Source of the DNA: a virus
Virus record (IMG/VR): IMGVR_UViG_3300014638_000001
Direction: 5' to 3' (one strand)
Length of the DNA stretch: 64,000 bases
Shown here: positions 1 through 64,000 of the stretch, one piece after another
Layout of the letters: every line of letters starts with the position of its first letter
Position numbering within the stretch: position 1 is the first letter of the stretch
Translations under genes and position numbers: made by a program
The notes under the pieces: model-generated
The model's input: only the letters and a program-made list of their open reading frames with translations
Told to the model about the DNA's origin: nothing
Database searches by the model: none

Positions 1-22
1 TTACCGCCACTGGAGGTGCGCC

Positions 23-406
23 ATGGCACGGCAGTGGTCGCTTGAGGAAAGACGAAGAAGGGTTGCAGCGCTTCGCAAGGGGCCTGAAAGGAGCACGACG
101 ATGCTGGAACGTTTGAAAAGCCTGAACATCGAGGGGATGGATCTCGATGAGGCCGTGGCGCTACGCATGTTTGCGGGGCAGTTGCGGGATTTCTACGAAA
201 AGATGCAACTTGAACCGCCAGAATGGCTTGACACGCGCATCAAGGAGTTGTCGCGCGAGATCAAGTCGCGGACCGCGGATATGCTCGAGAAGCGGCTGCG
301 CGAAGCCAAGGCTCGCCGGGAAGCGTTGAAGCCGGCGACCGAGCGGCGTGAGGAAGTTGACGCCGAGATCAAGCGCCTGGAAGAGCAACTCGCAGGGCAA
401 CCGTAA
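23..406 (+). CDS. hypothetical charged/coiled-coil protein, 127 aa
   Basis: GGAGGT SD at 12-17, ATG at 23, followed by a terminator. Confidence 0.75.
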   Translation: MARQWSLEERRRRVAALRKGPERSTTMLERLKSLNIEGMDLDEAVALRMFAGQLRDFYEKMQLEPPEWLDTRIKELSREIKSRTADMLEKRLREAKARREALKPATERREEVDAEIKRLEEQLAGQP

Positions 407-430
407 GAATACCCGGTTGGGGGAGTGCAG

Positions 431-465
431 ACGGCCGGGTCGAAAGGCCCGGCCGTTTTGTTTTT
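431..465 (+). terminator. Rho-independent terminator
   Basis: ACGGCCGGG(TC)-GAAA-(GG)CCCGGCCGT hairpin followed by TTTGTTTTT. Confidence 0.85.
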
Positions 466-541
466 GTCGTAGAGCGCGACCGGTCGAGCGCCCTGCCTCT
501 CAAGCAGGTGATAGTCGGTCCAATTCCGACCTACGACGCCA
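466..541 (+). tRNA. tRNA-Glu(CTC), non-canonical (A8, T-loop TCCAATT)
   Basis: Acceptor GTCGTAG/CTACGAC, anticodon arm CCTGC-CTCTCAA-GCAGG, encoded CCA. Confidence 0.85.
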
Positions 542-542
542 T

Positions 543-618
543 GGCGCAGAGCACGAACGGATGAGTGCCTTCTCTTTCAAAGAAGTGATAGTGGGGTCAG
601 CACCCACCTGCGCTACCA
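543..618 (+). tRNA. tRNA-Glu(TTC), non-canonical (A8, T-loop GTCAGCA)
   Basis: GGCGCAG/CTGCGCT, CTTCT-CTTTCAA-AGAAG, T-stem GTGGG/CCCAC, CCA. Confidence 0.8.
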
Positions 619-620
619 AT

Positions 621-697
621 GCCCCGGTCGTCCAACGGCAGGACGCCTGACTTTGACTCAGGAGATCATTTGGGTTCAATTCCCTGCCGGGGTGCCA
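621..697 (+). tRNA. tRNA-Gln(TTG)
   Basis: GCCCCGG/CCGGGGT, CCTGA-CTTTGAC-TCAGG, GGTTCAATTCC, CCA. Confidence 0.85.
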
Positions 698-703
698 AAA
701 ACT

Positions 704-1210
704 TTTCCCGATACGCAAGCGTTTTCGGGTATACTGGGCGTGTCAGTGAGAGACCCTGTCAGGACCGAGGCGCAATCGGAGAAACTGTGCTGGCGGGCGG
801 AGAAAATTAGAGCCGCTTAACAACCCGGAGAAAGACGGGCTTGCATCGTAAATCCGCCGATCGTGAATGCGGATGAGTTTCCGGAACCTCATAAAGTGCC
901 GGTGGGGTGTCGGCTGTCGCCCGGTTCGCCGGCTGTCCGTTATCAGCCGGCACGAATTTCTGGAAGGAGGGTCACGACCATGAAGACAGCGTAGGAGGCT
1001 AACTTCATGATCGTGTATCACTTCAAGGGCGCGCGGCGCCGCTTGCTGGATCGGGAACGCTTGGAACGAGGCGAACCCAAACAGAATCGCGAGCGTAACC
1101 GTTCGCTCAACTGCCGTTTCCCGAAAGAAGGGAAGGCATATCGCCTGAAAGGGCGGGCTCGGTTCAAGACTGGGAAGAAGAACCGGGATCGTAAGAAGAG
1201 CAGTTTGTAG
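704..1210 (+). ncRNA. candidate large (~500 nt) structured ncRNA, family unassigned
   Basis: Long-range complementarity 705-721 with 1040-1057, 752-757 with 968-973, 1109-1114 with 1200-1205; many local hairpins with purine-rich/GNRA loops; lies between tRNA genes. Strand inferred from the array. Confidence 0.6.
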
Positions 1211-1211
1211 G

Positions 1212-1229
1212 CACTCCTATATAGGAGTG
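1212..1229. repeat. 18-bp palindrome CACTCCTATATAGGAGTG, copy 1 (perfect)
   Basis: Intergenic, between the ncRNA candidate and tRNA-Trp. Confidence 0.95.
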
Positions 1230-1234
1230 TTTGT

Positions 1235-1308
1235 GCCCCGGTTGCCGATGGTGAGGCGGAACGGCTCCAACCCGTTTCTTCGGCGTTCGAATCGTCGCTG
1301 GGGTGCCA
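1235..1308 (+). tRNA. tRNA-Trp(CCA)
   Basis: GCCCCGG/CTGGGGT, AACGG-CTCCAAC-CCGTT, GTTCGAATC, CCA. Confidence 0.88.
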
Positions 1309-1309
1309 T

Positions 1310-1387
1310 GCGTCGGTAGCTAAATTGGATTAAAGCTCTTGACTCTTAATCAAGTGATTGCGGGTTCGACTCCCGCCCGACGCACCA
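1310..1387 (+). tRNA. tRNA-Lys(CTT)
   Basis: GCGTCGG/CCGACGC, CTTGA-CTCTTAA-TCAAG, GGTTCGACTCC, CCA. Confidence 0.92.
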
Positions 1388-1394
1388 AAGTTTT

Positions 1395-1471
1395 CAGCGA
1401 GTAGGCAAGCCTGGAGAGCCGCCTGGCCTGGGACTAGGAAATCGTTGGTTCAAATCCAACCTCGCTGACCA
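1395..1471 (+). tRNA. tRNA-Pro(TGG) with C33
   Basis: CAGCGAG/CTCGCTG, CCTGG-CCTGGGA-CTAGG, GGTTCAAATCC, CCA. Confidence 0.88.
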
Positions 1472-1485
1472 GAATTGGAGGCAGC

Positions 1486-2043
1486 ATGACGCGAAGATGG
1501 TTCTTTGGGATGGCCGGTGGTGTTGGTGGCTGGTTCGGCATTAAGCCGGCTATGGCAAAACCTACGCCGCCGGCGATCAAGCAGAGCCCACGGGTTACTT
1601 ATTCTACATTAATCGGCGCTCCTGGATACGTTTTCGTAAGCCTGTATTTTGACGTCGAATGGAATGCAGAAATGAAGATGACAGTTGGGCGCCCCGGTTC
1701 CCATCCATTAACCACGAGTTGGATCACAGGTCCATATCCAGGGAACCCCAGTCGGCGTCGTTGGCTTGGATTCACGTCGATATCTGGGCTCGTAGCTCAC
1801 CCACCGTTACTGCTGACGCTGACGAGTGATCGGCCCTTTGTGGTCCACCAGGTGGTGCCGTCGTACCGGCTGCCAGCGGCTGACAGAATCTCGGAACTTC
1901 GCGAGGCGCGTCATGTTTTGGATGGTCTTACGGACAAGTCGCCGCGGCAACGCGCACTTGAGATTGAATCTGCATCGGCTCGCGAACAGATCCATGAAGC
2001 TCGCGTGCAGCGGTACAACGATGCCATGAAGGGTTTTGATTAA
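1486..2043 (+). CDS. hypothetical protein with twin-arginine (Tat)-like N-terminus, 185 aa
   Basis: GGAGG SD; N-terminus MTRRWFFGMAGGVGG...AMA. Confidence 0.65.
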   Translation: MTRRWFFGMAGGVGGWFGIKPAMAKPTPPAIKQSPRVTYSTLIGAPGYVFVSLYFDVEWNAEMKMTVGRPGSHPLTTSWITGPYPGNPSRRRWLGFTSISGLVAHPPLLLTLTSDRPFVVHQVVPSYRLPAADRISELREARHVLDGLTDKSPRQRALEIESASAREQIHEARVQRYNDAMKGFD

Positions 2044-2081
2044 GCCCGGCTCGTTTAGCGGCCAGGACCGGCGGTTTGTAA
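2044..2081 (+). pseudogene. 5' half of a tRNA (anticodon loop TTTGTAA, Thr-like), no 3' half
   Basis: GCCCGGC-TC-GTTTAGCGGCCAGGAC-C-GGCGG-TTTGTAA, then unrelated sequence ahead of the HNH gene. Confidence 0.5.
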
Positions 2082-2113
2082 CATAGATCAAGCCGTGTTA
2101 TAATTGACATGGT

Positions 2114-2578
2114 TTGGGGACTAAAACATGCAGTAAATGCAAGAGAGAATTGGAGAAGGAGGTATTCGCCCCGAGGGATGGTAATCCAAACAAGCTAGCG
2201 TCATGGTGCCGAGAATGCACTCGTTCTTGGGCGAATCTTCAATATTCAACAAATTCAAAACGTAGGCAGGCAATCGCTGATAATAGAAAGCTGTGTAAGT
2301 TACGGAATTACGCGCTCTTGTCCACGTTGAAGGATTTCCCGTGCATCGATTGCAAGAACCGTTTCCCGGCCTGCTGTATGGATTTTGACCACATCAGAGG
2401 CAAAAAGTTGCATAATGTGGCTTGGTTGGTCAATGTTTCAGAGCGTAGACTTCTTGAAGAGATCGCGAAGTGTGACCTAGTCTGTGCCAATTGTCATAGA
2501 ATCAGGACGGCCAGGCGAGGCGGATGGTTTAAAATGAATGCCGAGATAGCACAAGTTGGCGGTGCGCCGGTTCTGTAA
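2114..2578 (+). CDS. HNH endonuclease (free-standing, in tRNA array)
   Basis: CSKC..CREC zinc knuckle; CIDC..DFDH..CDLVCANCHRIRT HNH motif; TTG start. Confidence 0.85.
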   Translation: MGTKTCSKCKRELEKEVFAPRDGNPNKLASWCRECTRSWANLQYSTNSKRRQAIADNRKLCKLRNYALLSTLKDFPCIDCKNRFPACCMDFDHIRGKKLHNVAWLVNVSERRLLEEIAKCDLVCANCHRIRTARRGGWFKMNAEIAQVGGAPVL

Positions 2579-2616
2579 ACCGGAGGTTGCGAGATCGTGG
2601 CTCGCTCTCGGCTCCA
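2540..2616 (+). tRNA. tRNA-Thr(TGT), C33, aberrant T-loop ATCGTGG
   Basis: GCCGAGA/TCTCGGC, CCGGT-TCTGTAA-ACCGG, T-stem GCGAG/CTCGC, CCA. Confidence 0.75.
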
Positions 2617-2617
2617 T

Positions 2618-2691
2618 GCCTCGGTAGCTCAGTGGCAGAGCAGTGGTTTCGTAAACCACCGACGAGAGTTCAATTCTCTCCCTTGGCTCCA
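2618..2691 (+). tRNA. tRNA-Thr(CGT)
   Basis: AGCTCAGTGGCAGAGC D-arm, GTGGT-TTCGTAA-ACCAC, GAGTTCAATTCTC, CCA; two acceptor-stem mismatches. Confidence 0.82.
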
Positions 2692-2699
2692 GAGTTTAC

Positions 2700-2774
2700 G
2701 CGGTGGTGGCCGAGAGGCAAGGTACCTCACTGTCTATGAGGACAACGCGGGTTCGAATCCCGTCCATCGCGCCA
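2700..2774 (+). tRNA. tRNA-Asp(GTC)
   Basis: GCGGTGG/CCATCGC, CCTCA-CTGTCTA-TGAGG, GGTTCGAATCC, CCA. Confidence 0.9.
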
Positions 2775-2775
2775 A

Positions 2776-2849
2776 GCGGGTGTGGCTCATTGGTTGAGTT
2801 CCAGCCTTCCAAGCTGGCCAAGAGAGTTCGATTCTCTCCACTCGCTCCA
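2776..2849 (+). tRNA. tRNA-Gly(TCC)
   Basis: GCGGGTG/CACTCGC, CCAGC-CTTCCAA-GCTGG, U73, CCA. Confidence 0.92.
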
Positions 2850-2854
2850 AAGTT

Positions 2855-3115
2855 ATGAAGACGATCGAGGTGCTGATTCCTGGTAAGTGCTCGATGATCC
2901 GCGGCGCTCTCGCCACGTGTGCGATCGAGGGGAACCAGTTCGCGATCGATGCGATCGAGACCATCCGGCGTGTGGATATCGGCGAGCCGGTTGGGGCGCG
3001 GTACGCGAAGCAGTTGAATGAGTTTTTGAGCGGGCGTAATTCAGCGGCAGAATGTCTGACTGCCAGTCAGAACGTCGCGGGTTCGAGTCCCGCCGCCCGC
3101 ACCAAGCCCTTGTAG
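2855..3115 (+). CDS. possible small hypothetical protein whose 3' end overlaps tRNA-Gly(GCC)
   Basis: Fills the 180-nt gap between tRNAs with phage-like codons; weak SD. Confidence 0.35.
   Translation: MKTIEVLIPGKCSMIRGALATCAIEGNQFAIDAIETIRRVDIGEPVGARYAKQLNEFLSGRNSAAECLTASQNVAGSSPAARTKPL
3030..3104 (+). tRNA. tRNA-Gly(GCC), A73 discriminator
   Basis: GCGGGCG/CGCCCGC, TCTGA-CTGCCAG-TCAGA, GGTTCGAGTCC, ACCA. Confidence 0.92.
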
Positions 3116-3179
3116 CTCGACGGTCGAGCATTCGGCCTTTAACCGAATGGACTGGGTCCGATTCCCAGCGAGGGCACCA
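3106..3179 (+). tRNA. tRNA-Lys(TTT), C33, T-loop TCCGATT
   Basis: GCCCTTG/CGAGGGC, TTCGG-CCTTTAA-CCGAA, CCA. Confidence 0.85.
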
Positions 3180-3186
3180 AAGATTG

Positions 3187-3445
3187 GATGTAGTTGGTCA
3201 TAGGGCAAGGCTCCTTCAGGGCGGCTGGCCGCCAAGCAAGCGCTATGGCCGTAAAACCCCAAGGGAGACCGAAAGCCCGAAAGGGCATGGAGAATGCCGG
3301 TGAGGACGAAAGAAAACCATGCAGGGTTTGTCCAAGAGGCCGAGCTAGATCCCCCGGAACGGCATGGCGGGCCGGGAACGACACAGGACGGTGAAGCACG
3401 TCCGTCCGAAAGATGACCGCGGGGTTACGAGGTAGCTTCTACATG
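3187..3445 (+). ncRNA. candidate ~260-nt structured ncRNA, family unassigned
   Basis: Ends pair (ATGTAG 3188-3193 / CTACAT 3439-3444); helices GGTCATAG/CTATGGCC, GCCC-GAAA-GGGC, GGCAT/ATGCC, GGAC/GTCC, CCCGG/CCGGG, GGACG/CGTCC. Confidence 0.5.
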
Positions 3446-3447
3446 AT

Positions 3448-3524
3448 GCCGGGCAACCACGCTGGTCGCGTGGACTGGTCCTACAAACCAGCACAGTGGA
3501 GTTCGATTCTCCGGCCCGGTACCA
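3448..3524 (+). tRNA. tRNA-Val(TAC), A8 and C33
   Basis: GCCGGGC/GCCCGGT, CTGGT-CCTACAA-ACCAG, GGAGTTCGATTCTCC, CCA. Confidence 0.82.
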
Positions 3525-3525
3525 C

Positions 3526-3600
3526 CCTCGAGAGGCTCTCCGGACGAGCAGTCGGCCGATAACCGACAGGGAGATGGTTCGATTCCATCCTCGAGGACCA
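3526..3600 (+). tRNA. tRNA-Ile(GAT), A8 and C33
   Basis: CCTCGAG/CTCGAGG, GTCGG-CCGATAA-CCGAC, GATGGTTCGATTCCATC, CCA. Confidence 0.85.
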
Positions 3601-3646
3601 AGTTCTATGACTAAAAGACTGGCAACAGATCAAGATTATATGATCC

Positions 3647-3725
3647 GCTGGCGTAGCTCAAGACCGGCCAGAGCACATGGCTTATAACCGTGAGGTTCTT
3701 GGTTCAAATCCAAGCGCCAGCACCA
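3647..3725 (+). tRNA. tRNA-Ile(TAT)
   Basis: GCTGGCG/CGCCAGC, CATGG-CTTATAA-CCGTG, GGTTCAAATCC, CCA. Confidence 0.88.
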
Positions 3726-3759
3726 GGTTCCGATGTTAGAATACTGAGGAGGAATTTTC

Positions 3760-4140
3760 ATGACGCAGATAGAAGCCGACAATTACAACATCACGCTGCC
3801 CATCACGACAGCCGCGGAAGCGAATGCCTGTTTCATGCAACCCGCACAATTGCAAGACGTTGACGCGAGTGGCAAGACCACGATTTACTTACGGCCGTAC
3901 GAATGTGCGACCAAATCCGGCGCACAGATGCTCGCGACCGCTGTTGGTGGGTCAATCAACGGCCAATTGATCCCCAGCCTGAAGGTCTCGCCGACGATCT
4001 ACACGGTCATCTGGCCAGACAATAGCAGCTCGCTTGCCGGTTGGTATATCTACAACTGGCTGATTCTGCATGGCTGGAACTGGAGTGGCGGAATTGATGT
4101 TGGATCGCCGCTGGCCTGGACCGCGCCGGCAGCGAAGTAA
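3760..4140 (+). CDS. hypothetical protein, 126 aa
   Basis: GAGGAGG SD, ATG, fills gap between tRNAs. Confidence 0.7.
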   Translation: MTQIEADNYNITLPITTAAEANACFMQPAQLQDVDASGKTTIYLRPYECATKSGAQMLATAVGGSINGQLIPSLKVSPTIYTVIWPDNSSSLAGWYIYNWLILHGWNWSGGIDVGSPLAWTAPAAK

Positions 4141-4145
4141 GCTAT

Positions 4146-4219
4146 TCCGGGATAGCTCAGTGGCAGAGCTCAGTTTTGGTAAAGCTGCGACTCGGGTTCG
4201 ATTCCCGGTCCTGGATCCA
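4146..4219 (+). tRNA. tRNA-Thr(GGT)
   Basis: TCCGGGA/TCCTGGA, CAGTT-TTGGTAA-AGCTG, GGTTCGATTCC, CCA. Confidence 0.85.
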
Positions 4220-4225
4220 GATTAT

Positions 4226-4380
4226 GCCGCCGTAGCTCAGTGGTGGATGTGCGGCTTCGAAGCGTTGTCCGGACCGCGCTTCGGGGTGCATCACATCTCC
4301 CATGTGGGGTGACCTGCATGGCTTTGAGAGCACCGACTGTGGAAGCCGGAGCATGGATGGTTCGAATCCTCCCGGCGGCT
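4226..4380 (+). tRNA. His(GTG)-like tRNA with 82-nt structured insertion in the D-loop (4245-4326); irregular anticodon stem, no encoded CCA
   Basis: GCCGCCG/CGGCGGC acceptor; removing 4245-4326 restores GCTCAGTGGTAGAGC; CTGTGGA loop; GGTTCGAATCC. Confidence 0.6.
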
Positions 4381-4390
4381 TTACCCACAT

Positions 4391-4466
4391 TCCGGGGTAG
4401 CCGACGTGGTCAAGGCACTGGCCTGAAACGCCAGCAATAGTCGTTCGATTCGACTCCCCGGAACCA
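4391..4466 (+). tRNA. tRNA-Phe(GAA)
   Basis: TCCGGGG/CCCCGGA, CTGGC-CTGAAAC-GCCAG, GTTCGATTC, CCA. Confidence 0.88.
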
Positions 4467-4536
4467 GACATTAACTGTGGTGGAACCAAGGCACTACGGC
4501 TTGACAGATCGCCGGATTACTTGCAAAATAGAAGAT

Positions 4537-4824
4537 ATGCACCAAACACCACGCAGAGTTCGAATAGGGCTGCGTGACAGAATGCTCGTTAGAATGGCGG
4601 AATCCTGGCCATCCCCTCCGAAGACTTTCAGTAAATTCCAACGTGAACGGCTTCGCAAGTCATTCGAAGTGGTTGATTTGTACTTAGATAGAGGGATGAC
4701 GGTCAGTGAAATCGCCAAAAGGCGGCACTGCACGCATCAGATGATTTCACTGATTTTGAAGCTGGGGATAGATTACCTGTTGGAGACCGGCACGATTCGA
4801 GTTATCGAGGAATTAGCAGCTTAA
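4537..4824 (+). CDS. helix-turn-helix protein (sigma70 region 4-like)
   Basis: RGMTVSEIAKRRHCTHQMISLIL HTH; TTGACA-17-CAAAAT at 4501-4529 favours the ATG 4537 start. Confidence 0.65.
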   Translation: MHQTPRRVRIGLRDRMLVRMAESWPSPPKTFSKFQRERLRKSFEVVDLYLDRGMTVSEIAKRRHCTHQMISLILKLGIDYLLETGTIRVIEELAA

Positions 4825-5135
4825 CTGAGCGCGCTGGCTGCAGAGCCTATCACGTGGCTTGGCTGGCCAACAATGTGCTGTTCTTCCAGGTAACCAAGAG
4901 CCTTCTGCATGCCGAGAGCTAGACAGTGTGTGCCGTGGTAATCCTTCCCACTGTTGACGTGATCTCCTAACCGCTCCAGTGCCCGCTGCATCCCACGCGC
5001 CAGATGGACGGTCTTGTCCATCGCGCGCCCGTCGTTGATCTCGCCTAATGACTTGAAGAAATCTACCGTTGTTGGATTAACCCTTCCAAAAATTCGTACC
5101 CGCTTCGTGCCTTCCGGCAATTTGTTTCGTCCCAT
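4821..5135 (-). CDS. small putative DNA-binding protein (ribbon-helix-helix-like N-terminus), 104 aa
   Basis: MGRNKLPEGTKRVRIFGRVNPTTVDFFKSLG; TTGACA-17-CAAGAT upstream on the minus strand. Confidence 0.5.
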   Translation of the reverse strand: MGRNKLPEGTKRVRIFGRVNPTTVDFFKSLGEINDGRAMDKTVHLARGMQRALERLGDHVNSGKDYHGTHCLALGMQKALGYLEEQHIVGQPSHVIGSAASALS

Positions 5136-5190
5136 CGTATAAACATCTTGAACTCTACGCGATAATCTGTCAACATTAAAGCGATTCTTT

Positions 5191-5634
5191 ATGACTGAAG
5201 TCATCGTTACGGTGTTCGCGACGCTCGCGTTCGTGGCTGCGGTCGCCTGGGGTGTGCTGCTATTCCGGGCGTGGAAGAAACAAAACGAGAGCCGGGCAGC
5301 CCTCCAAGCGGCAATCGAGGCCCATACTGGCAGTTTGAAAGCGATCTCTGAGCATTCCGCCACGCTTGAAAAGATGGTTGACGGATTCATCGGGGTCAGT
5401 AAAACCCAAGTTGAATATCTGGAACGTGTTGAGAAGGCTGTCGACACCTTCCGCAAGGGAATCTTCCAATCAGTGCCGGCACCGGCCGGCGACAGTTTCC
5501 AGGAGTACGATGAAGAGGCGGCCAGCCGTGAGGGTGAAATCCAGGAGTACATGCGTAGCGGGATGCCGCGGAAGGAAGCCGAAGCGCGTGTTGGCCAGGC
5601 TGACATTTGGAAAAGGATGACAGTGCAACGATGA
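5191..5634 (+). CDS. membrane-anchored coiled-coil protein, 147 aa
   Basis: N-terminal hydrophobic helix; ATGA overlap with next gene. Confidence 0.75.
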   Translation: MTEVIVTVFATLAFVAAVAWGVLLFRAWKKQNESRAALQAAIEAHTGSLKAISEHSATLEKMVDGFIGVSKTQVEYLERVEKAVDTFRKGIFQSVPAPAGDSFQEYDEEAASREGEIQEYMRSGMPRKEAEARVGQADIWKRMTVQR

Positions 5635-6434
5635 CCAGGGCTAAACTGATTCAGATCGCTAGGTTCACTTTGCGTGCACACGCCGGCGATCCGCTGGAGC
5701 AGGTTGCGACCGCGCTTGCCGACGGCATTGAGCTCTTTCTGAAGATGGAAGCAGAAATTGGCGAAGAGACTCCAGAACGTTTGCCGGATCCAATTGGAGA
5801 CGTGTTTGACACCAAGGCCGCCGACTTTAAGACCAGCCGGCTACCGGCATCGCCTGCCATCCAGAAGGCGCCGCCGGAAGCTCCCCGCGAGCCACAGCGT
5901 CTCGTTGTCATGCCGGATTCTCCGGAAGCGCGAGAAGCATTGCTGGCGCCGCGGCCCGATCCCGGCGCACCACCGCCATTGCGCCCACCGGAGACTCCAG
6001 CGAAGCTGACCGTTTTGCCGTCTACCGAGCCACTCGCGCAGGCGCCAGGTGAGAAGATTTATTGGCGTGTCGAGAAGATTTCCGAGATTCTTCACGCTCA
6101 GACGCCGCCAAAGATCAAGATCGTCGTCGAACATCCCGAGCGTGGGGAGATCCCGATCATGCTCGAACGGAACGTGGTGATCGGTGCCGGCTTCGATAGC
6201 GTTAAACTCTCCTACAAACCTGTTTGGGCAACTGATGACATGAGCGTGCAAGCCACGTTCTCGACCACTCAGAAGGAACTGCCGATCGGTGAGGAGGTTG
6301 AGAAATTGCAGGCTAACGCCATCAAACTCTATTCCCCACGGCCGCGCACGCTTCGGTCGACCACGCCGCCAAATTACGATCAGAGCTCTTATGGTGCCCT
6401 GCTGCGCATCGGCATTGACGCCGGGACTGTCTAA
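5631..6434 (+). CDS. hypothetical protein with Pro-rich linker
   Basis: ATG at 5631 overlaps upstream TGA. Confidence 0.75.
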   Translation: MTRAKLIQIARFTLRAHAGDPLEQVATALADGIELFLKMEAEIGEETPERLPDPIGDVFDTKAADFKTSRLPASPAIQKAPPEAPREPQRLVVMPDSPEAREALLAPRPDPGAPPPLRPPETPAKLTVLPSTEPLAQAPGEKIYWRVEKISEILHAQTPPKIKIVVEHPERGEIPIMLERNVVIGAGFDSVKLSYKPVWATDDMSVQATFSTTQKELPIGEEVEKLQANAIKLYSPRPRTLRSTTPPNYDQSSYGALLRIGIDAGTV

Positions 6435-6646
6435 TGCCAGTAATCCGCGTAATTATATCGAACGGTGAAATTTACGATCTTGCTGTACCGTCAATACCTT
6501 ACGACTACAGAGTCCCAGTTTTCAAGGCACCCGACTGGAAGCAGATTTTCAGTGGAGAGACCCCAGAGAAGCCAACGGTCGAAACCGAAATCCTAAAGTA
6601 CGACTGCGAACTCAGCCTGAGCGCTGGAATCCCTACCTACCTCTAA
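6434..6646 (+). CDS. hypothetical protein, 70 aa
   Basis: TAATG translational coupling. Confidence 0.65.
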   Translation: MPVIRVIISNGEIYDLAVPSIPYDYRVPVFKAPDWKQIFSGETPEKPTVETEILKYDCELSLSAGIPTYL

Positions 6647-6650
6647 AAAC

Positions 6651-6668
6651 CACTCCTATATAGGAGTG
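6651..6668. repeat. 18-bp palindrome, copy 2 (perfect)
   Basis: CACTCCTATATAGGAGTG, intergenic, upstream of the packaging genes. Confidence 0.95.
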
Positions 6669-6771
6669 CCCGCCAGATTAAACCAAGTTGTCAACTTTTA
6701 TCTCCTAAACAATTGACTTGCTTAGAGATCCCCTTCGGCTGATAATCGTAGTCGGATAACCCTGGGATGAC

Positions 6772-7272
6772 ATGGGAGAGAGATCAAATTTGGGATTCAC
6801 CGCTGAAGATCGTAGGGTCCTGAACCAACTACCGGTCATTCTGCAAAACATGAATGACAAGGTGGAAGGCATGTCTCAGCGCATTCTGCGCATTGAGGAC
6901 CAAAAGGCAACTCGCTCAGAAGTCACTGATTTGGAAAGGCAAATTATCAGTCGCCTAGATAATTTACGCGATTGGATCTCGAAGATTGAAAAGGAAAAAG
7001 CCGATCGGGCCGAACTCTCAACCAACGATGTCGGTGACCACGAAAAGCGGCTCCGGGCGGTTGAAGCTAAGGTGCAGACCCCACCACAGCCATGTCTCGA
7101 TCACGACGAACGGCTCCGCACCCTGGAGCTGGAAGTCACCGGATTGCCGGAGGCTATCGAAGATCTCGGCAAGTTAAAGGAGTGGCGGTTCTGGACGATC
7201 GGCTGGTGCGCTGGCGCCACTCTGGTGATCGTGGCATGCGCCTGGGTAGTCGATTTAGTGGTGAAGCACTGA
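6772..7272 (+). CDS. coiled-coil protein with C-terminal TM helix (XhlA/holin-like architecture)
   Basis: Heptad repeats, then FWTIGWCAGATLVIVACAWVVDLVV. Confidence 0.7.
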   Translation: MGERSNLGFTAEDRRVLNQLPVILQNMNDKVEGMSQRILRIEDQKATRSEVTDLERQIISRLDNLRDWISKIEKEKADRAELSTNDVGDHEKRLRAVEAKVQTPPQPCLDHDERLRTLELEVTGLPEAIEDLGKLKEWRFWTIGWCAGATLVIVACAWVVDLVVKH

Positions 7273-7709
7273 TGCCGGGGACAAAGCGCAAACGGGTGAG
7301 GAAGAGTCTCATCGAGAAACTCCCGGAGAGAATCCGAGAATCCGCGGTGATGCGTCGGCAGTCCATCCGCCCGAGCAGTATGACGAAGTACCAGCAGCAG
7401 ATGCTGTTGCTGTTCATGCCGGAAATCTCCCGGTGGTTTTTCGCTCGGCTCATGGACGGTGTCAAACGCGGGAACAAGACAGATCAGGCATTGTGGGCTG
7501 AAATGGCTGGGCATATCCAGCGCAAGAACGGCATCAACATCAACCAGCAGATCCTGAGCCAGCAGAACGTGAACGCGACGGCGCCGCGGTATTCGATGGA
7601 CCAGATTGTTCGAGAGCTCCAGGAACAAACCGAAATGAAGACGATCGACACGACGCTCGCAATCGAGCCAGGAGGCAGCGATGTTAACAACGTCGCGGTG
7701 GAAGCGTGA
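7272..7709 (+). CDS. putative terminase small subunit (positional), 145 aa
   Basis: ATG coupled to upstream TGA; basic N-terminus; overlaps the TerL start. Confidence 0.45.
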   Translation: MPGTKRKRVRKSLIEKLPERIRESAVMRRQSIRPSSMTKYQQQMLLLFMPEISRWFFARLMDGVKRGNKTDQALWAEMAGHIQRKNGININQQILSQQNVNATAPRYSMDQIVRELQEQTEMKTIDTTLAIEPGGSDVNNVAVEA

Positions 7710-10700
7710 CGTCGGCGTCGATGAACTCGTCGAGCATTTCGATCAGGAGAAGTACCTCGCCGACTGCAGTGTTCTAACGGTCGTGGAGATCCGTCAGCTC
7801 GCTGCCGAGATCAAGCGGTGTCAGGAAAGCTTCGAATACGCCGCGAGAAATTATTTTAAGATCATCAACAAGCAGCGGGAAGATCAGTATCTGACCTTGA
7901 ACGAGGGCCAGGACGTACTGCTGGAGAAAATCTACCGGCTGCGGGATCGCGGTAAACCACAGAAACTACAGATCATCAAAGCACGCCAGCTCGGAGCCAT
8001 GCATCCCACGACCAACGTGTTGACGGCAGAGCTCAATTGGGTACGAATCGATTCTCTCCGGCCAGGCCAGAAAATCATTGGCGTCGACGAGTTCCCGGCT
8101 GGCGGCCGTGGTGTTGGTAGAAAATTCCGTACTGCTGTTGTTCTCAAAAAGTGGACTGTCCAGAAGGAGGCATTTCGGATCACGATGGGAAACGGTGCCA
8201 TCTTGACGGCCACGGGAGATCACCCCTTCTTATGCAAGAAACGCGGCAATGTCCAGACCGAATGGCGATTGACCGCCGAGCATCCAAAAGGCAAGAAATC
8301 CTCATCGCCAATTCGGGTTGGTGATGAGATTAGGTGCGTAATTCCGCCATGGTATCGCGAGCAGGCTTTTGAGTTTGATGACGGATGGTTTGCTGGATTG
8401 ATGGACGGCGAAGGATCCTTGCGGGCGAAGAAAAACGGCGGCATTGAGGCGACGGTATCCCAGGTAGCTGGGCCGGTTCTTAACCGCGCGGCTCGCTACC
8501 TAGACTCGCACGGGTACCCATTCGCTGTTGATGTCGACAAACGAAAGAAGGCGGATAGTACGAAACTTGGCGATCAGCCGGTATACAAGCTTGTGCTGAA
8601 CAGTATCCCGCAGGTATTAAGACTTCTTGGGAACACCAGGCCAACGCGATTTGAGGGAAGGGATATATGGGAGGGAAAAGACTTACCTAACAACGGCGTA
8701 GGCCAATCATGGCAAAAAGTAGTCTCCATTGAATCGATTGGCGAGCAGGAGATGGTGGACATTGAAACCAGCACGGGAACGTTCATCGCGGAAGGCTTTA
8801 TCACCCACAACTGTTCGACATTGATCGAGGCGCTGATCGCCTGGCGCACGATGTTTTTCCCGAATGTAGCCGCGATGGTGGTCTCGCACGTCGGCACGCA
8901 CGCCAGCTTCCTGTTCCAGAAGATGGTCCACATCTACGACCAATTGCCATGGTGGATGAAGCCGATGCTCGCCTCGCGTAAGGAAGAGGAGGGGCTTGTT
9001 TTTAAGAATCCTGAGCCGGAATTACGTCGCGTGGATCCAGGGTTAAATTCCAGTGTGATTGTCCAGGCAGCCACACAGGTCTCGGGCGTTGGTGAGGGCT
9101 ACACCATCAATGCGATGCACTTCTCCGAGTACTGCAGCGTCGACGATTCCAAGGCGCGCGAAATCATTGAGGGTGACATGGTGCACGCGCTGGCGCCCAA
9201 TGTGGGTACTTTCGCGATCTTGGAATCCACAGCGAAGGGTGCTGGCCGGTTTTCTGAGGATTTATGGGTTGCGAATGTGGATCTAGCTGAAAAGGCTGAC
9301 TGGTATACAGTCTTCTTGCCATGGTTTTTTGAAAAACAGCGCGTAGTGGCTCCGGAAGATGGCTGGCGCCCAAGCGAGCCCGAACTCGCGATGCGTTTGC
9401 GTGTCGAGAAAGAGTGGGTGCAGTGCACTCATTGTGGCGAGTTCCGCGAACGTTACTTCAAAACGTTTGACATCAAAGGCAGTGAATGCACGGACTGCCA
9501 CAAGGGTACTCGAGAACCGTATCTCCTCAGCGATCCGCAGCTCGCCTGGATGCAGGAGCGCGTGCTCAATGCGCGCCGGCGCGGTCCGGAATCACTGAAA
9601 GAATTGCGCCAGGAATTGTGCACGACGGCCGAAGAGGCGTTTCAAATTTCTGGCATCGCTGTCTTCCCCGAGGATACGCAGGAGTTTGTGAACGAGACGA
9701 TTTGCCCGGCGGTTTGGACCGGAAACCTCGATCGCAAAGGCAAGTTTCACTGCTCGATTCGGGAAGTCGATGAGAACGGCAAAGAACACTTCAAGTGTTT
9801 CCAGGAATGGTGCACGGTGGATCATCGCTGGGATCTGGAAAGTCCCCTACAGATCTGGGAACTTCCGGAACCAGGCGCGCGGTACTGCATTGGTGTGGAT
9901 ATCGCCGAAGGGTTGGCAACCGAGAAATCGGACTACTCAGTATGCTGGGTAAATAAGATCGGTGATGCGCCGTCGCCAGACACACACGTTGCGACTTATC
10001 GATCGAATTCAATCAATCCGTCTGACCTAGCCGCCGTCTGCAACTTCCTTGGCCGTTGGTACAACGAAGCACAACTCTCGATTGAGTACAACGTCTATCA
10101 GACGACCGGCGACAACGTCAAGAATTTCTATCAGTACCCAAATCTATTCCGGTGGAAGCACTACGACTCCGTGACCGGGATGAACTCGAACAAGCTGCAC
10201 TGGCTCACACAACAGAATTCGAAACCGCAGCTATGGCAGACCGGCGTTCGCGCGCTTCGCGAGCGTTCGTGGTTCATCCACGACAAGATGTTCGCGCACG
10301 AGATGAAACGATTCCAGAAAGAGGAATACGACTCAAAGAAAGCGGAAGCCGAGACGAACTTTCATGACGATGTCATCATGGCTGCGCTGATCGCGCGCTA
10401 CACCAGTCACGATCTTGATTCCTACGACGAGAACGCCTATGCGGCCGCGGATGCTGGGCCGGCATTTGTCCAGATGCTCGAGTGGACGATGGATTGCCTG
10501 ACCTGCAAATTCACATGGCAAGCTAACAATCCAGAAGAGTACAGGCGTTGCCCATCACCGAAATGCAATTCGCCGATGTTGCATGGCAAGCCGAACACCA
10601 AAGAGGGACCCACTAAGCTGGGGGGAAAGTACGTTTTCCAGCAGATCGAAGAAGAAGTCAATGAGCTCGATACCCTGCCGGAAGACGGCACGTTAGAAAG

Positions 10701-10722
10701 GAATTTGGCACCAATCCTATGA
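7681..10722 (+). CDS. terL: terminase large subunit with intein
   Basis: IIKARQLG|CST Walker A; MHFSEY Walker B; ESTAKG; YCIGVDIAEG nuclease; HDDVIMA. Confidence 0.93.
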   Translation: MLTTSRWKRDVGVDELVEHFDQEKYLADCSVLTVVEIRQLAAEIKRCQESFEYAARNYFKIINKQREDQYLTLNEGQDVLLEKIYRLRDRGKPQKLQIIKARQLGAMHPTTNVLTAELNWVRIDSLRPGQKIIGVDEFPAGGRGVGRKFRTAVVLKKWTVQKEAFRITMGNGAILTATGDHPFLCKKRGNVQTEWRLTAEHPKGKKSSSPIRVGDEIRCVIPPWYREQAFEFDDGWFAGLMDGEGSLRAKKNGGIEATVSQVAGPVLNRAARYLDSHGYPFAVDVDKRKKADSTKLGDQPVYKLVLNSIPQVLRLLGNTRPTRFEGRDIWEGKDLPNNGVGQSWQKVVSIESIGEQEMVDIETSTGTFIAEGFITHNCSTLIEALIAWRTMFFPNVAAMVVSHVGTHASFLFQKMVHIYDQLPWWMKPMLASRKEEEGLVFKNPEPELRRVDPGLNSSVIVQAATQVSGVGEGYTINAMHFSEYCSVDDSKAREIIEGDMVHALAPNVGTFAILESTAKGAGRFSEDLWVANVDLAEKADWYTVFLPWFFEKQRVVAPEDGWRPSEPELAMRLRVEKEWVQCTHCGEFRERYFKTFDIKGSECTDCHKGTREPYLLSDPQLAWMQERVLNARRRGPESLKELRQELCTTAEEAFQISGIAVFPEDTQEFVNETICPAVWTGNLDRKGKFHCSIREVDENGKEHFKCFQEWCTVDHRWDLESPLQIWELPEPGARYCIGVDIAEGLATEKSDYSVCWVNKIGDAPSPDTHVATYRSNSINPSDLAAVCNFLGRWYNEAQLSIEYNVYQTTGDNVKNFYQYPNLFRWKHYDSVTGMNSNKLHWLTQQNSKPQLWQTGVRALRERSWFIHDKMFAHEMKRFQKEEYDSKKAEAETNFHDDVIMAALIARYTSHDLDSYDENAYAAADAGPAFVQMLEWTMDCLTCKFTWQANNPEEYRRCPSPKCNSPMLHGKPNTKEGPTKLGGKYVFQQIEEEVNELDTLPEDGTLERNLAPIL
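7996..8811 (+). mobile_element. intein, 272 aa, Ala1 (class 2-like), LAGLIDADG endonuclease motif
   Basis: G|AMHPTT...TATGDHPF (block B)...WFAGLMDGEG...MVDIET (block F Asp)...ITHN|C. Confidence 0.9.
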
Positions 10723-11042
10723 CCACAGAAGAAGTAGTTTACGACGAAGTCGGCCGTGTGAAAGGCGAATGGTATTTTGATCCAATCGACCTGCCGGCGC
10801 TCAATGAACGCGCCGCAATATGTGGGCGCGATCGCCAGCACCTCATCCAGGACTTCTGTAGCGAAGTCTGGGAGAAAGGGTGGATCTGGGAATTCACGCC
10901 AAAGGACGAAGTCAGCATCCGGTTGACTCTCGAGCAACGTCGAAAGTTGGAAGAGATCCTGGACGTCAAGGCGTTGACCGGCGACGATCTGTACAACTTC
11001 ATCACGGGTCTCGCCGAATCGCCAATTAAGTTTGGGAGTTAA
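10719..11042 (+). CDS. hypothetical protein, 107 aa
   Basis: ATGA overlap with terL. Confidence 0.75.
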   Translation: MTTEEVVYDEVGRVKGEWYFDPIDLPALNERAAICGRDRQHLIQDFCSEVWEKGWIWEFTPKDEVSIRLTLEQRRKLEEILDVKALTGDDLYNFITGLAESPIKFGS

Positions 11043-11044
11043 CC

Positions 11045-11446
11045 GTGCCGGTTTACGAGAGCTACTGCCGGTCGTGCCATTCGATCAAGGAGTGGTACGC
11101 GAAGCACTTCACGGACGTGGCAGAGAACCCGTTCTGTGACTGTGGCGAGCCGATGGTGCGCGTGGCATCGCGGTTTGGCGTGGTCTTCAGCGGCACGATC
11201 ACGACCAAGTACAACGACAACCGTGGCGTCGACAGCGCACATCAGGAAGGGCATTGGGCCTATCGCGTGAAGAGTTCGAAGAGCGGTCATCCGGAGCCGG
11301 TGTTCATCGAGACGTTTCAGCAACAGCGGGAGTTCTGCAAGGAAGAGGGGCTGGTCAATCCGAAAGATCTGCCGAACATGGAGGCTGATTCGGAAGGTAA
11401 ATTTCGATCGAACGCCGGCATGGGGATGCCAGGGGTCTGGGTATGA
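11045..11446 (+). CDS. FmdB-like zinc-ribbon protein
   Basis: MPVYESYCRSC...CDCGEPMVRVAS. Confidence 0.8.
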   Translation: MPVYESYCRSCHSIKEWYAKHFTDVAENPFCDCGEPMVRVASRFGVVFSGTITTKYNDNRGVDSAHQEGHWAYRVKSSKSGHPEPVFIETFQQQREFCKEEGLVNPKDLPNMEADSEGKFRSNAGMGMPGVWV

Positions 11447-11488
11447 AATATGTGATCAAAACACGTCAAGTGACTGTAAGATAAACAC

Positions 11489-12196
11489 ATGGATATGTTC
11501 GCCACAATAACCCCAGAGCGCGTAATCTCACCGTTTGCCGATGATTGTATTCGCAAGCGGGAACGGGTGCGCTACGACTCGCTGACCGAGAAACGCACGT
11601 GCGAGATGTGCAAGTCGGACTTCGATTGTCGCATCTGGCGCAAAGGCAATCGCGGCCGGTACTGCTCTAAGAGCTGTGCTACAAGGGCGCACTGGGCCAA
11701 GGGAAAGACGATGCCGAAAAAGAACGACATTCAAAACTACCGGCAACTCGTCATCCACGGACATCCGCTGGCGTCGGCTAATGGACAAGTCAAGGAGCAC
11801 CGCGCGGTTCTATACGCCAAGATCGGTCCCGGCAAACATCCATGTCACTGGTGCGGGAAGGAAGTCGAGTGGTTGCCCGGTGAAGGCATGAAGGGCAATG
11901 TGCTGATTGCTGATCATGTCGATGAGAACTTTCTGAACAACGACCCGGACAACCTCGTACCTTCGTGCTCTGTCTGTAATTCCCGGCGCGTGGTCGGATC
12001 GCACAAGGGAAGAGTGCTGGATTCGGAGGTGTTCATCGAGCGTTTAGATGGCTGTCGCATACGGTGTGTTACGCGAAAATGCCAACGGTGCGGAGTCGAA
12101 TTCAAAGCAAGATTAGTAAACGTGGCACGCGGCCGTGGTAAGTATTGTTCGATTCACTGCCGAGCCAAAATGGCCGGTCGTAAGAAGACAAAATAA
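11489..12196 (+). CDS. HNH endonuclease with flanking zinc fingers
   Basis: CEMC..YCSKSC; HGHPLA..VKEHRAVL..CHWC..ADHVDENFLNNDPDNLVPSCSVCN; CQRC..YCSIHC. Confidence 0.85.
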   Translation: MDMFATITPERVISPFADDCIRKRERVRYDSLTEKRTCEMCKSDFDCRIWRKGNRGRYCSKSCATRAHWAKGKTMPKKNDIQNYRQLVIHGHPLASANGQVKEHRAVLYAKIGPGKHPCHWCGKEVEWLPGEGMKGNVLIADHVDENFLNNDPDNLVPSCSVCNSRRVVGSHKGRVLDSEVFIERLDGCRIRCVTRKCQRCGVEFKARLVNVARGRGKYCSIHCRAKMAGRKKTK

Positions 12197-14058
12197 TGGC
12201 AATTTTCCAAATTCCAAGAGGACCACTTTATGTAGGTAAAGCTGAACAAGCCGACCTTTCTGATGACTACACGCGCAGTATGTTGATGTGGAGGGACGCG
12301 GCGCGAGAAGAGGCTGTGGATACTCTGAATATGAACCCGGAATTTCAAGAGATCCAGATGTATGTGGATTTCCTCGAGGGTAGGCAATGGAATGCGAACC
12401 GGCCGAAGTATCGCTCACGCTTCTTTGACAACCGGATCTTCGATATGCGGCTGTCGACAATCAGCTTGCTCACCGACATCCGCCCGACGATCGACGTGTC
12501 TGCGAGCGTGCAAGCCTACAAACAACAGGCTGAGATTGCCGAAAAGATTATCCATGCCGAGTGGACTCGCCAGCAACTCGACATTCGCCTGGCTGACGTT
12601 GTGGACCACGCCATGTTCGGAACCGGCTACTGGAAGCTTGGCGCCGTGATGCCCGGTCGCCTCACCGTGGTGGCATGCGGCATGGATAGCGTGCTGCCGA
12701 TCCAGCCTGGCCCGACGCTTCAGGAATCCAGCGCGATCATGTATCGGACGTATAAGCCGATTCAGTGGTTCAGGAACATCTGGGGTGCGAAGGCCGATGG
12801 GCTAGAGAAGGAATCGACTTCGGCGAGCTGGACCAATTCGTCTAACGATTACGTGCGCCCTGGTCACATCCCGGAGTACACCTGGAATGCGCTGTCGCCG
12901 GCGATGCGTTACCACCTCGGGATCCGGTCGCTGCGCCGCACGCCGCATGGCAGCCAAGATCAATTCCCGGTCATTGAGCTCGAGGAATACTGGGTTGACG
13001 ATCCTGAGCTCAACGATTCCATGGAAGAAGTTTTGGTGCAGGACCCGGATATCCCATTGAGCCAGCACAATTATTGGTACCGGGTGATGCCGAATGAACG
13101 CCTCTGGCCGCGGAAACGTCACATCGTGTTTGCCGGCGATCGCATTATGCACGATGGCCCATCGCCGTACTGGCATGGTCTGTACCCGTTCGCGAACCTG
13201 ATGCTGATGCCGGTGGTCTGGGCGCCCAGCGGTCTGTCGAAATACCGCAACCAGATGCCGCTCAACCAAGCCATCAACCACATCGGTGCCGGCATCAACG
13301 ACGTAGTCGAGCGCGTCATCCGGCCGCAGATGATTTCCAAAGACGGCGCGATCCGCGACGCCACCTGGAACAAATTCTTCCCGGACATGCCGGGCGGCAA
13401 ATTGAAGTTGAACGCGAACGCACAGGTTGCACAAGACGTCAGGTATTTGGATCCGCCGGTCATCCCGCCATACACGCAACAGCACCTGAGCGGCTACCTG
13501 ATCCCAACGTTTAACCAGCGCGCCGGAACGATGGACATGAGCGCGCTGACGAAAAAGAAGCAGGTGCCAGGTGCCGATTCCATCGAACAAATGCGGGATT
13601 CAATGACCGCACCATTCCGCATGGAGTCACGCTACGTTGAATCGTTCTTGATCCAGGCCGGGATTCAGGCGATCTCGAACATTTTCCAGTACTACACCTG
13701 GGAGCAGCGCATGCGCATGTTGGGTGCCGACGGTCAAACCTGGGAAGACTTCGACTACGACCCGCGCAGTATGGTGCCGGCGAGCCAGCCGAAGGAAGAC
13801 CACTGGAAGCTGTTCTCAATCCTCATCAAGCAGGGATCACTTCACGGCGCTTCCAAGGATCGGGAGAAGATGATGGCGATCCAGTTGGCCAAAATGAACA
13901 AGATCTCCCTGCGCGAGCTCTACCGCCGGCTGGAAGTTGCCAACGGCGATCAAATCATCAAGGAAATGGCCGAAGAAGCGAAAGCACTCGGACCTCCACC
14001 GCAGAATGGTCGCACACCACGCGGCGGTCGCGGCGAACGCACCGGCAAAGAAGGCTAG
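12196..14058 (+). CDS. portal protein (P22-like), 620 aa
   Basis: Size, position after terL, FDNRI..DxxDHAMFGTGYWK and SKYRNQMPLNQAIN motifs. Confidence 0.85.
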   Translation: MAIFQIPRGPLYVGKAEQADLSDDYTRSMLMWRDAAREEAVDTLNMNPEFQEIQMYVDFLEGRQWNANRPKYRSRFFDNRIFDMRLSTISLLTDIRPTIDVSASVQAYKQQAEIAEKIIHAEWTRQQLDIRLADVVDHAMFGTGYWKLGAVMPGRLTVVACGMDSVLPIQPGPTLQESSAIMYRTYKPIQWFRNIWGAKADGLEKESTSASWTNSSNDYVRPGHIPEYTWNALSPAMRYHLGIRSLRRTPHGSQDQFPVIELEEYWVDDPELNDSMEEVLVQDPDIPLSQHNYWYRVMPNERLWPRKRHIVFAGDRIMHDGPSPYWHGLYPFANLMLMPVVWAPSGLSKYRNQMPLNQAINHIGAGINDVVERVIRPQMISKDGAIRDATWNKFFPDMPGGKLKLNANAQVAQDVRYLDPPVIPPYTQQHLSGYLIPTFNQRAGTMDMSALTKKKQVPGADSIEQMRDSMTAPFRMESRYVESFLIQAGIQAISNIFQYYTWEQRMRMLGADGQTWEDFDYDPRSMVPASQPKEDHWKLFSILIKQGSLHGASKDREKMMAIQLAKMNKISLRELYRRLEVANGDQIIKEMAEEAKALGPPPQNGRTPRGGRGERTGKEG

Positions 14059-14237
14059 GCGTCAACTTTATTGTAAGGCTTGTCTAAATCCCTGTTGTAG
14101 GTCCAGCCGGTTTCCCGCGAGTATCCGTGCCCCATTAATGGATGGTACAGAGTGCAGTTCTCCTCTGAATGCAAGCGCCCAGCCTGACAATCGGGGCAGG
14201 TTGGATTCGGTGTCCGCTGTTCATTCCCGTAGATCAT
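14055..14237 (-). CDS. small hypothetical protein (CPDC motif), 60 aa, probably leaderless
   Basis: MIYGNEQRTPNPTCPDCQAG...; TATACT 6 nt upstream of the ATG on the minus strand. Confidence 0.5.
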   Translation of the reverse strand: MIYGNEQRTPNPTCPDCQAGRLHSEENCTLYHPLMGHGYSRETGWTYNRDLDKPYNKVDA

Positions 14238-14329
14238 CACGCTAGTATAACGCAAGTAAAACGATAAAGGTTGACGTGAAACTTTAACTTTTATTGTCAA
14301 CCTTTTGAAAACAGGCAATTTAGCTTGAC

Positions 14330-14353
14330 TTGACAAATTGTTTGCCGTACCTT
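14330..14353 (+). promoter_or_regulatory. TTGACA-12-TACCTT promoter-like site (short-spacer class)
   Basis: Upstream of the head operon; same 12-nt spacing as 21186, 34945, 39134 and 50964. Confidence 0.45.
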
Positions 14354-14434
14354 GATTGCGAGGGCGCGCATAAGCGTTCCCTGAGTACCTACCGGGTTTC
14401 AAGCCCGTGCAGGGGAAAGGAGACACCGATCATT

Positions 14435-14491
14435 ATGTTCACCAACGAGCAGAAGAACCGGCGTAAGAAGGGTCGTAAGAAGCACCGCTAA
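14435..14491 (+). CDS. basic microprotein MFTNEQKNRRKKGRKKHR (18 aa)
   Basis: AGGAGA SD upstream; below the ORF-track cutoff. Confidence 0.5.
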   Translation: MFTNEQKNRRKKGRKKHR

Positions 14492-14579
14492 CGACCCGCC
14501 CCGAGGAGGGGTTAAGCGGTAAAGGCTCGGAGCGGCGGCCGCGCTGGGTAGCCGCTCAAAAGTTTTGTGTGAGGTGAGC

Positions 14580-14657
14580 GTGAAAAAGGGTGGAACCAAA
14601 GTTCGGATGCCGTGGATGGGCATCGGGCGGCCGAAAGGCGGGAAGAAACGGAAATGA
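14580..14657 (+). CDS. basic microprotein MKKGGTKVRMPWMGIGRPKGGKKRK (25 aa)
   Basis: GAGGTG SD, GTG start, ATGA coupling to next gene. Confidence 0.6.
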   Translation: MKKGGTKVRMPWMGIGRPKGGKKRK

Positions 14658-14968
14658 GCGTACGCAGCGGTCAGTTTCAAATGGTCGGCGACCAGAAGGC
14701 GATCGGCAAGCGTCCCATCGCTTCGCCGTCCTCGGATCCACGTAGTGGCCAATTCCAAATCCCCGGCGATCAAGCGAAGTTGTCACGTAAATCCCACCAA
14801 TCGCCTTCTTCTAATCCTCGTAGTGCTCAATTCCAACTCGTCGGGGACCAAACTCCATTGCCTCGCGGCTTCGTGAAAGGCTGGGGCAACGCGGCAAAAC
14901 TACCGCTTTCGGATCGTGCCAAGAAGCAGTCATCGACTGCGGCTGGCGGCGGTAAGAGGGGTCGGTAA
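14654..14968 (+). CDS. basic protein with three RS(G/A)QFQxxGDQ repeats, 104 aa
   Basis: ATG at 14654 coupled to upstream TGA. Confidence 0.7.
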   Translation: MSVRSGQFQMVGDQKAIGKRPIASPSSDPRSGQFQIPGDQAKLSRKSHQSPSSNPRSAQFQLVGDQTPLPRGFVKGWGNAAKLPLSDRAKKQSSTAAGGGKRGR

Positions 14969-14971
14969 TCG

Positions 14972-15361
14972 ATGGCGTCGTTTGCGCCTCCGGCTCCGAT
15001 GCAACCGCCTGAAATCAGGGCGCAGCAGCAAGCACCGCGACCAAACCCGGTGTTCATGCAGGGCCAGGCGTTGCAGCAGCCAGGCGGCAATCTGATTGGC
15101 CAGCTTACCCAACAGATTCAGCAACTTGAGAAGTTGATCGGCGACATGAATATGACGATCGAGCAGGTGCATAAACCGCTCGCAGCTCTATTGGTCCCGA
15201 TCGCGAAGTCAGGGCAAGCCCTGAAGCAGGAAGTGCAAAAAATCCAAGCGCGCGAACAACAGCAGCAAGGTGGTCCGCAGCAGAGTGCGCAGCCGGGCGG
15301 GCCAGCCGGCGCGAATGTGCCAAATCCGGCGGAGGGGTCGGCGCCACCGATGGCGGCGTAA
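14972..15361 (+). CDS. Gln/Pro-rich head-associated protein, 129 aa
   Basis: ORF between portal and scaffold; GAGGGG SD. Confidence 0.75.
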   Translation: MASFAPPAPMQPPEIRAQQQAPRPNPVFMQGQALQQPGGNLIGQLTQQIQQLEKLIGDMNMTIEQVHKPLAALLVPIAKSGQALKQEVQKIQAREQQQQGGPQQSAQPGGPAGANVPNPAEGSAPPMAA

Positions 15362-15362
15362 C

Positions 15363-15380
15363 CACTCCTATATAGGAGTA
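15363..15380. repeat. 18-bp palindrome, copy 3 (17/18); its AGGAG is the SD of the scaffold gene
   Basis: CACTCCTATATAGGAGTa. Confidence 0.92.
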
Positions 15381-15381
15381 A

Positions 15382-16281
15382 GTGATGGGAGCATTTGACG
15401 AAATCTTGAAGGTGGCCGATGAGGCCGATCGGACGGTGCTGAACAAGTACCCCGACCTGAAGAAGTTTGTCGATGAGCGCGATGTGCTCGCGACCGAAGT
15501 CAATACGCTCCGGCCGAAGTTCAAAGAAGCCGATGAGGCTGCGAAGAAGTGGGAAGCCTGGCGGTTTCAGAACTGGGATCAGGACGCCGGCACCACCAAG
15601 ACCGAAAAGGCTATGGCAGAGATGTACCGGGCAGAGGCAGCGCGCGCCGCGGCATTGGAAGCCGCTTCAGGAGCAGATATGACGTTTGAAGAGATTCTGA
15701 CAAATTTGCAGCAGAAGGGGTTCGCGACTAAGGCCGAGATCGAGCAGGTGATCACCGAGAAGACCAAGACGTTCGCGACCAAGGAAGACACGACGAACGT
15801 CGGCAACAACCTGGACAAGGCCATGCAATTCGTCTACGCGAAGAGCTACAACCTGGGCCGCCGGCACGAGAAGGAATTCGGTGAAGAGCTCGACATGGCC
15901 GCCGTGCTGACCTATATGGGAAAGAACCAGATCGCCGATCCAGAGTTGGCCTACAGCCAGATGATCGCGCCGAAACGCGAAGAGCTCCGCAAAAAGCAGG
16001 CGGACGAGTTGGCCGCGAAACATACGAAAGAACTGGAAGACGCGAAGAAGGCCGGTATCGAGGAAGGCGCGAAGAAGACCGCAATGTCCCAGCGCGTTCC
16101 GACCGACCAGCAAGGTCCTGGCGGTCTGGGTCATCTGCAGCGCGCCCAGTTGGACCGCTCGCTTGTGAAGAAGGACACCAACGGGGCACCCGAAGTCCCA
16201 ACGGGCGTGAAGCTCGGTGACGGTGTTCTCACGCAGCTTGGGTGGGAAGAGTTATTGAAGAGCCGCGAGGCGGCAAGTTAA
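15382..16281 (+). CDS. putative capsid scaffolding protein
   Basis: Helical charged 299 aa just upstream of the MCP. Confidence 0.7.
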   Translation: MMGAFDEILKVADEADRTVLNKYPDLKKFVDERDVLATEVNTLRPKFKEADEAAKKWEAWRFQNWDQDAGTTKTEKAMAEMYRAEAARAAALEAASGADMTFEEILTNLQQKGFATKAEIEQVITEKTKTFATKEDTTNVGNNLDKAMQFVYAKSYNLGRRHEKEFGEELDMAAVLTYMGKNQIADPELAYSQMIAPKREELRKKQADELAAKHTKELEDAKKAGIEEGAKKTAMSQRVPTDQQGPGGLGHLQRAQLDRSLVKKDTNGAPEVPTGVKLGDGVLTQLGWEELLKSREAAS

Positions 16282-16287
16282 GTGGAT

Positions 16288-16800
16288 CTACGAAACCAAC
16301 CCGAGTTTTTTGTGACGCGCGAGATAATCGATCGCGGCGAGCAACAGACCTGGATCGTCCCGAAATGCACCGAGCCCAAGATTGCATTGGTGGCAGAGCA
16401 AACTTCGTGTCTGCTTAGTGGCGTGGTCATGGTCGACGTGCAGGCTATTGGTCCGGCGGTTTGTGCCGGTTGGCGGGCGACCGCAGATTGCGCACAGGCC
16501 ATTTTGTTCGCGTTCCATGCGCTCGTAAGTTTCTTCGTCAATGCCGTAGTTCCAGCGCGCTTGACGCAGTTTGTTAGAGCGCCTCTCTGGGGTGCTCATC
16601 ACTCGCTCGTAAATCTCCGCGTTATTCGGGAGGATATCGAGCGGTTTTATAAAGCGTCTCGTTGGTTTCTTCTTCGAACACCGCGGCATGTGCTGAAACA
16701 AGCGGTTGTAGCTGAACATTTCGCCGCAATGCGGACATGGTTTCAAGACCCAACTACGTGGCCTAATTCGATGTTTTCCAGGCTCTGGTGTGGGCATCAA
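16288..16800 (-). CDS. endonuclease VII-like (His-Me) endonuclease, inserted antisense
   Basis: EQNGLCAICG..SLHVDHDHATKQTRSLLCHQCNLGLGAFRDD. Confidence 0.88.
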   Translation of the reverse strand: MMPTPEPGKHRIRPRSWVLKPCPHCGEMFSYNRLFQHMPRCSKKKPTRRFIKPLDILPNNAEIYERVMSTPERRSNKLRQARWNYGIDEETYERMEREQNGLCAICGRPPTGTNRRTNSLHVDHDHATKQTRSLLCHQCNLGLGAFRDDPGLLLAAIDYLARHKKLGLVS

Positions 16801-16859
16801 GAACAGTATGTGATAGCAGCTAACTTGCTGTCAATAAACAGATTGCAGGAGGTAGTACT

Positions 16860-17840
16860 ATGGCCCTGAGCCTGACGGAATTGGACGCCTATACTCTCAA
16901 GTATATCGTCCCACGCACCACGGACGTGATCTTCTTGAACTCGCCCGTGTTTACGCGCCTACACACGCGCAACATGGAGCGGTTCAACGGCGGTCTCCAG
17001 ATCCAGCGCCCGATCATCGTCGGTGAGCTGAATGGTGACGCGCTCGGCCGCGGCGACGCAATGAACGTCGACTTCGTAACGACCGACACGGCGCTCGTGA
17101 TCGACATCAAGGCGTACTACGTGAACATCACACTGTTCGGCTTCGACTCGATGCGCAACGACGGTGAGCTGGCGATCTTCAGCCAGGTTGAAGTCAAGTT
17201 CCAAAACGCCGCACTCAAGATGGCAAAGCTGCTCGCGACCAATATGTACCTGAACGGCATCTTGGCCAGCCGGGCGAAGCACATCGACGGTTTCAGCGAA
17301 TGGTACGACGACGGCAACGTGTACCCGCAGATCGGCGGCATCAACCGCGCTGACATCACGCCGGTCACCTCGCCGTCCACGGTCGGCGGCCTGAACGCTT
17401 TCACCCAGACCATCAGCACCTTCACCCTGCCGACGCTCAATACGGCTTACGGCAATGCGTGGTTTGGCAACGATCACCCGGACCTGATCGCAGCGACCCA
17501 GAATGGATGGAACCTCATCTGGAACGCCATCCAGCCGAACCAGCGCTACTACGACAAGGATTCCGACCTCGGCATCGCCGGCTTCCAGGCGTTCCGCTTC
17601 AACGCGGCCGAAGTGGTCATCGACAAGTACATGCCGACCGGCACAAACGGCGTCATGTTCGGGTTCAACACCAAGTACATCGAATGGTACTTCTCGACCA
17701 ACCCGAAGTTTCAGTTCGGCTTTACTGGGTTTAAAGAGTCAAATAACACGATCGACGTCGCAGGTCAGTTCTTGGTCGGCAGCAACATCGTAGTCCCGAA
17801 CCCAAGATCAGGTTTCAAGTTGCTCTCAACTCTTTTCTAA
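16860..17840 (+). CDS. major capsid protein (HK97 fold), 326 aa
   Basis: GGAGGT SD; strongly biased codons; position after scaffold; LTELDAYTLKYI..DVIFLNSPVF..GGLQIQRPI. Confidence 0.85.
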   Translation: MALSLTELDAYTLKYIVPRTTDVIFLNSPVFTRLHTRNMERFNGGLQIQRPIIVGELNGDALGRGDAMNVDFVTTDTALVIDIKAYYVNITLFGFDSMRNDGELAIFSQVEVKFQNAALKMAKLLATNMYLNGILASRAKHIDGFSEWYDDGNVYPQIGGINRADITPVTSPSTVGGLNAFTQTISTFTLPTLNTAYGNAWFGNDHPDLIAATQNGWNLIWNAIQPNQRYYDKDSDLGIAGFQAFRFNAAEVVIDKYMPTGTNGVMFGFNTKYIEWYFSTNPKFQFGFTGFKESNNTIDVAGQFLVGSNIVVPNPRSGFKLLSTLF

Positions 17841-17907
17841 TCAATAACTTAGAAAATTGTTGACAAAGTATACAGGTTCTGTTATGTTTAACTCGGAGAT
17901 TGATGAA

Positions 17908-19029
17908 ATGGAACAACGCAAGGTAAGCCGAGAAGAGCTAGCGGACTTGTATCTGAATAAGGGTCTGTCGCAGAGGCAGATTGGGGAGCAATTCGACGTC
18001 GCCACCAGGACGGTCGGAAAGTGGTTACGGACAGACGGTATTCAGGCGCGACCACGTGGGGCGCCGCTTGGTTGCAACACCGGCGCGCGCAAGGCGCCGA
18101 TCATCCGTGAAGATCTCGAACGCATGTATGTGGCCGAGGGGAAGACGCAGGCGGAGATCGCGGAGATGTACGGCATCAGCGAATGGGCGATTGGGAAACG
18201 GCTGCGCGCTTTTGGGATTGGTTCGCGTCCGAGAAATTGGGTGCGCGAAGAGCCACGAAAACAGCAGTTCACCGAGCAGGATCTTCGGCAACTTTACTCT
18301 GTTGAGCGGCGGAGTATGAAGGAGATCGGCGAGCGGTACGGGATGAATCCGATCTCGGTCGCGAAATGGCTACGCCGGTATGAAATCCCGATTGAAACTC
18401 CGTGGGAACGGCGAGCCGTTAAGCTTGACCCGGCAGAGCTACGTAAACTGTATGAGCAGGATGGATGGACTTTAAAGCAAATCGCGCAGCACTTCGGCTG
18501 TTCGCTGTGGACGGTGCGGTGGAACTTCCGGCGAAATGAAATTCCGATCGCGACGGCAGAGATCCGGCGCCAGAAAGCCACTATTGAATTGAGTAAGACA
18601 TCAACGACATCGGACCACAAGGGTTATCCGACCGTTCGCCAATACAGCGATGCGACCAATTTTGAGGTTGTTTTAGAGCATCGCGCGGCCGTTGAAGCGG
18701 CCATGGGGCGCGCGTTGGAGGCTTGTGAGATCGTCCACCACTTGAATATGGACAAGCGCGATCCGCGGGTTGAAAACCTAGCCGTGCTACCGAATAATGT
18801 GGTACACGCGCGGGTCCATAAGTACATGGAGCGCATCGCGGTTTACCTTTGTGGACTTGGTTTGATTCGGCCGGAGCCGCTGGGATTTGACACTGAAATT
18901 TTCTGGGCGGGCCGCTGGATCAAACGGATTGATCTGTTGGCAAACGCACAAGTACAGGCCCCGTTGAATGCCCTGGATTTTCTGGGGCACGAGGAGATTT
19001 TTGAGTCCACCGTCGTGACGGTGAACTAA
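17908..19029 (+). CDS. HNH endonuclease with five tandem HTH repeats
   Basis: Repeated L.xLY...G.(S/T).xxIA..Y/FG.S...V..WLR..GI units; EHRAAVE..VHHLNMDKRDPRVENLAV; own TTGACA-17-TATGTT promoter at 17860-17888. Confidence 0.85.
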   Translation: MEQRKVSREELADLYLNKGLSQRQIGEQFDVATRTVGKWLRTDGIQARPRGAPLGCNTGARKAPIIREDLERMYVAEGKTQAEIAEMYGISEWAIGKRLRAFGIGSRPRNWVREEPRKQQFTEQDLRQLYSVERRSMKEIGERYGMNPISVAKWLRRYEIPIETPWERRAVKLDPAELRKLYEQDGWTLKQIAQHFGCSLWTVRWNFRRNEIPIATAEIRRQKATIELSKTSTTSDHKGYPTVRQYSDATNFEVVLEHRAAVEAAMGRALEACEIVHHLNMDKRDPRVENLAVLPNNVVHARVHKYMERIAVYLCGLGLIRPEPLGFDTEIFWAGRWIKRIDLLANAQVQAPLNALDFLGHEEIFESTVVTVN

Positions 19030-19041
19030 GGAGAAGCACTT

Positions 19042-19611
19042 ATGCAGAGACTCGATGTTGGCTTGGGGATGGGCGGCGCGCTGCAGCTCGTCAAGTACAC
19101 CATCACCTATCAGGACCTGGCGACGTACATCAGCACGCAGACGCAGACGTTTAACCTCTACCAGGATCCACCGTCGATCGGCGCCGTCTCGGTGACCACG
19201 CCGGCGAACTTCATCATCCCGCAGGGCGGCGTCAACGTGGGTGTGAAGATTCACCACACGTCCTCGTTCAATGGCTCCTCCTCGACCGGGACGATGAGCA
19301 ACGTGACGGTCTCGGTTGGCACCCAGAACTCCGGCCCGGCCTTCCTGGCATCGCCATTCAACGTCTTCCAGGCGCCCGGCGACAACGTGCTCCAAGAAAC
19401 GGCGAATTTCAAGAGCGGTCAGATGTCGTCCGCGGTTGTCACTGTGACGGTGACCACAACCGGCTCGGCGATGTTGAGCACCATGTATCAGGGGTCGGTT
19501 GACCTGTACTTGTGCAACTTGAACGTCTCGACGGCGAACATCGGCACCGTGGCCGGCGTGACCTCGGTGGCGTTGCTGCCGAACGCTTCGGGCGCTGGAA
19601 CGGGCGTCTAA
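19042..19611 (+). CDS. putative virion structural (decoration) protein
   Basis: AGGAG SD, S/T/V-rich beta protein after the MCP. Confidence 0.7.
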   Translation: MQRLDVGLGMGGALQLVKYTITYQDLATYISTQTQTFNLYQDPPSIGAVSVTTPANFIIPQGGVNVGVKIHHTSSFNGSSSTGTMSNVTVSVGTQNSGPAFLASPFNVFQAPGDNVLQETANFKSGQMSSAVVTVTVTTTGSAMLSTMYQGSVDLYLCNLNVSTANIGTVAGVTSVALLPNASGAGTGV

Positions 19612-19623
19612 TAGGAGCCTCGT

Positions 19624-20184
19624 ATGGCGATCATTTCACACAACGATATCCGCCCCGATGGGCTGCGGATTTTTTACGGTACGGCACCGCCGGGCTCGAG
19701 CTCGGATGGCACGTACTACACCGGCGAAGTCATTGTCGCTATCGGCAGCACGCCCGGACAACCAACCGGATGGCGGTGCGTGGCTGGGGGCACACCCGGT
19801 AACTGGGTCGCCCTGGGGCTTTCGACCGAGCCGTACACGCTGGGTCCGTATAACGGCAGCTCGCCGAACTTTGCGATCCCGCTTTCCAATAGCTATATCA
19901 TCCAGGGTGTGTCCGTTTGCTATACGTCGGTGGCGGGATCTGGTACGGTCACAGTCGAGCGCGATACCGGGTCGACGTGGCCTGGCAGCGGCGGTGTAGC
20001 TCAATTAGTGGCACCGATTTCGCTCATGAGCACGGCGACGGTCACTTATACAGGGACGGTTATCGGCAGTCCGGCAATTTTCAGCGGCGGTTTAGACCGC
20101 ATTGGAGTTGTGTTCACGCCGAATTCTGCCATGGGCGGGCTCGGTTCGATGTACATCACTATTGTGATGGCACAGGTCATCTAA
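19624..20184 (+). CDS. putative virion structural protein
   Basis: AGGAG SD, G/S/T-rich. Confidence 0.7.
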   Translation: MAIISHNDIRPDGLRIFYGTAPPGSSSDGTYYTGEVIVAIGSTPGQPTGWRCVAGGTPGNWVALGLSTEPYTLGPYNGSSPNFAIPLSNSYIIQGVSVCYTSVAGSGTVTVERDTGSTWPGSGGVAQLVAPISLMSTATVTYTGTVIGSPAIFSGGLDRIGVVFTPNSAMGGLGSMYITIVMAQVI

Positions 20185-20193
20185 GGAGATTCT

Positions 20194-20640
20194 ATGGGAT
20201 TGATTGAAAGCAAATCACAGCTCGTGGTGCTGACTAAGCAGTGGACAAACCAGAGTTTCCTGGCCGGTTCCAGCTTCCCGGAGCTTGGTTCGGCTGAAAC
20301 CTTGTTCGTTGCTGATCGACCGTACATGATCGTATCGGTCATTGAAAAGCACACCGTCGCCGCTGGTTCGACCACGCTTCAGTTATTGGGAGTGCTCGGC
20401 TCGACCACGCTTGGCTCTGCCCCCCCATTGCTGGCCTCGACAATTCCAATCGGGGGAACCGTCAACATCTACAACCAGGGCATCTTGTTCGGATCGGCAG
20501 TCTTGAGCACCTCTACTCCACTGGGCACGACGGCGATTGCCCCGGTTCTCGGGCTTGGAGATTCTATCGTTCTCCAGTACACGACGGCAAATTTACTGCC
20601 GCCAGTTGGTTGCCTGACGGTTGTCCTACAGACGATCTAA
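20194..20640 (+). CDS. putative virion protein, paralog of 20650..21114
   Basis: MGLIESKSQLVVLTKQW..LFVADRPY. Confidence 0.75.
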   Translation: MGLIESKSQLVVLTKQWTNQSFLAGSSFPELGSAETLFVADRPYMIVSVIEKHTVAAGSTTLQLLGVLGSTTLGSAPPLLASTIPIGGTVNIYNQGILFGSAVLSTSTPLGTTAIAPVLGLGDSIVLQYTTANLLPPVGCLTVVLQTI

Positions 20641-20649
20641 GGAGACTTT

Positions 20650-21114
20650 ATGGGCCTTGTCGAAAGCCATTCGCAACTCGTGGTGCTGACCAAGCAGTGG
20701 TCGCAGGGCAGTGGTCTGATAACTTTTACCGGCAGCACATTGACCGTTTTGCCGTTCGATACGCAGTTCACCACGCAGTTGTTCGTTGCGGATCGGCCCT
20801 ATCAGGTTGTCTCGGTGATCGAGCGTCACAGTGTGTTGGGGTCGACCCCTGTCATGCTCGTTGGCGCGCTCGGCTCTACGCCACTTGGATCTGGTACCCC
20901 GTTACTGGCTTCGACCATCCCAACGTTCAGTGTCGCTAATATTCCAAATTTCGGCACGCTGTATGGTTCGGCGGTGCTCAGCGGGTCTACCGCGTTCGGC
21001 ACCACAGCGACTTCTCCTATTCTCGGATCGGGTGACGCACTCGGGATTGTATATGGCTCTGCCGGGCTCTTGCAGCCAGTGGGGAGTCTTCAGGTTATTT
21101 TACAAACGGTCTGA
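20650..21114 (+). CDS. putative virion protein, paralog of 20194..20640
   Basis: MGLVESHSQLVVLTKQW..LFVADRPY. Confidence 0.75.
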   Translation: MGLVESHSQLVVLTKQWSQGSGLITFTGSTLTVLPFDTQFTTQLFVADRPYQVVSVIERHSVLGSTPVMLVGALGSTPLGSGTPLLASTIPTFSVANIPNFGTLYGSAVLSGSTAFGTTATSPILGSGDALGIVYGSAGLLQPVGSLQVILQTV

Positions 21115-21142
21115 TCGTCGGCTCGCCATGCCGATTTTCTCC

Positions 21143-21178
21143 GAGCGCGCAACTTCGTCATGGTTGCGCGCTCTTTTT
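21143..21178 (+). terminator. Rho-independent terminator
   Basis: GAGCGCGCAAC-9nt-GTTGCGCGCTC-TTTTT. Confidence 0.85.
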
Positions 21179-21185
21179 ATTTCTG

Positions 21186-21209
21186 TTGACAGAAATTAAC
21201 GGTTAAAAT
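21186..21209 (+). promoter_or_regulatory. TTGACA-GAAATTAACGGT(12)-TAAAAT promoter; ATG 6 nt downstream (leaderless)
   Basis: No SD before ATG 21216. Confidence 0.6.
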
Positions 21210-21215
21210 GCGGCC

Positions 21216-24200
21216 ATGAGCTTGCCTCCTATCACAACCGTACACGCGACAGCGTTCGAGCAGTGGGATTATGACACGCCGAACACGACCGGCATAGGAG
21301 GTTCCGAGACAAGCCAAATCGAGTTGAGTTGGAGGCTCGCACGCCGTGGATACGACGTGATGACCTACGCCCCGGTGCCCTGGGAAGGCGTACGTGAATG
21401 GCGCGGATCGAAGTGGGCGCCGCTCACAGCGGTCGATTGGAAGCGGCCCGGCATCTGGCTGATTTACCGCCAGCCGTCAGCGCTCGACAACTTCCCAGAC
21501 AACCATCCCGACCAGCGGCTCTACCTGGTCAGTCAGGATGTCACCTATCCCGACTGGACGAAGGAGCGCATGACGAAACTCGATCGCTTCATGGCGCTTT
21601 GCCAGACCCATGCGCAAGACCACCGCACGCGCTGGCCGGGCTTCGATGAGAAGATCTTTGTTTCCGCCAACGGTATCAAGCGCGACCTCATCGAACAGAT
21701 TGAAAAAGAAGGGATAAAACGCAATCCTCGGAAAATGATTTATGCGTCGTCGCCGGACCGCGGCTTGGTCTGCTTACTCAAAGTCTTCAAGCGGGCGCAG
21801 GAATGGGTGAAGAATCTCGAGCTCCACGTCTTCTACGGTTTCGACAACATCGACAAGCTCATCGCCTCGAACCAAAACAACAAAGATTACGCAAAATTGA
21901 AGGCCGAAGTCACAAAACTCTGCCAGATGCCGGGCGTGATCTGGCGCGGCCGCATCAACCAGCCGGACCTGATCCGGGAATGGTTCAGCGCCGGCATCTG
22001 GTGCCACCCTTCGGTCTTCACCGAAACCGGCTGCATCACCTCGATGGAGGCGCAGGCGTGTGGCGCTATCCCGATCACGACGCCGATCTGGGCGGTGGCC
22101 GAGAACGTCAAGCACGGCATGTTTATCCAGGGGAACCCGTACATCGATCCGATCGTCCAGGCGCGCTTTGTGAGCGCCATCTACCGGCTGGTCGCCGATG
22201 AGAAACTCCAAGCGGACATTCGGGCCGAGATGATCCCCGAAGCACGCTTCCGCTTTGATTGGGAAAAGGTGGTCGACGGTCTAGAACGCGAATTCCACTC
22301 CCATATAGGAGTGATTTCGCCGAAGCCGATCGTCAAGAACGCTCCGAACCGGTTCATTTTGTACTCGCCGATTTCGCTCAGTCAATGGGATTGGAACAAC
22401 ACGGAGAGCGGCATCGGCGGCTGTGAGACCTCGGTTGCGGAAATGGCTTGGCGGCTGCAGCGCGCTGGCAGCGAAGTGATCGTCTACGCCCCCGTCCCGT
22501 TTGACGGCGAGCGGGAGTGGCGCGGAACTAAGTGGCGCCCGGTGGACAAGGCCGATTTCTCGATCCCTGGCACCTGGTGCATCTACCGCGTCCCGCAGAT
22601 GCTGCATAAGTTCGACCGGAACCGTGATGACCAGGTGATCTGGCTCATGATGCAGGATTGGGATTACGACTGGAAGGGTTTTGATCGCATGGATCGGGTG
22701 GTGACGTTATGCCACACGCACGAGAAATGGCTGCTGGAGCGGCATCCGGAGCTCAAACCGAAACTCCACGTCACCTCGAACGGTATCAAGGTGGACTTGA
22801 TCGAGGAGATCGAGAGAACCAACGAACTCCCACCACGCAATCCGCGGAAAATGATTTATGCGTCGTCGCCGGACCGCGGGCTGAAGCGGCTACTTGAGAT
22901 CTTTGCTAAGGCCCAAGCTCAACAGGACCCGGCGCAACCGCTCGAACTTCACGTGTTTTACGGATTCGATGGTCTCGAACAGCTTGTCGCCCGGAATCCG
23001 GATTCGGCGCCGCTGCTCAAAGACCGGGAAGAAATCCAGAAGCTGGCGGGGACGATCCCTGGCGTGCATCTACGTGGTCGTGTTTCACAGACCGAACTCT
23101 ATCGCGAATGGTTTTCAGCCGGCATCTGGTGCTATCCGACCGATTTCGCTGAGATGAGTTGCATCACCTGCCAGGAAGCGCAGGCGATGGGGGCGATCCC
23201 GGTGACCTGCGAAGCATGGGCACAGGGTGAGAACACGTTATTCGGCATCACTATCACCGGAGACCCGGCGATTCCGGGGGTTCAGGACGAATTTGTCAAG
23301 CAGCTTGTGTCAATCGCGAACGATATCCCGCGGCAAGAACGCATCCGGGCGGAAATGATGCCAGCCATCCGCCAGCGCTTCGACTGGAATCGCCACGTGT
23401 CGCAGTGGGAAGACTGGACAGAAGAAGACCGTGTCGTGCATGAAACCCAGATCTGCCGTGGCTGCGGCGAAGACAAGCTCGAGACTGTACTCGATTTGGG
23501 CGAACAGGCGATCGCCGGCTACTTCCCGGAGCCCGGCGAGAAAGTGCTTCTGGCGCCACTCGAGCTGGTGCGCTGCACCGCCTGCGATCTCGGCCAATTG
23601 CGGCATTCGGTGGATCGCCGGGCGCTATTCGCCGGCGCCTACGGCTACCGCTCTGGAATCAACGAAACCATGCGCGGGCACCTGAAGGGAATCGCCAAGG
23701 AATTCAAGGTGAAGAGCGGCGATCTGGTGGTGGACATCGGCTGCAACGATGGAACGTTTCTGGAGAACTTCCCGGTGCGCTCGCGCGTTGGTTATGATCC
23801 ATCGGAGATCTGCCCATCCAAATACCATCGGGACTTCTTCAGCCAGGAGCACTTCGAGAAACATCACCCCGGCAAGAAGGCGAAGGTGGTGACTTCGCTG
23901 GCGATGTTTTACGACCTCGAGGATCCGCTCGAATTCGCCAAGCAGGTGCACGGCATCCTAGCCGATGACGGGATCTGGGTGATCGAGGTTCAGGATTTCG
24001 CCGAGACTGCCAAGAAATCGGCCTTCGACACAATCTGCCATGAGCATCTGACCTATTGGGACGCCACTAGGCTGGAAGAAGTCCTCGTGCGCTCTGGCTT
24101 CGTTTCCGTCAAAGTCGACTACAACTCTATTAATGGTGGCAGTATGCGGGTACACGCGATGAAGGTTGTCGTCCGTGAATCAGGACCAAAACCGTATCCA

Positions 24201-24608
24201 CTGATGCCGATCATTTGGAAACAATTTGCCGCAGACGCACACTGGGCGCGCGCGTCACTTAAGAAGACGCTGGAAGAGTTGAACGGCAAACAGATCTGGG
24301 GCTATGGCGCATCGACCAAGGGCAATGTGCTGCTGCAGTTCTGTGGTATTACGAACAAGGAGATCGTGGCGATCGCCGATCGTAACCCGGAAAAGTGGGG
24401 TAAGGTGACGCCAGGTAGCAACATCCCGATCGTTTCGGAAACGCTCATGCGCCAGGCGAAGCCGGATTACCTACTGGCCTTACCATGGGCCTTTATGGAG
24501 GAATTCCGCAAACGTGAGCCATGGGCACGCTGGATTGTGCCATTCCCCGAGGCGCACATCCTCGGGGCGGCTGAAAGTGATGCAGTGGAGGTGCCTGTAT
24601 GCTCCTAA
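21216..24608 (+). CDS. fusion of two tandem GT4-like glycosyltransferase domains and an NDP-sugar C-methyltransferase-like domain, 1130 aa
   Basis: Duplicated GIGG(S/C)ETS...KMIYASSPDRGL...ETGCITSMEAQA units; CRGC..LDLG..CTAC, DIGCNDG, CHEHLTY, YGASTKG, PDYLLALPW. Confidence 0.88.
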   Translation: MSLPPITTVHATAFEQWDYDTPNTTGIGGSETSQIELSWRLARRGYDVMTYAPVPWEGVREWRGSKWAPLTAVDWKRPGIWLIYRQPSALDNFPDNHPDQRLYLVSQDVTYPDWTKERMTKLDRFMALCQTHAQDHRTRWPGFDEKIFVSANGIKRDLIEQIEKEGIKRNPRKMIYASSPDRGLVCLLKVFKRAQEWVKNLELHVFYGFDNIDKLIASNQNNKDYAKLKAEVTKLCQMPGVIWRGRINQPDLIREWFSAGIWCHPSVFTETGCITSMEAQACGAIPITTPIWAVAENVKHGMFIQGNPYIDPIVQARFVSAIYRLVADEKLQADIRAEMIPEARFRFDWEKVVDGLEREFHSHIGVISPKPIVKNAPNRFILYSPISLSQWDWNNTESGIGGCETSVAEMAWRLQRAGSEVIVYAPVPFDGEREWRGTKWRPVDKADFSIPGTWCIYRVPQMLHKFDRNRDDQVIWLMMQDWDYDWKGFDRMDRVVTLCHTHEKWLLERHPELKPKLHVTSNGIKVDLIEEIERTNELPPRNPRKMIYASSPDRGLKRLLEIFAKAQAQQDPAQPLELHVFYGFDGLEQLVARNPDSAPLLKDREEIQKLAGTIPGVHLRGRVSQTELYREWFSAGIWCYPTDFAEMSCITCQEAQAMGAIPVTCEAWAQGENTLFGITITGDPAIPGVQDEFVKQLVSIANDIPRQERIRAEMMPAIRQRFDWNRHVSQWEDWTEEDRVVHETQICRGCGEDKLETVLDLGEQAIAGYFPEPGEKVLLAPLELVRCTACDLGQLRHSVDRRALFAGAYGYRSGINETMRGHLKGIAKEFKVKSGDLVVDIGCNDGTFLENFPVRSRVGYDPSEICPSKYHRDFFSQEHFEKHHPGKKAKVVTSLAMFYDLEDPLEFAKQVHGILADDGIWVIEVQDFAETAKKSAFDTICHEHLTYWDATRLEEVLVRSGFVSVKVDYNSINGGSMRVHAMKVVVRESGPKPYPLMPIIWKQFAADAHWARASLKKTLEELNGKQIWGYGASTKGNVLLQFCGITNKEIVAIADRNPEKWGKVTPGSNIPIVSETLMRQAKPDYLLALPWAFMEEFRKREPWARWIVPFPEAHILGAAESDAVEVPVCS
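22296..22313. repeat. 18-bp palindrome, copy 4 (17/18), intragenic (HSHIGV), in the linker between the two GT domains
   Basis: CACTCCcATATAGGAGTG. Confidence 0.88.
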
Positions 24609-25285
24609 TGCGCCAATCGATTGGCACTGTCGCCTATATGGGCGGCCTGATGGCGGTGCCGGAGCCGTTCGTATGGTCACTGGTACAAATGATCCAGTAC
24701 TCGAACGAGCACCTCTGTGGTCCAAACCAGATCATCCATTTGACGAAGTCCATCACGAGCTACCATGCCTGGGCGCGCAACGGCATCGCGGACAACATTC
24801 TTGGCGATTGGGTGCTGATGCTTGATACTGACCAGACATTTGAGCCGGATCTGGTTTGCCGAATGGTTTCTCTGCTGAACGAATTTGACCTTGATGTGCT
24901 GACCGGGCTCTACCACTACAAAATCCCGCCGCACAACCCAGTGCTCTACGCCTGGGAACCGAACAAGCGGCAATTCCACGGGATCGCCGGCTGGCAGACC
25001 ATCGGCCGACTGTTGCGCGTTGATTGCGCCGGCGCTGGTTGCCTCATGGTCCGGCGGCGAGTGTTCGAGCGCATCACCAATGAGCTCCACCAGAAACCGT
25101 TTGATCCGATCGGTGAGTGGAGTGAGGATTTCAGCTTTTTTGTGCGACTGATTCAGTTGGGCATCAAGGTCTATTGTGCCCCGGACATCGAGACCTACCA
25201 CCTGATGATTCAACCGATCAGCTCCGAGCATGCGGATTATATGAACGTAGCTGAGGCTCCGCCAGAGCTGGTCAAACGGATGTGA
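24599..25285 (+). CDS. GT2-like glycosyltransferase
   Basis: WARN..WVLMLDTDQTF..CAGAGCLMVRRRVF..EDFSFF..G.KVY. Confidence 0.85.
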   Translation: MLLMRQSIGTVAYMGGLMAVPEPFVWSLVQMIQYSNEHLCGPNQIIHLTKSITSYHAWARNGIADNILGDWVLMLDTDQTFEPDLVCRMVSLLNEFDLDVLTGLYHYKIPPHNPVLYAWEPNKRQFHGIAGWQTIGRLLRVDCAGAGCLMVRRRVFERITNELHQKPFDPIGEWSEDFSFFVRLIQLGIKVYCAPDIETYHLMIQPISSEHADYMNVAEAPPELVKRM

Positions 25286-25294
25286 AGGAGCAAT

Positions 25295-25657
25295 ATGAAA
25301 ATCGCCTCGTTCGGTCCTAATGCTTCGCTGATGGTGCTGGAGTGGCGACCATGGCTCTATCAGTTGGTGTCGGCCGTGGTCTCCGGAGGCGCCGGCGCAG
25401 TGACGACAGCCGCTATCTCTCCGATCATGGATGCGACGAAGTACAACCCGACGCACTGGGCTTATTACCAGTTCATTGGCCTGATGTTTCTCGGAACCGG
25501 ATTTCTCAAGTTGTTCTTCTTTCTGGATACTCACCCGATTCCGGATATCGAAACGGTGACCACCGTGCAAACCGTGGAGCAGCAAGAGCATCCGCCGGCT
25601 ACGGTCACGAAGACTGTGCAGACCACGGAAACCGCCCCAAAGAAAGAGAAGGAGTAA
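25295..25657 (+). CDS. membrane protein, holin-like, 120 aa
   Basis: Two hydrophobic segments; AGGAG SD. Confidence 0.6.
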   Translation: MKIASFGPNASLMVLEWRPWLYQLVSAVVSGGAGAVTTAAISPIMDATKYNPTHWAYYQFIGLMFLGTGFLKLFFFLDTHPIPDIETVTTVQTVEQQEHPPATVTKTVQTTETAPKKEKE

Positions 25658-25659
25658 CT

Positions 25660-25860
25660 ATGCCGATCATCTCTGTGCTCATCACCCTGGTTGTTGTGGG
25701 TGTCCTGTTGTGGCTTGTCAACACTTACATCCCGATGGACGGGAAAATAAAGAACATCCTGAACGTCGTGGTGATCATTCTTGTTGTGCTCTGGCTGCTG
25801 AGTGTGTTTGGGGTTTTCAGCGCCGGAAGCCTTGGAAACGTACCTCAATACAGGAGATAA
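25660..25860 (+). CDS. small two-TM membrane protein (Thivi_2564-like)
   Basis: MPIISVLITLVVVGVLLWLVNTYIPMDGKIKNILNVVV; GGAG SD. Confidence 0.75.
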   Translation: MPIISVLITLVVVGVLLWLVNTYIPMDGKIKNILNVVVIILVVLWLLSVFGVFSAGSLGNVPQYRR

Positions 25861-25908
25861 ACCATCGCACAGTTCACCGACAATTTATTTAGTCTCACCG
25901 GCCGAGTC

Positions 25909-27036
25909 ATGAGCTTTCGGCCGAACCTCGACCGAAACCTTGTCCAGGGCTGGCTAAACGACCGCGTGCGCCAAGCGCTCGACTCGCGCACTTACTGGGC
26001 TGACTTACTGTCTCACGGAGTCCTGTCGATCCCAAACTTCTACAAGAACGGAACCGTAAACGTGACGACTGGATCGACGATCGTCGCCGGCGGGATCCCG
26101 GACACTCAAGGCAACACGACCTCGTGGCCCGTGGATGACAAAGTGAACACCACGGTTGCCTCCGGTATCAATGAAATAGGCTATGTGGTAGTAACTCCGG
26201 TTTCGATGTTGAATATTATGCCCGACACCTATCTCTACGTGGATGCTGCCGGGACTCCGGAGACCGTCGCCGTCGTGCGCACCACGGCGACAACCTTCAC
26301 GGCGCAATTCCAGTTCGTGCACCCAGCGGCCGCGACCACGCTCACGTCTTCCTCTCTCACTGGAATGCAGTTCCGTACCGACGAATCGAGCCCGGTCTTC
26401 ACTGTGACGTCAGTCCAGAATGCAAATCAATTGACTATCGATCTGCCATGGGGCTACAACAACTTGACCAATTCGCCATACCAGATCGTGAAGTCATATT
26501 TCACCTTGGCGCCAGACCTCAAGGATTTGTTGTTCATGATCGACGCCTATCAGGGCATTCCGCTGCGCATCCACGTATCTGTTATGGAGATCAACTGGCG
26601 GGATCCGCAGCGGTCGTCGACCGGGCCGCCGCTAGCTGTTGTTGACCTGGCACCTTCCGCCGGCGGCAGCATGCAATACGAGCTTTGGCCGTGGCAATTC
26701 GGAGCGTACCAGCTCGGGTTCATCTATCAGAAGCAGTGGCCGGATATGCTGAACGACACCGACCGGCCGCCGTGGTTCATTAACCCGAGTGTTTTCATGT
26801 ACGGAGCACTCGCAGATGCGTTGAACTTTAAAGTCAACGAGAAAGACGTGTACCACAACCCGAAGTTGGCGATGCACTACGAGCAGAGATTTATGAGGGG
26901 GCTCGAAGACGCTAAAAATGCCGACGAATCCAAATTCCAGCGCGCGTTCGACTTCAACTTCGAGCAGTTGTTCGGATCGGCCGGAGCCAACTTCTGGCAG
27001 TCGCACGATCCCGATGTGATTTCCTGGAATCTGTAG
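25909..27036 (+). CDS. head-tail adaptor/ring protein paralog 1 with inserted beta domain
   Basis: WLNDRVRQ N-helix; YELWPW..LND TD.PP..VFMYGALA..YEQRF. Confidence 0.6.
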   Translation: MSFRPNLDRNLVQGWLNDRVRQALDSRTYWADLLSHGVLSIPNFYKNGTVNVTTGSTIVAGGIPDTQGNTTSWPVDDKVNTTVASGINEIGYVVVTPVSMLNIMPDTYLYVDAAGTPETVAVVRTTATTFTAQFQFVHPAAATTLTSSSLTGMQFRTDESSPVFTVTSVQNANQLTIDLPWGYNNLTNSPYQIVKSYFTLAPDLKDLLFMIDAYQGIPLRIHVSVMEINWRDPQRSSTGPPLAVVDLAPSAGGSMQYELWPWQFGAYQLGFIYQKQWPDMLNDTDRPPWFINPSVFMYGALADALNFKVNEKDVYHNPKLAMHYEQRFMRGLEDAKNADESKFQRAFDFNFEQLFGSAGANFWQSHDPDVISWNL

Positions 27037-27104
27037 GCCGCAACTATAAGAAATCATTTGTGATGTCAGAAATGACGGATCACAATTGATGGAAGGAGTT
27101 TCGA

Positions 27105-27218
27105 ATGAAGAAGGGAAGACTCAAGAAAGCGAAAATGTACGGTGGCCGCAAGAAGCTGGACAAGGAAGCCCGCGAGACCACACACAGGACCGGCAAGCGC
27201 GGCAAGAAGCGGCGCTAA
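27105..27218 (+). CDS. basic microprotein MKKGRLKKAKMYGGRKKLDKEARETTHRTGKRGKKRR (37 aa)
   Basis: AAGGAG SD. Confidence 0.65.
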   Translation: MKKGRLKKAKMYGGRKKLDKEARETTHRTGKRGKKRR

Positions 27219-27242
27219 CTCAAGTACGAAAAGGACAAGCAC

Positions 27243-27365
27243 ATGCCCAAATTGAAAAAGGATCGGATGTACCGGCACGGCAAGAAGCGCGGGATTCACG
27301 CAATGCACCGCTCGGCGTTGGAAACTGCGCACAAGAGCAAAAGCGTCCGCAAGAAGAAGCGGTAG
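27243..27365 (+). CDS. basic microprotein MPKLKKDRMYRHGKKRG...KSVRKKKR (40 aa)
   Basis: AAGGA SD. Confidence 0.6.
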   Translation: MPKLKKDRMYRHGKKRGIHAMHRSALETAHKSKSVRKKKR

Positions 27366-27366
27366 C

Positions 27367-27384
27367 CACTCCTATATAGGAGTG
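27367..27384. repeat. 18-bp palindrome, copy 5 (perfect)
   Basis: Intergenic. Confidence 0.95.
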
Positions 27385-27395
27385 AGGGAGAGCCT

Positions 27396-27740
27396 ATGAC
27401 CAAAAGTGTCCCTCCTGGACCGAACACGAACGACACCGGCCCACGGTCGGTGGAACACTACATCACGCAGGCTAACCGGCAGAACTTGGGATTCGAGCAT
27501 CCGGTGGCCGCGTTCGCGCGCGCGAAGACGCGAGAGCTGAACCGGCACGATGCTGCCCGGATCGAGCAGAAGAACACCGGTATGCGCCAGAGCAAAGCGG
27601 AGATTATGGCTAACCAGAAGAAGTGGGAAGCCGAGTGCCGGGATCGCGAAGCGATGCGCCACTATGAGCACCACTTCACCGACATGCGCGGGGCGAACAC
27701 GGTGAAGCGCGCCAATATCGTAGTGAAAAAGGTGGAGTAA
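27396..27740 (+). CDS. hypothetical protein, 114 aa
   Basis: GGGAG SD. Confidence 0.7.
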   Translation: MTKSVPPGPNTNDTGPRSVEHYITQANRQNLGFEHPVAAFARAKTRELNRHDAARIEQKNTGMRQSKAEIMANQKKWEAECRDREAMRHYEHHFTDMRGANTVKRANIVVKKVE

Positions 27741-27743
27741 CCC

Positions 27744-28025
27744 GTGCCGACCACCGTTGATGAGCGCACCCCTGAAGGGATGGTAACGTACATTATCACG
27801 TACGCCCTGCCAGACGGGCACATCATTGAGTGTTATCGTCAGGATTTTGCGCCCACAAATGACTTAGACGAGGCCCATTCGTGGTTATTGCGAAAAGCTA
27901 AGATGGAAAAGGAACTCTTTGATGGATGGAATGCCGAGCATGGATTTGTGCCAAATCCCGTTCCATACGTCGCGGGGAACTGGGGATGGAAGGCGTATGT
28001 GAAGGCGGAGGCGGTCAGTACGTGA
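27744..28025 (+). CDS. hypothetical protein, 93 aa
   Basis: GGAG SD, GTG start. Confidence 0.65.
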   Translation: MPTTVDERTPEGMVTYIITYALPDGHIIECYRQDFAPTNDLDEAHSWLLRKAKMEKELFDGWNAEHGFVPNPVPYVAGNWGWKAYVKAEAVST

Positions 28026-28676
28026 ATGCCTCAATATCAGCTCCAAGACTTGGACGCCCGCGTTCTCGACCGGTTGGAGGGAAACTCGCTGTTCTACGTC
28101 CAGACGGAACGCTACAACGCCATCAACGAAGCACTGCGCGTTCTCAACGTCTTCACGGGGTTCACTCAGGCTGTGGTTTCGGTGCCGGGCGGTACGCAAA
28201 TCGGCCGGTACATTTACGATCAGCCGGCGGGTCTACTCTTTCCCATGGCGGTGGCCTTCAACAACCGGCAGTTGCGGCGCACGACGTTTCGCGCGCTCAC
28301 CCAGCGCTACCGGCTCTGGTATCAGGACACGGCTACAAGCTTCGGGCCTGTGGCGGAATGGTGGCCGATCGGCACGCAGAAGTTCGGCATCCACCCGGCT
28401 GACGTCATTGGCGGGCTCCCGCTCGCCATTGTCGGCGTCGTCGAGCCGACGCTGTTGGTCAATCCCACGGACGTCATTGACCTGCCGGATGAGTACACCC
28501 AGATCATCGATGACTACGCGGCACACGTGTTGCAGTTGAAGGAAGGTGGAAAGATCTTTGCCGACGCGAGTTTGCTCTACCAGAAGTTCCTGAGTGTCAT
28601 GAAGGATTACGGCCGCTGGCGCTATTTGGTCCAGCCCCGGTACTGGATTGAGGCGCAGGCTGTCAAGAAGGGCTGA
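28026..28676 (+). CDS. head-tail adaptor/ring protein paralog 2
   Basis: YNAINEALR..LPDEYTQIIDDYAAH..LYQKF. Confidence 0.7.
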   Translation: MPQYQLQDLDARVLDRLEGNSLFYVQTERYNAINEALRVLNVFTGFTQAVVSVPGGTQIGRYIYDQPAGLLFPMAVAFNNRQLRRTTFRALTQRYRLWYQDTATSFGPVAEWWPIGTQKFGIHPADVIGGLPLAIVGVVEPTLLVNPTDVIDLPDEYTQIIDDYAAHVLQLKEGGKIFADASLLYQKFLSVMKDYGRWRYLVQPRYWIEAQAVKKG

Positions 28677-29509
28677 TGACTTACGTGTCCGACATATACG
28701 ATGCCGTGTGCGCTGTGCTTTTGGAACCCGTGTTGTCCAACTTACCGGAGACGACCGGCTTGCAGCTTGGTATGCTTACCGTCGACCAATTTCTCGGGTT
28801 CTTTTCTAGCGCGTTCAAGGACTTTACTCAGGAATCCGGGCTTGTCAAAAAGTTATTTTGCCAGGCCGTGACAAACGGCACAGGAGTATACACGGAAGCC
28901 GACGCCCAGATGCAGGTTGAGGATGTATTCTACAACAACCGTTTCCTGAGTCCGACGGATTCTTACAATCTCGATGCGCTGTTCCTTAACTGGCGGACCG
29001 CTACTGGCGCACCGCAAACCTGGAATGAAGATCGCGTCACCGTGAAAGCGATCCAACTCGTGCCGGCGCCGATCATCAACGGGAATACAGTCGGCGTGTC
29101 GGCGAACTACTTCGGCACACTCAGTGCCGTGACGAATCCAGTCAACTTCACCTTCAGTACCACAGCACCGTTTTACGGGACGATCAGTAGCTATTCCGGT
29201 GGGTCTTATCTGGATCCGATTTCGGCCGAGTTTGGGACAGTCAGCAACTTGGTTCCGTCTAGCGCGAACCTGATGATGTCATCGACGGCGCTCCCAGTGC
29301 AGAGTAAAACCTACGCGCTCACGGATCTGATTCAAGGGATACCGGACAGCTTCACGGTGTATCTGAAGTACGGCGTGCTCGAGCGTGTTTTCAAGATGGA
29401 TGGAGAAATGAAGGATGAACTCCGAGCACGCTATTGCGCTGCTCGTTTCCAGGAAGGCGTTAACCTCGCGCGCGCCATCATGCAGGAAGTCGAAGAGGAA
29501 AAAATGTAA
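28676..29509 (+). CDS. head-tail adaptor/ring protein paralog 3
   Basis: WRTATGAPQ..IPDSFTVYLKYGVLERVFKMDGE. Confidence 0.7.
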   Translation: MTYVSDIYDAVCAVLLEPVLSNLPETTGLQLGMLTVDQFLGFFSSAFKDFTQESGLVKKLFCQAVTNGTGVYTEADAQMQVEDVFYNNRFLSPTDSYNLDALFLNWRTATGAPQTWNEDRVTVKAIQLVPAPIINGNTVGVSANYFGTLSAVTNPVNFTFSTTAPFYGTISSYSGGSYLDPISAEFGTVSNLVPSSANLMMSSTALPVQSKTYALTDLIQGIPDSFTVYLKYGVLERVFKMDGEMKDELRARYCAARFQEGVNLARAIMQEVEEEKM

Positions 29510-29772
29510 TGGCCACACCAGTCATCACTCTCACACCGCGGCCAATCTTCAAGGAAGATTGCTCGCTAACAATCTCGCCAGTGCCGGTTACAACGAGTGC
29601 TAACGTACTCACCGCTTCCGGGAGCGTCCCGGCGACGGTGCATGCGATGGATATCGTGTTCTACAGCTCGCTCGTAGTCGCTGCCAACGACGCTGCAGCG
29701 GCGGCCGCCGGCGTCGCCGTTGGACAGCTCTACGTGACCGGATCGAGCGTGCTGCAAACCAGGATGACCTGA
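29509..29772 (+). CDS. small tail-associated protein, 87 aa
   Basis: C-terminal ANDAAAAAAGVAVGQLYVTG motif; coupled. Confidence 0.7.
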   Translation: MATPVITLTPRPIFKEDCSLTISPVPVTTSANVLTASGSVPATVHAMDIVFYSSLVVAANDAAAAAAGVAVGQLYVTGSSVLQTRMT

Positions 29773-29912
29773 TGGAAAACGACAAACTTCAAGACATCAT
29801 CATCGAGGTTCCAATCGCCGAAAACGACGAAGACGCAAAAGCCAAAAACGTGCGTCAGGGGGAACTATATTCCACTCCAGATGGCGAACTTCGGGTCAGG
29901 ATGCTTGAATGA
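29772..29912 (+). CDS. small protein, 46 aa (MENDKLQD...ENDEDAKAKNVRQGELYSTPDGELRVRMLE)
   Basis: Coupled at both ends (TGATG, ATGA); not in the ORF track. Confidence 0.65.
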   Translation: MENDKLQDIIIEVPIAENDEDAKAKNVRQGELYSTPDGELRVRMLE

Positions 29913-32900
29913 ATCAACCGGCGCCATACAAACAAACCACGAAGGTCTTCGGCAACATGGGGATGGTCACGAAGTTGGACCCTGCCCAGTTGCAAGAGGG
30001 CATGTTCCAGCAATTAAACAACTTAGTGAGCTTACAGGAAGGCGCCATCGTCACTCGCAACGGGTTTTTCCGTATCAATTCAACGCCGCTGACGGACAAT
30101 TTCGGCAATGTTCTCGATTTCATCCACGTGCTGGCTAGGTTGGCAACGGGATCTAACGCAGCGAACAACTATCGCTACTTGGGCAGTGGCCAGCAAATCT
30201 TTCGTGTGTCCTCGACGGTGAATCCGATCGCCGGCTATGCCGTGGCGACGCTAGGCAATGGCACCAACCTCAACGAATTTGGCGCCTACTGGAGCATGGT
30301 GGCGTACCGCAAGAACTCAAGCGGATTGCCTTACGCCTACTTTGCTACTCCGACGCTGATGCTCAAAGACGTGTTGACGGACACGCCTAATGGCAATCTG
30401 CAGCCACTCGAGAAGTTTGGAATCGATCGCCCAGTGTTCCCGATGCGCGCGGCAATCGGCGCCGCCCTGCCGACGACCACCAGCAGCGGAAGCTGCAACA
30501 CCCAGCTTTACACGGTCATCAATGTCAGCGGCAGCCCATTCAGCATTTCCTGGGGATCCGGCACACCCATCACCATCAATGGGCAGCCTTACGTGATCAC
30601 CGCGGTCCAGGACGTGAACCACTTAACCATCCAGACCTCGGCCGGATATCAGAACGGGGTCGGTTTCACTGTTACGTTTGCCACCAATCCTGGCCCGAAT
30701 GCGACGATCACCGACTACACCTACGTTTACACCTTTAGGAATCCAATCACGGGGGCAGAATCCAACCCTTCTATGTTCATGGTCACCGGCCTGTCACCGG
30801 TGAACCAAGCTGTCAATTTGACGATCAGCCCGATCTGCCCGGCGCCGCAACAGCCGAACGACATCACTCAGGCCGTCTACGTCGATCCACAGATCTATGG
30901 CCCGAATTCGATTGCGATCTACCGCGCTGGCGGCTCTTTTGCTGACAACTTCTATCGTTTAATCGGCTATACGCAAGCCAACACAAACACCGTAACTGGA
31001 AGTCAAGTAAGCACTTCGGGCTACAATGTCGCACTCACCACTGGAGCGTTTTTCAATATCAACTGGCCGACCGGAACCCCCATCACGATCAACAACGTCG
31101 TGTATACGATTCAGCAGGTGACTTCCACGACGGCACTTACGTTGCAGCAGTCAGCCGGCACCCAGACCAATGTCGCCTATTCTCAGACGTTCAGCCTGTC
31201 GACCGACGTGACTTTCATCGACACAATGTCGGATGCGGCGATCGCCAGCAACCCACAGGCGCAATTCGACAATGATCCGCCGGTCACTTCCACCTTGCCG
31301 ATTGCGTTTTCTGCCAGCATCAACGCCTTTGTTTCTGGTGGCACGGCAGGCAATATGGCCGAATATACCCTGACCGTCAACCAGGGATTCGCACCTGGCC
31401 AAACCGACCTCGCGGAAGTTCTGCGGCCGGGCACCGCATTGAGTATCGGGACAGGCAACACACAAGAATTCGCCGTGCTTGAAGCGATTACCGGCAACCT
31501 GCAGATCCGGACTTTCTTCCAGTACACGCACAGTACCGGGGAGACTGTAAGCACTGGCAGCGTCTCGAACCAGCCTTGCAGTCTCTCGGCGCTGGCTTTC
31601 AACTCGCTATTCCTCGCCGGCGACGTAAACAACCCGACCTATCTCTACAAGTCCAAGACTGGCATCCCGGAGTCCTTCCCCGTTGTGGACCTCGAAGATG
31701 GCTCGCCGGGGTCGATCGAAGTCGGCAGCCCGTCGAATCCGATCATCGCCATCACGGAATTCAACGGACAAATCGTTTGCCTAAATCGCGACAACATTTT
31801 CGTAGTCAACGTCTGGAATGGGGCGATGACGGATCCGATCATCTCGCCGGCGCAGCGCGGGCTGTACGGCCAACAGGCATGGTGCAAGGTCGACAATGCC
31901 ATCTGGTACGTCTCCTATGATGGCATCTACGCCTGGTCCGGCGGCCCATCCACTAAAATGAGCGAGCCGATCGACCCCTTTTTCAAAGGTGAGACGGTCA
32001 ACCAATTCGCCCCGGTCAGTTTCAGTACGGTCCCGGACGGCAATGGCGTAAGCGACGTCGCCTTCATGCAATTGAGTTACTTCCGCAATGAGGTGAGATT
32101 CCTCTACCGGGACACCGCCGGCAACACGCCCCTGCTTCGCTACCATACCATCTACAACCGCTGGTCAATCGATACGCTTTATGTCACGGACACTTATGCG
32201 ACGACGCCGTTGTCGATGTTGTTTGAAGAAGATACCGGTGATTTGCTGGTTGGCACCATCGAAAGCTCGAGCGGTGGGCCTTTCCAGGGTTATCTGAATC
32301 AGATGGACATGCCGATCACGTCCACTGCGCTGGACACGACCGATGGATTCACCGATGCCGCCCAGGACAACGGGCATCCGATCTCATGGTTTCTACTCAC
32401 GAATTTCTACACCTTGGGAATGCCGTCATTACAGAAGCAGTTCGGCGACATCGTGTTTGAGCTGCAAAATCCTTCAACCGTGACAGTGAACGTTTACTAT
32501 GATTTCTCAACCACGCCGGATCCTATTGACGTGTTCGTCATCCCGCAAGCCGTTGGACGGCGCCGCGTGGTGCTGCCACTGAAATCTGGGTCCGCCCAGG
32601 AAGCCTACGCGATCGCCTTCAAGATCAGCGGCACAACCGCGACTCCCGTGACGCTGTACACGATCACGTTTAATTACCTGCCACTGGAGCAGATCCAGCT
32701 CGGTCGCGCGCTCGACTGGGACAACCTTGGTTGGCCGTACGACAAGAAACTGCAGCAGCTCACTATCGAATATGACACTCAAGGGGAAGCAGTCACGCTG
32801 AACCTCGACATGTCGAGCGGGATCAGCCCAGCGCTCGAGACCCAAACGTTCCAGACCGTCACCTTGCGGAGTCCAACAAGCACGCTGGCAGTTGGCCCGG

Positions 32901-33712
32901 TGCGCAATCGGGACAACTTCCCGATCCCGAATGATGTGATTTGCAAAGCCATCCGGCTCCGACCAACGCCGCCTTCGACGAATTTCAAAGTTTGGGACTA
33001 TGGTTTTGATTTCATCAAATATCCTCCAGACAAGGTCCTCTTTACGGACTGGGAAGATCTGGGGTACCTGTGTGATAAAGTGTTTCGCGAGATCCTGCTC
33101 ACGATCGATACGGGCTCCGTCGATTGTGAAGTGGACCTCTGGTTGGACGGTGTGGAGCGCCAGAGCTGGTACATCAATACCTCGACGATTGATCGCGATC
33201 GGATATTAACAACCTCCAGCGATATCGTGGGGAAAAGTGTCCGTCTGGTCTTCACACCGGCAGCCGGGGGTAAAGCCCAGCTTTTCAATTACAAGTACAA
33301 CTGGATTGTCGACCCATGCGCCGTGTTGCACTGGGATTCGTATGAAACGGCTTTTCAGTACGATGGCTTCAAGTTCATCAAACAAGTCTGGGTGGAGTAC
33401 GTGTGCGAAAGTTCATTGACGGTCAAGATCTTCCGGGATATGAATCAGCAATTCCTCTCGACAACATTGCCGCCGCACACGTACCGCAACGTCGAACGCT
33501 TCTATTTGCCGCCGATTTCCACGAGTGGGTATACGAACAAGAGCAAGGTCTACCGGTTCACCATCGATCCGTGCAACACCTGTTCGCCGTTCAAGCTCTA
33601 TAAGGACGGCACGAAAGTGGAAGTCATGTACTTGTCCGGCGACCAGCGCCAGGGTTATCAGCAGCAGCCGCTCTGGGAGAAGATTCCCATTGATGTGCCG
33701 CCTGGAGCTTAG
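29909..33712 (+). CDS. tail nozzle/stabilisation protein (P22 gp10 / T7 gp12-like beta-propeller), 1267 aa
   Basis: FGNMGMVTKLDP..LQEG..LNNL N-terminus; LFLAG..LYKSKTG.PESFP; IIAITEF; WYVSYDGIYAW. Confidence 0.8.
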   Translation: MNQPAPYKQTTKVFGNMGMVTKLDPAQLQEGMFQQLNNLVSLQEGAIVTRNGFFRINSTPLTDNFGNVLDFIHVLARLATGSNAANNYRYLGSGQQIFRVSSTVNPIAGYAVATLGNGTNLNEFGAYWSMVAYRKNSSGLPYAYFATPTLMLKDVLTDTPNGNLQPLEKFGIDRPVFPMRAAIGAALPTTTSSGSCNTQLYTVINVSGSPFSISWGSGTPITINGQPYVITAVQDVNHLTIQTSAGYQNGVGFTVTFATNPGPNATITDYTYVYTFRNPITGAESNPSMFMVTGLSPVNQAVNLTISPICPAPQQPNDITQAVYVDPQIYGPNSIAIYRAGGSFADNFYRLIGYTQANTNTVTGSQVSTSGYNVALTTGAFFNINWPTGTPITINNVVYTIQQVTSTTALTLQQSAGTQTNVAYSQTFSLSTDVTFIDTMSDAAIASNPQAQFDNDPPVTSTLPIAFSASINAFVSGGTAGNMAEYTLTVNQGFAPGQTDLAEVLRPGTALSIGTGNTQEFAVLEAITGNLQIRTFFQYTHSTGETVSTGSVSNQPCSLSALAFNSLFLAGDVNNPTYLYKSKTGIPESFPVVDLEDGSPGSIEVGSPSNPIIAITEFNGQIVCLNRDNIFVVNVWNGAMTDPIISPAQRGLYGQQAWCKVDNAIWYVSYDGIYAWSGGPSTKMSEPIDPFFKGETVNQFAPVSFSTVPDGNGVSDVAFMQLSYFRNEVRFLYRDTAGNTPLLRYHTIYNRWSIDTLYVTDTYATTPLSMLFEEDTGDLLVGTIESSSGGPFQGYLNQMDMPITSTALDTTDGFTDAAQDNGHPISWFLLTNFYTLGMPSLQKQFGDIVFELQNPSTVTVNVYYDFSTTPDPIDVFVIPQAVGRRRVVLPLKSGSAQEAYAIAFKISGTTATPVTLYTITFNYLPLEQIQLGRALDWDNLGWPYDKKLQQLTIEYDTQGEAVTLNLDMSSGISPALETQTFQTVTLRSPTSTLAVGPVRNRDNFPIPNDVICKAIRLRPTPPSTNFKVWDYGFDFIKYPPDKVLFTDWEDLGYLCDKVFREILLTIDTGSVDCEVDLWLDGVERQSWYINTSTIDRDRILTTSSDIVGKSVRLVFTPAAGGKAQLFNYKYNWIVDPCAVLHWDSYETAFQYDGFKFIKQVWVEYVCESSLTVKIFRDMNQQFLSTTLPPHTYRNVERFYLPPISTSGYTNKSKVYRFTIDPCNTCSPFKLYKDGTKVEVMYLSGDQRQGYQQQPLWEKIPIDVPPGA

Positions 33713-33714
33713 TT

Positions 33715-34032
33715 ATGGCAACACCATCCAACCAGCAGTTCTCGTTTGTCACAATCACAAAGACTGACCTGGAAAAAGGAGACCCGACCCGGCTCAATCA
33801 GGCGCTGCGCTTCATTGCCGAGCAGTTGGCCGCGACACAGGGTGGCCAGGGGCCGTTCACCTTCAAGGCCGGGCCGTTTACGTTCAACGGGAAGGTGACG
33901 GTGAACGGCGGCCTAGTGGTGGTGCTGCCGAAATTCAGTGGGAACCAGGCCGCTAAGGCCGGCGGTTTGGTAGTGGGCCAGCTTTATCAATCAACCGGGT
34001 CTTCAGTTGGTCAGGTAATGGTCGTATACTAG
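33715..34032 (+). CDS. tail-associated protein, 105 aa
   Basis: C-terminal GNQAAKAGGLVVGQLYQSTG motif. Confidence 0.7.
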   Translation: MATPSNQQFSFVTITKTDLEKGDPTRLNQALRFIAEQLAATQGGQGPFTFKAGPFTFNGKVTVNGGLVVVLPKFSGNQAAKAGGLVVGQLYQSTGSSVGQVMVVY

Positions 34033-34050
34033 CGCAAGAAGGAGAAATCG

Positions 34051-34254
34051 ATGAAACTCACGGGGTTTAATCTGCAGTCCAAGGATCACGAAAACGGGCA
34101 GCTTGTATTCCAGCATGCTTTTAGCGGCAACTGTTTCACGATTGCGGCGACGCCAGAAGAGATGCGCCACTATCGCATTGGCGAGTACTACGATTTGCAT
34201 TTTGCATTGAACAACTTACACCACGAGAAAGCCAGCGGAGCGCAGGCCGCGTAG
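34051..34254 (+). CDS. hypothetical protein, 67 aa
   Basis: AAGGAG SD. Confidence 0.65.
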   Translation: MKLTGFNLQSKDHENGQLVFQHAFSGNCFTIAATPEEMRHYRIGEYYDLHFALNNLHHEKASGAQAA

Positions 34255-34257
34255 CAA

Positions 34258-34899
34258 ATGTTCATCGCCAAAATCCCGGAATTCAAAGGCCAACTTTCTG
34301 TCGTCGTCCACCGGGCGAATGGCAGCACCGAAAAAGAGCGTATCGTCTCCAGCGATATGCTCTACACGCAGCCACGCAGCTTCTGGCGGGCTTTGTGGCG
34401 CCGGTTGAGGCGAGAGGCCCAGATCCCCGCGGCGATGGGTTTCACGGCCTTCCTGGCGTGGATGCTGGATCACGAATTCGGCGTCAGGGCGCCCATGATG
34501 TACAGCTTGGTGACGACCGCCGGGGTCAACTACCTCTGCAATAACTTCGCCAATGCCGGCGGCGCCAATGTCGCCAACTTCCTGTACCACGAAACTGGCA
34601 CCAGCAACACGCCAGCGACCATCAGCCAGACTGATTTGAGCGCTCCGATCAGCCAAGCGCGTGTCGCGGGCTCGAACAGCAATCCGGCCGCCGGGCAGTT
34701 CCTCAGTTCAGCCACGATCGCCTACAGCAACACGTACACGCTTCAGGAATGGGGTCTGTACTCATCTCTCGGTGCTGGGTTGCCGCCGACCGGTGGAACG
34801 CTCTGGGACCGTCGGGTAATTTCGCCACCACAGGGCGTGAATTCCGGAGATTCTGTTACTTATTCCTATCTCGCGATTGCTACGGCGGGTGGCTCTTAG
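34258..34899 (+). CDS. putative tail structural protein
   Basis: LVTTAGVNY..GTSNTPATISQTDL..LQEWGLY..LWDRRV. Confidence 0.7.
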   Translation: MFIAKIPEFKGQLSVVVHRANGSTEKERIVSSDMLYTQPRSFWRALWRRLRREAQIPAAMGFTAFLAWMLDHEFGVRAPMMYSLVTTAGVNYLCNNFANAGGANVANFLYHETGTSNTPATISQTDLSAPISQARVAGSNSNPAAGQFLSSATIAYSNTYTLQEWGLYSSLGAGLPPTGGTLWDRRVISPPQGVNSGDSVTYSYLAIATAGGS

Positions 34900-34944
34900 T
34901 AGTTGACATTTATTCCTCGTAAGTCATTGAAAAAATAGATTCAG

Positions 34945-34968
34945 TTGACAGAAATTACGCGCTATCCT
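34945..34968 (+). promoter_or_regulatory. TTGACA-GAAATTACGCGC(12)-TATCCT promoter-like site
   Basis: Intergenic; matches the short-spacer class. Confidence 0.55.
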
Positions 34969-34995
34969 TCTCTCTGAAAAGGTTGGAGGGAATTC

Positions 34996-35430
34996 ATGAA
35001 AGCGTATGCTACCAGCGGCCAGGTTACCGGGGCTTCGACCAAAACCATCATCTCACTGCGGGCCACCTCCTCGCGCCGCCCGAAACTACTTCAGGTTGTC
35101 ATTGGATGCGAGGGCACGCCGGCTGACAACGTGGCTGAGTTCGCAATTCGCCGCTTCACCGTCGATGGCACCGGCACGGTCGGTAGCTGCTACCAGGCTG
35201 ATCTTGCTGATGGCACCCCTGTGGTCACGACCCAAAACAACTACACCACCGAGCCGACGTACATTGGCGGCAACATGTATGAGATCTCGCTTAACCAGCG
35301 CGCCACGGTGATTTGGAATGCACCACTCGGCGCCGAACCATCAGTGACGCTCGGTAGCGGCGGCATCGGCATCCAGGCGATCACGGCACCAACTCTGCCA
35401 TACACAATCGGACTTTTGTGGGATGAATAG
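34996..35430 (+). CDS. putative virion structural protein, 144 aa
   Basis: GGAGG SD; beta-rich. Confidence 0.7.
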   Translation: MKAYATSGQVTGASTKTIISLRATSSRRPKLLQVVIGCEGTPADNVAEFAIRRFTVDGTGTVGSCYQADLADGTPVVTTQNNYTTEPTYIGGNMYEISLNQRATVIWNAPLGAEPSVTLGSGGIGIQAITAPTLPYTIGLLWDE

Positions 35431-35487
35431 ACTCAATAGCTTACGTGTTATTGATGGTACTTGGTAGGAGTGATATAATGACTCATT

Positions 35488-36372
35488 ATGAGCAAAAAAT
35501 CACACGCCGAGTACATGCGGAAATGGCGCAACGGGAACGAAGACTATGCCGAATACATGCGTCAATATCGCCAAGAGAATCGCGACAAGATTGCTAGCGA
35601 TCATCAAGCTTGGCGCCAGCGTAACCAGAAACGTAACGCTGAACTGGCGCGCGAGTGGATTGTTAAAAATCCCGTTCTTGCTGCCTGTATCCGCAAGGCT
35701 CAGGCGGCCAACAGCCGTTTTCCTGGAAGACTCACGGCGCAGGATGTCTTTGAGATTATCGAGCGTTCTGGCTATAAGTGCCACTGGTGTGGTAAAGAAA
35801 ATCTACGGGGGCCAGATTTGACGTTGGAGCATTTACAGCCGGTGAATGACAAGCGGTATCTCACGGTCGCCTGTCGCTCGTGCAATGGGGCGCATAAGCA
35901 CAAATATTCAGATCGCATCCCGATCACCCCGGAGGAGCGAAAGGCTAAAGATGCCGTTCGCCTACGTGGTTGGTATCTCAACAATCAAGATCTCCAGCGC
36001 CAGCGGCAGCGTGATTATGAGGCTCGCATCAGGCTTCGGGAACAAGGATTTCCCGTTGATGATGCGCCTCGGACTAAGGCGATCAAGTGGAATCAGGCAC
36101 ACAGCGATATCAAACCGGCTGGCACATCGATGGCACAATTCCTCCACTCTCACGTAAAGTCTTCCATGGCACGCTATTCCGGCGACATCACGATCAACGA
36201 TGTGCGCGAGATCATCGACCGGGAAGAGCGGAAGTGCCGCTGGTGCGGCAAAGAGCGCCTTTTCGGCGAAGACCTGACGCTTGAGCACCTCGACGAAACG
36301 AATGCGAAAGAAGCGATCGTTCTGGCGTGCCGGTCGTGTAACTCAAAGAAGTTACAGGAGGTAACAATTTGA
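35488..36372 (+). CDS. HNH endonuclease with duplicated HNH modules
   Basis: Twice: YM/WxR..SRxxGxxTxxDV.EII.R...KCxWCGKE.L.G.DLTLEHL....ACRSCN; TTGATG-17-TATAAT upstream. Confidence 0.82.
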   Translation: MSKKSHAEYMRKWRNGNEDYAEYMRQYRQENRDKIASDHQAWRQRNQKRNAELAREWIVKNPVLAACIRKAQAANSRFPGRLTAQDVFEIIERSGYKCHWCGKENLRGPDLTLEHLQPVNDKRYLTVACRSCNGAHKHKYSDRIPITPEERKAKDAVRLRGWYLNNQDLQRQRQRDYEARIRLREQGFPVDDAPRTKAIKWNQAHSDIKPAGTSMAQFLHSHVKSSMARYSGDITINDVREIIDREERKCRWCGKERLFGEDLTLEHLDETNAKEAIVLACRSCNSKKLQEVTI

Positions 36373-36836
36373 GCGTAGTCTCCCCGCTCTATGGATCGAG
36401 CGGCCAAACCATCACGTGCACGTTCACTTCGCTCGGCGGAAGCTCACAGCGATGCTCCCTAGCGGTCGCGAGCGCTTCCGGAAGCAGCCTTGAAGTGTTT
36501 GTTGGAGTAGAGGCCACCACGGGTCCAGGCGGCGCTGGTTCGGTCAACGTCTACGGATACGGCACTGCGAACGGTGGAACAAATTACACTGACGGTGTGC
36601 CGGGAACCGATTCGGCGGTTGTGCTCACCAGTCCACCAAACGTCAGAATCATCGGCACAATCAACTGCCCTTCCAGCGGGTCGAGCTACATCGGCGGGCC
36701 TTTCCCGTTGAGCCTTGCCTTTGGGGGTACGATGCCGGACCACTGGGGCATTGTCGTGGAAAATGCAACAGGAACTTCGCTTGCCGGCTCGTCCTGCAGC
36801 GCCTGGTATCAGTCGGTTCAACAACAGGTCGTCTAG
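36369..36836 (+). CDS. putative virion structural protein, 155 aa
   Basis: GGAGGT SD, TTG start overlapping upstream stop. Confidence 0.65.
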   Translation: MSVVSPLYGSSGQTITCTFTSLGGSSQRCSLAVASASGSSLEVFVGVEATTGPGGAGSVNVYGYGTANGGTNYTDGVPGTDSAVVLTSPPNVRIIGTINCPSSGSSYIGGPFPLSLAFGGTMPDHWGIVVENATGTSLAGSSCSAWYQSVQQQVV

Positions 36837-36851
36837 GAGGAGGGCCTAGCG

Positions 36852-39131
36852 ATGGCACTCCTCTATCGCACACTTCGCTCGAGCCTCAAGCCGATCCTCG
36901 GCCTCAATGACATCAGTGCCCCTTCTGCGCAGAATCTGCAAGCTGGGTACCTGCTCAACGAAGCAGGCGGCGCGGTCCTCCATGATGTGCGTGGCGTCAC
37001 GCCGGCGCAGCTCTCCGGAACTTACAACTGGCTACAAGGTCCAAGCGGGCCGGTAGTCAACTTCAACGGTGGGCTCGCCACTGGCCCATCTGCCGCACTT
37101 GACCCGTTCACAATCGGGTTCTGGCTGAAGTTGAGCACAGTGGCGCCGTCCAACCAGGACCCAATTTGTAAGTGCGATTCCTCTATCGGCCATGGTTGGA
37201 TTATCCAGGTTGAATCGAGCGGTGGTGGAAATATCCGGTTTGATGCCGCATTCACCGGAGCGAATAACTTTCAGCTTCAAATGGCGGTCCCAGACACGAC
37301 ACACTGGCATTTCTACGTCTTTTACTGGGACAAAACCGGAGCCCACACCGGCGGCAACAGCAACGATGCGCACTCAGGCATCTATCTTGATGGCAAGCCT
37401 GCATTCATCAATACGGCGATCAGTGGCAGTGGCAGCCGCGTCTCCGATTCCGGCCAGCCCTTGACATTTGGTGCATTTACAGGCGGGATTTCCCCGCTGA
37501 GCAACGGGCAAATTGGATCCGTGTTCTTTTGGAATCGCATCGTTTCAGAGGCGGAAATTCAGGATCTTTACACTAAGACCTACCCCGCCATTAGGCCCTT
37601 GCATGTTTACCCAGCGCCACCGCCAATCCCCTCGCAGGACTATATCTTCTACGATTCCTTCGATTACCACCTCAAACAACAGCTAGCCCAGAAGTCATTC
37701 AATAGAAATGTCGAAACAGAAGGTTTCTGGGGGGAAGTGGTGCCAACCGGGGTTCCGACGTTCGGTTATGCTTTCGACGACCGCACCGATTACCGACAGG
37801 CTCCACTGCGCGCCGCTCACTTCCCGCGCGACCAGGTTGCTTTCCTTGACTTCGCGCCAGTAACGCCCGTGGTGCCATCCCAGGATTACATCTTCTATGA
37901 TTCGTTCGACTATCGCGCGGCCGCCAGCCGGATTCAGCAGGCACATTTCGATCGAAACGCGGTTTTGAGCAACTTTCAAGCAACGGTTCCACCGTCATTC
38001 GGCTGGAATTTCTATGACTCCTTCGATTACAAGGCACGGCAGAATCGCTTGGCGCACTTTCCGCGCGACTACGTGGCTGATGCCGGCATCATCTTTGCGG
38101 CAACCGGCGCGGCCGCGGCACCCAGCATCGGCTACCTGTTCTACGATTCCTTCGACTACAACAAAGCCAAGCGGTTGAATCTGCAGTTCCCGCGGAATTA
38201 TGTGGACAACACAGCGGCGCTATTCACGCCGGTTGGGTTGAGCGTTCCCTCGCAGGACTACATCTTCTACGACTCGAACGACTACGTAGGGCACGCGCGC
38301 CAGGCCGCGCAGCATGCGTTTCGACGGGACTACGTCGCCGAGCCACCGTGGAGTGCTCTTATCACACCGGCCTTTGTGGACCCGGCCGGCTGGTATCCCA
38401 TCGTCACGCCGATCTCTGTCCCGGTACGCCAGCGACAAAGTTACTTCTATATAGGAGTGCCGAATGATCTCCGCGATGGCACCCTGTTGCCGGCCTGGAA
38501 TTTCCTGCAAATCGGAGATTCGTCGCAAGAGCCATTGCGCCAGCGGGAATTGTTTCGACGCCTGCAACAGAATGTCGACCCAGTGAAGCCACCAAAGACC
38601 TTCCTGAGCGTCTTTTTCAGCGCCACCTGGGCACCATGGAACGCCAATCTGAGCAAGGCCGCAACCCGTAATTTCGTGGCGAGGATGCAAGCCTGGGCGG
38701 CGAGTCTCTCGATATTGTCACCGCACCCGCCGGCAATCGTCGGCTTCATGCTCAACGTGTGCTCGGAGTCGCGTCTGCTCGCAGCCATAAAGTACACCAT
38801 AGCAACAGTTTGCCAAGATCCAAGGACGGTCACCGTGCCTCTCAATACAACGCCAGTTTGCATGACATTCGTGAAAGACCCACAAGCCACCACCGACTAT
38901 TCGATCGACTGGACGATGCCGCTCACCGCCGCCTCGGACACGATTAAGACCTCTTCCTGGGCTACCGATCCAGGGGTCGCGGTGGCGAAATCAACTTACG
39001 TCGGCTATGTGGTCACCGCGTTCATCTCGGGTGGCACGGTGGGCTCCAGCTACTCGGTCACAAACACGATCACCACTCCCGGCGGGCGCACGCTGGCACA
39101 GAACTTTATCGTCAAAGTGCAATTGCTATAG
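36852..39131 (+). CDS. tail fibre/receptor-binding protein: LamG-like lectin domain, six aromatic repeats, C-terminal fibre-adaptor domain
   Basis: FTIGFWLK..WHFYVFYW..YLDG..GQIGSVFFWNRIVSEAEIQDLY; KDPQATTDYSIDW. Confidence 0.8.
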   Translation: MALLYRTLRSSLKPILGLNDISAPSAQNLQAGYLLNEAGGAVLHDVRGVTPAQLSGTYNWLQGPSGPVVNFNGGLATGPSAALDPFTIGFWLKLSTVAPSNQDPICKCDSSIGHGWIIQVESSGGGNIRFDAAFTGANNFQLQMAVPDTTHWHFYVFYWDKTGAHTGGNSNDAHSGIYLDGKPAFINTAISGSGSRVSDSGQPLTFGAFTGGISPLSNGQIGSVFFWNRIVSEAEIQDLYTKTYPAIRPLHVYPAPPPIPSQDYIFYDSFDYHLKQQLAQKSFNRNVETEGFWGEVVPTGVPTFGYAFDDRTDYRQAPLRAAHFPRDQVAFLDFAPVTPVVPSQDYIFYDSFDYRAAASRIQQAHFDRNAVLSNFQATVPPSFGWNFYDSFDYKARQNRLAHFPRDYVADAGIIFAATGAAAAPSIGYLFYDSFDYNKAKRLNLQFPRNYVDNTAALFTPVGLSVPSQDYIFYDSNDYVGHARQAAQHAFRRDYVAEPPWSALITPAFVDPAGWYPIVTPISVPVRQRQSYFYIGVPNDLRDGTLLPAWNFLQIGDSSQEPLRQRELFRRLQQNVDPVKPPKTFLSVFFSATWAPWNANLSKAATRNFVARMQAWAASLSILSPHPPAIVGFMLNVCSESRLLAAIKYTIATVCQDPRTVTVPLNTTPVCMTFVKDPQATTDYSIDWTMPLTAASDTIKTSSWATDPGVAVAKSTYVGYVVTAFISGGTVGSSYSVTNTITTPGGRTLAQNFIVKVQLL
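37630..38340 (+). repeat. six ~45-aa repeats P(S/T)(QD/xG)YxFYDSFDY...HFxR(N/D)YV
   Basis: Seen directly in the translation; CCxTCxCAGGAxTAxATCTTCTAxGA recurs at ~37630, ~37876, ~38247. Confidence 0.8.
38442..38459. repeat. 18-bp palindrome, copy 6 (16/18), intragenic (YFYIGV)
   Basis: tACTtCTATATAGGAGTG. Confidence 0.8.
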
Positions 39132-39133
39132 TG

Positions 39134-39157
39134 TTGACCGAAATCTTCGCGTAGGAT
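39134..39157 (+). promoter_or_regulatory. TTGACC-GAAATCTTCGCG(12)-TAGGAT promoter-like site
   Basis: 10 nt before ATG 39168, no good SD. Confidence 0.55.
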
Positions 39158-39167
39158 TGGGGTTAGT

Positions 39168-39962
39168 ATGGCGATCCAGTACAGTGGCGGTCCGATCGTT
39201 TACAACAACTTCCTGGGCGATACCATCGCCGATCTCAAAAACGGCATCAACACGAACCTCTCGAACGCTGGCTGGAGCTCCTCGGTAGTGGCCGGGGGTT
39301 ACACGCTGACCTGCGCATTGACCCCGCAATCACTGCAGTGCTCGATCAAGCTGCTCGACAACGGCACCAGCGTCACGATCCAGTTCTGCAACGTGGCCTT
39401 GACACAGCTCGGCGTCATCCACACCTCCACGCCGGCCGCCAACAAACGGTACCAGATCCTCGCCGATCCTTACCAGTTCTTTCTGTATTTGCCGAACGTG
39501 TCGACGCCATCGAGCGGCGCCATTATGGGCGGGGTTCCATGGATCCCGGCATTCCTACAGGCCGGCACAACCACAGCCATCTGGTCAATCGGCGACGGTG
39601 CGGGCAACGCGACGTTTCGGAATAGCCTCGCGCCGAATTCTTCGGATACTGACTATCAGTTCAACGCCAATGTCGGCAGCGGGTCCGGGCAGGGTAGTCC
39701 ACAGCTCTTCGGCGTCCAAAGCAATGCGACTACGCTGGGTCTGGCAGGTCTCTGGTTTAATAATGCCGCGATCATCTGTGAGCCGATGTTGGGCTACGGA
39801 ACCAGTAACAACGCGCTTCCGGTGATCGTCGGCGAATTGTGGGATGCCGCGCTGGTGATGCAATCCTACCAGCTCGATCTGCAGACAAATTTCAACAGCC
39901 ACAATTACACCAACATCACCGACAACAACGCCAACGGCAGCCTGTTTGTCGCGACTACATAG
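39168..39962 (+). CDS. tail protein paralog A (MAIQYSG family), 264 aa
   Basis: Shared GW..TPxxL..YQFFxY..EP.L..GxLWDAAL motifs. Confidence 0.75.
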   Translation: MAIQYSGGPIVYNNFLGDTIADLKNGINTNLSNAGWSSSVVAGGYTLTCALTPQSLQCSIKLLDNGTSVTIQFCNVALTQLGVIHTSTPAANKRYQILADPYQFFLYLPNVSTPSSGAIMGGVPWIPAFLQAGTTTAIWSIGDGAGNATFRNSLAPNSSDTDYQFNANVGSGSGQGSPQLFGVQSNATTLGLAGLWFNNAAIICEPMLGYGTSNNALPVIVGELWDAALVMQSYQLDLQTNFNSHNYTNITDNNANGSLFVATT

Positions 39963-39971
39963 GAGGTTTTT

Positions 39972-41618
39972 TTGTCGATCCAATATTCGGGCACCGTGAT
40001 CAACGACAGCTTCACCGGGCAGTCGGTGCAAAGTATTCTCGACGGAATCAAGACCGCGCTGCTTGCCGCAGGTTGGACGCTGTACAACCGGCATCGCGCT
40101 GGCGCGACGTTTCTGAATTATCCGTTCAACGGAATCCCTGCTAATGGCGAATGGGTTGAGATCGGCCAAACCGTCTACAAGTTCTACACGTCCACACCTT
40201 TCACGGACGGATCCTTCCCGGTGTTCGCAGGCTCCGGCGCTTCCGCACAAACCTGTTTCTCAAATCTCGGGAGCGCAATTCAAAACAATGACCCCATTTT
40301 CAACTGCATTCAGGCTGGTACATTCGATCTCCCGCAAGCATGGAATGGAGTCCAAATCGTAGCCGGCAGCAGTACGACAGCCTACAACAACATCACGCTA
40401 GGCGTGGACAGCGCTAATTTAGGGAGCTGGTTCGTGACTCCTGCTGCATCTACCGGCGTGGGGATTACCACCGAGGGTGGTTGGGAGTTGGAATCGCAAC
40501 AGACTGGAGAAGGCTTGAAGCTGCGCGTGCGCCTGGTCGGAGAGTTCAACCCATCAGCGGGGCTCCAAGCGAATCTGTACGTCACAACAGTGCTAGAGGA
40601 CACCACCAGCGCGGTTTATTCGATCACTGTTAACCCGGTTTTGACCTATCGGATCATCTGCGGGCCGTACCAACTGTTCATTTTCGCCAGCGAGTCAACC
40701 ACGAACGGTACGGCCGTGTCTGGCGGCGTTCCTTATTTGCAGAGCTTTCTTGTCCCAAATCCGATCACGGCCGCTACTTCGGCAACGCCAGTCCAGTGTA
40801 CAACGCTCAACGCACACGGCTTATCGACCGGCCAAACCATTTCGATTACGGAAGCGCTCGAAAAGATGACCATCGGATCGATGGGGCGCCAGCCAAGCGG
40901 CTTACAAACCGGGAACATTCTCGTCAGCGGCAATAACACGTTCCGGACCGGAGACACAGTACGAATTAGCACCGGCGACGCTGTAGTCGACGGAATCTAC
41001 ACCATCAGCAACGTCAGTAGCACCTCATTCTCGCTCGACAACTCCACGCCGAATATCGGGACGGCAACCGGCTTCTGCTACGGGCCGAAACATTCTGTGA
41101 ACGGTACCTGGACCGTCACGGTGATCGACAACTTCAACTTCACATTGAATGGTTCTGTGGGCGCCGGCTCGCAGCCGTATTACGGCGTCGGATTGGTGGC
41201 TGCGCCAGGCACACTGAACCGCGCTATCTGGTCAGTCGGGTCTTCTGGCGCCAACTTCCGCACGGGCCTGTACTCCGCCGGCAATGCGCAATTCATGGCG
41301 CTGAACTCGGCGAGTTACGAAGCGCTGACGAATATCGATCAGGCCAATCCGCGTTTAGTGATGCCGGGATTGCCTGGCAAGCCCTTGAATTTCTCTAACG
41401 GATGCGCAGCAGTGATCGAGCCGCTCATTGCCGCCGGCGCGAATGGGGCTGGCTCGCCGCCAATGGTCTTCGGACAGCTCTGGGACTCAGCTCTGGTGAC
41501 GACGATCTACACGCTGGACATTGAAACCAGCTTTGACAACCATAACTACCACTTGTACAGCTCGCAAGTTGGCGACTCCACACACTTCCAGGGCGGCTTT
41601 TTCTTGGCAATTTCGTGA
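39972..41618 (+). CDS. tail protein paralog B with inserted domains, 548 aa
   Basis: Same core as 39168; ITAATSATPVQCTTLNAHGLSTGQ (E1-FCCH-like insert). Confidence 0.75.
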   Translation: MSIQYSGTVINDSFTGQSVQSILDGIKTALLAAGWTLYNRHRAGATFLNYPFNGIPANGEWVEIGQTVYKFYTSTPFTDGSFPVFAGSGASAQTCFSNLGSAIQNNDPIFNCIQAGTFDLPQAWNGVQIVAGSSTTAYNNITLGVDSANLGSWFVTPAASTGVGITTEGGWELESQQTGEGLKLRVRLVGEFNPSAGLQANLYVTTVLEDTTSAVYSITVNPVLTYRIICGPYQLFIFASESTTNGTAVSGGVPYLQSFLVPNPITAATSATPVQCTTLNAHGLSTGQTISITEALEKMTIGSMGRQPSGLQTGNILVSGNNTFRTGDTVRISTGDAVVDGIYTISNVSSTSFSLDNSTPNIGTATGFCYGPKHSVNGTWTVTVIDNFNFTLNGSVGAGSQPYYGVGLVAAPGTLNRAIWSVGSSGANFRTGLYSAGNAQFMALNSASYEALTNIDQANPRLVMPGLPGKPLNFSNGCAAVIEPLIAAGANGAGSPPMVFGQLWDSALVTTIYTLDIETSFDNHNYHLYSSQVGDSTHFQGGFFLAIS

Positions 41619-41624
41619 GGTGCA

Positions 41625-43295
41625 ATGGCTATCCAGTATACGGGCTCCGTGCAAACCACGACTTTCTCCGGAGCGAGCGTCAATTCTATTCTCGATGGCA
41701 TCAAAAACGGTCTCACTGCTGGCGGTTGGACGCTCGTTAAGAATCGTTTTCGTGCGCAGAATACCTTCACGAATGAGCCATTTTTGGAGAATCCATTCAA
41801 CGGGGAGATCCGCGGAATCGGTGCGACAAACTATCTCTTTTTGAATACGGCAATCGGTTGTCCAACTGTGCAGATCGAGCCAAGCGCATCGGGCTCGATC
41901 TTCAATTGGAGTCTGCAAATCAATGCCTGTGACCCTCTATTCTACTCGCCCTTCGGCGGGCAGGTGCCAGCACAGACCGACGCGCGCGCGCCATCCTATC
42001 TGTACATTGTGGCTCAGCACGATGGCACGGTCGGAAACAACCAAGCCTGCACATTACAGAGCGCGAATTTCGGGACCTGGCAATCTGGCGTCACCTTCGG
42101 TGGCGGCTGGGAGATGGTCTCGGCAATAACGCCAGAGGGGCTGCAGATCAAAGTTCAGGCGGTCTGTGACTTCATCTTCGGCGTTGGAATCGTCGCTGAC
42201 ATCTATATTTCCTCCGTGCTCGAAGACGTCATCAGCCAGCCAATTCAAATCAACGTGCAGAATGTCGCTTACACAGTTACCGCGGATCCGTACCAGTTCT
42301 TTCTCTACCAGAACGGCAGTGCGAACGCCTTCACATCGGCAAGCGGTGGCACGCCGTACCTCTATTCGATCACCGCACCGCTGCTCATTTCGAGCGTGGT
42401 TGCTCCGCTGAACGGAAGCGTCACCTGCCAGACGGCGAGCCCTCATGGCCTAGTCAATGGGCCAAACGGGACTGGCCCGATCATCCAGATTTTCGAAGCA
42501 CGGGAAACGATGGGGGTCAGCGGATCGAATGTCAGTTCGTTGCCTAGCGCACTCGGGAACACCTTTTTGCAAGCGGCATCGGATTTCCAGAATGGTGATG
42601 TGATTCAATTAACAGGAAGTGGGGCTGCAACGGATGGAACCTTCAAAATTCACAATGTGATTCCGTTCAATGCGTTGTCCGGGACACCGGGGTTCACCCT
42701 CGACAACACGCTTGGGGTGTCTGGTTTAGGGGGAACGATTATCGGGCCAGCTCATAGCATCAATGGCAGTTGGCAAATCACAGTTGTCGACACGACGCAT
42801 TTCGTTCTGAACGGCGCGGTTGGCACCGGTATCCAGTACGTCGCGAACACTGGGCTGGTCGCCGCCGCGAACCACATCGCCCGCTGCCTCTGGGGTTTTG
42901 GGTCGAACAGCAATTATAATCTCCGGAACTCGCTGCGATCGGATTCGAACGCGCAATTCATCTGCGTCAATGGTGCCAGCTATAACCAACTCAACCAGGG
43001 GGATCCGGCTGCCCCACGCTTTATCTACCCCGGCATACCGGGTCAGCCCCTGCGTTACAGCAACGGCTGTGCCGTTCTGATGGAACCGCTGTTAGCCGCC
43101 GGCTTGGATGGCACGAGCAGCCACGCGCAAGTTCTTGGCCAGCTCTGGGATGCCGCGTTGATCACCGGCGCTTTCATGACAGATCAGCAATCGGCTGTCG
43201 ACGCGCATAACTTTTCGGCGTACTGTAATGACCAGGGACAGACCTTCCCTCTGCCGCTCATCTTGCAGGGTAGCCTTTGGATCGTGTATCAGTAG
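41625..43295 (+). CDS. tail protein paralog C with inserted domains, 556 aa
   Basis: Collinear with 39972. Confidence 0.75.
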   Translation: MAIQYTGSVQTTTFSGASVNSILDGIKNGLTAGGWTLVKNRFRAQNTFTNEPFLENPFNGEIRGIGATNYLFLNTAIGCPTVQIEPSASGSIFNWSLQINACDPLFYSPFGGQVPAQTDARAPSYLYIVAQHDGTVGNNQACTLQSANFGTWQSGVTFGGGWEMVSAITPEGLQIKVQAVCDFIFGVGIVADIYISSVLEDVISQPIQINVQNVAYTVTADPYQFFLYQNGSANAFTSASGGTPYLYSITAPLLISSVVAPLNGSVTCQTASPHGLVNGPNGTGPIIQIFEARETMGVSGSNVSSLPSALGNTFLQAASDFQNGDVIQLTGSGAATDGTFKIHNVIPFNALSGTPGFTLDNTLGVSGLGGTIIGPAHSINGSWQITVVDTTHFVLNGAVGTGIQYVANTGLVAAANHIARCLWGFGSNSNYNLRNSLRSDSNAQFICVNGASYNQLNQGDPAAPRFIYPGIPGQPLRYSNGCAVLMEPLLAAGLDGTSSHAQVLGQLWDAALITGAFMTDQQSAVDAHNFSAYCNDQGQTFPLPLILQGSLWIVYQ

Positions 43296-44585
43296 ATGGC
43301 TTTCATCATCAATTTCGTCACCCCGCGCAACGTCGGGAACGCCACTACCTGGATCCAGATCCCGGAGAGTTTACAATTCACCGCGGGCGGTAAAACAGCC
43401 GCCGGTGGCGCTTCCTTACTTGGCGCCGTTGCGGTCGGTGAACAAGGTATCGGCTTTGACGAATGCGTGCAGCAGTCTTCGGGTGTCCTAGCAATCAGCT
43501 TCCAGGACATCCATGCGCTGGACAAAACCACCGAAAATGCTCCTATCCTGGAAGATCAATATGAGCTTCCGGCGAATACGGCGAATGCGAATACCTGGCA
43601 GCCGATGAATCCGTTCCCATGGCCAGTGGCGGGATTCTCGGATTTCTCCTGGCAGCCGATGAATTCCGGGACAATGAGCAACCCGTGCGCCGTAGGCGCG
43701 AACGTCGCCGGCTCGAACGCTCCGTTCGACGGCGTGATGTCGCCTGGTTCATGCTTGCTCACAGAGAGCTTCATGGATGGCGCCTTTGCGCCTGGCTCGT
43801 GCCTGCAGGGTTTTAGTTTCATGCTTGGAGCGGAAGCTATCCCGCGCTGCGCTGCCGAATGGAATGGTTGCCAGCTCTCGCATATCGTTCCACCACCACT
43901 ACCACCAATTGCGCCACAGCCTGTGCTGCCGCCCAGCATACCGCCACCATCGACATTGGGCTCCGGATTCCAATGCGAGATCATTTTCCAGAAGGCGCCA
44001 CAAGACATCATCGACTTCTCGGAAGTCTGGGGCAACTGGCTGATCGGGAGCGATACGATCGTTTCTGCATCTTGGGCGGCCGATTCTGGGTTGACGATTC
44101 TTAGCTCGAGTTTCACCGCGACCACAACCACCGTGTTTGTGAGCGGCGGCATAGCCGGACAGATCTATGCCCTCCGTGGCGCGATCGCCACAGCCGCCGG
44201 CCGTATTGAATTGCGATCTGCATTGGTTTACGTGCTGACCTGCAATCCGAACTCGGCATCGCCCCCATCGAAAGCAGCAATCCAGTGCTTCCGGATTGCC
44301 CCGAAGAACCCGGCATCCGTTGTCGATATTCAGATCAGTTGGGCTTCCTACCTGGTGCCGGGGGATTACATCCTCAATTCGAGCTGGTTTGGCCCAGGTG
44401 GCGTCGGCTTAGGATCAAGCACCTACACACAGAATTCCGCGTCAGTGCGAGTGTCTGGGGGGATTTCTGGCACCAACTACGCGATCACGAACCTGATAAC
44501 TACAGCGCTAGGGCAAACAGCAGTTCGCCGGGTGGAAGTAGAAGTCGGCACCTGTATAACGACCAACTCACCGCAGCAATCCTGA
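43296..44585 (+). CDS. tail protein with two C-terminal fibre-adaptor domains
   Basis: KAPQDIIDFSEVWGNWL and KNPASVVDIQISWASYL, homologous to the 39131 C-terminus. Confidence 0.72.
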   Translation: MAFIINFVTPRNVGNATTWIQIPESLQFTAGGKTAAGGASLLGAVAVGEQGIGFDECVQQSSGVLAISFQDIHALDKTTENAPILEDQYELPANTANANTWQPMNPFPWPVAGFSDFSWQPMNSGTMSNPCAVGANVAGSNAPFDGVMSPGSCLLTESFMDGAFAPGSCLQGFSFMLGAEAIPRCAAEWNGCQLSHIVPPPLPPIAPQPVLPPSIPPPSTLGSGFQCEIIFQKAPQDIIDFSEVWGNWLIGSDTIVSASWAADSGLTILSSSFTATTTTVFVSGGIAGQIYALRGAIATAAGRIELRSALVYVLTCNPNSASPPSKAAIQCFRIAPKNPASVVDIQISWASYLVPGDYILNSSWFGPGGVGLGSSTYTQNSASVRVSGGISGTNYAITNLITTALGQTAVRRVEVEVGTCITTNSPQQS

Positions 44586-44589
44586 CCGG

Positions 44590-44607
44590 CACTCCTATAT
44601 AGGAGTG
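44590..44607. repeat. 18-bp palindrome, copy 7 (perfect), between convergent genes
   Basis: CACTCCTATATAGGAGTG. Confidence 0.95.
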
Positions 44608-44611
44608 TTTT

Positions 44612-45034
44612 TTAGAGTGTCCCGTTATCGCTCTTGCCGTTGGCGGTCGCCTTCCAAGCCAATAGCGGCGTCCCGATATCGAACTGAATCGTAAGGCTGT
44701 CGGAACCCGATGTGAGCGTCTTGGAGACACTCACGCCCGGCTGAAGCACATCGGTGTAGGTGCCGATGAGTGTGGTCCCTTTCTCACAGATTCCGGTGAC
44801 TTGGCTGTACATGGCCGCGCGCGGAGCCATGGTCGGGCGCTGGGTGACGGAGATGTCGCAGGAGAGTGCCCCGGCAGTCACACGCACGCCGGTTGTAACA
44901 CCGTTTTTGTTGGTGAACCGGGTGACGTCACCAGCCCGGACATTGGTTTGCGCCCGTGTGTTGATGGCAACATTGAGGAGAAAGCCTAGTGTTAGGGTGG
45001 CAAAGGTTAAAAGCGTGAACGTGTCAACTTTCAT
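44612..45034 (-). CDS. secreted/periplasmic hypothetical protein, 140 aa
   Basis: N-terminal signal peptide (…INTRA|Q); TATACT 7 nt upstream (leaderless). Confidence 0.7.
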   Translation of the reverse strand: MKVDTFTLLTFATLTLGFLLNVAINTRAQTNVRAGDVTRFTNKNGVTTGVRVTAGALSCDISVTQRPTMAPRAAMYSQVTGICEKGTTLIGTYTDVLQPGVSVSKTLTSGSDSLTIQFDIGTPLLAWKATANGKSDNGTL

Positions 45035-45049
45035 GTTGACAAGTATACG

Positions 45050-45172
45050 CTAATTGCCGACGCCCATCATAGGCAATTGCTGCTGGGCTGCTGTGACCAC
45101 TACGGGTGTCACCGTTGCGGCGATCGCGCCACCAAATTCCAGGACCGCAGTTTCAACTCCACCGAACATCAT
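45050..45172 (-). CDS. small hypothetical protein, 40 aa
   Basis: AAGGAGG SD; MMFGGVETAVLEFGGAIAATVTPVVV... Confidence 0.5.
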   Translation of the reverse strand: MMFGGVETAVLEFGGAIAATVTPVVVTAAQQQLPMMGVGN

Positions 45173-45188
45173 AGTTTAATGCGCCTCC

Positions 45189-46466
45189 TTAGAAAGTGTA
45201 CACCCAAGCCGCGCCATTTGCGCCCGGTCCGCCGCTCCCGCCCGTGGTTGTCCCGGCGCCGCCGCCACCACCACCACCACCCGGCCAGCCGCCGGCGCCG
45301 CCATTCACCCCATTGCCACTCCCAAAAAAACCGCCGCCGCCGCCGCCAGCCCCCGCGAGTGTGCTGTTGCCGCTTGGCCCGGCGGACCCGGCTAAACCGT
45401 TGCCGCCGCCAGCTCCGCCTGTGCCGCCAGAGTAAGTCCCGGAGGCACCGCCAGCAGCCCCGGCAGCATTTGTATTTGACGTTGTGCCACCGGCCCCGCC
45501 ACCACCACCGCCGGCACCGTAGATAGCTCCACCGCCAGCTAAACCAGCGCCGCCGGCGGCCAGTGCTCCACCGCCCGCTCCGCCGCCATACTCGGCCGAC
45601 AAGCCAGATGAGCCAGCAGCACAGCCGGCACCCTTGCCAGCAAAGCCATAAGCAGCGGCAACCGTCTGCGGACTACCTCCTGTGCTGCTGGTTGTACTAC
45701 CATTGAGGCCGGCGCCGCCGGTCCCCCCACCGGCGCCTCCGCAGACATTCGCAGCGCGGCCGCCGACACCGGCGCCACCACCATAGGCTGCCAGTGTTGA
45801 ACCGAACCACGTGTTACCGCCAGCCGTGCCAGTACCACCCGCGGCGTTAACTCCAGGAGCCCCAACGAGGCCGGCCGATCCGACCGTTACTGTAATGGTC
45901 GACGCCAGGTCGGCTAAATTGTAAACGGCACTCGCATAAGTGCCACCACCACCGCCTGTTCCGCCAGCGCGGCTGCTGCCGGTGGACTGTCCAGATCCAC
46001 CACCACCGCCACCACCTGCGCCAATTAAGATGACCTTGCAAGCATTAAAGGATCCAGCGGTTGGTTTGGTCCACGTGAAAGCTCCGGCGCCCCCCGCCGA
46101 GCCGAAGACCTGCACGTCCACGTGCGGCCGCATGTCGGTGTTTAGGAACTTCGCTGTGACGCCGGCAACCATTTGATAGCTGCCACCGGCCGTGTTCTTG
46201 TTCGTAGCGACTGTATTTTCTTGCGCACGGATGACGTTGATGGTGTCCGTGGAAATGGAATTTACGCGAATAATTTCGACATTCGGATCTGTGCTCGGAT
46301 CGGAATATCCAGCCACATCCCACCAAACGGCGTTGAAGCCGCCCGTGGCGTTGATTGTCGGCAGCAGGGCACCATTGCCAGAAACAAGCTGGATGCTAGT
46401 TGCGCCGGCACTATAGCCTGTGGAAACAGTGACTCTTGAAAAGTTTTGTGTTTTGTCAATCGCCAT
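45189..46466 (-). CDS. glycine-rich tail fibre protein, paralog 1
   Basis: MAID..NF..V; FTWTKPT..CKVILIGAGGGGGGG; GGx repeats; GANGAAWVYTF. Confidence 0.8.
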   Translation of the reverse strand: MAIDKTQNFSRVTVSTGYSAGATSIQLVSGNGALLPTINATGGFNAVWWDVAGYSDPSTDPNVEIIRVNSISTDTINVIRAQENTVATNKNTAGGSYQMVAGVTAKFLNTDMRPHVDVQVFGSAGGAGAFTWTKPTAGSFNACKVILIGAGGGGGGGSGQSTGSSRAGGTGGGGGTYASAVYNLADLASTITVTVGSAGLVGAPGVNAAGGTGTAGGNTWFGSTLAAYGGGAGVGGRAANVCGGAGGGTGGAGLNGSTTSSTGGSPQTVAAAYGFAGKGAGCAAGSSGLSAEYGGGAGGGALAAGGAGLAGGGAIYGAGGGGGGAGGTTSNTNAAGAAGGASGTYSGGTGGAGGGNGLAGSAGPSGNSTLAGAGGGGGGFFGSGNGVNGGAGGWPGGGGGGGGAGTTTGGSGGPGANGAAWVYTF

Positions 46467-46469
46467 AGC

Positions 46470-47756
46470 TTAAAAGGAGTAGATCCAGGCCCCGCCATTC
46501 GCGCCAAGGCCGCCATTTCCACCGACTGTTGTTCCGGCGCCGCCGCCACCACCACCACCACCCGGCCAGCCGCCGGCGCCACCCGTCCAGGTTGCACCGC
46601 TGCCGCTGCCAAGAACGCCACTGCCGCCGCCGCCAGCCCCCGCGAGTGTGCTGTTGCCGCTTGGCCCGGCGGACCCGGCTAAGCCGTTGCCGCCGCCAGC
46701 TCCGCCTGTGCCGCCAGAGTAAACCCCGGAGGCACCACCGGCGCCTCCCGCGGCGCTGGCATTTAGCGTCGTGATCCCGGCCCCGCCGCCACCACCGCCG
46801 GCACCGTAGATAGCTCCACCGCCAGCTAAACCAGCGCCGCCGGCGGCCAGTGCTCCACCGCCGGCACCGCCGCCGTATTCAGCCGAAAACCCAGTGCTGC
46901 CGACTGAACAGCCGGCGCCTTGGCCACCCGCGGCAGCGACAGCTAGCGCAGTCTGTGGGGCACCCCCTGTTGTGGAAACAGCGCCGCCGTTACCGCCAGC
47001 CCCGCCAGTACCGCCGCCACCCCCGCCGGCGATGGCGGTCCGGATCGTTCCACCGCCGGCGCCACCACCATAGGCTGCGATTGTGGATCCGAACCACGTG
47101 TTCCCGCCCGCCGTGCCGCCCGTGCCTGTTGCGGTCGAACCTCCACTGCCATTCAACCCAGCAGAACCGACCGTGACTGTGACGGTGGAGCTGAGATCAC
47201 TGAAGTTGTAGATGACTTGTGCCAGGGCACCACCACCGCCGCCTGTTCCGCCAGCGCGGCTGCTGCCACTCGCCTGGCCCGCGCCGCCACCGCCGCCACC
47301 ACCACCGCCGACGAGTACGACTTTGCAATTCTGGAAATTCCCGGCGGTTGGCTTCGTCCACGTGAACTGTCCGGCGCCACCCGCCGAGCCGAAGACCTGC
47401 ACGTCCACGTGCGGTGCGACGTCCGTGTTTAGCCACTTAGCCGTGAGCCCAGCGATCATCAGATAGCTGCCGCCCGCGGTGTTCTTGTTGGTCGCCACCG
47501 TGCCTTCTTGTGCACGGATCACGTTGACCATGTTGCTGCCAGTGGAGATGGAATTGACACGGACGATCTCTACGTTCGGATCTGAAGTCGGATCCGCATA
47601 AGAGGCCGCATTCCACCAGACCGTGTTGAAGCCGCCCGTGGCGTTGATTGTCGGTAACGGAGTGACGCTGGCTAAGGCGATTTGCGTGGAACTGTTGGTA
47701 TAGCCCGCTGAGCCTACGATTACCTTTGCAAAATTCGCTGCTTCATCGATTGCCAT
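46470..47756 (-). CDS. glycine-rich tail fibre protein, paralog 2
   Basis: Collinear with 45189; long identical DNA stretches. Confidence 0.8.
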   Translation of the reverse strand: MAIDEAANFAKVIVGSAGYTNSSTQIALASVTPLPTINATGGFNTVWWNAASYADPTSDPNVEIVRVNSISTGSNMVNVIRAQEGTVATNKNTAGGSYLMIAGLTAKWLNTDVAPHVDVQVFGSAGGAGQFTWTKPTAGNFQNCKVVLVGGGGGGGGGAGQASGSSRAGGTGGGGGALAQVIYNFSDLSSTVTVTVGSAGLNGSGGSTATGTGGTAGGNTWFGSTIAAYGGGAGGGTIRTAIAGGGGGGTGGAGGNGGAVSTTGGAPQTALAVAAAGGQGAGCSVGSTGFSAEYGGGAGGGALAAGGAGLAGGGAIYGAGGGGGGAGITTLNASAAGGAGGASGVYSGGTGGAGGGNGLAGSAGPSGNSTLAGAGGGGSGVLGSGSGATWTGGAGGWPGGGGGGGGAGTTVGGNGGLGANGGAWIYSF

Positions 47757-47757
47757 G

Positions 47758-50265
47758 TCAGTTATAGAAAAGGTTCATGACGATGTCGCCTGAACCCACT
47801 GCAGTGGAATCGGCCGCCGGCGCGTTGACAGTGACCGCGTAACCGAGTCCGGACCCGAAAGTGATGCCGGCGTTGTACTCAGCCGCGAGCATGCCGGCGC
47901 CGTTTGCGTTGCCAGGGATAGGCAGCGTGACGATTGGTGTGTCGGTGCCAACCGAAATTGTGGTGCCCTTGCTGTAGAGCTTCACGTACCGAATCGAGGC
48001 ATTGGTGTTGACAATAGCCCAGCCGTATAGCGAGCTCGGGCTGCTTTTGACACATGAACCGTTGGTCGTGTTCAGCGAGATCAAGCTATTGCAGAAATGG
48101 CCAGAGCCGGAGACGATGGGGACCTGGGTGACATTGATTAAACCGCCACTGCCGATAACTGAGAGGGCTCCACTCGCGGTGCTGCCGATGATGCCGATGG
48201 CACCCCCACTGCCGGTGATCGGGAACGTCCCCCCACTACCAACGACCGAAAGCGCTCCGCTCGAGGTGCTGCCAAGGATTCCAAAAACCCCTCCACTCCC
48301 AGCAACCGCCCAAGGTGAGGTGCCTTGTGTCACTGCAATAGTGCCACCGCTGCCCACCACCGAAAGCGCTCCGCTCGAGGTGCTGCCGACGATCCCGAAC
48401 ACGCCACCGCTGCCCGTCACGGCCCATGGCGTCGTACCTTGTGTCGCGGCGATGGTGCCACCGCTGCCCACCACCGAAAGCGCTCCGCTGGCCGTGCTGC
48501 CAATGATCCCGATGATTCCACCAGATCCGGTGATAGGGAAAACTCCGCCACTGCCAACAACCGAGAGTGCGCCACTCGATGTGCTGCCGACAATTCCGAC
48601 AACACCGCCGCTGCCAGTCACCGGGAACAGACCGCCGCTGCCCGTGACAACCCACTGCGAACTGCCCTGGTAAACGGTTGCACTTCCACTGATCGGGAAG
48701 AGCCCACCGCTGCCGACAACCGACCAGGGCGCGCTGCCTTGGTAGGCGGTCGTCGAGCCGCTCGATGCTCCACCGCCAACCTGGACATTCACGAGAAGAT
48801 TACCGCTACCGTCGACATTGAGCGCCGCCATCTTGCCAGTTGGATTCTGTGCGCCAACGGCCGTGCCCGCCGATGGGAACGAAGAACCGAAGTTCGACGA
48901 AGTGCCGCCGGAGCCGCCACCGGCGACGATGTTCACGCGCAGCGCGGTATTTACTGTGTCGACAACGTTGGCGCCGCTCAGCGCCGTACCGCCTAATTGG
49001 CTGACGTTCGCCCCAATCAATCCACCGCTGCCTGTCACTGGGAATAAGCCAGCACTGCCGGTCACGGAAACCGGCGAACTGCCCTGCAGAACTGTCACGG
49101 TACCGGCCACGGCAACTGGGGAACTGCCTTGCAGAACAGTGATTTGACCGCCTGAGCCGACCACGGCAACTTGCCCACCTGAACCAACAACCGCCCACGG
49201 CGGAGTGCCCTGGTAAACGGTCGCTGAGCCATTGATCGCAACCTGGACAGCATTTTGAGAAGCGTTTAAAGCGACCGCGTTTAGAGCAACAATCGTCGAG
49301 CCTTGCCACGCAGTCAATAAGGACTTCGTAAGTTGTACGTGTGCGCCGGTAGCGAACGGGTCAACGACTTCCGTGATGTTGCCAAACGCCGGTGAGAATT
49401 TGTGGATAGTTTGTAACTGGAATACAGTCTGGGCTACCGCGCCGTTCGTGTAAACAATACGGAAATACTCAGCTCGAGTTGGTGTTGTAATGATGAGTGC
49501 GTTCCCGCCAAGCGTGTACGTGTAGGCATCGGTTTCGTGCCAATTAACCCCGTCAGACGAAAATTGAAGAGATACTCCATTCGTGGCGGAACTCTGGTCA
49601 GAGTAGATATAGACGTTCGTCGCCGTTTGGTTAAAGACGTTGAGCGCGACTCCGGTGAAAACGCCACCGGCGCTGCCAAGGATCGCGGTTGAACTATTTC
49701 CGGAATCAAGCGTCCCGTTGAAAACGGTGATTGCGCCCTGGTCCGACGCAACGGCAACAGGAATCGACTTTGCCATTGTCGTTTGGCCCAGCGAAATAGA
49801 ACTACCTCCTACAGCGATCAAGTTGTCGTTGACCGTGGTGCCCTGATAAACGGTCGCCGATCCGTTGATTTGGACGCTGCCCGTTACCGGGAAAAGCCCG
49901 CCACTGCCGACAATGGACCATGGCGGATTGCCCTGATAGGCCGTCGTTGACCCTGTGGAGCTACCGCCGCCGCCACCGCCGACGGCTACATTGACCAGCA
50001 AGTTGCCGCTGCCATCGACGTTCATGGCGGCCATTTTGCCGCTAGGGTTCTGAACGCCCGCCGCGGTACCGGCCGATGGGAAGGACGACCCAAAGTTCGA
50101 GGATGTGCCACCCGCGCCGCCGCCAGCAACGATGTTTACGCGAAGAGCCTGATTGCCCTGGTCGACAACGTCAGCGCTGCCAAGAGTCGCCCCGCCAACC
50201 TCAACCAGATTGACATTGCCCCCCGAACCGCCACCCGATGCGTCGCCGCCGCCTTTGAAAATCAT
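47758..50265 (-). CDS. repeat-rich fibre protein with VxGSGG repeats and internal duplication, 835 aa
   Basis: ALRVNIVAGGG.GGTSSNFGSSFPSAGTA..QNP.GKMAA.NVDGSGNLLVNV.VGGG occurs twice; many GALSVVGSGG units. Confidence 0.78.
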   Translation of the reverse strand: MIFKGGGDASGGGSGGNVNLVEVGGATLGSADVVDQGNQALRVNIVAGGGAGGTSSNFGSSFPSAGTAAGVQNPSGKMAAMNVDGSGNLLVNVAVGGGGGGSSTGSTTAYQGNPPWSIVGSGGLFPVTGSVQINGSATVYQGTTVNDNLIAVGGSSISLGQTTMAKSIPVAVASDQGAITVFNGTLDSGNSSTAILGSAGGVFTGVALNVFNQTATNVYIYSDQSSATNGVSLQFSSDGVNWHETDAYTYTLGGNALIITTPTRAEYFRIVYTNGAVAQTVFQLQTIHKFSPAFGNITEVVDPFATGAHVQLTKSLLTAWQGSTIVALNAVALNASQNAVQVAINGSATVYQGTPPWAVVGSGGQVAVVGSGGQITVLQGSSPVAVAGTVTVLQGSSPVSVTGSAGLFPVTGSGGLIGANVSQLGGTALSGANVVDTVNTALRVNIVAGGGSGGTSSNFGSSFPSAGTAVGAQNPTGKMAALNVDGSGNLLVNVQVGGGASSGSTTAYQGSAPWSVVGSGGLFPISGSATVYQGSSQWVVTGSGGLFPVTGSGGVVGIVGSTSSGALSVVGSGGVFPITGSGGIIGIIGSTASGALSVVGSGGTIAATQGTTPWAVTGSGGVFGIVGSTSSGALSVVGSGGTIAVTQGTSPWAVAGSGGVFGILGSTSSGALSVVGSGGTFPITGSGGAIGIIGSTASGALSVIGSGGLINVTQVPIVSGSGHFCNSLISLNTTNGSCVKSSPSSLYGWAIVNTNASIRYVKLYSKGTTISVGTDTPIVTLPIPGNANGAGMLAAEYNAGITFGSGLGYAVTVNAPAADSTAVGSGDIVMNLFYN

Positions 50266-50513
50266 GCAAACCTCGCCTTAATCCAAGCCCACAGCCCGGC
50301 TGTGTCTACCCACCGCATACCGTCCCAGCGCGGCCGTTTGAGATGCGGCGGCAAGTAAGCCGTGATGATGCCGGCATGGTAGCCGGGCGCATCCCGCGGT
50401 ACGGAGACTTCGGAGGTGATGAAGCCTTTCTCGTCGATCACGTAGCCGCGCACCTGTGTGAAGCCTCTTGGGTAACTCACGGTGATCGAATTGGGGTATT
50501 GGACAGTGAGCAT
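50262..50513 (-). CDS. small tail fibre assembly-like protein, 83 aa
   Basis: YVIDEKGF..RPRWDGMRWV; coupled. Confidence 0.6.
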   Translation of the reverse strand: MLTVQYPNSITVSYPRGFTQVRGYVIDEKGFITSEVSVPRDAPGYHAGIITAYLPPHLKRPRWDGMRWVDTAGLWAWIKARFA

Positions 50514-50869
50514 CAGTAGATCTCGTAGGTGATCATCACGCCGTCGCCTGGGTTGTCGGCATCGATGTAGAACTGGTTGAGCTCATACACATTCGTGCCT
50601 GGCCCGGAAGTGAAAGAGATGGCTTCGTTGGCTGTCTCGAAATACCACAACACATTGGTGTAATTGGTCTTATCCGCCGGGCTGCTGTTGCTCAACAGAT
50701 AAACTTTATTGCCGATGCTATTACTGGAAAGCGATCGGACAACGAAGGCGGAGACCGGCTGTTGATAGCCGTAGTCGCTTTGCAGGGTCGATTGCGATGC
50801 CAGCGGCATCGCCGGCAGCGGCACGCCAGGGGTCGGCTTGATGGCGCCGGTGGAGGCAATGAGAGCCAT
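50513..50869 (-). CDS. putative virion protein (ATG 50869 preferred to TTG 50914)
   Basis: MALIASTGAIKPTPGVPLP..NELNQFYIDADNPGDGVMITYEIY. Confidence 0.65.
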   Translation of the reverse strand: MALIASTGAIKPTPGVPLPAMPLASQSTLQSDYGYQQPVSAFVVRSLSSNSIGNKVYLLSNSSPADKTNYTNVLWYFETANEAISFTSGPGTNVYELNQFYIDADNPGDGVMITYEIY

Positions 50870-50963
50870 ACTCAACCGGATTATAAGGCATGGAGTATCA
50901 GGTATTTCCGTCAACCTTTTTCATCCATCAGATAAGCTTTGTTTTGCCAACTTTCTGATTCTG

Positions 50964-50987
50964 TTGACCGAAATTATGGTTTACCAT
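50964..50987 (+). promoter_or_regulatory. TTGACC-GAAATTATGGTT(12)-TACCAT promoter; ATG 6 nt downstream (leaderless)
   Basis: Same geometry as 21186, including the GC(G/A)GCC 6-mer before ATG. Confidence 0.6.
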
Positions 50988-50993
50988 GCAGCC

Positions 50994-51614
50994 ATGAGCG
51001 CTGTCGCTGAACCGATTCACTCCTATATAGGAGTGAATCTGCCGGTTGTCCGTGAAGACAAGAACCAGGTTTACTTTCTTGACAGGCTGATCGTGGCGCC
51101 GAATCCAAGCGAGCAAATGCTGGCCTACGCTTATCTGGAATTCGAGCGGCAGGGCTTGAACAAGTACATCTGGTACGAAGGGGTTCCGTCGCTTTCCTGG
51201 TATCTTGCCGAGTTCAAAAAGATGGTGGTGCTCGGCTGCTATGAGGATGTCGACGGCATCGCGCAGATCCGCGGGCTCGGCTGGGTGAACACTCTGACGC
51301 TCATGGGCGGCAAATTCAAGAAGGCTGAAGTTGGGATGGCCTTTTTCAAGGAGGTCCCACACGGCCACACGCATTCGTTTGGTTTGATGATGGTCGACCA
51401 CGCGATCACGCACGTGGGGCTCGATGCGATGTTCGGCGCAACCCCGGTGAAGAATCCGGCCGCGATCCGCTACATGCAGAAGCTCGGCTTTAGCCACTGC
51501 GGCCCGGTGGAGAACTACTGTTCCTTCAATGGCGAGTTGTGCGCGTGTGAAATCAGTTGGATGACCCGTGAAAAATGGGAGCAGATCCGCCCGTTCCGGG
51601 TCGAGAAGGAGTAA
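50994..51614 (+). CDS. GNAT-family acetyltransferase-like virion morphogenesis protein
   Basis: KAEVGMAFF..MFGATPVKNPAAIRYMQKLGF; typical position before ejection genes in podophages. Confidence 0.78.
   Translation: MSAVAEPIHSYIGVNLPVVREDKNQVYFLDRLIVAPNPSEQMLAYAYLEFERQGLNKYIWYEGVPSLSWYLAEFKKMVVLGCYEDVDGIAQIRGLGWVNTLTLMGGKFKKAEVGMAFFKEVPHGHTHSFGLMMVDHAITHVGLDAMFGATPVKNPAAIRYMQKLGFSHCGPVENYCSFNGELCACEISWMTREKWEQIRPFRVEKE
51014..51039. repeat. 18-bp palindrome, copy 8 (perfect at 51018-51035, extended to a 26-bp palindrome), intragenic (HSYIGV)
   Basis: GATTCACTCCTATATAGGAGTGAATC. Confidence 0.95.
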
Positions 51615-51617
51615 GCC

Positions 51618-52247
51618 GTGGGTGGCCCAAATCTATCCGCGCAACAAAGTCTAGGGGCTGAACAGCAAGCCTTGCTCGGCCAGGAAGTCGGTGCCTCACA
51701 AGGCACGCTTGGCCAGATGCAATCGATCCTTGGGCCGCTGGTGCAAACCTACGAGCAGCAGCAGCAGCTTCAGCAGCCGGCCATCCAGTTCGCGCAGGGG
51801 CTGGCCTCCGGCAACCCAGCAGACGTTACCAAGGCGGCCGCCCCACAGCTCTCTCAGATCGCGCAACAATACGCTGGGGCGAAGCAGAACATCCTGGACA
51901 CCACGCCGAAGGGTGCCGCGCAGGACTTCGCGCTGATGCAATTACCGCAACAGCAAGCGAACACAACTGCGGGATTGCTTGGCGGCGAAGTCAATGCCGG
52001 CATGAATACTCTGCTCGGGCTGGGGCAGGGGGCGCAAGGTGCGCTAGGAAACATCGCCAGCGGGCTAGGTGGTCTGAGTATGCAGCAACTCGGTGCTGGA
52101 TTGACGTCCGGGCAAGGCGCGAGCCAGACGAATCAATCGGTAATGAATGCGCAGGCACAGCAGAAGGCGAATACGATGAATTTTCTGGGCAGTCTGTCGG
52201 GCGCCGCGGGTACCGCTGCAAGTGGCGGTGTCTTCGGCAGTCTTTAG
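51618..52247 (+). CDS. DNA ejection/pilot protein (Q/G/A-rich), possibly extended by +1 frameshift to 52395
   Basis: Composition and position after GNAT; ends CTT TAG. Confidence 0.72.
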   Translation: MGGPNLSAQQSLGAEQQALLGQEVGASQGTLGQMQSILGPLVQTYEQQQQLQQPAIQFAQGLASGNPADVTKAAAPQLSQIAQQYAGAKQNILDTTPKGAAQDFALMQLPQQQANTTAGLLGGEVNAGMNTLLGLGQGAQGALGNIASGLGGLSMQQLGAGLTSGQGASQTNQSVMNAQAQQKANTMNFLGSLSGAAGTAASGGVFGSL

Positions 52248-52396
52248 CAATGTTTTTGGTGGGGGTGGGAGCACTGCGTCTCCTATGGGCATCGTGACGA
52301 ACCCGTACGGCGAGGCGGGCTCTTTGACTCCTTCGAACGTGAACACGAGTTTGCCAAGCTGGTTACAGCCAAGCATGCCGTCGTACGGCGGGTAAA

Positions 52397-53944
52397 ATGC
52401 CACAACAACAGCCTCCACAATTCGACTTCAATCCGGGAGCGGTGCAAGGTCCCTTTAGTGGTATGCTCACGGGCCAAGCGCCGACGTACCAGACCGCGCC
52501 GAACACTGGCTGGAGCACAAAGACCGGTTCAGTACTCAATGTGGTGACGAGCTTCCTGGGCGGCATCGAACGAGGTCGGGTCAAGAGCTATGAGCGCGAG
52601 CAGCAACAGGAAGCCAAGCAGCGCGGCGTGGTGATGGACTACATCAACATGAAGCTGCGCGATCCGAACCTCACCGATGAAGGCCGCGCCGCGCTCGAGA
52701 AGCAAGGCATGCAGTACATGGCGCGGACTGTCCTCAGCGAAACCGATGGCAAGGGGAAGAAGAAGGGTGGGGATGAGCAACAAGGGATCATGGGACACAT
52801 CGCTGGCGCGTTCCACGATATCGCCCTGGGCATGGTTGGCGGACAGTTGCCTAAAAAAGGCAAAGGCGAAGACATCGACCCAGCGCAGTTCATGGCGAAT
52901 GTTGACGCTTTGTCGCAAAACCCGAAATTCTCGAAGGCGGCGGCCGTACAGATGGCACAACAGCAAGTCCAGAATATCCTCAAACAAGTGCCTACCGGTG
53001 CCGACCAACAGGTGATCCTACGTGCATTGCAAGGTAGCCCAGACCAACCGGGACCGTTGGTCGTGATGCAGAAGAATATGGATCCGCAGGCGTTCAGGGA
53101 TTATGTCGGAAATCTCATTGGCGGTTATGCGGAGCCATTACGCACAGCCGGAACGTTCCAATCCAAGCTCGCTGAACTTGAGAAGGCCGGCGTCCACCTA
53201 ACTGAAGCCCAAAAACAACAAGCCGGCGAAGCTTACATGGGCGTGAAACAGCAGGCGGAACGTTTTATGCCGTTCTTCCTGGATGGCCGCCAAGCGCCGG
53301 ACAGTGTAACCCAGGATGCCATGGGTAATCCGATTGATCGTACCGGAAACACCCAATACAAGATCGAAGAGGGAACTAACCGATGGTTCCCGGCGACCGC
53401 TGGCCCTGTTGGTGGTACCAGGGCGATCACGGGACCAGACGGGAAACCGGTGATTGTCCGTGGTGCTGAGGCAATCGGCAAAACACCAGCACCGCCACAA
53501 CTAAGGCCCGAAGAGATCAAGAAAGCGGCCGCTGCCCGTTTCCAGAAGATCCAGGATACCGAGCAGGCTGAATACGAAAAAGCCGACAAGCAATGGGCCG
53601 AGATCAAAGCTATCACAGATAATCGAAACGCGGATGCTCTTAAAAAGAAGCTTGGTGTCGACGCTACCGGCTTCACTTCGGATCAGTGGAAAGCGGTGCG
53701 TGTGATGGCCGACAACGAGCGGGCACGCGCGCGCAACGAAGCTTTACAGCGCAAGCAATTGGCGGTCGACCAAGCGAACCGGGAATTTTACGGTATGGAT
53801 ACGAACTATGCGAAAGAAGCTGAGGGCGGTGGCGGTGAAGCGCCGCCAGAAACACGCGCCGGTGGTGGAGAAACCCCAGGCGCAAGGCCGGGTGGATGGA
53901 CAAACGATCATGTGAATAAGTTTCAATCGCTTATTCATCAATAA
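52397..53944 (+). CDS. internal virion/ejection protein, 515 aa
   Basis: Position and composition. Confidence 0.7.
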   Translation: MPQQQPPQFDFNPGAVQGPFSGMLTGQAPTYQTAPNTGWSTKTGSVLNVVTSFLGGIERGRVKSYEREQQQEAKQRGVVMDYINMKLRDPNLTDEGRAALEKQGMQYMARTVLSETDGKGKKKGGDEQQGIMGHIAGAFHDIALGMVGGQLPKKGKGEDIDPAQFMANVDALSQNPKFSKAAAVQMAQQQVQNILKQVPTGADQQVILRALQGSPDQPGPLVVMQKNMDPQAFRDYVGNLIGGYAEPLRTAGTFQSKLAELEKAGVHLTEAQKQQAGEAYMGVKQQAERFMPFFLDGRQAPDSVTQDAMGNPIDRTGNTQYKIEEGTNRWFPATAGPVGGTRAITGPDGKPVIVRGAEAIGKTPAPPQLRPEEIKKAAAARFQKIQDTEQAEYEKADKQWAEIKAITDNRNADALKKKLGVDATGFTSDQWKAVRVMADNERARARNEALQRKQLAVDQANREFYGMDTNYAKEAEGGGGEAPPETRAGGGETPGARPGGWTNDHVNKFQSLIHQ

Positions 53945-53949
53945 AATGA

Positions 53950-56900
53950 ATGGCCGATACAGATTACAATCCGTTTGCCGGGATAGAGCCTGCCAGGCCG
54001 CGTCAAGTTCAGGTCGAACCTCGTAATATTCCACAGCGTTACAACAACCCTGGCAACCTGCGCGACCCCGTGACAAAGCAGTTCAAATACTTCAACACCA
54101 CACAAGAAGGTTGGCGCGCACTTCGTGAAGATTTATCAGCAAAGATGACCGGTAAGACCAAAACCGGCCTGACGCCGAATAGCACACTCTATGAATTCGC
54201 CCAAATCTATGCACCTGACAAGGATAGGAATGACCCGAAAGCTTACGCAGAATTCATCGCTGGCGAATTGAAAGTCAAGACCGATACTCCGATCGGCCGC
54301 CTCGGTGACAAGGTGGACCAGTTTGCCAAAGTAGTTGCAACCAAAGAGGGCTTTTTTGATCGCCCAAGGACGGCGGCAAGGCCGGCGAAGGTAGCGGCTA
54401 AGCCAAGCGCAGAATACAATCCATTCGACGAATCTTCGGTACCACAGCAAGAAGAAGCCAAGCCCGAGAAACCACGCGAACCGCAAAACTTCTGGACGAC
54501 TTCGGTATTCCGACCGGTTGGCAGTGAATCATTCAAAGAAACCTCGGACAAGTATCTGACGGCCCTGAGAGAACAACTGCCGGAATCATTGCGCGGCAAC
54601 TACGCCGTGGGCCTCGCAGAAGAAGCTGCCAAGCTGCCGGCCGAGATGTTCGAATTCATCACGTCGCCAGCCGGGATTGCTCTAGCCGCAATCAACGGGA
54701 GCCGGTACACGGCGATTGGAAAATACACGGCACCAGTGGCGGCTGCAGTAGATGTTGGCTTCGGTCTGCAACAAGGAGCACAAGCGATAACGGGCGGCGT
54801 GCAGATTGCCATGGGGGATCACTCTCCCGCACGTGTCGTAGAAACAATTTCGGCTGCCGCGTTTGGCGCCGCTGGTGTTACTGCGGGCAAGAAAGTCTGG
54901 GGAAAAACCTCAACTTATGGTCCCGACCTCACGGCACGCACCGAGAGGAAACAGCAGATCATCGCCGAGACGGATCTAAGCAAAATCAAGGACGATCCCA
55001 ACCGAGCTATTTCTAAGTTCCTGACCATGGCTCCGGAAACTCGCGGCGAAAAGATTCGTGCTTGGATCTATCAAAATGGGCCGCGCAGCGTGGCGGCAAT
55101 GGCTAATATCCGAAGGACACAACTCGGCGAAATCGCCATGGATGTGCAACGTGATCGCCTGGAGTATCTCAAGGTAGCAGAGCAAAACCGAAATTACACG
55201 GCAGCCCAGCTCCGTCGAATCGTTCCGGCAGATGAATTAAAGATCGATAAGATGGGCTATGCCATCCAGGGCAGTATTTCAGAGAGCGAGCTCTCGCCGG
55301 CGGCTAGGAAGGGTTTAGGCATACATCGCGAATTCCAGCGCAATGAAGTCGCGAGACTTAAGGAAGCGCACGGGGAAGAAATCGAGCTCCAGGATGCTGA
55401 TGCCTACATCAACCAAGCTTGGGACATGGATGATTTGGCAAGGCAAGTTGCTGGGCGAAAAGGCCGTCCCGTAGATCAGGACTGGGTGACAAGATCGGCC
55501 ACGAGGGGCATTCTGCGTGATCGCAACCTGACCAGGCGTGTCATCCCGGACTATAGAACCGGCATGGAAGAAGGCATCGAGATCGATGGCGAGAACTACA
55601 AGTTGAAACCGCGTTATGACAACATCGTTGACGTCATGAAAGCGCGGGATGAAGTACTTTCGAATGCGATCGCCAACAAACGTCTCGCCGATGTAGTGCG
55701 CTCGATGGCTGGCATTTTGAGCGAGGATGAAGCAGAGCAGTTGGGTGTTCGGTCGTTCTACAAGAAAGCGCCAGAAGCAACCGCGTTATACAAAGCAACC
55801 TACGCCGGAACGACCAAGGCTGGAGAGGTTATCAGGGAACGCCGTCCCATTTACGTGCACCCCGATTTAGAGATGCTTGTGAAGGCGGTTTTTGACAAGC
55901 CTTATACCACGGGTAAACCATGGTTAATTCGACTGGAACGTGCCCGCAGCGGGCAGAAACGGATGGCATTCAATCTCTCATTCTTTCACCCAGGTGCTAT
56001 CAGTGAGCAGGCTCAGGCAGCAAACGTATTTGCACAGAGCCCATTGAAGACTATCGGGCAATTCTGGTTTCTGAACCCGGAGTATCGTAAGGGCTGGGCG
56101 AACTCACTGTGGCGAGTCGCGCATAAGGAAGGAGTGCCACCATACGATCCGCCGGCGCTGCGACCGGACATGCAAGGTCCATTTTTAGAGATGGTCGAAC
56201 ATGGTGTGCAGCTCATGACTCGTGGCCAGAGAGAAGCTGTGCTCGGATGGATCAAAGACAAAAGTCCAGAAATGGCACATGGGTCGCTACAGAAAGCTGC
56301 GCAGATCGCACACATTACCGAAGAGCCCCTGTGGGATTTCTATAATCAATCCGTACAAGTGGCAACCTGGAATAATTTGGTTGACGCTGAATTGAAGGCA
56401 CTTGAGAAGCGAAATCCGAATCCGACAGCCCTGCAAATCAAAGAAGTCAAGCGCACCGTGGCTGACTTCATAAACAATGCCTATGGTTCCATCAACATGG
56501 AGGCACTCCTCATGGACCCGCGGGCGCGATACTGGACGCAGATGTTGGTCTTGGCGCCATCTTGGACAATGTCCAACCTTCGCACGCCGTTGATGATTTT
56601 TGAGAATGCCACAGGCACTCGTCTGGCGAGCAGGTGGGCTATGGGTGCAGCCTTCACTTGGTTTTTGACGTTGCAAACCATGAACTATGCCATGACGAAA
56701 TGGTACAACGCCCCCGATAAGAATGGAAAGACGGGCGGACATTTCACATGGGACAACCCAGGGCCGCCGATGACTTCCCTCGGGCAGGTCGGTATGCGTG
56801 CGGTCCCGAACGTGAATGCCCTCCGGATTTATGTTGGCAAAAACGCAGAGAGTGGCGCTGAAGAGTACATCACGCTGGGGAAGAATTTCGTTGAACCGGC

Positions 56901-57456
56901 CAAGTTATTCATCGATCCAGCACGTTATTTGGGGTCGAAGTCCGGCAGTATTATTGAGCAGGCCGCTGTGCAGGCTACCGGCTATGCTCCTGGAACCGGC
57001 TACAAAGAGATCGACACCAGCCATGGCTCCTGGAATAGAAAGTCGCTAGTGCAGCGTATTGCTGCGCTCACGGGCATCTACATCCCAATTTCGCTGCGGC
57101 CGGTGCTGCAATCCGGTGAACACGCGCTGGCGCCAGGAATCTTTCCGAAGCCAAACCTGTCGGCGAGCCCGCTTGGTTACCCGATTGGACATGGAGCGAC
57201 AAAACCCCAGCTTGTTGCCGCACTTAAACTTGCTATGGAGGCTGGTGACCAAGAAGTGATTCAGCAATTGGCCGTGGTCGCGCGCATGAACAACATCCCA
57301 TTCAAGGGTGCAAACTCGGTTTGGCAGCAATATCGACGGGAAGAAACGGCAGAACGTAAACAAATTGGTGGGCATCACGTTACGTCTGGCGCATTTGGCG
57401 GTAATCTTGGTGGTGAAGAGCCGCCAGCCGCCAGAGAGGTAAACCCGTTCGAGTAA
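53950..57456 (+). CDS. large internal virion protein with N-terminal lysozyme-like domain, 1168 aa
   Basis: RYNNPGNLR..FNTTQEGWRAL..YAP..NDPKAY. Confidence 0.78.
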   Translation: MADTDYNPFAGIEPARPRQVQVEPRNIPQRYNNPGNLRDPVTKQFKYFNTTQEGWRALREDLSAKMTGKTKTGLTPNSTLYEFAQIYAPDKDRNDPKAYAEFIAGELKVKTDTPIGRLGDKVDQFAKVVATKEGFFDRPRTAARPAKVAAKPSAEYNPFDESSVPQQEEAKPEKPREPQNFWTTSVFRPVGSESFKETSDKYLTALREQLPESLRGNYAVGLAEEAAKLPAEMFEFITSPAGIALAAINGSRYTAIGKYTAPVAAAVDVGFGLQQGAQAITGGVQIAMGDHSPARVVETISAAAFGAAGVTAGKKVWGKTSTYGPDLTARTERKQQIIAETDLSKIKDDPNRAISKFLTMAPETRGEKIRAWIYQNGPRSVAAMANIRRTQLGEIAMDVQRDRLEYLKVAEQNRNYTAAQLRRIVPADELKIDKMGYAIQGSISESELSPAARKGLGIHREFQRNEVARLKEAHGEEIELQDADAYINQAWDMDDLARQVAGRKGRPVDQDWVTRSATRGILRDRNLTRRVIPDYRTGMEEGIEIDGENYKLKPRYDNIVDVMKARDEVLSNAIANKRLADVVRSMAGILSEDEAEQLGVRSFYKKAPEATALYKATYAGTTKAGEVIRERRPIYVHPDLEMLVKAVFDKPYTTGKPWLIRLERARSGQKRMAFNLSFFHPGAISEQAQAANVFAQSPLKTIGQFWFLNPEYRKGWANSLWRVAHKEGVPPYDPPALRPDMQGPFLEMVEHGVQLMTRGQREAVLGWIKDKSPEMAHGSLQKAAQIAHITEEPLWDFYNQSVQVATWNNLVDAELKALEKRNPNPTALQIKEVKRTVADFINNAYGSINMEALLMDPRARYWTQMLVLAPSWTMSNLRTPLMIFENATGTRLASRWAMGAAFTWFLTLQTMNYAMTKWYNAPDKNGKTGGHFTWDNPGPPMTSLGQVGMRAVPNVNALRIYVGKNAESGAEEYITLGKNFVEPAKLFIDPARYLGSKSGSIIEQAAVQATGYAPGTGYKEIDTSHGSWNRKSLVQRIAALTGIYIPISLRPVLQSGEHALAPGIFPKPNLSASPLGYPIGHGATKPQLVAALKLAMEAGDQEVIQQLAVVARMNNIPFKGANSVWQQYRREETAERKQIGGHHVTSGAFGGNLGGEEPPAAREVNPFE

Positions 57457-57457
57457 G

Positions 57458-60262
57458 GTGATCTTTATGCCCGATATGACGGTCAGCAAATACGTTAAAG
57501 CGTTCACTTCGGTGCTCGCGGATCCAGATCCAAAGTTCGACAAATACCGTGAGTTTGCTACGCAAATTGAAAATGACCCCAAATACAAGAACGGCATCAG
57601 TGCCAATGATTTCGCACTGATGCTCCAAGCGCAGTTCCCGAAATCTGATGTCCATATCACCGATTTGAAAGTCCCCAGCGCCCCCAGCGCCGGCGGTGGC
57701 GATTATTTGTCGGCATTGAAGCGCGGTTTTCATGAAGGCTCACAGGCCCTGGACGTGGCATACGCCAACCTTGCCGGCCTCGGTTCTGCCGGGCTGGAAG
57801 GCATCTCCAGATTGCCAGTTCCTGGGATGCAAAGAGTCGCCCCGGAGCAGGACCCGCTGCGGACGGGTGAAAAATATCTCCGCGGCTTGGCACAGCGTGA
57901 AGGCGCACGCGCACAGGCTATTCCGGAATCTCGCGGTGTTGGACCAAATATTGCCGAGGCGATTCCAGAAACAGCCGGGTCTCTTGTCCCGGCTTTAATT
58001 GGGGCTGAAGCCGGCGGGCTACCAGGCATGGCCACGGCGGCCGGTGTGCAATCGGCGGAGCAGGGGCCACTGCCCGCCGGAGCGGCGATGCTGGCGACCG
58101 AGATGGTGGGTAAAACCGTGCCGGGGGTGGAACGGCGGGCAGCTAAAATCATTGGTGAACCAGCCGCGCGTTGGGCGGTCCCGGCGGCTTATGGCGCCGC
58201 GGCCGGTGGTGGAAGCTATCTCCGCGGCGCCTCACCAGAAAAAGCTCTAGCGCAGGGCCTTGTCACCGGCGGTATGGCCGCTACGCAAACTAGCCGTGGC
58301 GAACCAAAAGCTAAGACGACCGAAACTGCTGCGCCGAAAGGTGAATCTCCACCGGCGGCCCGCGAGCCAGGCCAGATTGATCGTACCGATTGGCCGGCTG
58401 ATGTTCGTTCACTGCCAAAAGAACAACTCGAGGGTGCCTATCGGGCGGCTTACCACAAAACGCAGGAACTCCAGCCAAGGATGGATTTGGCGGATACCGC
58501 CTTAAGTGAGGCTCGTGCACGGCTGAAGAGCTATGAGGCCGAAAAGGACAAGCTGGATTTCAGTCCAACTCCGACATCAACCAAGGAATCCACAAGGATC
58601 GATAAGGATATTGCCGAGCAGAAAGATCACATCAAAAAACTTGAAGAACGGCACCGCGTACTAAGCGCGGAGTATCGTAGATGGTCCAGCGCTTTCGGGG
58701 AGGCTCGCGATCGTGCCCAATTTGAAAAGGCACCATGGTATTACGCGCAACCGCCGGCCGTCAGGGAAGAAGTTGGAGCGCCACAACAAAAGGCACTCGT
58801 GCGACAACAACCAACCGAAGTCGCTAAACAGCAACCGCCGATAAACGTACCACCGCAATACGGGGCAGAGCAATCTGGGCCTATCCGACAGCCGGGCACA
58901 GTGCTCGCCGGAGAACTCGCCGCTGCGCCAGTGGCTCGTGCGCCGTACCGGCAGCCAGGCCAGCCGCAAGCCCGTGTCGGCGCCGGGCAGGAGCCGGCCC
59001 AACTGCCGCCGGGCACTCAACCATTTGAGATGATGGGCGCTCAGCCGCCAATGCCACGTGGTCGCAGAATCGAAGCTGGCGAACCAACAAGCGTGCGTGA
59101 GGCGATTGCAGAAAAACCGAAGGCGTCTGTCGAAAAACGTGAGGCGTCCGTAGGCAAACTAGCACCTAAAAAGGCCGCGGAGCCGCCAAAAGCCAGAGTC
59201 GCCAAGACAGCAGAACCACCGAAGGCGCGCCGTGAAGCCAAAGCCGCCACGAAGGCCGCGGAGCCGCGCAGTTTGACTGCTGGTACGCACTACGTGGTCA
59301 AGGACACCAACCCGGATCTCGGCCTGTACAAGGGCGAAACCGTGATCTACAGCGGCCCATACGGCGGCAAGTACGGTTTCGACGTCATCGACCCGGACAC
59401 CGGCCAAAAGAGTCTGATGCAGATTGAAGCTTCGACGCCCATGAAGGACATCCTGGACAATCTCGAAGAGCCAGGCGAAAAAAAAAAGAGACCAGGTGAC
59501 AAACACCTCGGAGACTCCCCGCAGGCGGTAAAGGCGAAGGCTGAAGAACAGCCCAGTATTCTGGGCGAGATTAAAAACAAGATCGGCGAATGGCTTGGGC
59601 CGAACGTACCACGCGAGGAAGCAACCGGCGAGAAAGTGCCCCAAGGTGAAGGCGATTACAGCGTGGCGTATTCGCGTGCCACACGTCGGCCGATTATCAT
59701 GGCCCATTCCAAAGAGGAAATGGACAAGCTCGCGGGAGGCGACTACGGCGCCACGTTCCTGAAACCTGGCGACGTCGGGGTAGGCGGTGGGCCGCTCGCT
59801 CAGGTGGTCCGCAAATCGCTCCGTGAAGGCCCGGTCTCTGTAGTCGGTCCGGATGTGGCAGCGCCAATGGAGCCGGCAACACCCGGCAAAATGCAAGGCA
59901 CGGTGCAGCACGAGGTCATCCACCAGATGCTCGGTGAAACCAAGGTGCCCACGGAAAAGTTCCTGTCAGCGCTGCCGCCGGATATCGCGGAGCCCATGCG
60001 CGCGCATCTGACCAAGAATTTTCCGAAGTCGAAGTGGGGCGAGGAAATCCCCGCGCACCTCGGCGCTTCGGGCGTGGTGGCGCCAGGCTCGGATCCGCGT
60101 GTCAACCAGGCGGAAACGATCGGCCTCTCGCCGGAACAGGCGCAAAAGGCATGGAAGGTCTATTTGTCACTATTAGCCAAGCAGGATCCCAAGAAAGCGG
60201 CTAAACTGAAAGCGCACATGGGTGCGGACACGGATGCGACGCCGCCGGCGTCAAGGAAATAA
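57458..60262 (+). CDS. large internal virion protein, 934 aa
   Basis: Long ORF adjacent to the previous gene. Confidence 0.75.
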   Translation: MIFMPDMTVSKYVKAFTSVLADPDPKFDKYREFATQIENDPKYKNGISANDFALMLQAQFPKSDVHITDLKVPSAPSAGGGDYLSALKRGFHEGSQALDVAYANLAGLGSAGLEGISRLPVPGMQRVAPEQDPLRTGEKYLRGLAQREGARAQAIPESRGVGPNIAEAIPETAGSLVPALIGAEAGGLPGMATAAGVQSAEQGPLPAGAAMLATEMVGKTVPGVERRAAKIIGEPAARWAVPAAYGAAAGGGSYLRGASPEKALAQGLVTGGMAATQTSRGEPKAKTTETAAPKGESPPAAREPGQIDRTDWPADVRSLPKEQLEGAYRAAYHKTQELQPRMDLADTALSEARARLKSYEAEKDKLDFSPTPTSTKESTRIDKDIAEQKDHIKKLEERHRVLSAEYRRWSSAFGEARDRAQFEKAPWYYAQPPAVREEVGAPQQKALVRQQPTEVAKQQPPINVPPQYGAEQSGPIRQPGTVLAGELAAAPVARAPYRQPGQPQARVGAGQEPAQLPPGTQPFEMMGAQPPMPRGRRIEAGEPTSVREAIAEKPKASVEKREASVGKLAPKKAAEPPKARVAKTAEPPKARREAKAATKAAEPRSLTAGTHYVVKDTNPDLGLYKGETVIYSGPYGGKYGFDVIDPDTGQKSLMQIEASTPMKDILDNLEEPGEKKKRPGDKHLGDSPQAVKAKAEEQPSILGEIKNKIGEWLGPNVPREEATGEKVPQGEGDYSVAYSRATRRPIIMAHSKEEMDKLAGGDYGATFLKPGDVGVGGGPLAQVVRKSLREGPVSVVGPDVAAPMEPATPGKMQGTVQHEVIHQMLGETKVPTEKFLSALPPDIAEPMRAHLTKNFPKSKWGEEIPAHLGASGVVAPGSDPRVNQAETIGLSPEQAQKAWKVYLSLLAKQDPKKAAKLKAHMGADTDATPPASRK

Positions 60263-60265
60263 AAG

Positions 60266-60283
60266 TACTCCTATATAGGAGTG
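60266..60283. repeat. 18-bp palindrome, copy 9 (17/18), intergenic
   Basis: tACTCCTATATAGGAGTG. Confidence 0.92.
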
Positions 60284-60298
60284 AAAAAGGAGAAAGCG

Positions 60299-61099
60299 AT
60301 GAAATCACTGGTGCTTCTTGTACTCATTGCCGGCTTGGCTGCGGCGCAAACGGCTACCGTTACCGGCACGGCCACGATTAACGGTTCGCCGGAATCCGCC
60401 AATGTCACACTGACGATTCTGCCGAAGTCCACCGTCTCGATTGCATTACCCACGAGCGCAACGAATACGACGGCGGGCTCAACGGTGAACCTGGTGATCG
60501 TGATGACGACCACCAGAATGCAGCCTGCGGCTCTGCAGTTCTCGGTGAGCGGACCATCGACAACCTTCAGCAGTTTGACCGTCACGGCAGGCGCCGGAGC
60601 CACAGCGGCCGGCAAAAGCATCACGTGCGCCGCGCCGACCACGCCGGTAGCTGGGACCGTCCAGCAAAACTGTGTTCTGGCTGGAGTTAACACTACGACG
60701 ATTCCGACCGGAGCCCAGATCGCGACCGTAGCCGCAGTGGTGTTGGCAACGGCGCCGGCGGGCACCGTCAGTGTGACACTTTCCGCCTTGACCGTGTCAA
60801 ATGTCTTCGGGTACGGTATGGTCTCAACCATCTCCACTGCCACCGCCTCGGTGGTAGTCTCGCCAACCATGGCCTTGAACTGCGCGCCGGATACCAACTC
60901 TGTGCCGAATGCGCTGGCAAACCAACTTGAACCTGGGGAGCAGTTGACCTGCAGCGTAACGCTTAGCGCGCCAGTGACGGCCGCAACGACCGTTACATTG
61001 AGCTCGAGCGCGACGCTCGATCCTGGCGCCACGGTGCCGGCTTCGGTGTCGATCGCCAGCGGTGCTACCAGCCAGACCTTCACAGCAACGGGAATTTAA
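60299..61099 (+). CDS. secreted T/A/V-rich protein with cohesin/Ig-like domains
   Basis: AAGGAG SD; signal MKSLVLLVLIAGLAAA|Q; PAALQFSV..AGAGATAAGKSITC. Confidence 0.72.
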   Translation: MKSLVLLVLIAGLAAAQTATVTGTATINGSPESANVTLTILPKSTVSIALPTSATNTTAGSTVNLVIVMTTTRMQPAALQFSVSGPSTTFSSLTVTAGAGATAAGKSITCAAPTTPVAGTVQQNCVLAGVNTTTIPTGAQIATVAAVVLATAPAGTVSVTLSALTVSNVFGYGMVSTISTATASVVVSPTMALNCAPDTNSVPNALANQLEPGEQLTCSVTLSAPVTAATTVTLSSSATLDPGATVPASVSIASGATSQTFTATGI

Positions 61100-61110
61100 G
61101 GAGGTACAAG

Positions 61111-61293
61111 ATGCCTTCCAGCCAAGTGATGCACGAGTGGAAAGCGGGTCGGCTTCACAGTGGCCGTGGCAAGAAGACGGCCAGTGGCCGCAGGAAAAAA
61201 GGTCCGATCGTCAAGAAGCGGAATCAGGCTATTGCGATCAAGATGTCGATGGAGCGCAAGGAAAAGAAAGCCCGCAAAAAGACCCGCCGGTGA
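61111..61293 (+). CDS. small basic protein (DUF6496-like), 60 aa
   Basis: AAGGAGG SD; VMHEWKAGRLHSG..GPIVKKRNQAIAI. Confidence 0.75.
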   Translation: MPSSQVMHEWKAGRLHSGRGKKTASGRRKKGPIVKKRNQAIAIKMSMERKEKKARKKTRR

Positions 61294-61554
61294 TATACTG
61301 GCCGCAAGTAGTACCCAATCTGTTAGGGAGTGGGCAGGCAGGTCGTGAGATATTCCTGCCCACGTGCCGGGTAGTGGCTACTGATGCGTTGGTTAAATAT
61401 GCACTTGGCCGCGTGACTGCTCCGACCGAACCTCTGGACTTCCGCATAAAGATTCACGTACAATTGCATCGTAGCAAATTTGGCAACGAAATTTTCATCG
61501 AGTGGTTTCATCGCTCGTAATTTGTTGCAAGCAAATACAATGAGTACGTTGTTA

Positions 61555-61584
61555 TTGCAATTTCACTTGCGTTTTCTGTACCAT
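61555..61584 (+). promoter_or_regulatory. sigma70-like promoter TTGCAA-18-TACCAT facing the 33-aa peptide gene (possible antisense RNA)
   Basis: AT-rich context, TG extended -10. Confidence 0.4.
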
Positions 61585-61656
61585 CAGTTTGTACGTGCTG
61601 CGTTTTTCGGTAAGCCGTAAAAACGGCGACCATTTTGGCGACATTGAAAAAGGCCC

Positions 61657-61758
61657 TCACCAGTTTTGAGGCCAGTGGGGGCAGGGTGTTATCCAGACCA
61701 GAACCACAGCAGCTACGCCGGGCCTGATCTGGATAATCAGGAGGGCAACGAGTTGCAT
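61657..61758 (-). CDS. 33-aa hydrophobic peptide MQLVALLIIQIRPGVAAVVLVWITPCPHWPQNW
   Basis: GGAG SD 8 nt upstream; stop lies in a GGCC..GGCC-TTTTT terminator hairpin. Confidence 0.55.
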   Translation of the reverse strand: MQLVALLIIQIRPGVAAVVLVWITPCPHWPQNW

Positions 61759-61820
61759 CGTTGCTTCTCCATTCTCCGAGGGTATATTTCAGGGCTGCAA
61801 CCCTGAGTCACCTCGGGAAT

Positions 61821-61914
61821 TGGTGCGGTGGGGGTGGGAGTTGCACCCACAAATCCCCCCTTAGGAGATTACGGTTTAAAAGACCGTTCGGCTAGCTGAT
61901 TGCCATCCCCACCG
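61821..61914 (-). tRNA. class II (long variable arm) tRNA-like gene with UUU anticodon and extended acceptor stem
   Basis: CGGTGGGG/CCCCACCG; D-stem GGC/GCC lacking GG; ACGGT-CTTTTAA-ACCGT; 7-bp V-arm; GTGGG-TGCAACT-CCCAC; ends GCACCA. Confidence 0.75.
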
Positions 61915-61968
61915 TTGCTCTAAAGATTCTCACAAAAAACGCTAAACACGGCAATACCGCTCCCTGGG

Positions 61969-62415
61969 TCAGCTTTTTTTGCGCTCGTGCTTCCTGTGTT
62001 CAGCCCATTGCTGAATGAATACCTTGTGGTCCGGGGTGACGCATGTGCCCTTGTAGTCGTTATCAAACGCGGAAGGCATGGCCGCCCGAAGAGATGCCGT
62101 AAGATTGGGTGCCGGTTCTGTTCTGAGCAAGACCAGATTTTCTAAGGCTTCCGCCTCAGCTTGGCCGAGAGAGTCGAGCCATCGTTTCATCTTTACTTTG
62201 TAGCGTTTGCGCTTCCACCAACCCATACACCAGGCTGTGATTCTCCCTGTAAGGTCAACGAAAATAAGGAATAGAACCAGCACCTCGATGACGAGCATCC
62301 ATTCATCGACTGGTCTGGTATCAGGGCCTAGTATGTGCCGCAGGGTGTCCAGCATAATCAGCAAGACAACCAGCAGTCTAGCAAGGCTAGGCCATTTTGG
62401 GGCAGACCAACGCAT
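61969..62415 (-). CDS. membrane protein (two TM) inside the cassette; start uncertain (first ATG lies in the TIR)
   Basis: LLVVLLIMLDTL..WMLVIEVLVLFLIFVDLTG. Confidence 0.6.
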   Translation of the reverse strand: MRWSAPKWPSLARLLVVLLIMLDTLRHILGPDTRPVDEWMLVIEVLVLFLIFVDLTGRITAWCMGWWKRKRYKVKMKRWLDSLGQAEAEALENLVLLRTEPAPNLTASLRAAMPSAFDNDYKGTCVTPDHKVFIQQWAEHRKHERKKS

Positions 62416-62441
62416 CAGTAGCCACTACCACGTGCCGCACG

Positions 62442-62606
62442 TCAAATTCGGTTCTCACCAAACTTCCGCTTGAGTTTATCCTCAGCCGCGCGCATCATTC
62501 GCTCACGGCGCTCTCTCTGGTTAAGCCGCTTGGCAACACGAGCTTGCTGGCGAGTCATGTAGCCTTCCACTTCAGCGTGCACCTTGTCTCGCCGCTTTTT
62601 ACGCAT
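62442..62606 (-). CDS. small basic protein, 54 aa (MRKKRRDKVHAEVEGYMTRQQ...)
   Basis: Overlaps the hydrolase stop; not in the ORF track. Confidence 0.55.
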   Translation of the reverse strand: MRKKRRDKVHAEVEGYMTRQQARVAKRLNQRERRERMMRAAEDKLKRKFGENRI

Positions 62607-63009
62607 GGTAGAAACGGACACCGTCGAGCTGCACCGTCATCTTGTCTACAGCGAACCAGGGATCTCGAGCACGCACTGCGTCGAGCTGATCGAGCGGTTC
62701 GGATTCCCAATAGACAGCGCCGCCCGTGGTATCGGTTGTGACCTGTGCCGGGATCTGTTCGATCTCCTGCCAGGCAGCCCAGTCTTCTGGAATCCCGTCA
62801 TTAGCGAACACGGCATCGGTGCTCCCTGGATTGAACGAGGAGACCTGTTCCGGTTGGAGAATGCAGCGCACTAGCGTGGGGCGAAAAGGAGCCATCCCAA
62901 CCCGGTTGTGCAGCGCCCACCAAATGCCGATACGCGCGGCCTGGGATTGGCCGCGAGCTTCCCGGAAGATTGCAATCAAACACAGCCACACTTCGTAAGT
63001 GAAAGTCAT
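62599..63009 (-). CDS. SleB/Hydrolase_2-type cell wall hydrolase (endolysin candidate)
   Basis: CLIAIFREARGQ..HNRV..QVSSFN..TTGGAVYW..GVRFYH. Confidence 0.85.
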   Translation of the reverse strand: MTFTYEVWLCLIAIFREARGQSQAARIGIWWALHNRVGMAPFRPTLVRCILQPEQVSSFNPGSTDAVFANDGIPEDWAAWQEIEQIPAQVTTDTTGGAVYWESEPLDQLDAVRARDPWFAVDKMTVQLDGVRFYHA

Positions 63010-63417
63010 TTATTGGTCCTCCAAAACAATTCTGGTTTCCCATTCGTCCACGGTGAGCATTGCGGGATAGATAGTAATCGTGTGGTTGCAACTCGAGATA
63101 CTGTCGTTTTCCAACACGCCATAGCGCACGAGTAAGTCCAAGACCGTTGAGACGATATTGTCGCGGTCGACGTTGACGCGCGCGACTTTAAAATAGAACT
63201 CTATTTTCGGGTGCCTCAGCTTCAAATCGCGCATGTCGCCGGGGATCTGAAGGCCAGCCCGATCCATGGCATCCTTCACCGCAGATTTGGTGCGGATGCC
63301 CATGTACGTGGAACCAGCGACGCCTTTCTTGGTGTCTTTCTTCCGCTTGCGTAGTGTCGCCACTTTCTCATTTTTGTGGCTTGGCAGTTCGCCGAAAAGT
63401 GTGAGTTCGTATTTCAT
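63010..63417 (-). CDS. RusA-like Holliday junction resolvase
   Basis: LPSHKN..DRDNIVSTVLDLLV..GVLENDS. Confidence 0.75.
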   Translation of the reverse strand: MKYELTLFGELPSHKNEKVATLRKRKKDTKKGVAGSTYMGIRTKSAVKDAMDRAGLQIPGDMRDLKLRHPKIEFYFKVARVNVDRDNIVSTVLDLLVRYGVLENDSISSCNHTITIYPAMLTVDEWETRIVLEDQ

Positions 63418-63626
63418 TTGGTTGACCTGTATGGGATCACTCGAAGAGGCCCAGCACCATCAAAAATGCTACGGCATGTGAAGCATATGTGCAGCAAAGG
63501 CTGGGCACCCGGCCCCTGCACTGGCCCCTTCTCGAAATCTTGCGCGAAATACGTATCTGGGCCAAGGTTGTAGGTCATCGATCCGCACTTGGCGCATGGG
63601 AAGTACTCCTGCAGCACGTACTTCAT
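63414..63626 (-). CDS. small zinc-finger protein, 70 aa
   Basis: CAKCGS..HICFTC; ATGA overlap. Confidence 0.6.
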   Translation of the reverse strand: MKYVLQEYFPCAKCGSMTYNLGPDTYFAQDFEKGPVQGPGAQPLLHICFTCRSIFDGAGPLRVIPYRSTK

Positions 63627-63985
63627 AGCCGGTTTTCGCGATGACGTTTGCGGTGGCAAGCCCCGCAAAGTCCATCGAGGTTGCCCCGATCACGGCGGCC
63701 GCGCGCCCGCGGGATCCGGTGATGACGCTCCATTTGGGCGCGTGCCACCGTGCGCCCGCAATCCAGGCAGCGGCCACCCTGCTCGGCGTAAACTTTGTCC
63801 CCCTCAATGTCGTAGAGCTTCTCGATCAACATCTTCAAAGCCACCTTCTCGCCTTCTGCGCTTTCGGTTTTGGCAAGCACCTTCCCTTCGTCATCGTAGG
63901 CGGCGAATTCAGCGACTTTCACTCCTATATGGGAGAGCCGGTTGATCGTGTATCCGCAGATCTTCTCAGCTTGAGCTATCGTCAT
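63623..63985 (-). CDS. small HNH endonuclease
   Basis: GGRCLDCG..MERHHRIPRARG..NLDGLCGACHRKRH. Confidence 0.85.
   Translation of the reverse strand: MTIAQAEKICGYTINRLSHIGVKVAEFAAYDDEGKVLAKTESAEGEKVALKMLIEKLYDIEGDKVYAEQGGRCLDCGRTVARAQMERHHRIPRARGRRDRGNLDGLCGACHRKRHRENRL
63920..63937. repeat. 18-bp palindrome, copy 10 (16/18), intragenic on the minus strand (LSHIGV)
   Basis: CACTCCTATATgGGAGaG. Confidence 0.8.
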
Positions 63986-64000
63986 TGTATTTCATGGGTT

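Follow-up and report, generated by a model that had tools for sequence, protein, structure and literature searches.

Seven of the 17 tRNAs encoded in a phage tRNA array break near-universal tRNA rules, and they have the appearance of working tRNAs whose core has been remodelled, and not of decayed genes. Few residues in biology are as strongly conserved as U33, U8, T54 and Psi55. With a probability of roughly 45%, we consider that the seven form a class of working tRNAs which would be poor substrates for host enzymes at the changed residues.

The window, i.e., the whole stretch of DNA that was analyzed, is 64 kb long, and the genome to which it belongs measures at least 103 kb. Its phage origin is apparent from genes for a terminase with an intein, a portal, a tape-measure protein and a podophage adaptor, and its relatives are IMG/VR contigs of 95 to 106 kb bearing terminal repeats. 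The array extends from position 466 to 4466 on the plus strand and comprises 16 tRNAs called by ARAGORN and 1 read by hand. It is probably the downstream part of one or several tRNA operons of an uncultured tailed phage from peat soil, with a genome of about 100 kb. Its features are given below with their Rfam bit scores.

429–458, plus strand: hairpin resembling an intrinsic terminator, 13-pair stem with 9 G-C pairs, followed by a T run (T-rich tail)
466–541, plus strand: tRNA-Glu(CTC), deviant; A8, A14, G21, G13·A22, T-loop TCCAATT (C55), U33 kept; ARAGORN, 42.7 bits
543–618, plus strand: tRNA-Glu(TTC), deviant; A8, A14, G21, G1·U72, T-loop GTCAGCA (G54/G58); read by hand
621–697, plus strand: tRNA-Gln(TTG); canonical at 8, 14, 21, 33 and 54 to 58; 50.9 bits
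1235–1308, plus strand: tRNA-Trp(CCA); invariant positions canonical; ARAGORN, no Rfam score
1310–1387, plus strand: tRNA-Lys(CTT); canonical, U33 kept (Lys(TTT) differs); 70.1 bits
1395–1471, plus strand: tRNA-Pro(TGG), deviant; C33, G21; anticodon loop CC-TGG-GA; bacterial-type C1-G72 and A73 kept; 50.3 bits
2540–2616, plus strand: tRNA-Thr(TGT), deviant; C33, G21; anticodon loop TC-TGT-AA; T-loop ATCGTGG (A54/U58 swap); 46.8 bits
2618–2691, plus strand: tRNA-Thr(CGT); invariant positions canonical; two mismatches in the acceptor stem
2700–2774, plus strand: tRNA-Asp(GTC); canonical
2776–2849, plus strand: tRNA-Gly(TCC); canonical except for U21
3030–3104, plus strand: tRNA-Gly(GCC); canonical; 67 bits
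3106–3179, plus strand: tRNA-Lys(TTT), deviant; C33; anticodon loop CC-TTT-AA; D-stem extended to 6 bp by G14-C21; T-loop TCCGATT (C55); 55.5 bits
3448–3524, plus strand: tRNA-Val(TAC), deviant; C33, A8; anticodon loop CC-TAC-AA; D-stem extended to 6 bp by G14-C21; 35.4 bits, with the tRNA-Sec model
3526–3600, plus strand: tRNA-Ile(GAT), deviant; C33, A8/U14 swap, C21; anticodon loop CC-GAT-AA; 46.2 bits
3647–3725, plus strand: tRNA-Ile(TAT); canonical; 62.7 bits
4146–4219, plus strand: tRNA-Thr(GGT); canonical
4226–4380, plus strand: tRNA-like gene; structured 83-nt D-loop insert, loop UGUGGAA, without CCA; 35.4 bits, z = −2.6
4391–4466, plus strand: tRNA-Phe(GAA); canonical; 58.2 bits

The terminator-like hairpin ends the upstream open reading frame immediately ahead of the first tRNA of the array here. 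The tRNA-like gene is the 18th of the array and was left out of the 17.

All 17 tRNAs adopt a cloverleaf in the ARAGORN structures and minimum-free-energy folds, with a 7-bp acceptor stem, 5-bp anticodon and T stems and a 7-nt anticodon loop. As defined by the cloverleaf, D stems have 3 to 4 bp, except those of Val(TAC) and Lys(TTT), with 6 bp. Ten of the tRNAs are textbook, and the other seven, Glu(CTC), Glu(TTC), Pro(TGG), Thr(TGT), Lys(TTT), Val(TAC) and Ile(GAT), are deviant. The gathering threshold of Rfam model RF00005 (29 bits) was reached by 14 of the 17, with the deviants among them at 42.7 to 55.5 bits; Pro(TGG), Thr(TGT), Lys(TTT) and Ile(GAT) passed it with full-length alignments. 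Rfam gave no match for Glu(TTC) or Trp and listed Val(TAC) solely under tRNA-Sec, below that model's cut-off of 47 bits. Glu(TTC), which is absent from both the ARAGORN and the Rfam calls, has a clean cloverleaf as its minimum-free-energy fold, with the anticodon loop CT-TTC-AA, discriminator A and CCA, and it lies 1 nt 3′ of Glu(CTC) and 2 nt ahead of Gln.

The original prediction had described C33 in place of U33 in Pro(TGG), Thr(TGT), Lys(TTT), Val(TAC) and Ile(GAT), A8 in place of U8 in both Glu tRNAs, Val(TAC) and Ile(GAT), and T-loops devoid of TTC in both Glu tRNAs, Thr(TGT) and Lys(TTT). All of these substitutions were found as described. Its statement that stems stay paired and CCA is kept was also borne out, since CCA is encoded in 17 of 17 genes and the deviants have 19 to 21 Watson-Crick pairs out of 21, in addition to G-U pairs. 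Altogether, the 17 tRNAs include five with C33, four with A8, eight without A21 and four altered at 54, 55 or 58. The 13 C33, A8 and T-loop marks are confined to seven tRNAs (P about 0.01), and six carry at least two of them (P about 0.001). A21 is missing from all seven deviants, compared with one of the ten other tRNAs. This loss, the 6-bp D-stems, the coordinated changes described below and the 18th, tRNA-like gene go beyond what had been predicted.

We compared these frequencies with those in 108 tRNAs of four unrelated, tRNA-rich phages, Mycobacterium phage Myrna, Ralstonia phage RsoM2USA, Tunturiibacter phage Tunturi_5 and Stenotrophomonas phage CM1. C33 was found in 5 of 17 tRNAs here and 3 of 108 there (Fisher P = 0.001). 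It was present in 0 of 35 tRNAs, all canonical, of an Acidobacteria MAG (P = 0.002), a stand-in for the host that has no tRNA more than 71% identical to the window's. Taken singly, A8 (4/17 versus 8/108, P = 0.06) and altered T-loops (4/17 versus 10/108, P = 0.10) were weakly increased. Deviations of these kinds are thus present in the four phages too, but infrequently, including C33 in Val(GAC) of Myrna and in Val(GAC) and Pro(CGG) of RsoM2USA, the latter also with T-loops ATCGTTA. In contrast, C33 is about ten-fold more frequent in the window, and the changes cluster in one coherent group of tRNAs. In three distant relatives with arrays (L046, L061 and L026), changes of these types affect other isoacceptors, with Rfam-confirmed C33 in Pro(TGG), Ala, Asp and Glu(CTC) of L046, Val(TAC) of L061 and Ser(CGA) of L026. 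The T-loops ATCGTTA, TCCGATT and GTCGGTG were seen again in distant relatives, and the relatives' tRNAs are about 70% identical to those of the window, no better than unrelated tRNAs.

The changes in the tRNA core are compensated. In the window and its relatives, A8 co-occurs with G21 (11/14 versus 7/67, P = 7e-7; these counts take in paralogous Thr tRNAs of L046 and are not independent events) and with U14 (5/14 versus 2/67, P = 0.001). The 54/58 combinations are limited to U-A, A-U and G-G. The compensated sets are A8/U14, A8/G21, A54/U58 and G54/G58, and the 6-bp D-stems of Val(TAC) and Lys(TTT) are closed by G14-C21. The 17 tRNAs also keep their stems and isotype-appropriate discriminators, among them C1-G72/A73 in Pro and G73 in Glu(CTC), Gln, Trp and Asp. 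Watson-Crick pairs account for 21 of 21 stem pairs in Thr(TGT) and Ile(GAT) and for 20 in Lys(TTT), together with one G-U. The deviants adjoin canonical neighbors at 1 to 2 nt in the same array, and no recent paralogy was found among the seven. Because stems, CCA and discriminators are kept and the changes are compensated, the deviants appear to be functional tRNAs.

It may be that this remodelling evades nothing. Since phage tRNAs are needed for a short time and in large amounts, mildly deleterious changes in the core and the U-turn could become fixed by drift and then be compensated; C33 would be the best-tolerated replacement of U33, and the tRNAs would still work. We regard such relaxed constraint, combined with mutation bias, as a real possibility, if not a probable one. 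The deviations are scattered over positions 8, 14, 21, 33, 54, 55 and 58, beyond the anticodon loop, the relatives differ in which isoacceptors are altered, and the same changes occur at a few percent in unrelated phages. Multiply hit tRNAs are expected if some genes face weaker selection, and the Rfam scores of the phage tRNAs (35 to 70 bits) are lower than those of the bacterium (mostly 55 to 77 bits). As the changes all affect A/U invariants and are mainly AT-to-GC, in a phage of 56% GC (GC3, 0.67), mutation bias could contribute. However, G18, G19, G53, C56 and C61 are kept in all 17 tRNAs, i.e., none of 85 G/C-invariant sites is altered, and the most deviant tRNAs have perfect stems. Position 33 is altered in 29% of the genes, yet the bases at positions 32, 37 and 38 do not depart from the usual Y/R/A-C range. 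Changes at 54 and 58 are invariably double, never single, and the deviants serve abundant codons (GAA/GAG, ATC and AAA are heavily used), which also argues against relaxation.

That some or all of the seven are pseudogenes or non-decoding tRNA-like RNAs remaining in the array is very unlikely. Both programs miss Glu(TTC), Val(TAC) scores only with the tRNA-Sec model, and the clearly aberrant tRNA-like gene at 4226–4380 does lie within the array. Nevertheless, the deviants have perfect or near-perfect stems, encoded CCA, suitable discriminators, cloverleaf minimum-free-energy folds and compensated tertiary changes, and stem mismatches are found only in Thr(CGT), a "canonical" tRNA. These features support the original view that the deviations do not reflect decay.

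Bacterial tRNA-Sec has a D-arm with a 6-bp stem and a small loop, and it lacks the 8-14 tertiary pair. The D-stems of Val(TAC) and Lys(TTT) resemble it, and the tRNA-Sec model is the top Rfam match of Val(TAC). Unlike tRNA-Sec, both have acceptor and T stems of 7 and 5 bp instead of 8 and 5 bp, no long variable arm and ordinary sense anticodons. We thus rejected them as Sec tRNAs, the resemblance being limited to the D-arm.

In the reading that we favor, that of working tRNAs poorly seen by host enzymes, the seven core-remodelled tRNAs would be transcribed and processed together with the ten canonical ones and would remain working elongators. The class has lost U and A residues that host enzymes would read or modify (U33, U8, A14/A21, U54, U55 and A58). 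Its members would then most likely be poor substrates for anticodon nucleases that cut beside U33, for the t6A37 apparatus and for the enzymes that form s4U8, m5U54 and Psi55, and a decoding-competent pool of phage tRNAs could persist when the host attacks tRNAs or when modification is limiting. We infer that the deviants are expressed, charged, hypomodified and nuclease resistant. A8, C55 and A54 or G54 abolish the substrates for s4U8, Psi55 and m5U54 formation, respectively. Loss of t6A37 is expected to harm the decoding of ANN codons, as well as recognition by IleRS in E. coli-like hosts, and this cost speaks against evasion. No nuclease, ligase or modification genes are recognizable in the window, which is neutral for evasion or counts against it.

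In favor of evasion, PrrC and RloC cleave tRNA-Lys(UUU) 3′ of U33 (PMC2610378), Cas13b6 excises U33 from tRNA-Val(GAC) (PMC13692257), and E. coli TsaBCDE is unable to form t6A on U33C tRNA (PMC8887486). In contrast, gamma-toxin cleaves a U33C tRNA in the same manner as the wild type (PMC2275089), which counts against evasion. The existence of nuclease-insensitive phage tRNAs is a general hypothesis (van den Berg et al. 2023, eLife; PMC10264068), and experiments have established that T5 tRNA-Lys(UUU), Thr(UGU) and Asn(GUU) counter PARIS AriB (PMC11464382, PMC12409363) and that T5 tRNA-Tyr counters retron Eco7 PtuAB (PMC11555353). Like those of T5, the tRNAs of the window are phage encoded, belong to a large array and deviate from what is normal in cells within or close to the anticodon loop, and two of the C33 tRNAs, Lys(UUU) and Thr(UGU), share their anticodons with two AriB targets. 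However, the experimentally proven escape of T5 from AriB, which cuts at 40/41, depends on a swapped base pair of the anticodon stem and not on position 33 (PMC11464382), whereas the changes here affect the universal U-turn residue 33 and, along with it, the T-loop and the 8-14-21 triple. C33 also occurs naturally in a functional tRNA, the initiator tRNA-Met of multicellular eukaryotes, where it serves as an anti-determinant against the t6A37 enzymes of bacteria and yeast (PMC8887486). That is a single eukaryotic species, whereas C33 is found here in five phage elongators, three of which decode ANN codons and normally need t6A37. Selection of the tRNA set to evade host defense or dependence on modification, as originally proposed, is plausible, and the literature is consistent with it only in part.

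A bolder version seems to us rather unlikely. The phage lineage would keep a distinct tRNA architecture (C33; an A8·N14·G21 or G14-C21 core; A54-U58 or G54-G58; C55) that lacks every U subject to thiolation, methylation, isomerization or adjacent cutting by host enzymes. Such tRNAs would serve as a semi-orthogonal set for decoding, independent of modification and proof against nucleases. C33, which recurs in tRNA-Val and tRNA-Pro of phages, would specifically defeat the HEPN-type nucleases PrrC, RloC and Cas13 at U33. Also very unlikely is self-immunity, in which a U33- or core-directed nuclease of the phage itself depletes host tRNAs and uncuttable variants replace them: host tRNA degradation was proposed as a driver of viral tRNA acquisition (Yang et al. 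2021, as cited in PMC11464382) and the window covers only part of the genome, but Pfam and PADLOC revealed no HEPN, PIN, colicin-type, Toprim or other tRNase family in its 58 ORFs, where the only domains seen were HNH, Endonuclease VII, methyltransferase and glycosyltransferase, and ten of the phage's own tRNAs retain U33.

If the class of core-remodelled tRNAs is real, compensated working tRNAs without these residues would indicate how far host enzymes, rather than the ribosome, dictate the tRNA core, and the idea of counter-defense by phage tRNAs, which has experimental support, would widen from anticodon-stem changes to the U-turn residue. The main value of the window lies in its co-variation pattern and not in C33 alone. 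The pile-up of deviations in 7 of 17 tRNAs, the loss of A21, the association of A8 with G21 or U14, the paired changes at 54/58 and the 6-bp D-stems are new here. Lastly, the sole single-nucleotide polymorphism between the sister contig L119 and the window falls in the D-stem of tRNA-Trp(CCA).

ARAGORN predicted 16 tRNA genes on the + strand between positions 466 and 4466. A 17th tRNA, whose clean cloverleaf is also its minimum free energy fold, was missed by both ARAGORN and Rfam:

543-618, + strand: tRNA-Glu(TTC), the 17th tRNA of the array

With permissive filters, Rfam recovered Pro, Lys(TTT), Thr(TGT), Ile(GAT) and Glu(CTC) at 42.7 to 55.5 bits, the cut-off for tRNA being 29 bits. Val(TAC) was detected by the tRNA-Sec model only, at 35.4 bits. 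In Val(TAC) and Lys(TTT), a G14-C21 pair lengthens the D-stem to 6 bp, which accounts for the match of Val(TAC) to that model.

Seven of the tRNAs depart from the canonical sequence at invariant positions. The original prediction had reported C33 in Pro(TGG), Thr(TGT), Lys(TTT), Val(TAC) and Ile(GAT), A8 in Glu(CTC), Glu(TTC), Val and Ile(GAT), and the T-loops TCCAATT, GTCAGCA, ATCGTGG and TCCGATT, with paired stems and an encoded CCA. Inspection of the tRNA structures verified these features in all cases. The 13 marks are confined to seven tRNAs (P about 0.01), and six of these carry at least two (P about 0.001). A21 is absent from all seven deviant tRNAs and from only one of the 10 others. 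Both Glu tRNAs share A8, A14, G21 and a G13.A22 combination, positions 8 and 14 are swapped to A8/U14 in Ile(GAT), and positions 54 and 58 are A54/U58 in Thr(TGT) and G54/G58 in Glu(TTC). G18, G19, G53, C56 and C61 are unchanged in 17 of 17 tRNAs, discriminator bases match the isotype, and Pro retains the bacterial C1-G72 pair and A73. In the two most deviant tRNAs, 21 of 21 stem pairs are Watson-Crick. Canonical neighbors lie 1 to 2 nt from deviant genes. Descent of the deviants from a recent common paralogue with one ancestral set of changes was ruled out, as mean identity is 0.61 among deviant and 0.60 among canonical tRNAs.

We ran the same tool on four unrelated tRNA-rich phages, Myrna, Tunturi_5, RsoM2USA and CM1 (108 tRNAs), and on one Acidobacteria metagenome-assembled genome (MAG). 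C33 was found in 3, A8 in 8 and non-TTC T-loops in 10 of the 108 phage tRNAs, and all 35 tRNAs of the MAG were canonical at positions 8, 33, 54-56 and 58. The frequency of C33 in the window (5/17) clearly exceeds that of the phage set (P=0.001) and that of the MAG (P=0.002), whereas A8 and T-loop changes, each taken alone, are only weakly raised. When 189 phage tRNAs were pooled by isotype, C33 occurred in 4 of 9 Val tRNAs compared with 10 of the 180 tRNAs of other isotypes (uncorrected P=0.002) and in 3 of 12 Pro tRNAs. The C33 Val tRNAs come from four unrelated phages:

3448-3524 of the window: C33 tRNA-Val
3478-3553 of L061, a distant array-bearing relative: C33 tRNA-Val
21914-21986 of L085 (Myrna): C33 tRNA-Val
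10755-10829 of L087 (RsoM2USA): C33 tRNA-Val

Like kinds of change, partly in other isoacceptors, were present in the distant relatives L046, L061 and L026. C33 was found in Pro(TGG), Ala, Asp and Glu(CTC) of L046, Val(TAC) of L061 and Ser(CGA) of L026, A8 occurred in 10 of 64 tRNAs, and the T-loops included ATCGTTA, TCCGATT and GTCGGTG. In the window and relatives combined, A8 was associated with G21 (11/14 versus 7/67, P=7e-7) and with U14 (5/14 versus 2/67, P=0.001), in counts that take in paralogues, such as three Thr genes of L046, and are thus not independent events. Positions 54 and 58 were U-A in 76 tRNAs, A-U in 3 and G-G in 2, with no single changes. The best identities between tRNAs of the window and those of L046, L061 and L026 are around 0.7, often with another isotype, which is too diverged for orthologue calls. 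The proposal that C33 in Pro-TGG and Val-TAC was demonstrably inherited was dropped because identity is about 70% and the nearest tRNA is often of another isotype. A search of IMG/VR for the exact pattern of the Lys(TTT) anticodon arm gave no match.

The original interpretation is supported in part. It is plausible that the deviant tRNAs are variants kept in the phage that host enzymes are unable to read. A8, A54 or G54, and C55 abolish the substrates for formation of s4U8, m5U54 and Psi55, respectively. PrrC and RloC cut tRNA-Lys(UUU) 3′ of U33 (PMC2610378), and a 2026 preprint describes excision of U33 from tRNA-Val(GAC) by Cas13b6 (PMC13692257). Escherichia coli TsaBCDE does not make t6A on a U33C tRNA (PMC8887486), from which an unmodified A37 would be predicted in Thr(TGT), Lys(TTT) and Ile(GAT). 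Neutralization of PARIS and retron Eco7 by phage tRNA variants has been established experimentally (PMC11464382, PMC12409363, PMC11555353), and the general hypothesis of nuclease-insensitive phage tRNAs has been published (PMC10264068). C33 is not a general shield, since gamma-toxin is indifferent to U33C (PMC2275089) and the proven escape of T5 relies on a stem swap (PMC11464382), whereas the tRNAs of the window are changed at position 33.

Relaxed constraint with compensation remains as an explanation of the same deviations. The changes are scattered over the whole tRNA core and affect A/U invariants alone, most of them running from AT to GC. Other phages show them at low frequency, and they differ from relative to relative. 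Codon usage did not separate the competing hypotheses. The codons read by the deviants are common (Glu 654, ATC 523 and AAA 229 of 14,147). A repair strategy and a phage-encoded killer of host tRNAs are both unsupported, as Pfam and PADLOC searches of 58 ORFs recognized neither a tRNase nor a tRNA ligase nor a modification enzyme in the 64-kb window, with 39 kb or more of the genome lying outside it; the ORFs embedded in the array had no Pfam match. Decay of the deviant tRNAs is unlikely because their pattern is orderly and compensated, and the original view that they are not decayed but functional holds as judged from their predicted structures. In the open-access literature, we found no paper describing a C33 enrichment in phage tRNAs, or a two-class tRNA structure with co-variation of positions 8/14/21 and 54/58. 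The two-class structure and these co-variations are what the window adds.

The window belongs to an uncultured tailed phage and encodes a portal, tape-measure-like proteins, podophage-type adaptor proteins and a large terminase that probably carries an intein/HNH insert:

7681-10722, + strand: large terminase, 1013 aa

At about 740 aa, the closest homologues align to only about 62% of the protein, intein domains (PF14890, PF14528) are found in many longer homologues, and PHROGs placed an HNH segment at residues 235-281, which together point to an intein/homing-endonuclease insert. INPHARED contained no close match to the window. More than 100 terminase homologues were found in metagenomes, the closest (P0001-P0005; ENA, Logan or NCBI) at 76-91% identity, and homologues of an array ORF (P0116, P0117; same sources) at about 54%. 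A single-sequence terminase search of IMG/VR gave no match, whereas an alignment-based one returned 80 loci at 31-52% identity, on contigs of 95-106 kb with direct terminal repeats in some; a 103-kb contig encodes a protein of the array region. Most of these relatives, which are complete genomes, carry 0-1 tRNA, and arrays adjoin the terminase in L046 (30 tRNAs), L061 (27) and L026/L027 (7), with most calls confirmed by Rfam. The large array is thus a variable acquisition within the phage family. Among the genome contigs searched, the sole match was 24% identical, in an Acidobacteria MAG.

Thr(CGT) (2618-2691, + strand), canonical at all invariant positions, is the only array tRNA with broken stem pairs, two adjacent acceptor-stem mismatches (U.U and C.U). 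The canonical Ile(TAT) (3647-3725, + strand) has an anticodon that is rare in bacteria and is also encoded by L046; in the large ORFs of the window, just 31 of the 742 Ile codons are ATA. The 268-nt gap between Lys(TTT) and Val(TAC) (3180-3447, + strand) contained no tRNA or Rfam match; it shows several GAAA-type loops and end-to-end pairing, and folds weakly better than shuffled sequences (z = -1.8). An 18th, tRNA-like gene was also found:

4226-4380, + strand: tRNA-like gene with an 83-nt D-loop insert, without CCA

It has a perfect 7-bp acceptor stem, a 4-bp D-stem, an insert that folds on itself, a mismatched anticodon stem with the loop UGUGGAA, and the T-loop TTCGAAT (Rfam, 35.4 bits; folding z = -2.6), and lacks the CCA present in all 17 neighbors. 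The only match in the metagenome search was L119 (JGI contig Ga0316221_1013950), a fragment of the same phage that aligns to positions 1-1643 with 99.94% identity. Across these 1643 bases the two sequences differ once, by a G to T change in the D-stem of tRNA-Trp (window 1235-1308, L119 3925-3998), which breaks a pair in the L119 strain.

Follow-up and report, generated by a model that had tools for sequence, protein, structure and literature searches.

An 18-bp palindrome, CACTCCTATATAGGAGTG, is dispersed over the genome of an uncultured peatland phage; its copies are selected at the DNA level, concentrated between genes and changed in concert across the lineages of the phage family. Sequence comparison suggests, with a probability of roughly one half, that these palindromes are sites for a phage-encoded protein acting as a symmetric dimer, putatively a genome-wide transcription regulator whose specificity varies between lineages. 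Both the binding of such a protein and its effect on transcription are what we infer from the pattern of the sites.

Copy number and genome context

The window, that is, the whole 64-kb stretch of DNA analyzed, contains ten copies of the palindrome with zero to two mismatches (five perfect, three with one mismatch and two with two), where 0.01 would be expected by chance; shuffled window sequences never contained more than one. The window scan re-found all ten copies at the coordinates and with the mismatches reported in a preliminary description of this DNA (Table 1). The family is sharply bounded in the window: no copies were found at three to four mismatches, and the next-best matches have five to six. 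The remaining genome recovered beyond the window shows the phage to be about 101-103 kb long, and the composite sequence (~102.7 kb) carries 18 copies in total at three or fewer mismatches and none at four.

The phage contigs (about 100-103 kb) are circularly permuted and without host flanks, terminal repeats occur in two relatives, and no integrase was found in the phage; thus, the phage looks virulent. Its genes include those for RecT and an exonuclease as well as several HNH genes; neither a Y1/RAYT transposase nor a recombinase turned up among them. The exact motif occurs in two of 185,579 species genomes, which is the chance level. REP/REPIN elements were rejected as an identity for the repeat on three grounds, namely the lack of a Y1 transposase, this chance-level occurrence and the location of four copies in genes.

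Table 1. Copies of the palindrome in the window and candidate binding proteins
Feature	Coordinates	Strand	Description	Adjoining features
Palindrome copy	1212..1229	.	Perfect; ~500-nt non-coding stretch (or 67-aa ORF) on one side, tRNA-Trp on the other	Followed by TTTGTG
Palindrome copy	6651..6668	.	Perfect; 4 nt past stop of gene 6434-6646	Next gene 121 nt on; AAAAAC before the site gives resemblance to a minus-strand terminator
Palindrome copy	15363..15380	.	1 mismatch; 1 nt past stop of 14972-15361	AGGAG arm 6 nt ahead of ATG at 15385
Palindrome copy	22296..22313	.	1 mismatch; within 1130-aa glycosyl/methyltransferase gene, read HSHIGV	
Palindrome copy	27367..27384	.	Perfect; 1 nt past stop of very basic 41-aa ORF	ATG at 27396 starts 11 nt on
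Palindrome copy	38442..38459	.	2 mismatches; within 759-aa tail-fibre-like gene, read YFYIGV	Separates Laminin_G_3 and Gp77 domains
Palindrome copy	44590..44607	.	Perfect; convergent junction, 4 nt from each flanking stop	Followed by TTTTTT; left border of inverted module 44612-50869
Palindrome copy	51018..51035	.	Perfect; codons 8-13 of GNAT-like gene (ATG 50997)	Right border of inverted module 44612-50869
Palindrome copy	60266..60283	.	1 mismatch; 3 nt past stop of 931-aa gene	Followed by SD and ATG at 60299
Palindrome copy	63920..63937	.	2 mismatches; codons 17-22 of minus-strand HNH gene, read LSHIGV	
Candidate binding protein, RHH-like, 104 aa	4821..5135	-	Orthologs in G1 and G008 only	
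Candidate binding protein, 115 aa	4477..4824	+	Weak sigma-70 region 4 / HTH_23 match	
Weak candidate binding protein, zinc-ribbon, 133 aa	11045..11446	+	In all TCC-N6-GGA lineages; not detected in G3/G4	

Placement of the copies

Genome-wide, 14 of the 18 copies are intergenic (P about 1e-7), and nine of these 14 lie at most 4 nt from the upstream stop codon or supply its TAG. The four copies within ORFs of the window are all read in the ..IGV frame and impose rare codons (the share of ATA among Ile codons is 4% and that of GGA among Gly codons 13%), as the preliminary description had stated; because TAG is present in one of the other two frames, the agreement of all four is a coincidence of only about 1 in 8. 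The placing of one copy in an inter-domain linker was likewise correct, the copy at 22296 corresponding to residues 361-366, which separate two glycosyltransferase domains. Two copies are mid-gene, distant from any start.

Sites are found in every module and under either direction of transcription. Their quality differs: they are perfect in the late (structural) genes and weaker in the early (replication) genes, with a mean of 0.5 versus 2.0 mismatches (P = 0.003). They are more evenly spaced than random sites would be, both in the window (CV 0.33, P about 7e-4) and over the whole genome (CV 0.40, P about 5e-5). Even spacing was found in two of six genomes, those of the studied phage and of its relative G008 (P about 0.0015), and not in G1, G3, G4 and G006. 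Regulation does not predict the even spacing of the two.

The copy at 51018 spans about +22 to +39 of a predicted leaderless promoter at 50964, and one G008 site takes up the spacer of a TTGACT-17-CATTAT promoter that adjoins the RHH ortholog. A -10-like hexamer stands 31-39 nt from four sites (0.43 expected), a spacing range that was picked after viewing the data and a signal that is not repeated in the relatives. The copies share no conserved flanks, so that most sites lie at no set position relative to a promoter. In the sense reading, 13 of 18 copies are followed directly by an A (P about 1e-5), and six sites have an upstream A-run; this orientation asymmetry is unexplained by a symmetric dimer alone.

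When transcribed, the palindrome is predicted to form a 7-bp hairpin with a free energy of -8.9 kcal/mol. Its AGGAG arm lies 4-10 nt ahead of a start codon at the copy at 15363 and at four or five copies beyond the window; the earlier proposal linking this arm to a Shine-Dalgarno (SD) sequence applies to a minority of copies. A T-run follows two copies at convergent junctions. Intrinsic terminators were considered and rejected, as a sense T-run accompanies only two to three of the 18 copies and an antisense one six, and the genome has stronger canonical terminators elsewhere.

Lineage-specific versions in related phages

The exact 18-bp motif is absent from the relatives. However, each of the eight related genomes examined in full carries a dispersed palindrome of its own (14-18 bp, 8-18 copies per genome), as do about 40 of 80 related loci of 5-21 kb. 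Many of the related lineages were sampled from peat and wetland metagenomes. Most versions fit (G/C)TCC-N6-GGA(C/G) with a centre that differs by lineage (TATATA, AGATCT, CACGTG, AACGTT, AGTACT, AAATTT or ATATAT). The half-site cores are 11 bp apart from centre to centre, or one helical turn, and the centre is palindromic in its own right in seven of the nine lineages with a fixed 4-nt core.

The G1 ortholog of the GNAT-like gene carries G1's own palindrome at the matching place of its 5' end, and the c18/c19 junction has a site in both the studied phage and G008, each in its own version. G008 has a site at the gene junction of the copy at 15363, and the G2 ortholog of the 375-aa gene at the copy at 27367 has one downstream. 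Among the relatives, sites recur at the portal/zinc-ribbon junction (G1, G2, G006 and G007) and upstream of a 1267-aa gene (G006, G007 and G008). Two perfect copies bracket the inverted module in the studied phage; between the orthologs of the flanking genes, G1 carries just one site. G1 also has a 30-kb stretch of structural genes without a site. Positional conservation in relatives, on which the preliminary description had staked its reading, is therefore lacking for the exact motif but present in part for the lineage versions, some of which stand at equal gene junctions. Between strains, a 334-bp indel by which a 128-aa gene is lost has its end 9 bp from one copy, a further deletion takes out a copy that does not serve as its border, and a second allele of the HNH gene found in other strains shows only a 6-mismatch resemblance at the position of the copy at 63920.

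Sites that change in step at orthologous junctions need a trans-acting reader. A palindromic centre is required by a protein dimer on DNA and not by the loop of an RNA hairpin; thus, the concerted change and the palindromic centres together favour a dimeric, phage-encoded DNA-binding protein over a hairpin.

Proposed regulator and candidate proteins

The putative reader would bind the 18-bp palindrome as a symmetric dimer or a dimer of dimers, with a specificity that varies between lineages of the family. At junctions of genes or operons, the bound protein would obstruct RNA polymerase or modulate it: past an upstream gene it would serve as a roadblock or insulator, and near some promoters it would occupy an operator. 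Perfect, high-affinity late sites and weaker early variants may provide graded, time-dependent control. The late/early difference in site quality and the promoter-associated sites favour a genome-wide transcription regulator comparable to those acting on stoperators or phiC31 CIRs. Regulation also fits better than segregation, since the sites follow gene junctions and the regions where translation or transcription starts, and since their quality splits into late and early.

Pfam and PHROGs DNA-binding matches comprise only a 48-aa HTH_17 protein, the weak HTH protein and the RHH-like protein, none of which was detected in all lineages. The RHH-like candidate has orthologs in the three closest lineages at most (found in G1 and G008 only), which differ in the predicted DNA-reading strand, and it has no family match to MatP. 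The HTH candidate has an ortholog in G1 only; both of these proteins had been named as candidates in the preliminary description. The zinc-ribbon protein occurs in all TCC-N6-GGA lineages and was not detected in G3/G4, and a site lies directly beside its gene in four relatives. No immunity repressor was recognised in the phage. Pfam scans of about 95 in-window proteins and ORFs identified no ParA, ParB, SMC-like or MatP-like protein, and neither did precomputed Pfam matches for the flanking 38 kb, although a very divergent ParB member could escape the ParBc match on which that negative rests.

Alternative explanations

The 7-bp hairpin might act in RNA, controlling translation (by SD masking or stop coupling), mRNA processing or stability, or termination. 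Such an element would suit the nine intergenic copies at stop codons, the AGGAG arms near start codons, the predicted hairpin stability, the T-runs at two convergent junctions, the upstream A-runs and the +1 A, but we consider it unlikely: the putative loop is self-complementary in seven of nine lineages, which a hairpin does not need, changes read in the mRNA sense show no preference for G-U over C-A (four of five at position 7/12 give C-A), and the TCC/GGA fixed across the family looks like base-specific recognition. Several copies are also mid-gene or without a reachable downstream gene, and stronger canonical terminators lie elsewhere. Somewhat less likely again is a role in genome organization, in which the sites would serve for parS-, matS- or KorB-like loading or anchoring in condensing, segregating, ejecting or packaging the DNA, largely independently of transcription. 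This role does not predict the early/late quality split or the clustering at stops and starts, and the uneven spacing in four relatives, the site-free 30 kb of G1 and the lack of ParA, ParB, SMC-like or MatP-like families among the scanned proteins speak against it, as does the virulent appearance of the phage, which would make segregation unnecessary. In its favour are the far more even spacing in the studied phage and G008, the retention of in-gene copies despite their rare-codon cost, the occurrence of sites in every module and both orientations, and the precedent of KorB, a single palindrome-binding protein that serves as both organizer and regulator. The parS/matS-like organizer of the preliminary description is thus not supported, in the absence of ParA, ParB, SMC-like proteins and integrase and with even spacing failing in four relatives, whereas its proposal of a DNA-level site for a dimeric phage-encoded protein, as opposed to a simple single operator, is upheld by the comparative data.

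It is quite doubtful that the palindrome is a self-recognition tag, by which a lineage-specific protein would mark the phage's own DNA for replication initiation, nuclease protection or packaging choice in mixed infection. The rapidly diversifying centre within a conserved outer TCC/GGA resembles incompatibility or immunity systems and the sites are spread over the entire genome, yet the tag leaves the gene-junction clustering and the early/late difference unexplained, and no origin-like clustering is seen. Least probable is a recombination joint or a selfish REP/RAYT-like repeat, offering homology or target sites for module exchange without any regulatory role. The bracketed inverted module (against the single G1 site), the strain indel ending near a copy, the mid-gene copies at domain junctions, the RecT, exonuclease and HNH genes, and lineage-specific sequences that recall REP-RAYT pairs would agree with it; however, neither a Y1/RAYT transposase nor a recombinase was detected, target duplications and shared flanks are missing, the HNH-gene copy seems to be the product of point changes in situ in an allele of partial similarity, one strain deletion removes a copy without bordering on it, and in-step changes at orthologous junctions call for a trans-acting reader.

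Comparison with known systems

Stoperators of Cluster A mycobacteriophages, the sites of the L5 gp71 repressor, occur genome-wide in tens of copies in short intergenic gaps, where one phage protein stops transcription, and related phages have different versions matched to their repressors. The palindromes resemble them in their many short-gap intergenic copies (14 of 18) and in versions that differ between related phages. However, stoperators are 13 bp long, asymmetric and oriented with transcription, in temperate phages with a known repressor, whereas the sites studied here are perfect palindromes with only the +1 A flank oriented, in a phage that looks virulent. The conserved inverted repeats (CIRs) of Streptomyces phage phiC31 are palindromes of roughly 17 bp to which the c repressor binds. 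They number well over a dozen and are likewise dispersed and often between genes, but phiC31 is temperate with an identified repressor, of which no homolog was found in the studied phage. KorB-OB of plasmid RK2, ParB-parS and the dispersed centromeres of N15 are palindromes of about 13-16 bp, in roughly a dozen copies, that are read by dimers; KorB combines organization with long-range repression, and partition systems need a ParB-family protein and a ParA partner. The dispersed short palindrome is shared (18 copies of 18 bp here), but neither a ParB-family protein nor ParA was found in the studied phage. MatP-matS was rejected, as matS is confined to one macrodomain, the present sites are genome-wide and the RHH-like protein has no MatP match.

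The closest published case is a 17-bp dyad repeat in Cluster O mycobacteriophages (TGTTCGG-N3-CCGAACA), which Corndog contains 34 times (Cresawn et al. 2015, PMC4351075). As far as the account of the repeat there goes, five closely related genomes share one motif, the repeats are contrasted with Cluster A stoperators, the phages are not obviously temperate and lack integrase and parAB, many copies are intergenic with some near gene 5' ends and some mid-gene, and orientation is independent of transcription (PMC4351075). The studied phage is alike in having a dispersed short palindrome, no integrase or parAB, no obvious temperate lifestyle, the same kinds of copy placement and no tie of orientation to transcription; descriptively, both belong to a class of 14-20 bp dyads with at least ten copies, mostly at gene boundaries, without integrase or parAB. 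Set against that account, the present case concerns an unrelated phage family, host and sequence, the studied phage has fewer copies (18 per 101 kb), and each related lineage has a retuned version of its own, in some cases at shared junctions. By the same account, dispersed palindromes are already known from Cluster O; the present case adds lineage-retuned versions within one phage family.

Significance

The sites provide a new comparative handle, since the outer frame is kept and the centre rewritten by lineage, sometimes at one gene junction, in a family of widespread, uncultured ~95-110 kb phages. A more speculative idea, which we regard as improbable though worth stating, is that palindromes and reader form a rapidly diversifying genome 'barcode' shared across an entire family of phages abundant in soil and peat, in which a conserved scaffold would read the outer TCC/GGA and the central 6-bp specificity would be retuned per lineage. 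If so, the barcode would let a phage tell self DNA apart from the DNA of co-infecting relatives in controlling expression, replication or packaging, and virulent phages would thereby have a system resembling incompatibility or immunity. The natural series of matched site variants means that the reader protein can be found by covariation or binding assays, and makes it testable whether the sites serve stoperator-like global control or a self-recognition code in virulent phages. If found, the reader would provide a set of orthogonal protein-DNA pairs.

Copy number, spacing and variation of the palindrome

At up to three mismatches the window contains exactly ten copies of the 18-bp palindrome CACTCCTATATAGGAGTG, against 0.01 expected by chance; five are perfect, three carry one mismatch and two carry two. 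The same ten copies and mismatches had been listed in the preliminary description. Looser matching recovers nothing in the window at three or four mismatches, the next-best sequences having five or six, so the palindrome family is sharply bounded. Isolated half-sites are absent from the window.

Exact-protein look-ups identified circularly permuted contigs of 100.4-103.4 kb as the same phage, and the 38 kb beyond the window were rebuilt from them, giving a composite genome of 102,690 bp. This sequence holds eight further copies (18 in all at up to three mismatches, none at four). Copies are spaced more evenly than random, both in the window (CV 0.33, P ~7e-4) and in the composite genome (CV 0.40, P ~2e-5 to 5e-5). 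The palindrome is real, and the observation is stronger than first reported.

Variation falls at positions 1/18 (C to T) and 7/12 (T to C), and the core ACTCC-N-ATAT-N-GGAGT is almost invariant. Mismatches average 0.5 in the near-perfect copies of the late region and 2.0 in the early region, where no copy is perfect (P = 0.003 for late versus early) and a CCCATAT variant is shared.

The exact 18-mer has no match in IMG/VR. Its 15 matches in metagenomes are three fragments of the same phage and unrelated chance hairpins, and the two in 185,579 species genomes, one of them an adapter artefact, are at chance level. Thus, the motif is not a host-wide repeat, an alternative named in the preliminary description. 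Two loci (L011 and L012) with similar GC and one perfect copy each were rejected as relatives because they are unrelated by blastn and tblastx.

The phage and its genome

The window encodes a large terminase with an intein, portal and capsid proteins, tail-fibre adaptor domains of the podophage GP4 gp77 type, internal-virion-like giant proteins and 16 tRNA genes. Among cultured phages the nearest reaches only ~27% capsid identity. Contigs of the phage are indexed in ~100 metagenome-collection blocks and, among the runs listed, most are from peat and wetland.

Several parts of the genome vary between strains. The large terminase (7681-10722) is 1013 aa long here but 741 aa in other strains of this phage, which makes the HNH-containing intein a strain-variable element. 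An inverted module (44612-50869; also seen in locus L006) is the most strain-variable region, with 96.5% identity in one stretch. It encodes glycine-rich, internally repetitive tail-fibre-like proteins, and its two genes of ~425 aa are ~75% identical to each other.

Just upstream of the window, locus L030 encodes a family-conserved 495-aa protein that Atlas features and structure identify as Ro60/TROVE-like and as carrying a vWA domain. Next come a conserved 101-aa coiled-coil protein, the tRNA array and ~500 nt of non-coding sequence; together these look like a phage Ro60/Y-RNA-like module (see table). Further upstream, ~8.4 kb from the window and close to copy 93232 (composite-genome coordinate), a 75-aa gene (L030:1392-1619) on the strand opposite to its neighbours matches the Acb2/Tad1-hairpin Pfam family of anti-CBASS/Thoeris sponges.

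Position of the copies relative to genes

Although the genome is ~85% coding, 14 of the 18 copies are intergenic (P ~1e-7). Nine of these 14 begin 1-4 nt past the upstream stop codon, or provide its TAG from the motif centre. At copy 44590 two convergent genes terminate 4 nt away on either side, and at copy 27367 the stop of a very basic 41-aa ORF (27243-27365), ending in KKKR, falls 1 nt before the motif. The distance to the next start codon ranges from 4 to >100 nt. Flanks of the 18 copies are not conserved, save that 13 are followed by A on the sense strand (P ~1e-5) and that six have an A-run directly upstream.

The four in-gene copies all use the rare codons ATA and GGA, as first described. 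Copies 22296 and 38442 are mid-gene at domain junctions, and 51018 and 63920 lie 21-48 nt inside their genes. The gene around 63920 encodes a 120-aa HNH protein (63623-63985) and has two alleles of ~75% nucleotide identity in strains otherwise 99-100% identical. The palindrome is present in one allele only; its counterpart in the other is a look-alike with six mismatches, so point changes in situ are the probable origin of this copy.

Palindromes of related phages

Relatives were collected via portal and capsid proteins, and the family comparison covers eight full genomes. None of the relatives found in this way has the exact motif, and every one examined in full has its own dispersed palindrome in 8-18 copies per genome (see table). 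Most lineage versions match (G/C)TCC-N6-GGA(C/G), and a dyad version, GTSCAACGTTGSAC, occurs in two capsid-related loci of this phage family. Seven of the nine lineages with a fixed 4-nt core have a palindromic centre, which is required for a symmetric protein dimer on DNA and would be needless in an RNA hairpin loop. Gene calls in G008 are crude, which limits the comparison of asymmetric centres with gene direction there.

Palindromes of related phages and coordinates of the Ro60-like module
Genome or feature	Identity to this phage	Palindrome or content	Coordinates
G1	57% (portal)	ATGTCCAGATCTGGACAT	
G2	45% (portal)	TGTCCGCC-N-GGCGGACA	
G3, G4	33% (portal)	TGTAAACC-N-GGTTTACA	
G006	60% (capsid)	GTCCCACGTGGGAC	
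G007	50% (capsid)	core TCCAGTACTGGA; full form (A)GTCCAGTACTGGAC(T)	
G008	69% (capsid)	GTCCGGATTCGGAC	
Other loci	42-60% (capsid)	centres AACGTT, AAATTT, ATATAT and others	
Ro60-like module		Ro60/TROVE-like gene and neighbours	L030:8458-9945; window 101-406, 466-4466, 704-1210

Site position is partly conserved among lineages while site sequence is lineage-specific. Positional conservation in relatives thus fails for the exact motif and holds for their own palindromes at some of the same gene junctions. Sites occur in the N-terminal codons of a GNAT-like gene in this phage (51018) and in G1, at the junction preceding a scaffold-like gene here (15363) and in G008, at the zinc-ribbon/portal junction in G1, G2, G006 and G007, and upstream of a 1267-aa gene in G006, G007 and G008; the sister genomes G3 and G4 have most site positions in common. 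The concerted change of sites across lineages implies a reader acting in trans, with a specificity that co-evolves with the sites.

Candidate reader proteins

Searches of PHROGs, Pfam and the Atlas for the binding protein gave nothing decisive. The RHH-like protein (4821-5135, 104 aa) has weak Atlas leads to RHH families and orthologs in G1 and G008, whose differences fall on alternate residues of the strand predicted to read DNA. An ortholog of the HTH-like protein (4477-4824, 115 aa) is found in G1 only. A further small candidate, the 48-aa HTH_17 protein, is encoded ~2.7 kb upstream of the window. The distribution of a zinc-ribbon protein (11045-11446, 133 aa) matches the TCC-N6-GGA lineages, and its gene adjoins a site in four of these; the AlphaFold model of the protein (pLDDT 54) is too poor to use. 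At the zinc-ribbon/portal junction, exactly the position of the site in G1 and G2, this phage has an HNH gene (11489-12196), a 235-aa ORF whose HNH and zinc-finger matches are weak. The conserved 495-aa protein was rejected as reader because it is Ro60/TROVE-like, not a DNA binder.

Relation to transcription

The promoter class TTGAC(A/C)GAAAT with leaderless starts, noted in the preliminary description, is present at 50964 and places site 51018 at ~+22 to +39 of the predicted transcript. Boxes of the form ctgTTGAC(A/C)GAAAT lie 30-50 nt before gene starts at 21186, 34945, 39134 and 50964 (plus strand) and 50914 (minus strand), the last two forming a divergent pair; from the position of a -10-like element 3' of the box, transcripts would begin at the ATG or directly beside it and so be leaderless. 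A -10-like hexamer occurs 31-39 nt from four sites against 0.43 expected; this interval was picked post hoc, and relatives show no enrichment in it. An activator acting at ~-55 was therefore kept as a hint only, the enrichment being restricted to this genome.

In G008 one site spans the whole 17-bp spacer of a TTGACT/CATTAT promoter adjoining the RHH-like ortholog. A strong hairpin and then a T-run follow ~50 nt 3' (G008 12100-12240; loci L141/L140), and the unit may yield a short regulatory transcript. The motif resembles the T7-type promoter ACTC..TATAGGGAG, a reading rejected because the motif is palindromic and the GC-rich centres of relatives are unfit as a melting region; no single-subunit RNA polymerase was found among the proteins scanned. 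On this stretch, two metatranscriptome runs gave few contigs, all shorter than 200 nt; the capsid gene has just two of these, and no site has any. No RNA runs were among those listed for a 6-kb query.

Interpretation

The sites are most readily explained as DNA sites for a phage-encoded dimeric reader, to which we assign a probability of roughly 0.75. The original reading of the palindromes as DNA-level sites for a dimeric protein is thereby retained, and its parS/matS-like organiser component is not. An organiser or segregation system is improbable, since even spacing is significant in this phage and G008 only, not in G1, G3, G4 or G006, and G1 has 30 kb of structural genes free of sites; ParA, ParB, integrase and RAYT were not found among the proteins scanned. 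The nearest published parallel is a 17-bp repeat in Cluster O mycobacteriophages, likewise of unknown function (PMC4351075).

Action as an RNA hairpin also has a small probability. The AGGAG arm lies at Shine-Dalgarno distance from a start codon in copy 15363 and in four or five copies outside the window. T-runs lie 3' of two copies at convergent junctions, which may double as terminator stems; canonical strong terminators elsewhere in the genome indicate that the motif is not a general terminator. That the sites are recombination joints gains from the minus-strand inverted module being bracketed by the perfect copies 44590 and 51018, from the single site of G1 between the orthologous flanking genes, and from one strain indel that ends 9 bp from a copy; it is nevertheless doubtful, as another strain deletion removes a copy internally. 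We hold a self-recognition tag to be similarly unlikely. For the more specific form of the dimeric-reader reading the odds are about even: the sites would be operators of a lineage-specific phage DNA-binding protein that controls transcription genome-wide.

Follow-up and report, generated by a model that had tools for sequence, protein, structure and literature searches.

A tRNA-shaped gene with a two-hairpin insert in its D-loop in the tRNA array of a peat and wetland podophage

In the tRNA array of a podophage from peat and wetland metagenomes, a 155-base tRNA-shaped gene lies between tRNA-Thr(GGU) and tRNA-Phe(GAA), at positions 4226-4380 of the 64-kb stretch of DNA analysed here (the window). 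The evidence points to a gene that derives from a tRNA, contains no recognisable intron, and cannot work as an ordinary decoding tRNA. It is probably either a tRNA look-alike that stays unspliced or a defunct tRNA gene, and not an intron-bearing histidine tRNA. We tentatively favour a lineage-specific, non-decoding and unspliced tRNA-derived RNA of ~155 nt, with a Thr/Ile-type origin in the array, and the pseudogene reading is nearly as likely. Since the case rests on one invariant sequence from one phage lineage, it is a lead and not a result.

The phage and its tRNA array

The phage genome to which the window belongs measures ~101 kb and was present in at least 19 metagenome runs from peat and wetland. 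Pfam matches identified a terminase with an HNH/intein insert, a podophage adaptor of the GP4/SU10 type, and a protein with sigma-70 region 4. Judged by this adaptor, the sigma-70 region 4 protein, and sigma-70-type promoters, the phage is a bacterial-type podophage. Strains with an identical tRNA region differed in the length of the terminase, with 741 residues in one (L004:17659-19884) and 1013 residues in the window (7681-10722), indicating that the phage population is polymorphic for the intein/HNH insert.

The tRNA array occupies the first 4.5 kb of the window, where ARAGORN identified 16 tRNAs, and the total reached 25 once the 10 kb upstream of the window were added. An HNH gene is present within the array. 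Position 33 of tRNAs is near-universally U. Five of the 16 window tRNAs have C33 in place of U33 and are otherwise normal (Table 1), and all phage tRNAs other than the 155-base element have either U33 or C33. Phage tRNAs have been suggested to change their anticodon loops and thereby escape host nucleases, and phage tRNA clusters are now viewed as part of an arms race with tRNA-cutting host nucleases (PMC10264068). The C33 of the five phage tRNAs fits the nuclease-escape idea and renders a tRNA-decoy role for the element conceivable.

Two further features of the phage were observed near its tRNAs. A gene of 75 residues (L004:1470-1697, minus strand), some 8.5 kb upstream of the window, belongs to the Pfam family Acb2_Tad1_hairpin, which comprises sponges for anti-CBASS/Thoeris signalling molecules. 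It adjoins a second tRNA block, also on the minus strand, with tRNAs for Ser, Cys, Leu, Ala, Gln, Asn, Arg, and His. Downstream of the element, a TTGACA-17-CAAAAT promoter-like element and a TTGCAAAAT motif were common to three phages, namely the window phage (Table 1) and its relatives L003 (about 1125-1160) and L137 (about 2875-2910). The promoter-like element is just 3' of tRNA-Phe and 5' of a small helix-turn-helix-like gene.

Table 1 Features of the tRNA array and of the 155-base element (window positions).
Feature	Position	Strand	Source
tRNA-Pro(UGG) with C33, loop CCTGGGA	1395-1471		
tRNA-Thr(UGU) with C33, loop TCTGTAA	2540-2616		
tRNA-Lys(UUU) with C33, loop CCTTTAA	3106-3179		
tRNA-Val(UAC) with C33, loop CCTACAA	3448-3524		
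tRNA-Ile(GAU) with C33, loop CCGATAA	3526-3600		
tRNA-Thr(GGU), upstream neighbour, CCA end, then spacer GATTAT	4146-4219	+	ARAGORN; Rfam 56.6 bits
Element: acceptor stem 5' strand GCCGCCG, 7/7 pairs with 4373-4379, T at -1 (no G-1)	4226-4232	+	Infernal
Element: U8 A9, D-stem 5' strand GCUC (4235-4238), D-loop start AGUGGU with G18 G19	4233-4244	+	Infernal
Insert: hairpin 1, 21 pairs, outer stem GGAUGUG/CACAUCU	4245-4298	+	predicted fold
Insert: hairpin 2, stem CCAUGUGGG/CCUGCAUGG, 9 pairs (two G.U), GNRA-type GUGA tetraloop	4300-4321	+	predicted fold
Insert: tail CUUUG	4322-4326	+	predicted fold
Element: A21, D-stem 3' strand GAGC (4328-4331), A26	4327-4332	+	Infernal
Element: anticodon-like arm, stem CCGAC/GCCGG with A.C mismatch, loop UGUGGAA	4333-4349	+	Infernal
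Element: variable loop AGCAU and T arm GGAuGG-UUCGAAU-CCUCC, canonical T-loop, bulged U in stem	4350-4372	+	Infernal
Element: acceptor stem 3' strand CGGCGGC and discriminator U, then TTACCCACAT, no CCA	4373-4380	+	
tRNA-Phe(GAA), downstream neighbour, CCA end	4391-4466	+	ARAGORN, Rfam
Sigma-70-like promoter TTGACA-17-CAAAAT for the next gene, kept in relatives; the tRNA transcription unit ends here	4501-4529	+	

The tRNA frame and the D-loop insert

The Rfam tRNA model RF00005 matched the element end to end (model positions 1-71) with 35.4 bits, above the gathering score of 29, and with E-values of 0.001 in the window and 6.5e-6 in 400 nt. This match required one unaligned block of 83 nt, which is located in the D-loop. 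The neighbouring tRNAs that reach the RF00005 threshold scored 50-70 bits, compared to 35.4 bits for the element. ARAGORN called no tRNA in the native sequence of 4226-4380 unless introns were allowed. An earlier note on this DNA, made from the sequence alone, had described the element as a His-like tRNA whose D-arm is restored by deleting 4245-4326, and the deletion indeed gave a GCUC-AGUGGUA-GAGC D-arm, upon which ARAGORN called a 73-nt tRNA, Pro(tgg).

Much of the tRNA frame is intact. The acceptor stem is fully Watson-Crick paired, so the element is a single unit and not a pair of tRNA fragments. The D-stem has four of four pairs, and U8, A14, G18 G19, A21, and the T-loop UUCGAAU are all retained. 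Out of 51 modelled pairs in the element, all were standard except one. The anticodon-like loop has G33, with UGG in register and GUG one base out of register. That the anticodon stem is out of register had already been noticed and was confirmed by the A.C mismatch and by the His-type CUGUGGA lying one base off. The T-stem contains either a bulged U or, in the alternative register, two mismatches, and neither register gives a continuous 5-bp stem. The 3' end reads CGGCGGC-T-TTACCC, and CCA is absent as the earlier note had stated, in contrast to the other phage tRNAs, all of which encode it (25/25; 16 in the window and nine upstream).

Located between U20 and A21, the 82-nt insert has a boundary that is ambiguous by one base. 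The D-loop at position 20/21 is a site of length variation in natural tRNAs. Folded alone, the insert reached -40.8 kcal/mol (z -3.47), and none of 200 shuffles was as good. Inside its outer stem, hairpin 1 continues through an internal loop (CG/GCAU) into an inner stem of 12 pairs, four of them G.U, and ends in an apex of two pairs capped by CCGG. Self-structure of the insert had been proposed from three pairings, of which GATGTG/CACATC and CGAAGCG/CGCTTCG were both found in hairpin 1, but TCAC..GTGA is unused, as its GUGA forms the tetraloop of hairpin 2. The opposite strand folded to -29.3 kcal/mol, so that the tRNA-sense strand is 11.5 kcal/mol more stable. Together with the seven G.U pairs and zero A.C pairs in the predicted stems of the insert and its GNRA tetraloop, this fits a structure at the RNA level and not a DNA palindrome.

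The predicted minimum free energy (MFE) structure of the full-length element was not a cloverleaf (-73.3 kcal/mol unconstrained, -68.6 kcal/mol with the cloverleaf constrained). In it the insert tail is paired with the 3' strand of the anticodon arm; specifically, the tail CUUUG and the GG of hairpin 2 can pair with GAAGCC (4342-4347) of the anticodon-like arm.

Several other identities of the insert were considered and rejected. A repeat or MITE was dismissed because the 64-kb window holds no second copy of the insert and the insert has no terminal inverted repeats. Neither hairpin can give a 5-bp stem with a 7-nt loop, which eliminated a re-threaded D-arm layout, and a nested tRNA-shaped insert was eliminated because the T-loop motif is absent from the insert.

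No known class of intron was recognised. Besides tRNA, no Rfam family matched 4100-4500 at E<=10, including group I and group II introns and all small self-cleaving ribozymes. The insert is preceded by T4244 and ends in G4326, as the earlier note had pointed out, and this combination of U before and G last, shared with group I introns, is expected by chance in about 1 in 16 cases. Its 82 nt form two simple hairpins with no group I core (P3-P8). The proposal of a minimal intron remnant or a trans-spliced group I intron was unsupported, given the lack of an Rfam match, an insert too small for a group I core, and its D-loop site. Introns at tRNA D-loop position 20/21 are known in Crenarchaeota. 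An exhaustive search found no bulge-helix-bulge (BHB) motif at 4244/4245 and 4326/4327, and four BHB-like arrangements elsewhere. The podophage adaptor, the sigma-70 region 4 protein, and the sigma-70-type promoters argue against an archaeal or eukaryal host that would supply a splicing endonuclease. A BHB-type intron, which had also been suggested, is excluded because its junctions lack the motif and the phage genes are of bacterial type. After removal of the insert, the MFE structure was again not a cloverleaf, and the spliced product would still be defective, since it keeps the anticodon-stem A.C pair, G33, and the T-stem bulge and still lacks CCA. Of the three readings initially offered, the group I intron is unsupported and the BHB intron excluded, and a tRNA mimic with an extra domain survives as the leading one.

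Origin of the element and its relatives

The label "His-like" was not supported. The element has U-1, G1:C72, and U73, whereas the tRNA-His of the phage (L004:1389-1465, minus strand) is a textbook one with G-1, C73, CCA, and the anticodon loop CUGUGAA. The Infernal alignment of the element leaves GUG out of register, and it is in register only when ARAGORN places an intron in the anticodon loop, a parse at chance level. The tRNA-Pro(UGG) of the phage has C1:G72 and A73. Given that the phage carries both a canonical tRNA-His and a tRNA-Pro(UGG), there is no decoding gap for the element to fill. Its acceptor end (GCC..., U73) is of the type found in the Thr tRNAs of the phage, since the Thr(UGU) and Thr(CGU) genes start with GCC and all three Thr genes have U73. 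The spliced 5' half of the element (26 nt) is identical to tRNA-Thr(GGU) genes in >120 bacterial genomes, and its spliced body is 73-75% identical to the tRNA-Thr(GGU) of this phage and its relative, about as alike as orthologous Thr genes are to each other. The anticodon arm matches no synthetase identity set. A Thr(UGU) reading with C33 was rejected because no stem supports it. An attP-like host tRNA fragment was also rejected, as both tRNA halves are present. No integrase was among the 25 of 37 matched Pfam families listed, and one may still be encoded.

Six independent contigs of this phage, including the strain with the intein-less terminase, were compared with the window, and the element was identical in all of them. 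L001 and L002 were identical to the window over 340 bases (4141-4480) and L004-L006 over 4141-4600. Because all phage copies are identical, they provide no information on selection. The DNA-level comparison covered two relatives, L003 and L137, and the element was wholly absent from both. In L003, whose neighbouring protein is 75% identical, tRNA-Phe follows 3 nt after tRNA-Thr(GGU). In L137, whose marker protein is 58% identical, tRNA-Thr(GGU) is followed by a GATT spacer, a normal tRNA-Ile(UAU), a 61-codon ORF, and tRNA-Phe; the GATT spacer after tRNA-Thr(GGU) is common to L137 and the window phage. As both relatives lack the whole gene, the comparison contained no covariation, neither the decay of the insert that the earlier note had named as refuting nor its conservation, and not the uninterrupted allele that the note had suggested looking for. 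On the basis of these sequences, what follows tRNA-Thr(GGU) varies between the phages, making this a variable slot, and the element is specific to its lineage.

When the window, the 10 kb upstream of it, and the relatives were searched with a covariance model of the element, no further copy was found. Apart from the element itself, the model matched best the tRNA-Ile(UAU) that occupies the same slot in L137, with 39.1 bits, only slightly above other tRNAs. This tRNA-Ile(UAU) and the tRNA-Thr(GGU) of L137 tied as the most identical to the element (75%). No homologue was found by blastn of 4100-4500 against 50,697 phage records, by exact and gapped patterns in viral contigs (5' junction, T arm and acceptor, hairpin 1, frame, anticodon-to-T), by a pattern search for the element in metagenome contigs, or by neighbour-protein searches in viral and metagenome contigs. 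BLAST of the element in 401 Planctomycetota genomes yielded only short chance-level matches and tRNA-Arg matches to the 3' half, and BLAST of the insert in 401 Alphaproteobacteria genomes yielded no homologue. Further relatives, with protein identities of 71-83%, were present in ERZ1426829 (contigs of 7.2, 18.4, and 38.7 kb, including the phage with 83% identity) and ERR10755940. Contigs of metatranscriptome X20 (depth ~2) span 3845-4214 and none of 4226-4466, and have no bearing on expression or splicing of the element.

Unusual tRNA genes were also observed elsewhere during these searches. The tRNA-Ile(UAU) of L003 (427-518) is 92 nt long and has an extra hairpin of ~20 nt in its variable region (Rfam tRNA, 40.5 bits), suggesting that these phages tolerate tRNA expansions elsewhere too. 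In a Rhodospirillales MAG (L043:6675-6980), tRNA-Thr(GGU) is broken after A37, between …CCCTTGGTA and AGGGTGGGG…, by ~225 nt of GC-rich sequence whose size and position fit a group I intron and which matched no Rfam family at the gathering score. The tRNA-Thr(GGU) genes of L102, L023, and L028 break after …TTGGTA as in L043, within the first 78 nt. Five marine alphaproteobacterial single-cell genomes (L010, L012, L022, L026, L124) carry exact 5' halves of tRNA-Thr(GGU) that run into non-tRNA DNA rich in A and T, in some cases next to a complete copy, and these halves look like duplicated attachment sites of integrated elements.

Competing readings and comparison with known systems

Under the reading that we tentatively favour, an unspliced tRNA look-alike, the element would be transcribed with tRNA-Thr(GGU) and tRNA-Phe(GAA) in the tRNA operon. 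Through its intact 7-bp acceptor stem and T arm, it could be excised by RNase P and 3' trimming enzymes in the manner of a tRNA. The D-stem, G18 G19, and the canonical T-loop would form the tRNA elbow, from which the insert between U20 and A21 would project as a separate two-hairpin domain. Lacking CCA, U33, a fully paired anticodon stem, and a matching synthetase identity set, the RNA would be neither charged nor decoding. We infer its transcription, its processing, its folding into an L-shape, and any function; if it acts at all, its role may be that of a stable mimic of tRNA, such as a decoy or a binding platform for a host or phage factor that recognises tRNAs. This reading draws on a tRNA model match that exceeds the threshold and places the insert precisely in the D-loop, on an insert that is predicted to be a self-contained, strand-specific fold with a GNRA tetraloop, on the redundancy with tRNA-His and tRNA-Pro(UGG), and on the lack of an intron, ribozyme, or BHB signature. 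The missing CCA fits an uncharged RNA, and the T4 RNAs rnaC and rnaD, stable non-tRNA RNAs inside a phage tRNA cluster, may serve as a precedent by analogy. The reading is weakened by the lack of conservation evidence and of homologues and by the absence of the gene from both relatives. It is also weakened because the T-stem bulge, the A.C pair, G33, and the missing CCA are equally expected of a decaying tRNA gene, and because the MFE structure differs from the cloverleaf. A more specific version, in which the element is a working unspliced mimic whose elbow domain binds or distracts a host factor recognising the tRNA shape, such as a tRNA-cleaving defence nuclease, is less likely than not.

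A dead gene is a serious possibility, though we hold it short of even confidence. An array tRNA, either a Thr-family paralogue or an occupant of the variable slot, would have been broken up by an insertion of 82 bp or a rearrangement, possibly in connection with homing-endonuclease activity in the array, and would now be decaying, with any transcript functionless. Several independent defects outside the insert (the loss of CCA, the T-stem bulge, the anticodon-stem mismatch, and G33) are consistent with such decay, as are the redundancy with intact tRNAs and the dispensability of a gene that the relatives do without. The slot holds a normal tRNA-Ile(UAU) in L137, which is the best non-self match of the covariance model, and an HNH gene lies in the array. 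However, useless DNA is quickly lost from phage genomes, 50 of the 51 modelled pairs are standard and the insert stems hold G.U and no A.C pairs, the fold is strand-specific, and the insertion occupies the only place in the D-loop where extra bases are tolerated. None of these four points is decisive against a young pseudogene.

The insert might also be removed by proteins, through an endonuclease and an RNA ligase or through hairpin cuts of the RNase III type, to give a working tRNA. The textbook D-arm and the ARAGORN call obtained after deletion agree with this, "enigmatic" introns of unknown mechanism have been published for Lak megaphage tRNAs (PMC6784885), of which this insert would be the D-loop equivalent, and the C33 of five phage tRNAs indicates that an odd anticodon loop is not fatal here. 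We nevertheless consider protein splicing improbable. The spliced form would retain the defects listed above and does not fold into a cloverleaf, and its identity elements misfit every candidate: as tRNA-His it lacks G-1 and C73, as tRNA-Pro it has C72 and U73 and not G72 and A73, and as tRNA-Thr it has G36 and not U36. No RNA ligase or splicing endonuclease was among the Pfam matches of the window's 37 largest ORFs (among the 25 of 37 matched families listed) or of the genes in the 10 kb upstream (L004), and L003 and L137 hold no uninterrupted allele. If the element were spliced, it would point to an unfamiliar tRNA splicing route in bacteria. Least probable is a tRNA-His(GUG) whose anticodon loop is interrupted between positions 32 and 33 by an insert of 80 nt (window 4258-4337). 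In this register the anticodon stem CGGCU/AGCCG is perfect, with the loop UUGUGGA, exactly as ARAGORN called it with introns allowed, and the site matches the published phage tRNA inserts (PMC6784885). However, the D-arm would be left with a single Watson-Crick pair, and the perfect AGAGC-A closure of the D-stem inside the "intron" would be a coincidence. G-1, C73, and CCA would still be missing, and the phage owns a proper tRNA-His. When the insert was replaced by 500 dinucleotide-preserving shuffles, ARAGORN with introns allowed still called an intron-containing tRNA in 39% and tRNA-His in 11%, and the required CGGCUY occurred in 8.8%. These rates put the anticodon-loop parse within chance. 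The D-loop parse is not within chance, as AGAGC-A and four of five stem positions are exactly in register.

Bacterial tRNA group I introns, such as that of cyanobacterial tRNA-Leu(UAA), have the same boundary bases as the insert, but they are ~200 nt or more, lie in the anticodon loop, and have a P3-P8 core, whereas the insert is much shorter, in the D-loop, and without a core. Archaeal and eukaryal BHB introns at non-canonical positions can share the insertion site of the element, but its junctions are without BHB. The "enigmatic" introns of Lak megaphage tRNAs (Devoto et al. 2019, PMC6784885) are, like this insert, short and of no self-splicing class, and both are without a known removal route in bacteria. 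The Lak inserts are in the anticodon loop of otherwise normal exons, whereas the insert here is in the D-loop between defective exons that lack CCA, and the relatives lack the whole gene and not the insert only, unlike an optional insert in a normal tRNA.

Two groups of structured RNAs were also compared with the element. YrlA-type Y RNAs of bacteria and phages, which are bound by Ro60, combine a tRNA mimic with extra helices, as the element does. The termini differ, however: those of Y RNAs pair into the stem that Ro60 binds, with a loop capping the acceptor-like stem, whereas those of the element form a normal acceptor stem. A tRNA mimic with a large domain grafted on its elbow would, if true, be a natural "tRNA scaffold" RNA that parallels the engineered ones and has a layout new among tRNA mimics. 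The species 1 and 2 RNAs of phage T4 (rnaC and rnaD) are non-tRNA RNAs of 119-139 nt that lie directly among tRNA genes, next to tRNA-Arg, and their function is still unknown (PMC9697503). They are known to be expressed, whereas the element is known here from its sequence alone, and the two have no sequence similarity. The end module of the element resembles that of T4 rnaC, in which a canonical T arm accompanies an acceptor-like stem, but rnaC scores below the threshold of the tRNA model and has no D-arm, whereas the element keeps the entire cloverleaf frame. Like rnaC and rnaD, the element is a predicted non-decoding structured RNA gene among tRNAs with a tRNA-like end, a correspondence that we regard as analogy and not homology.
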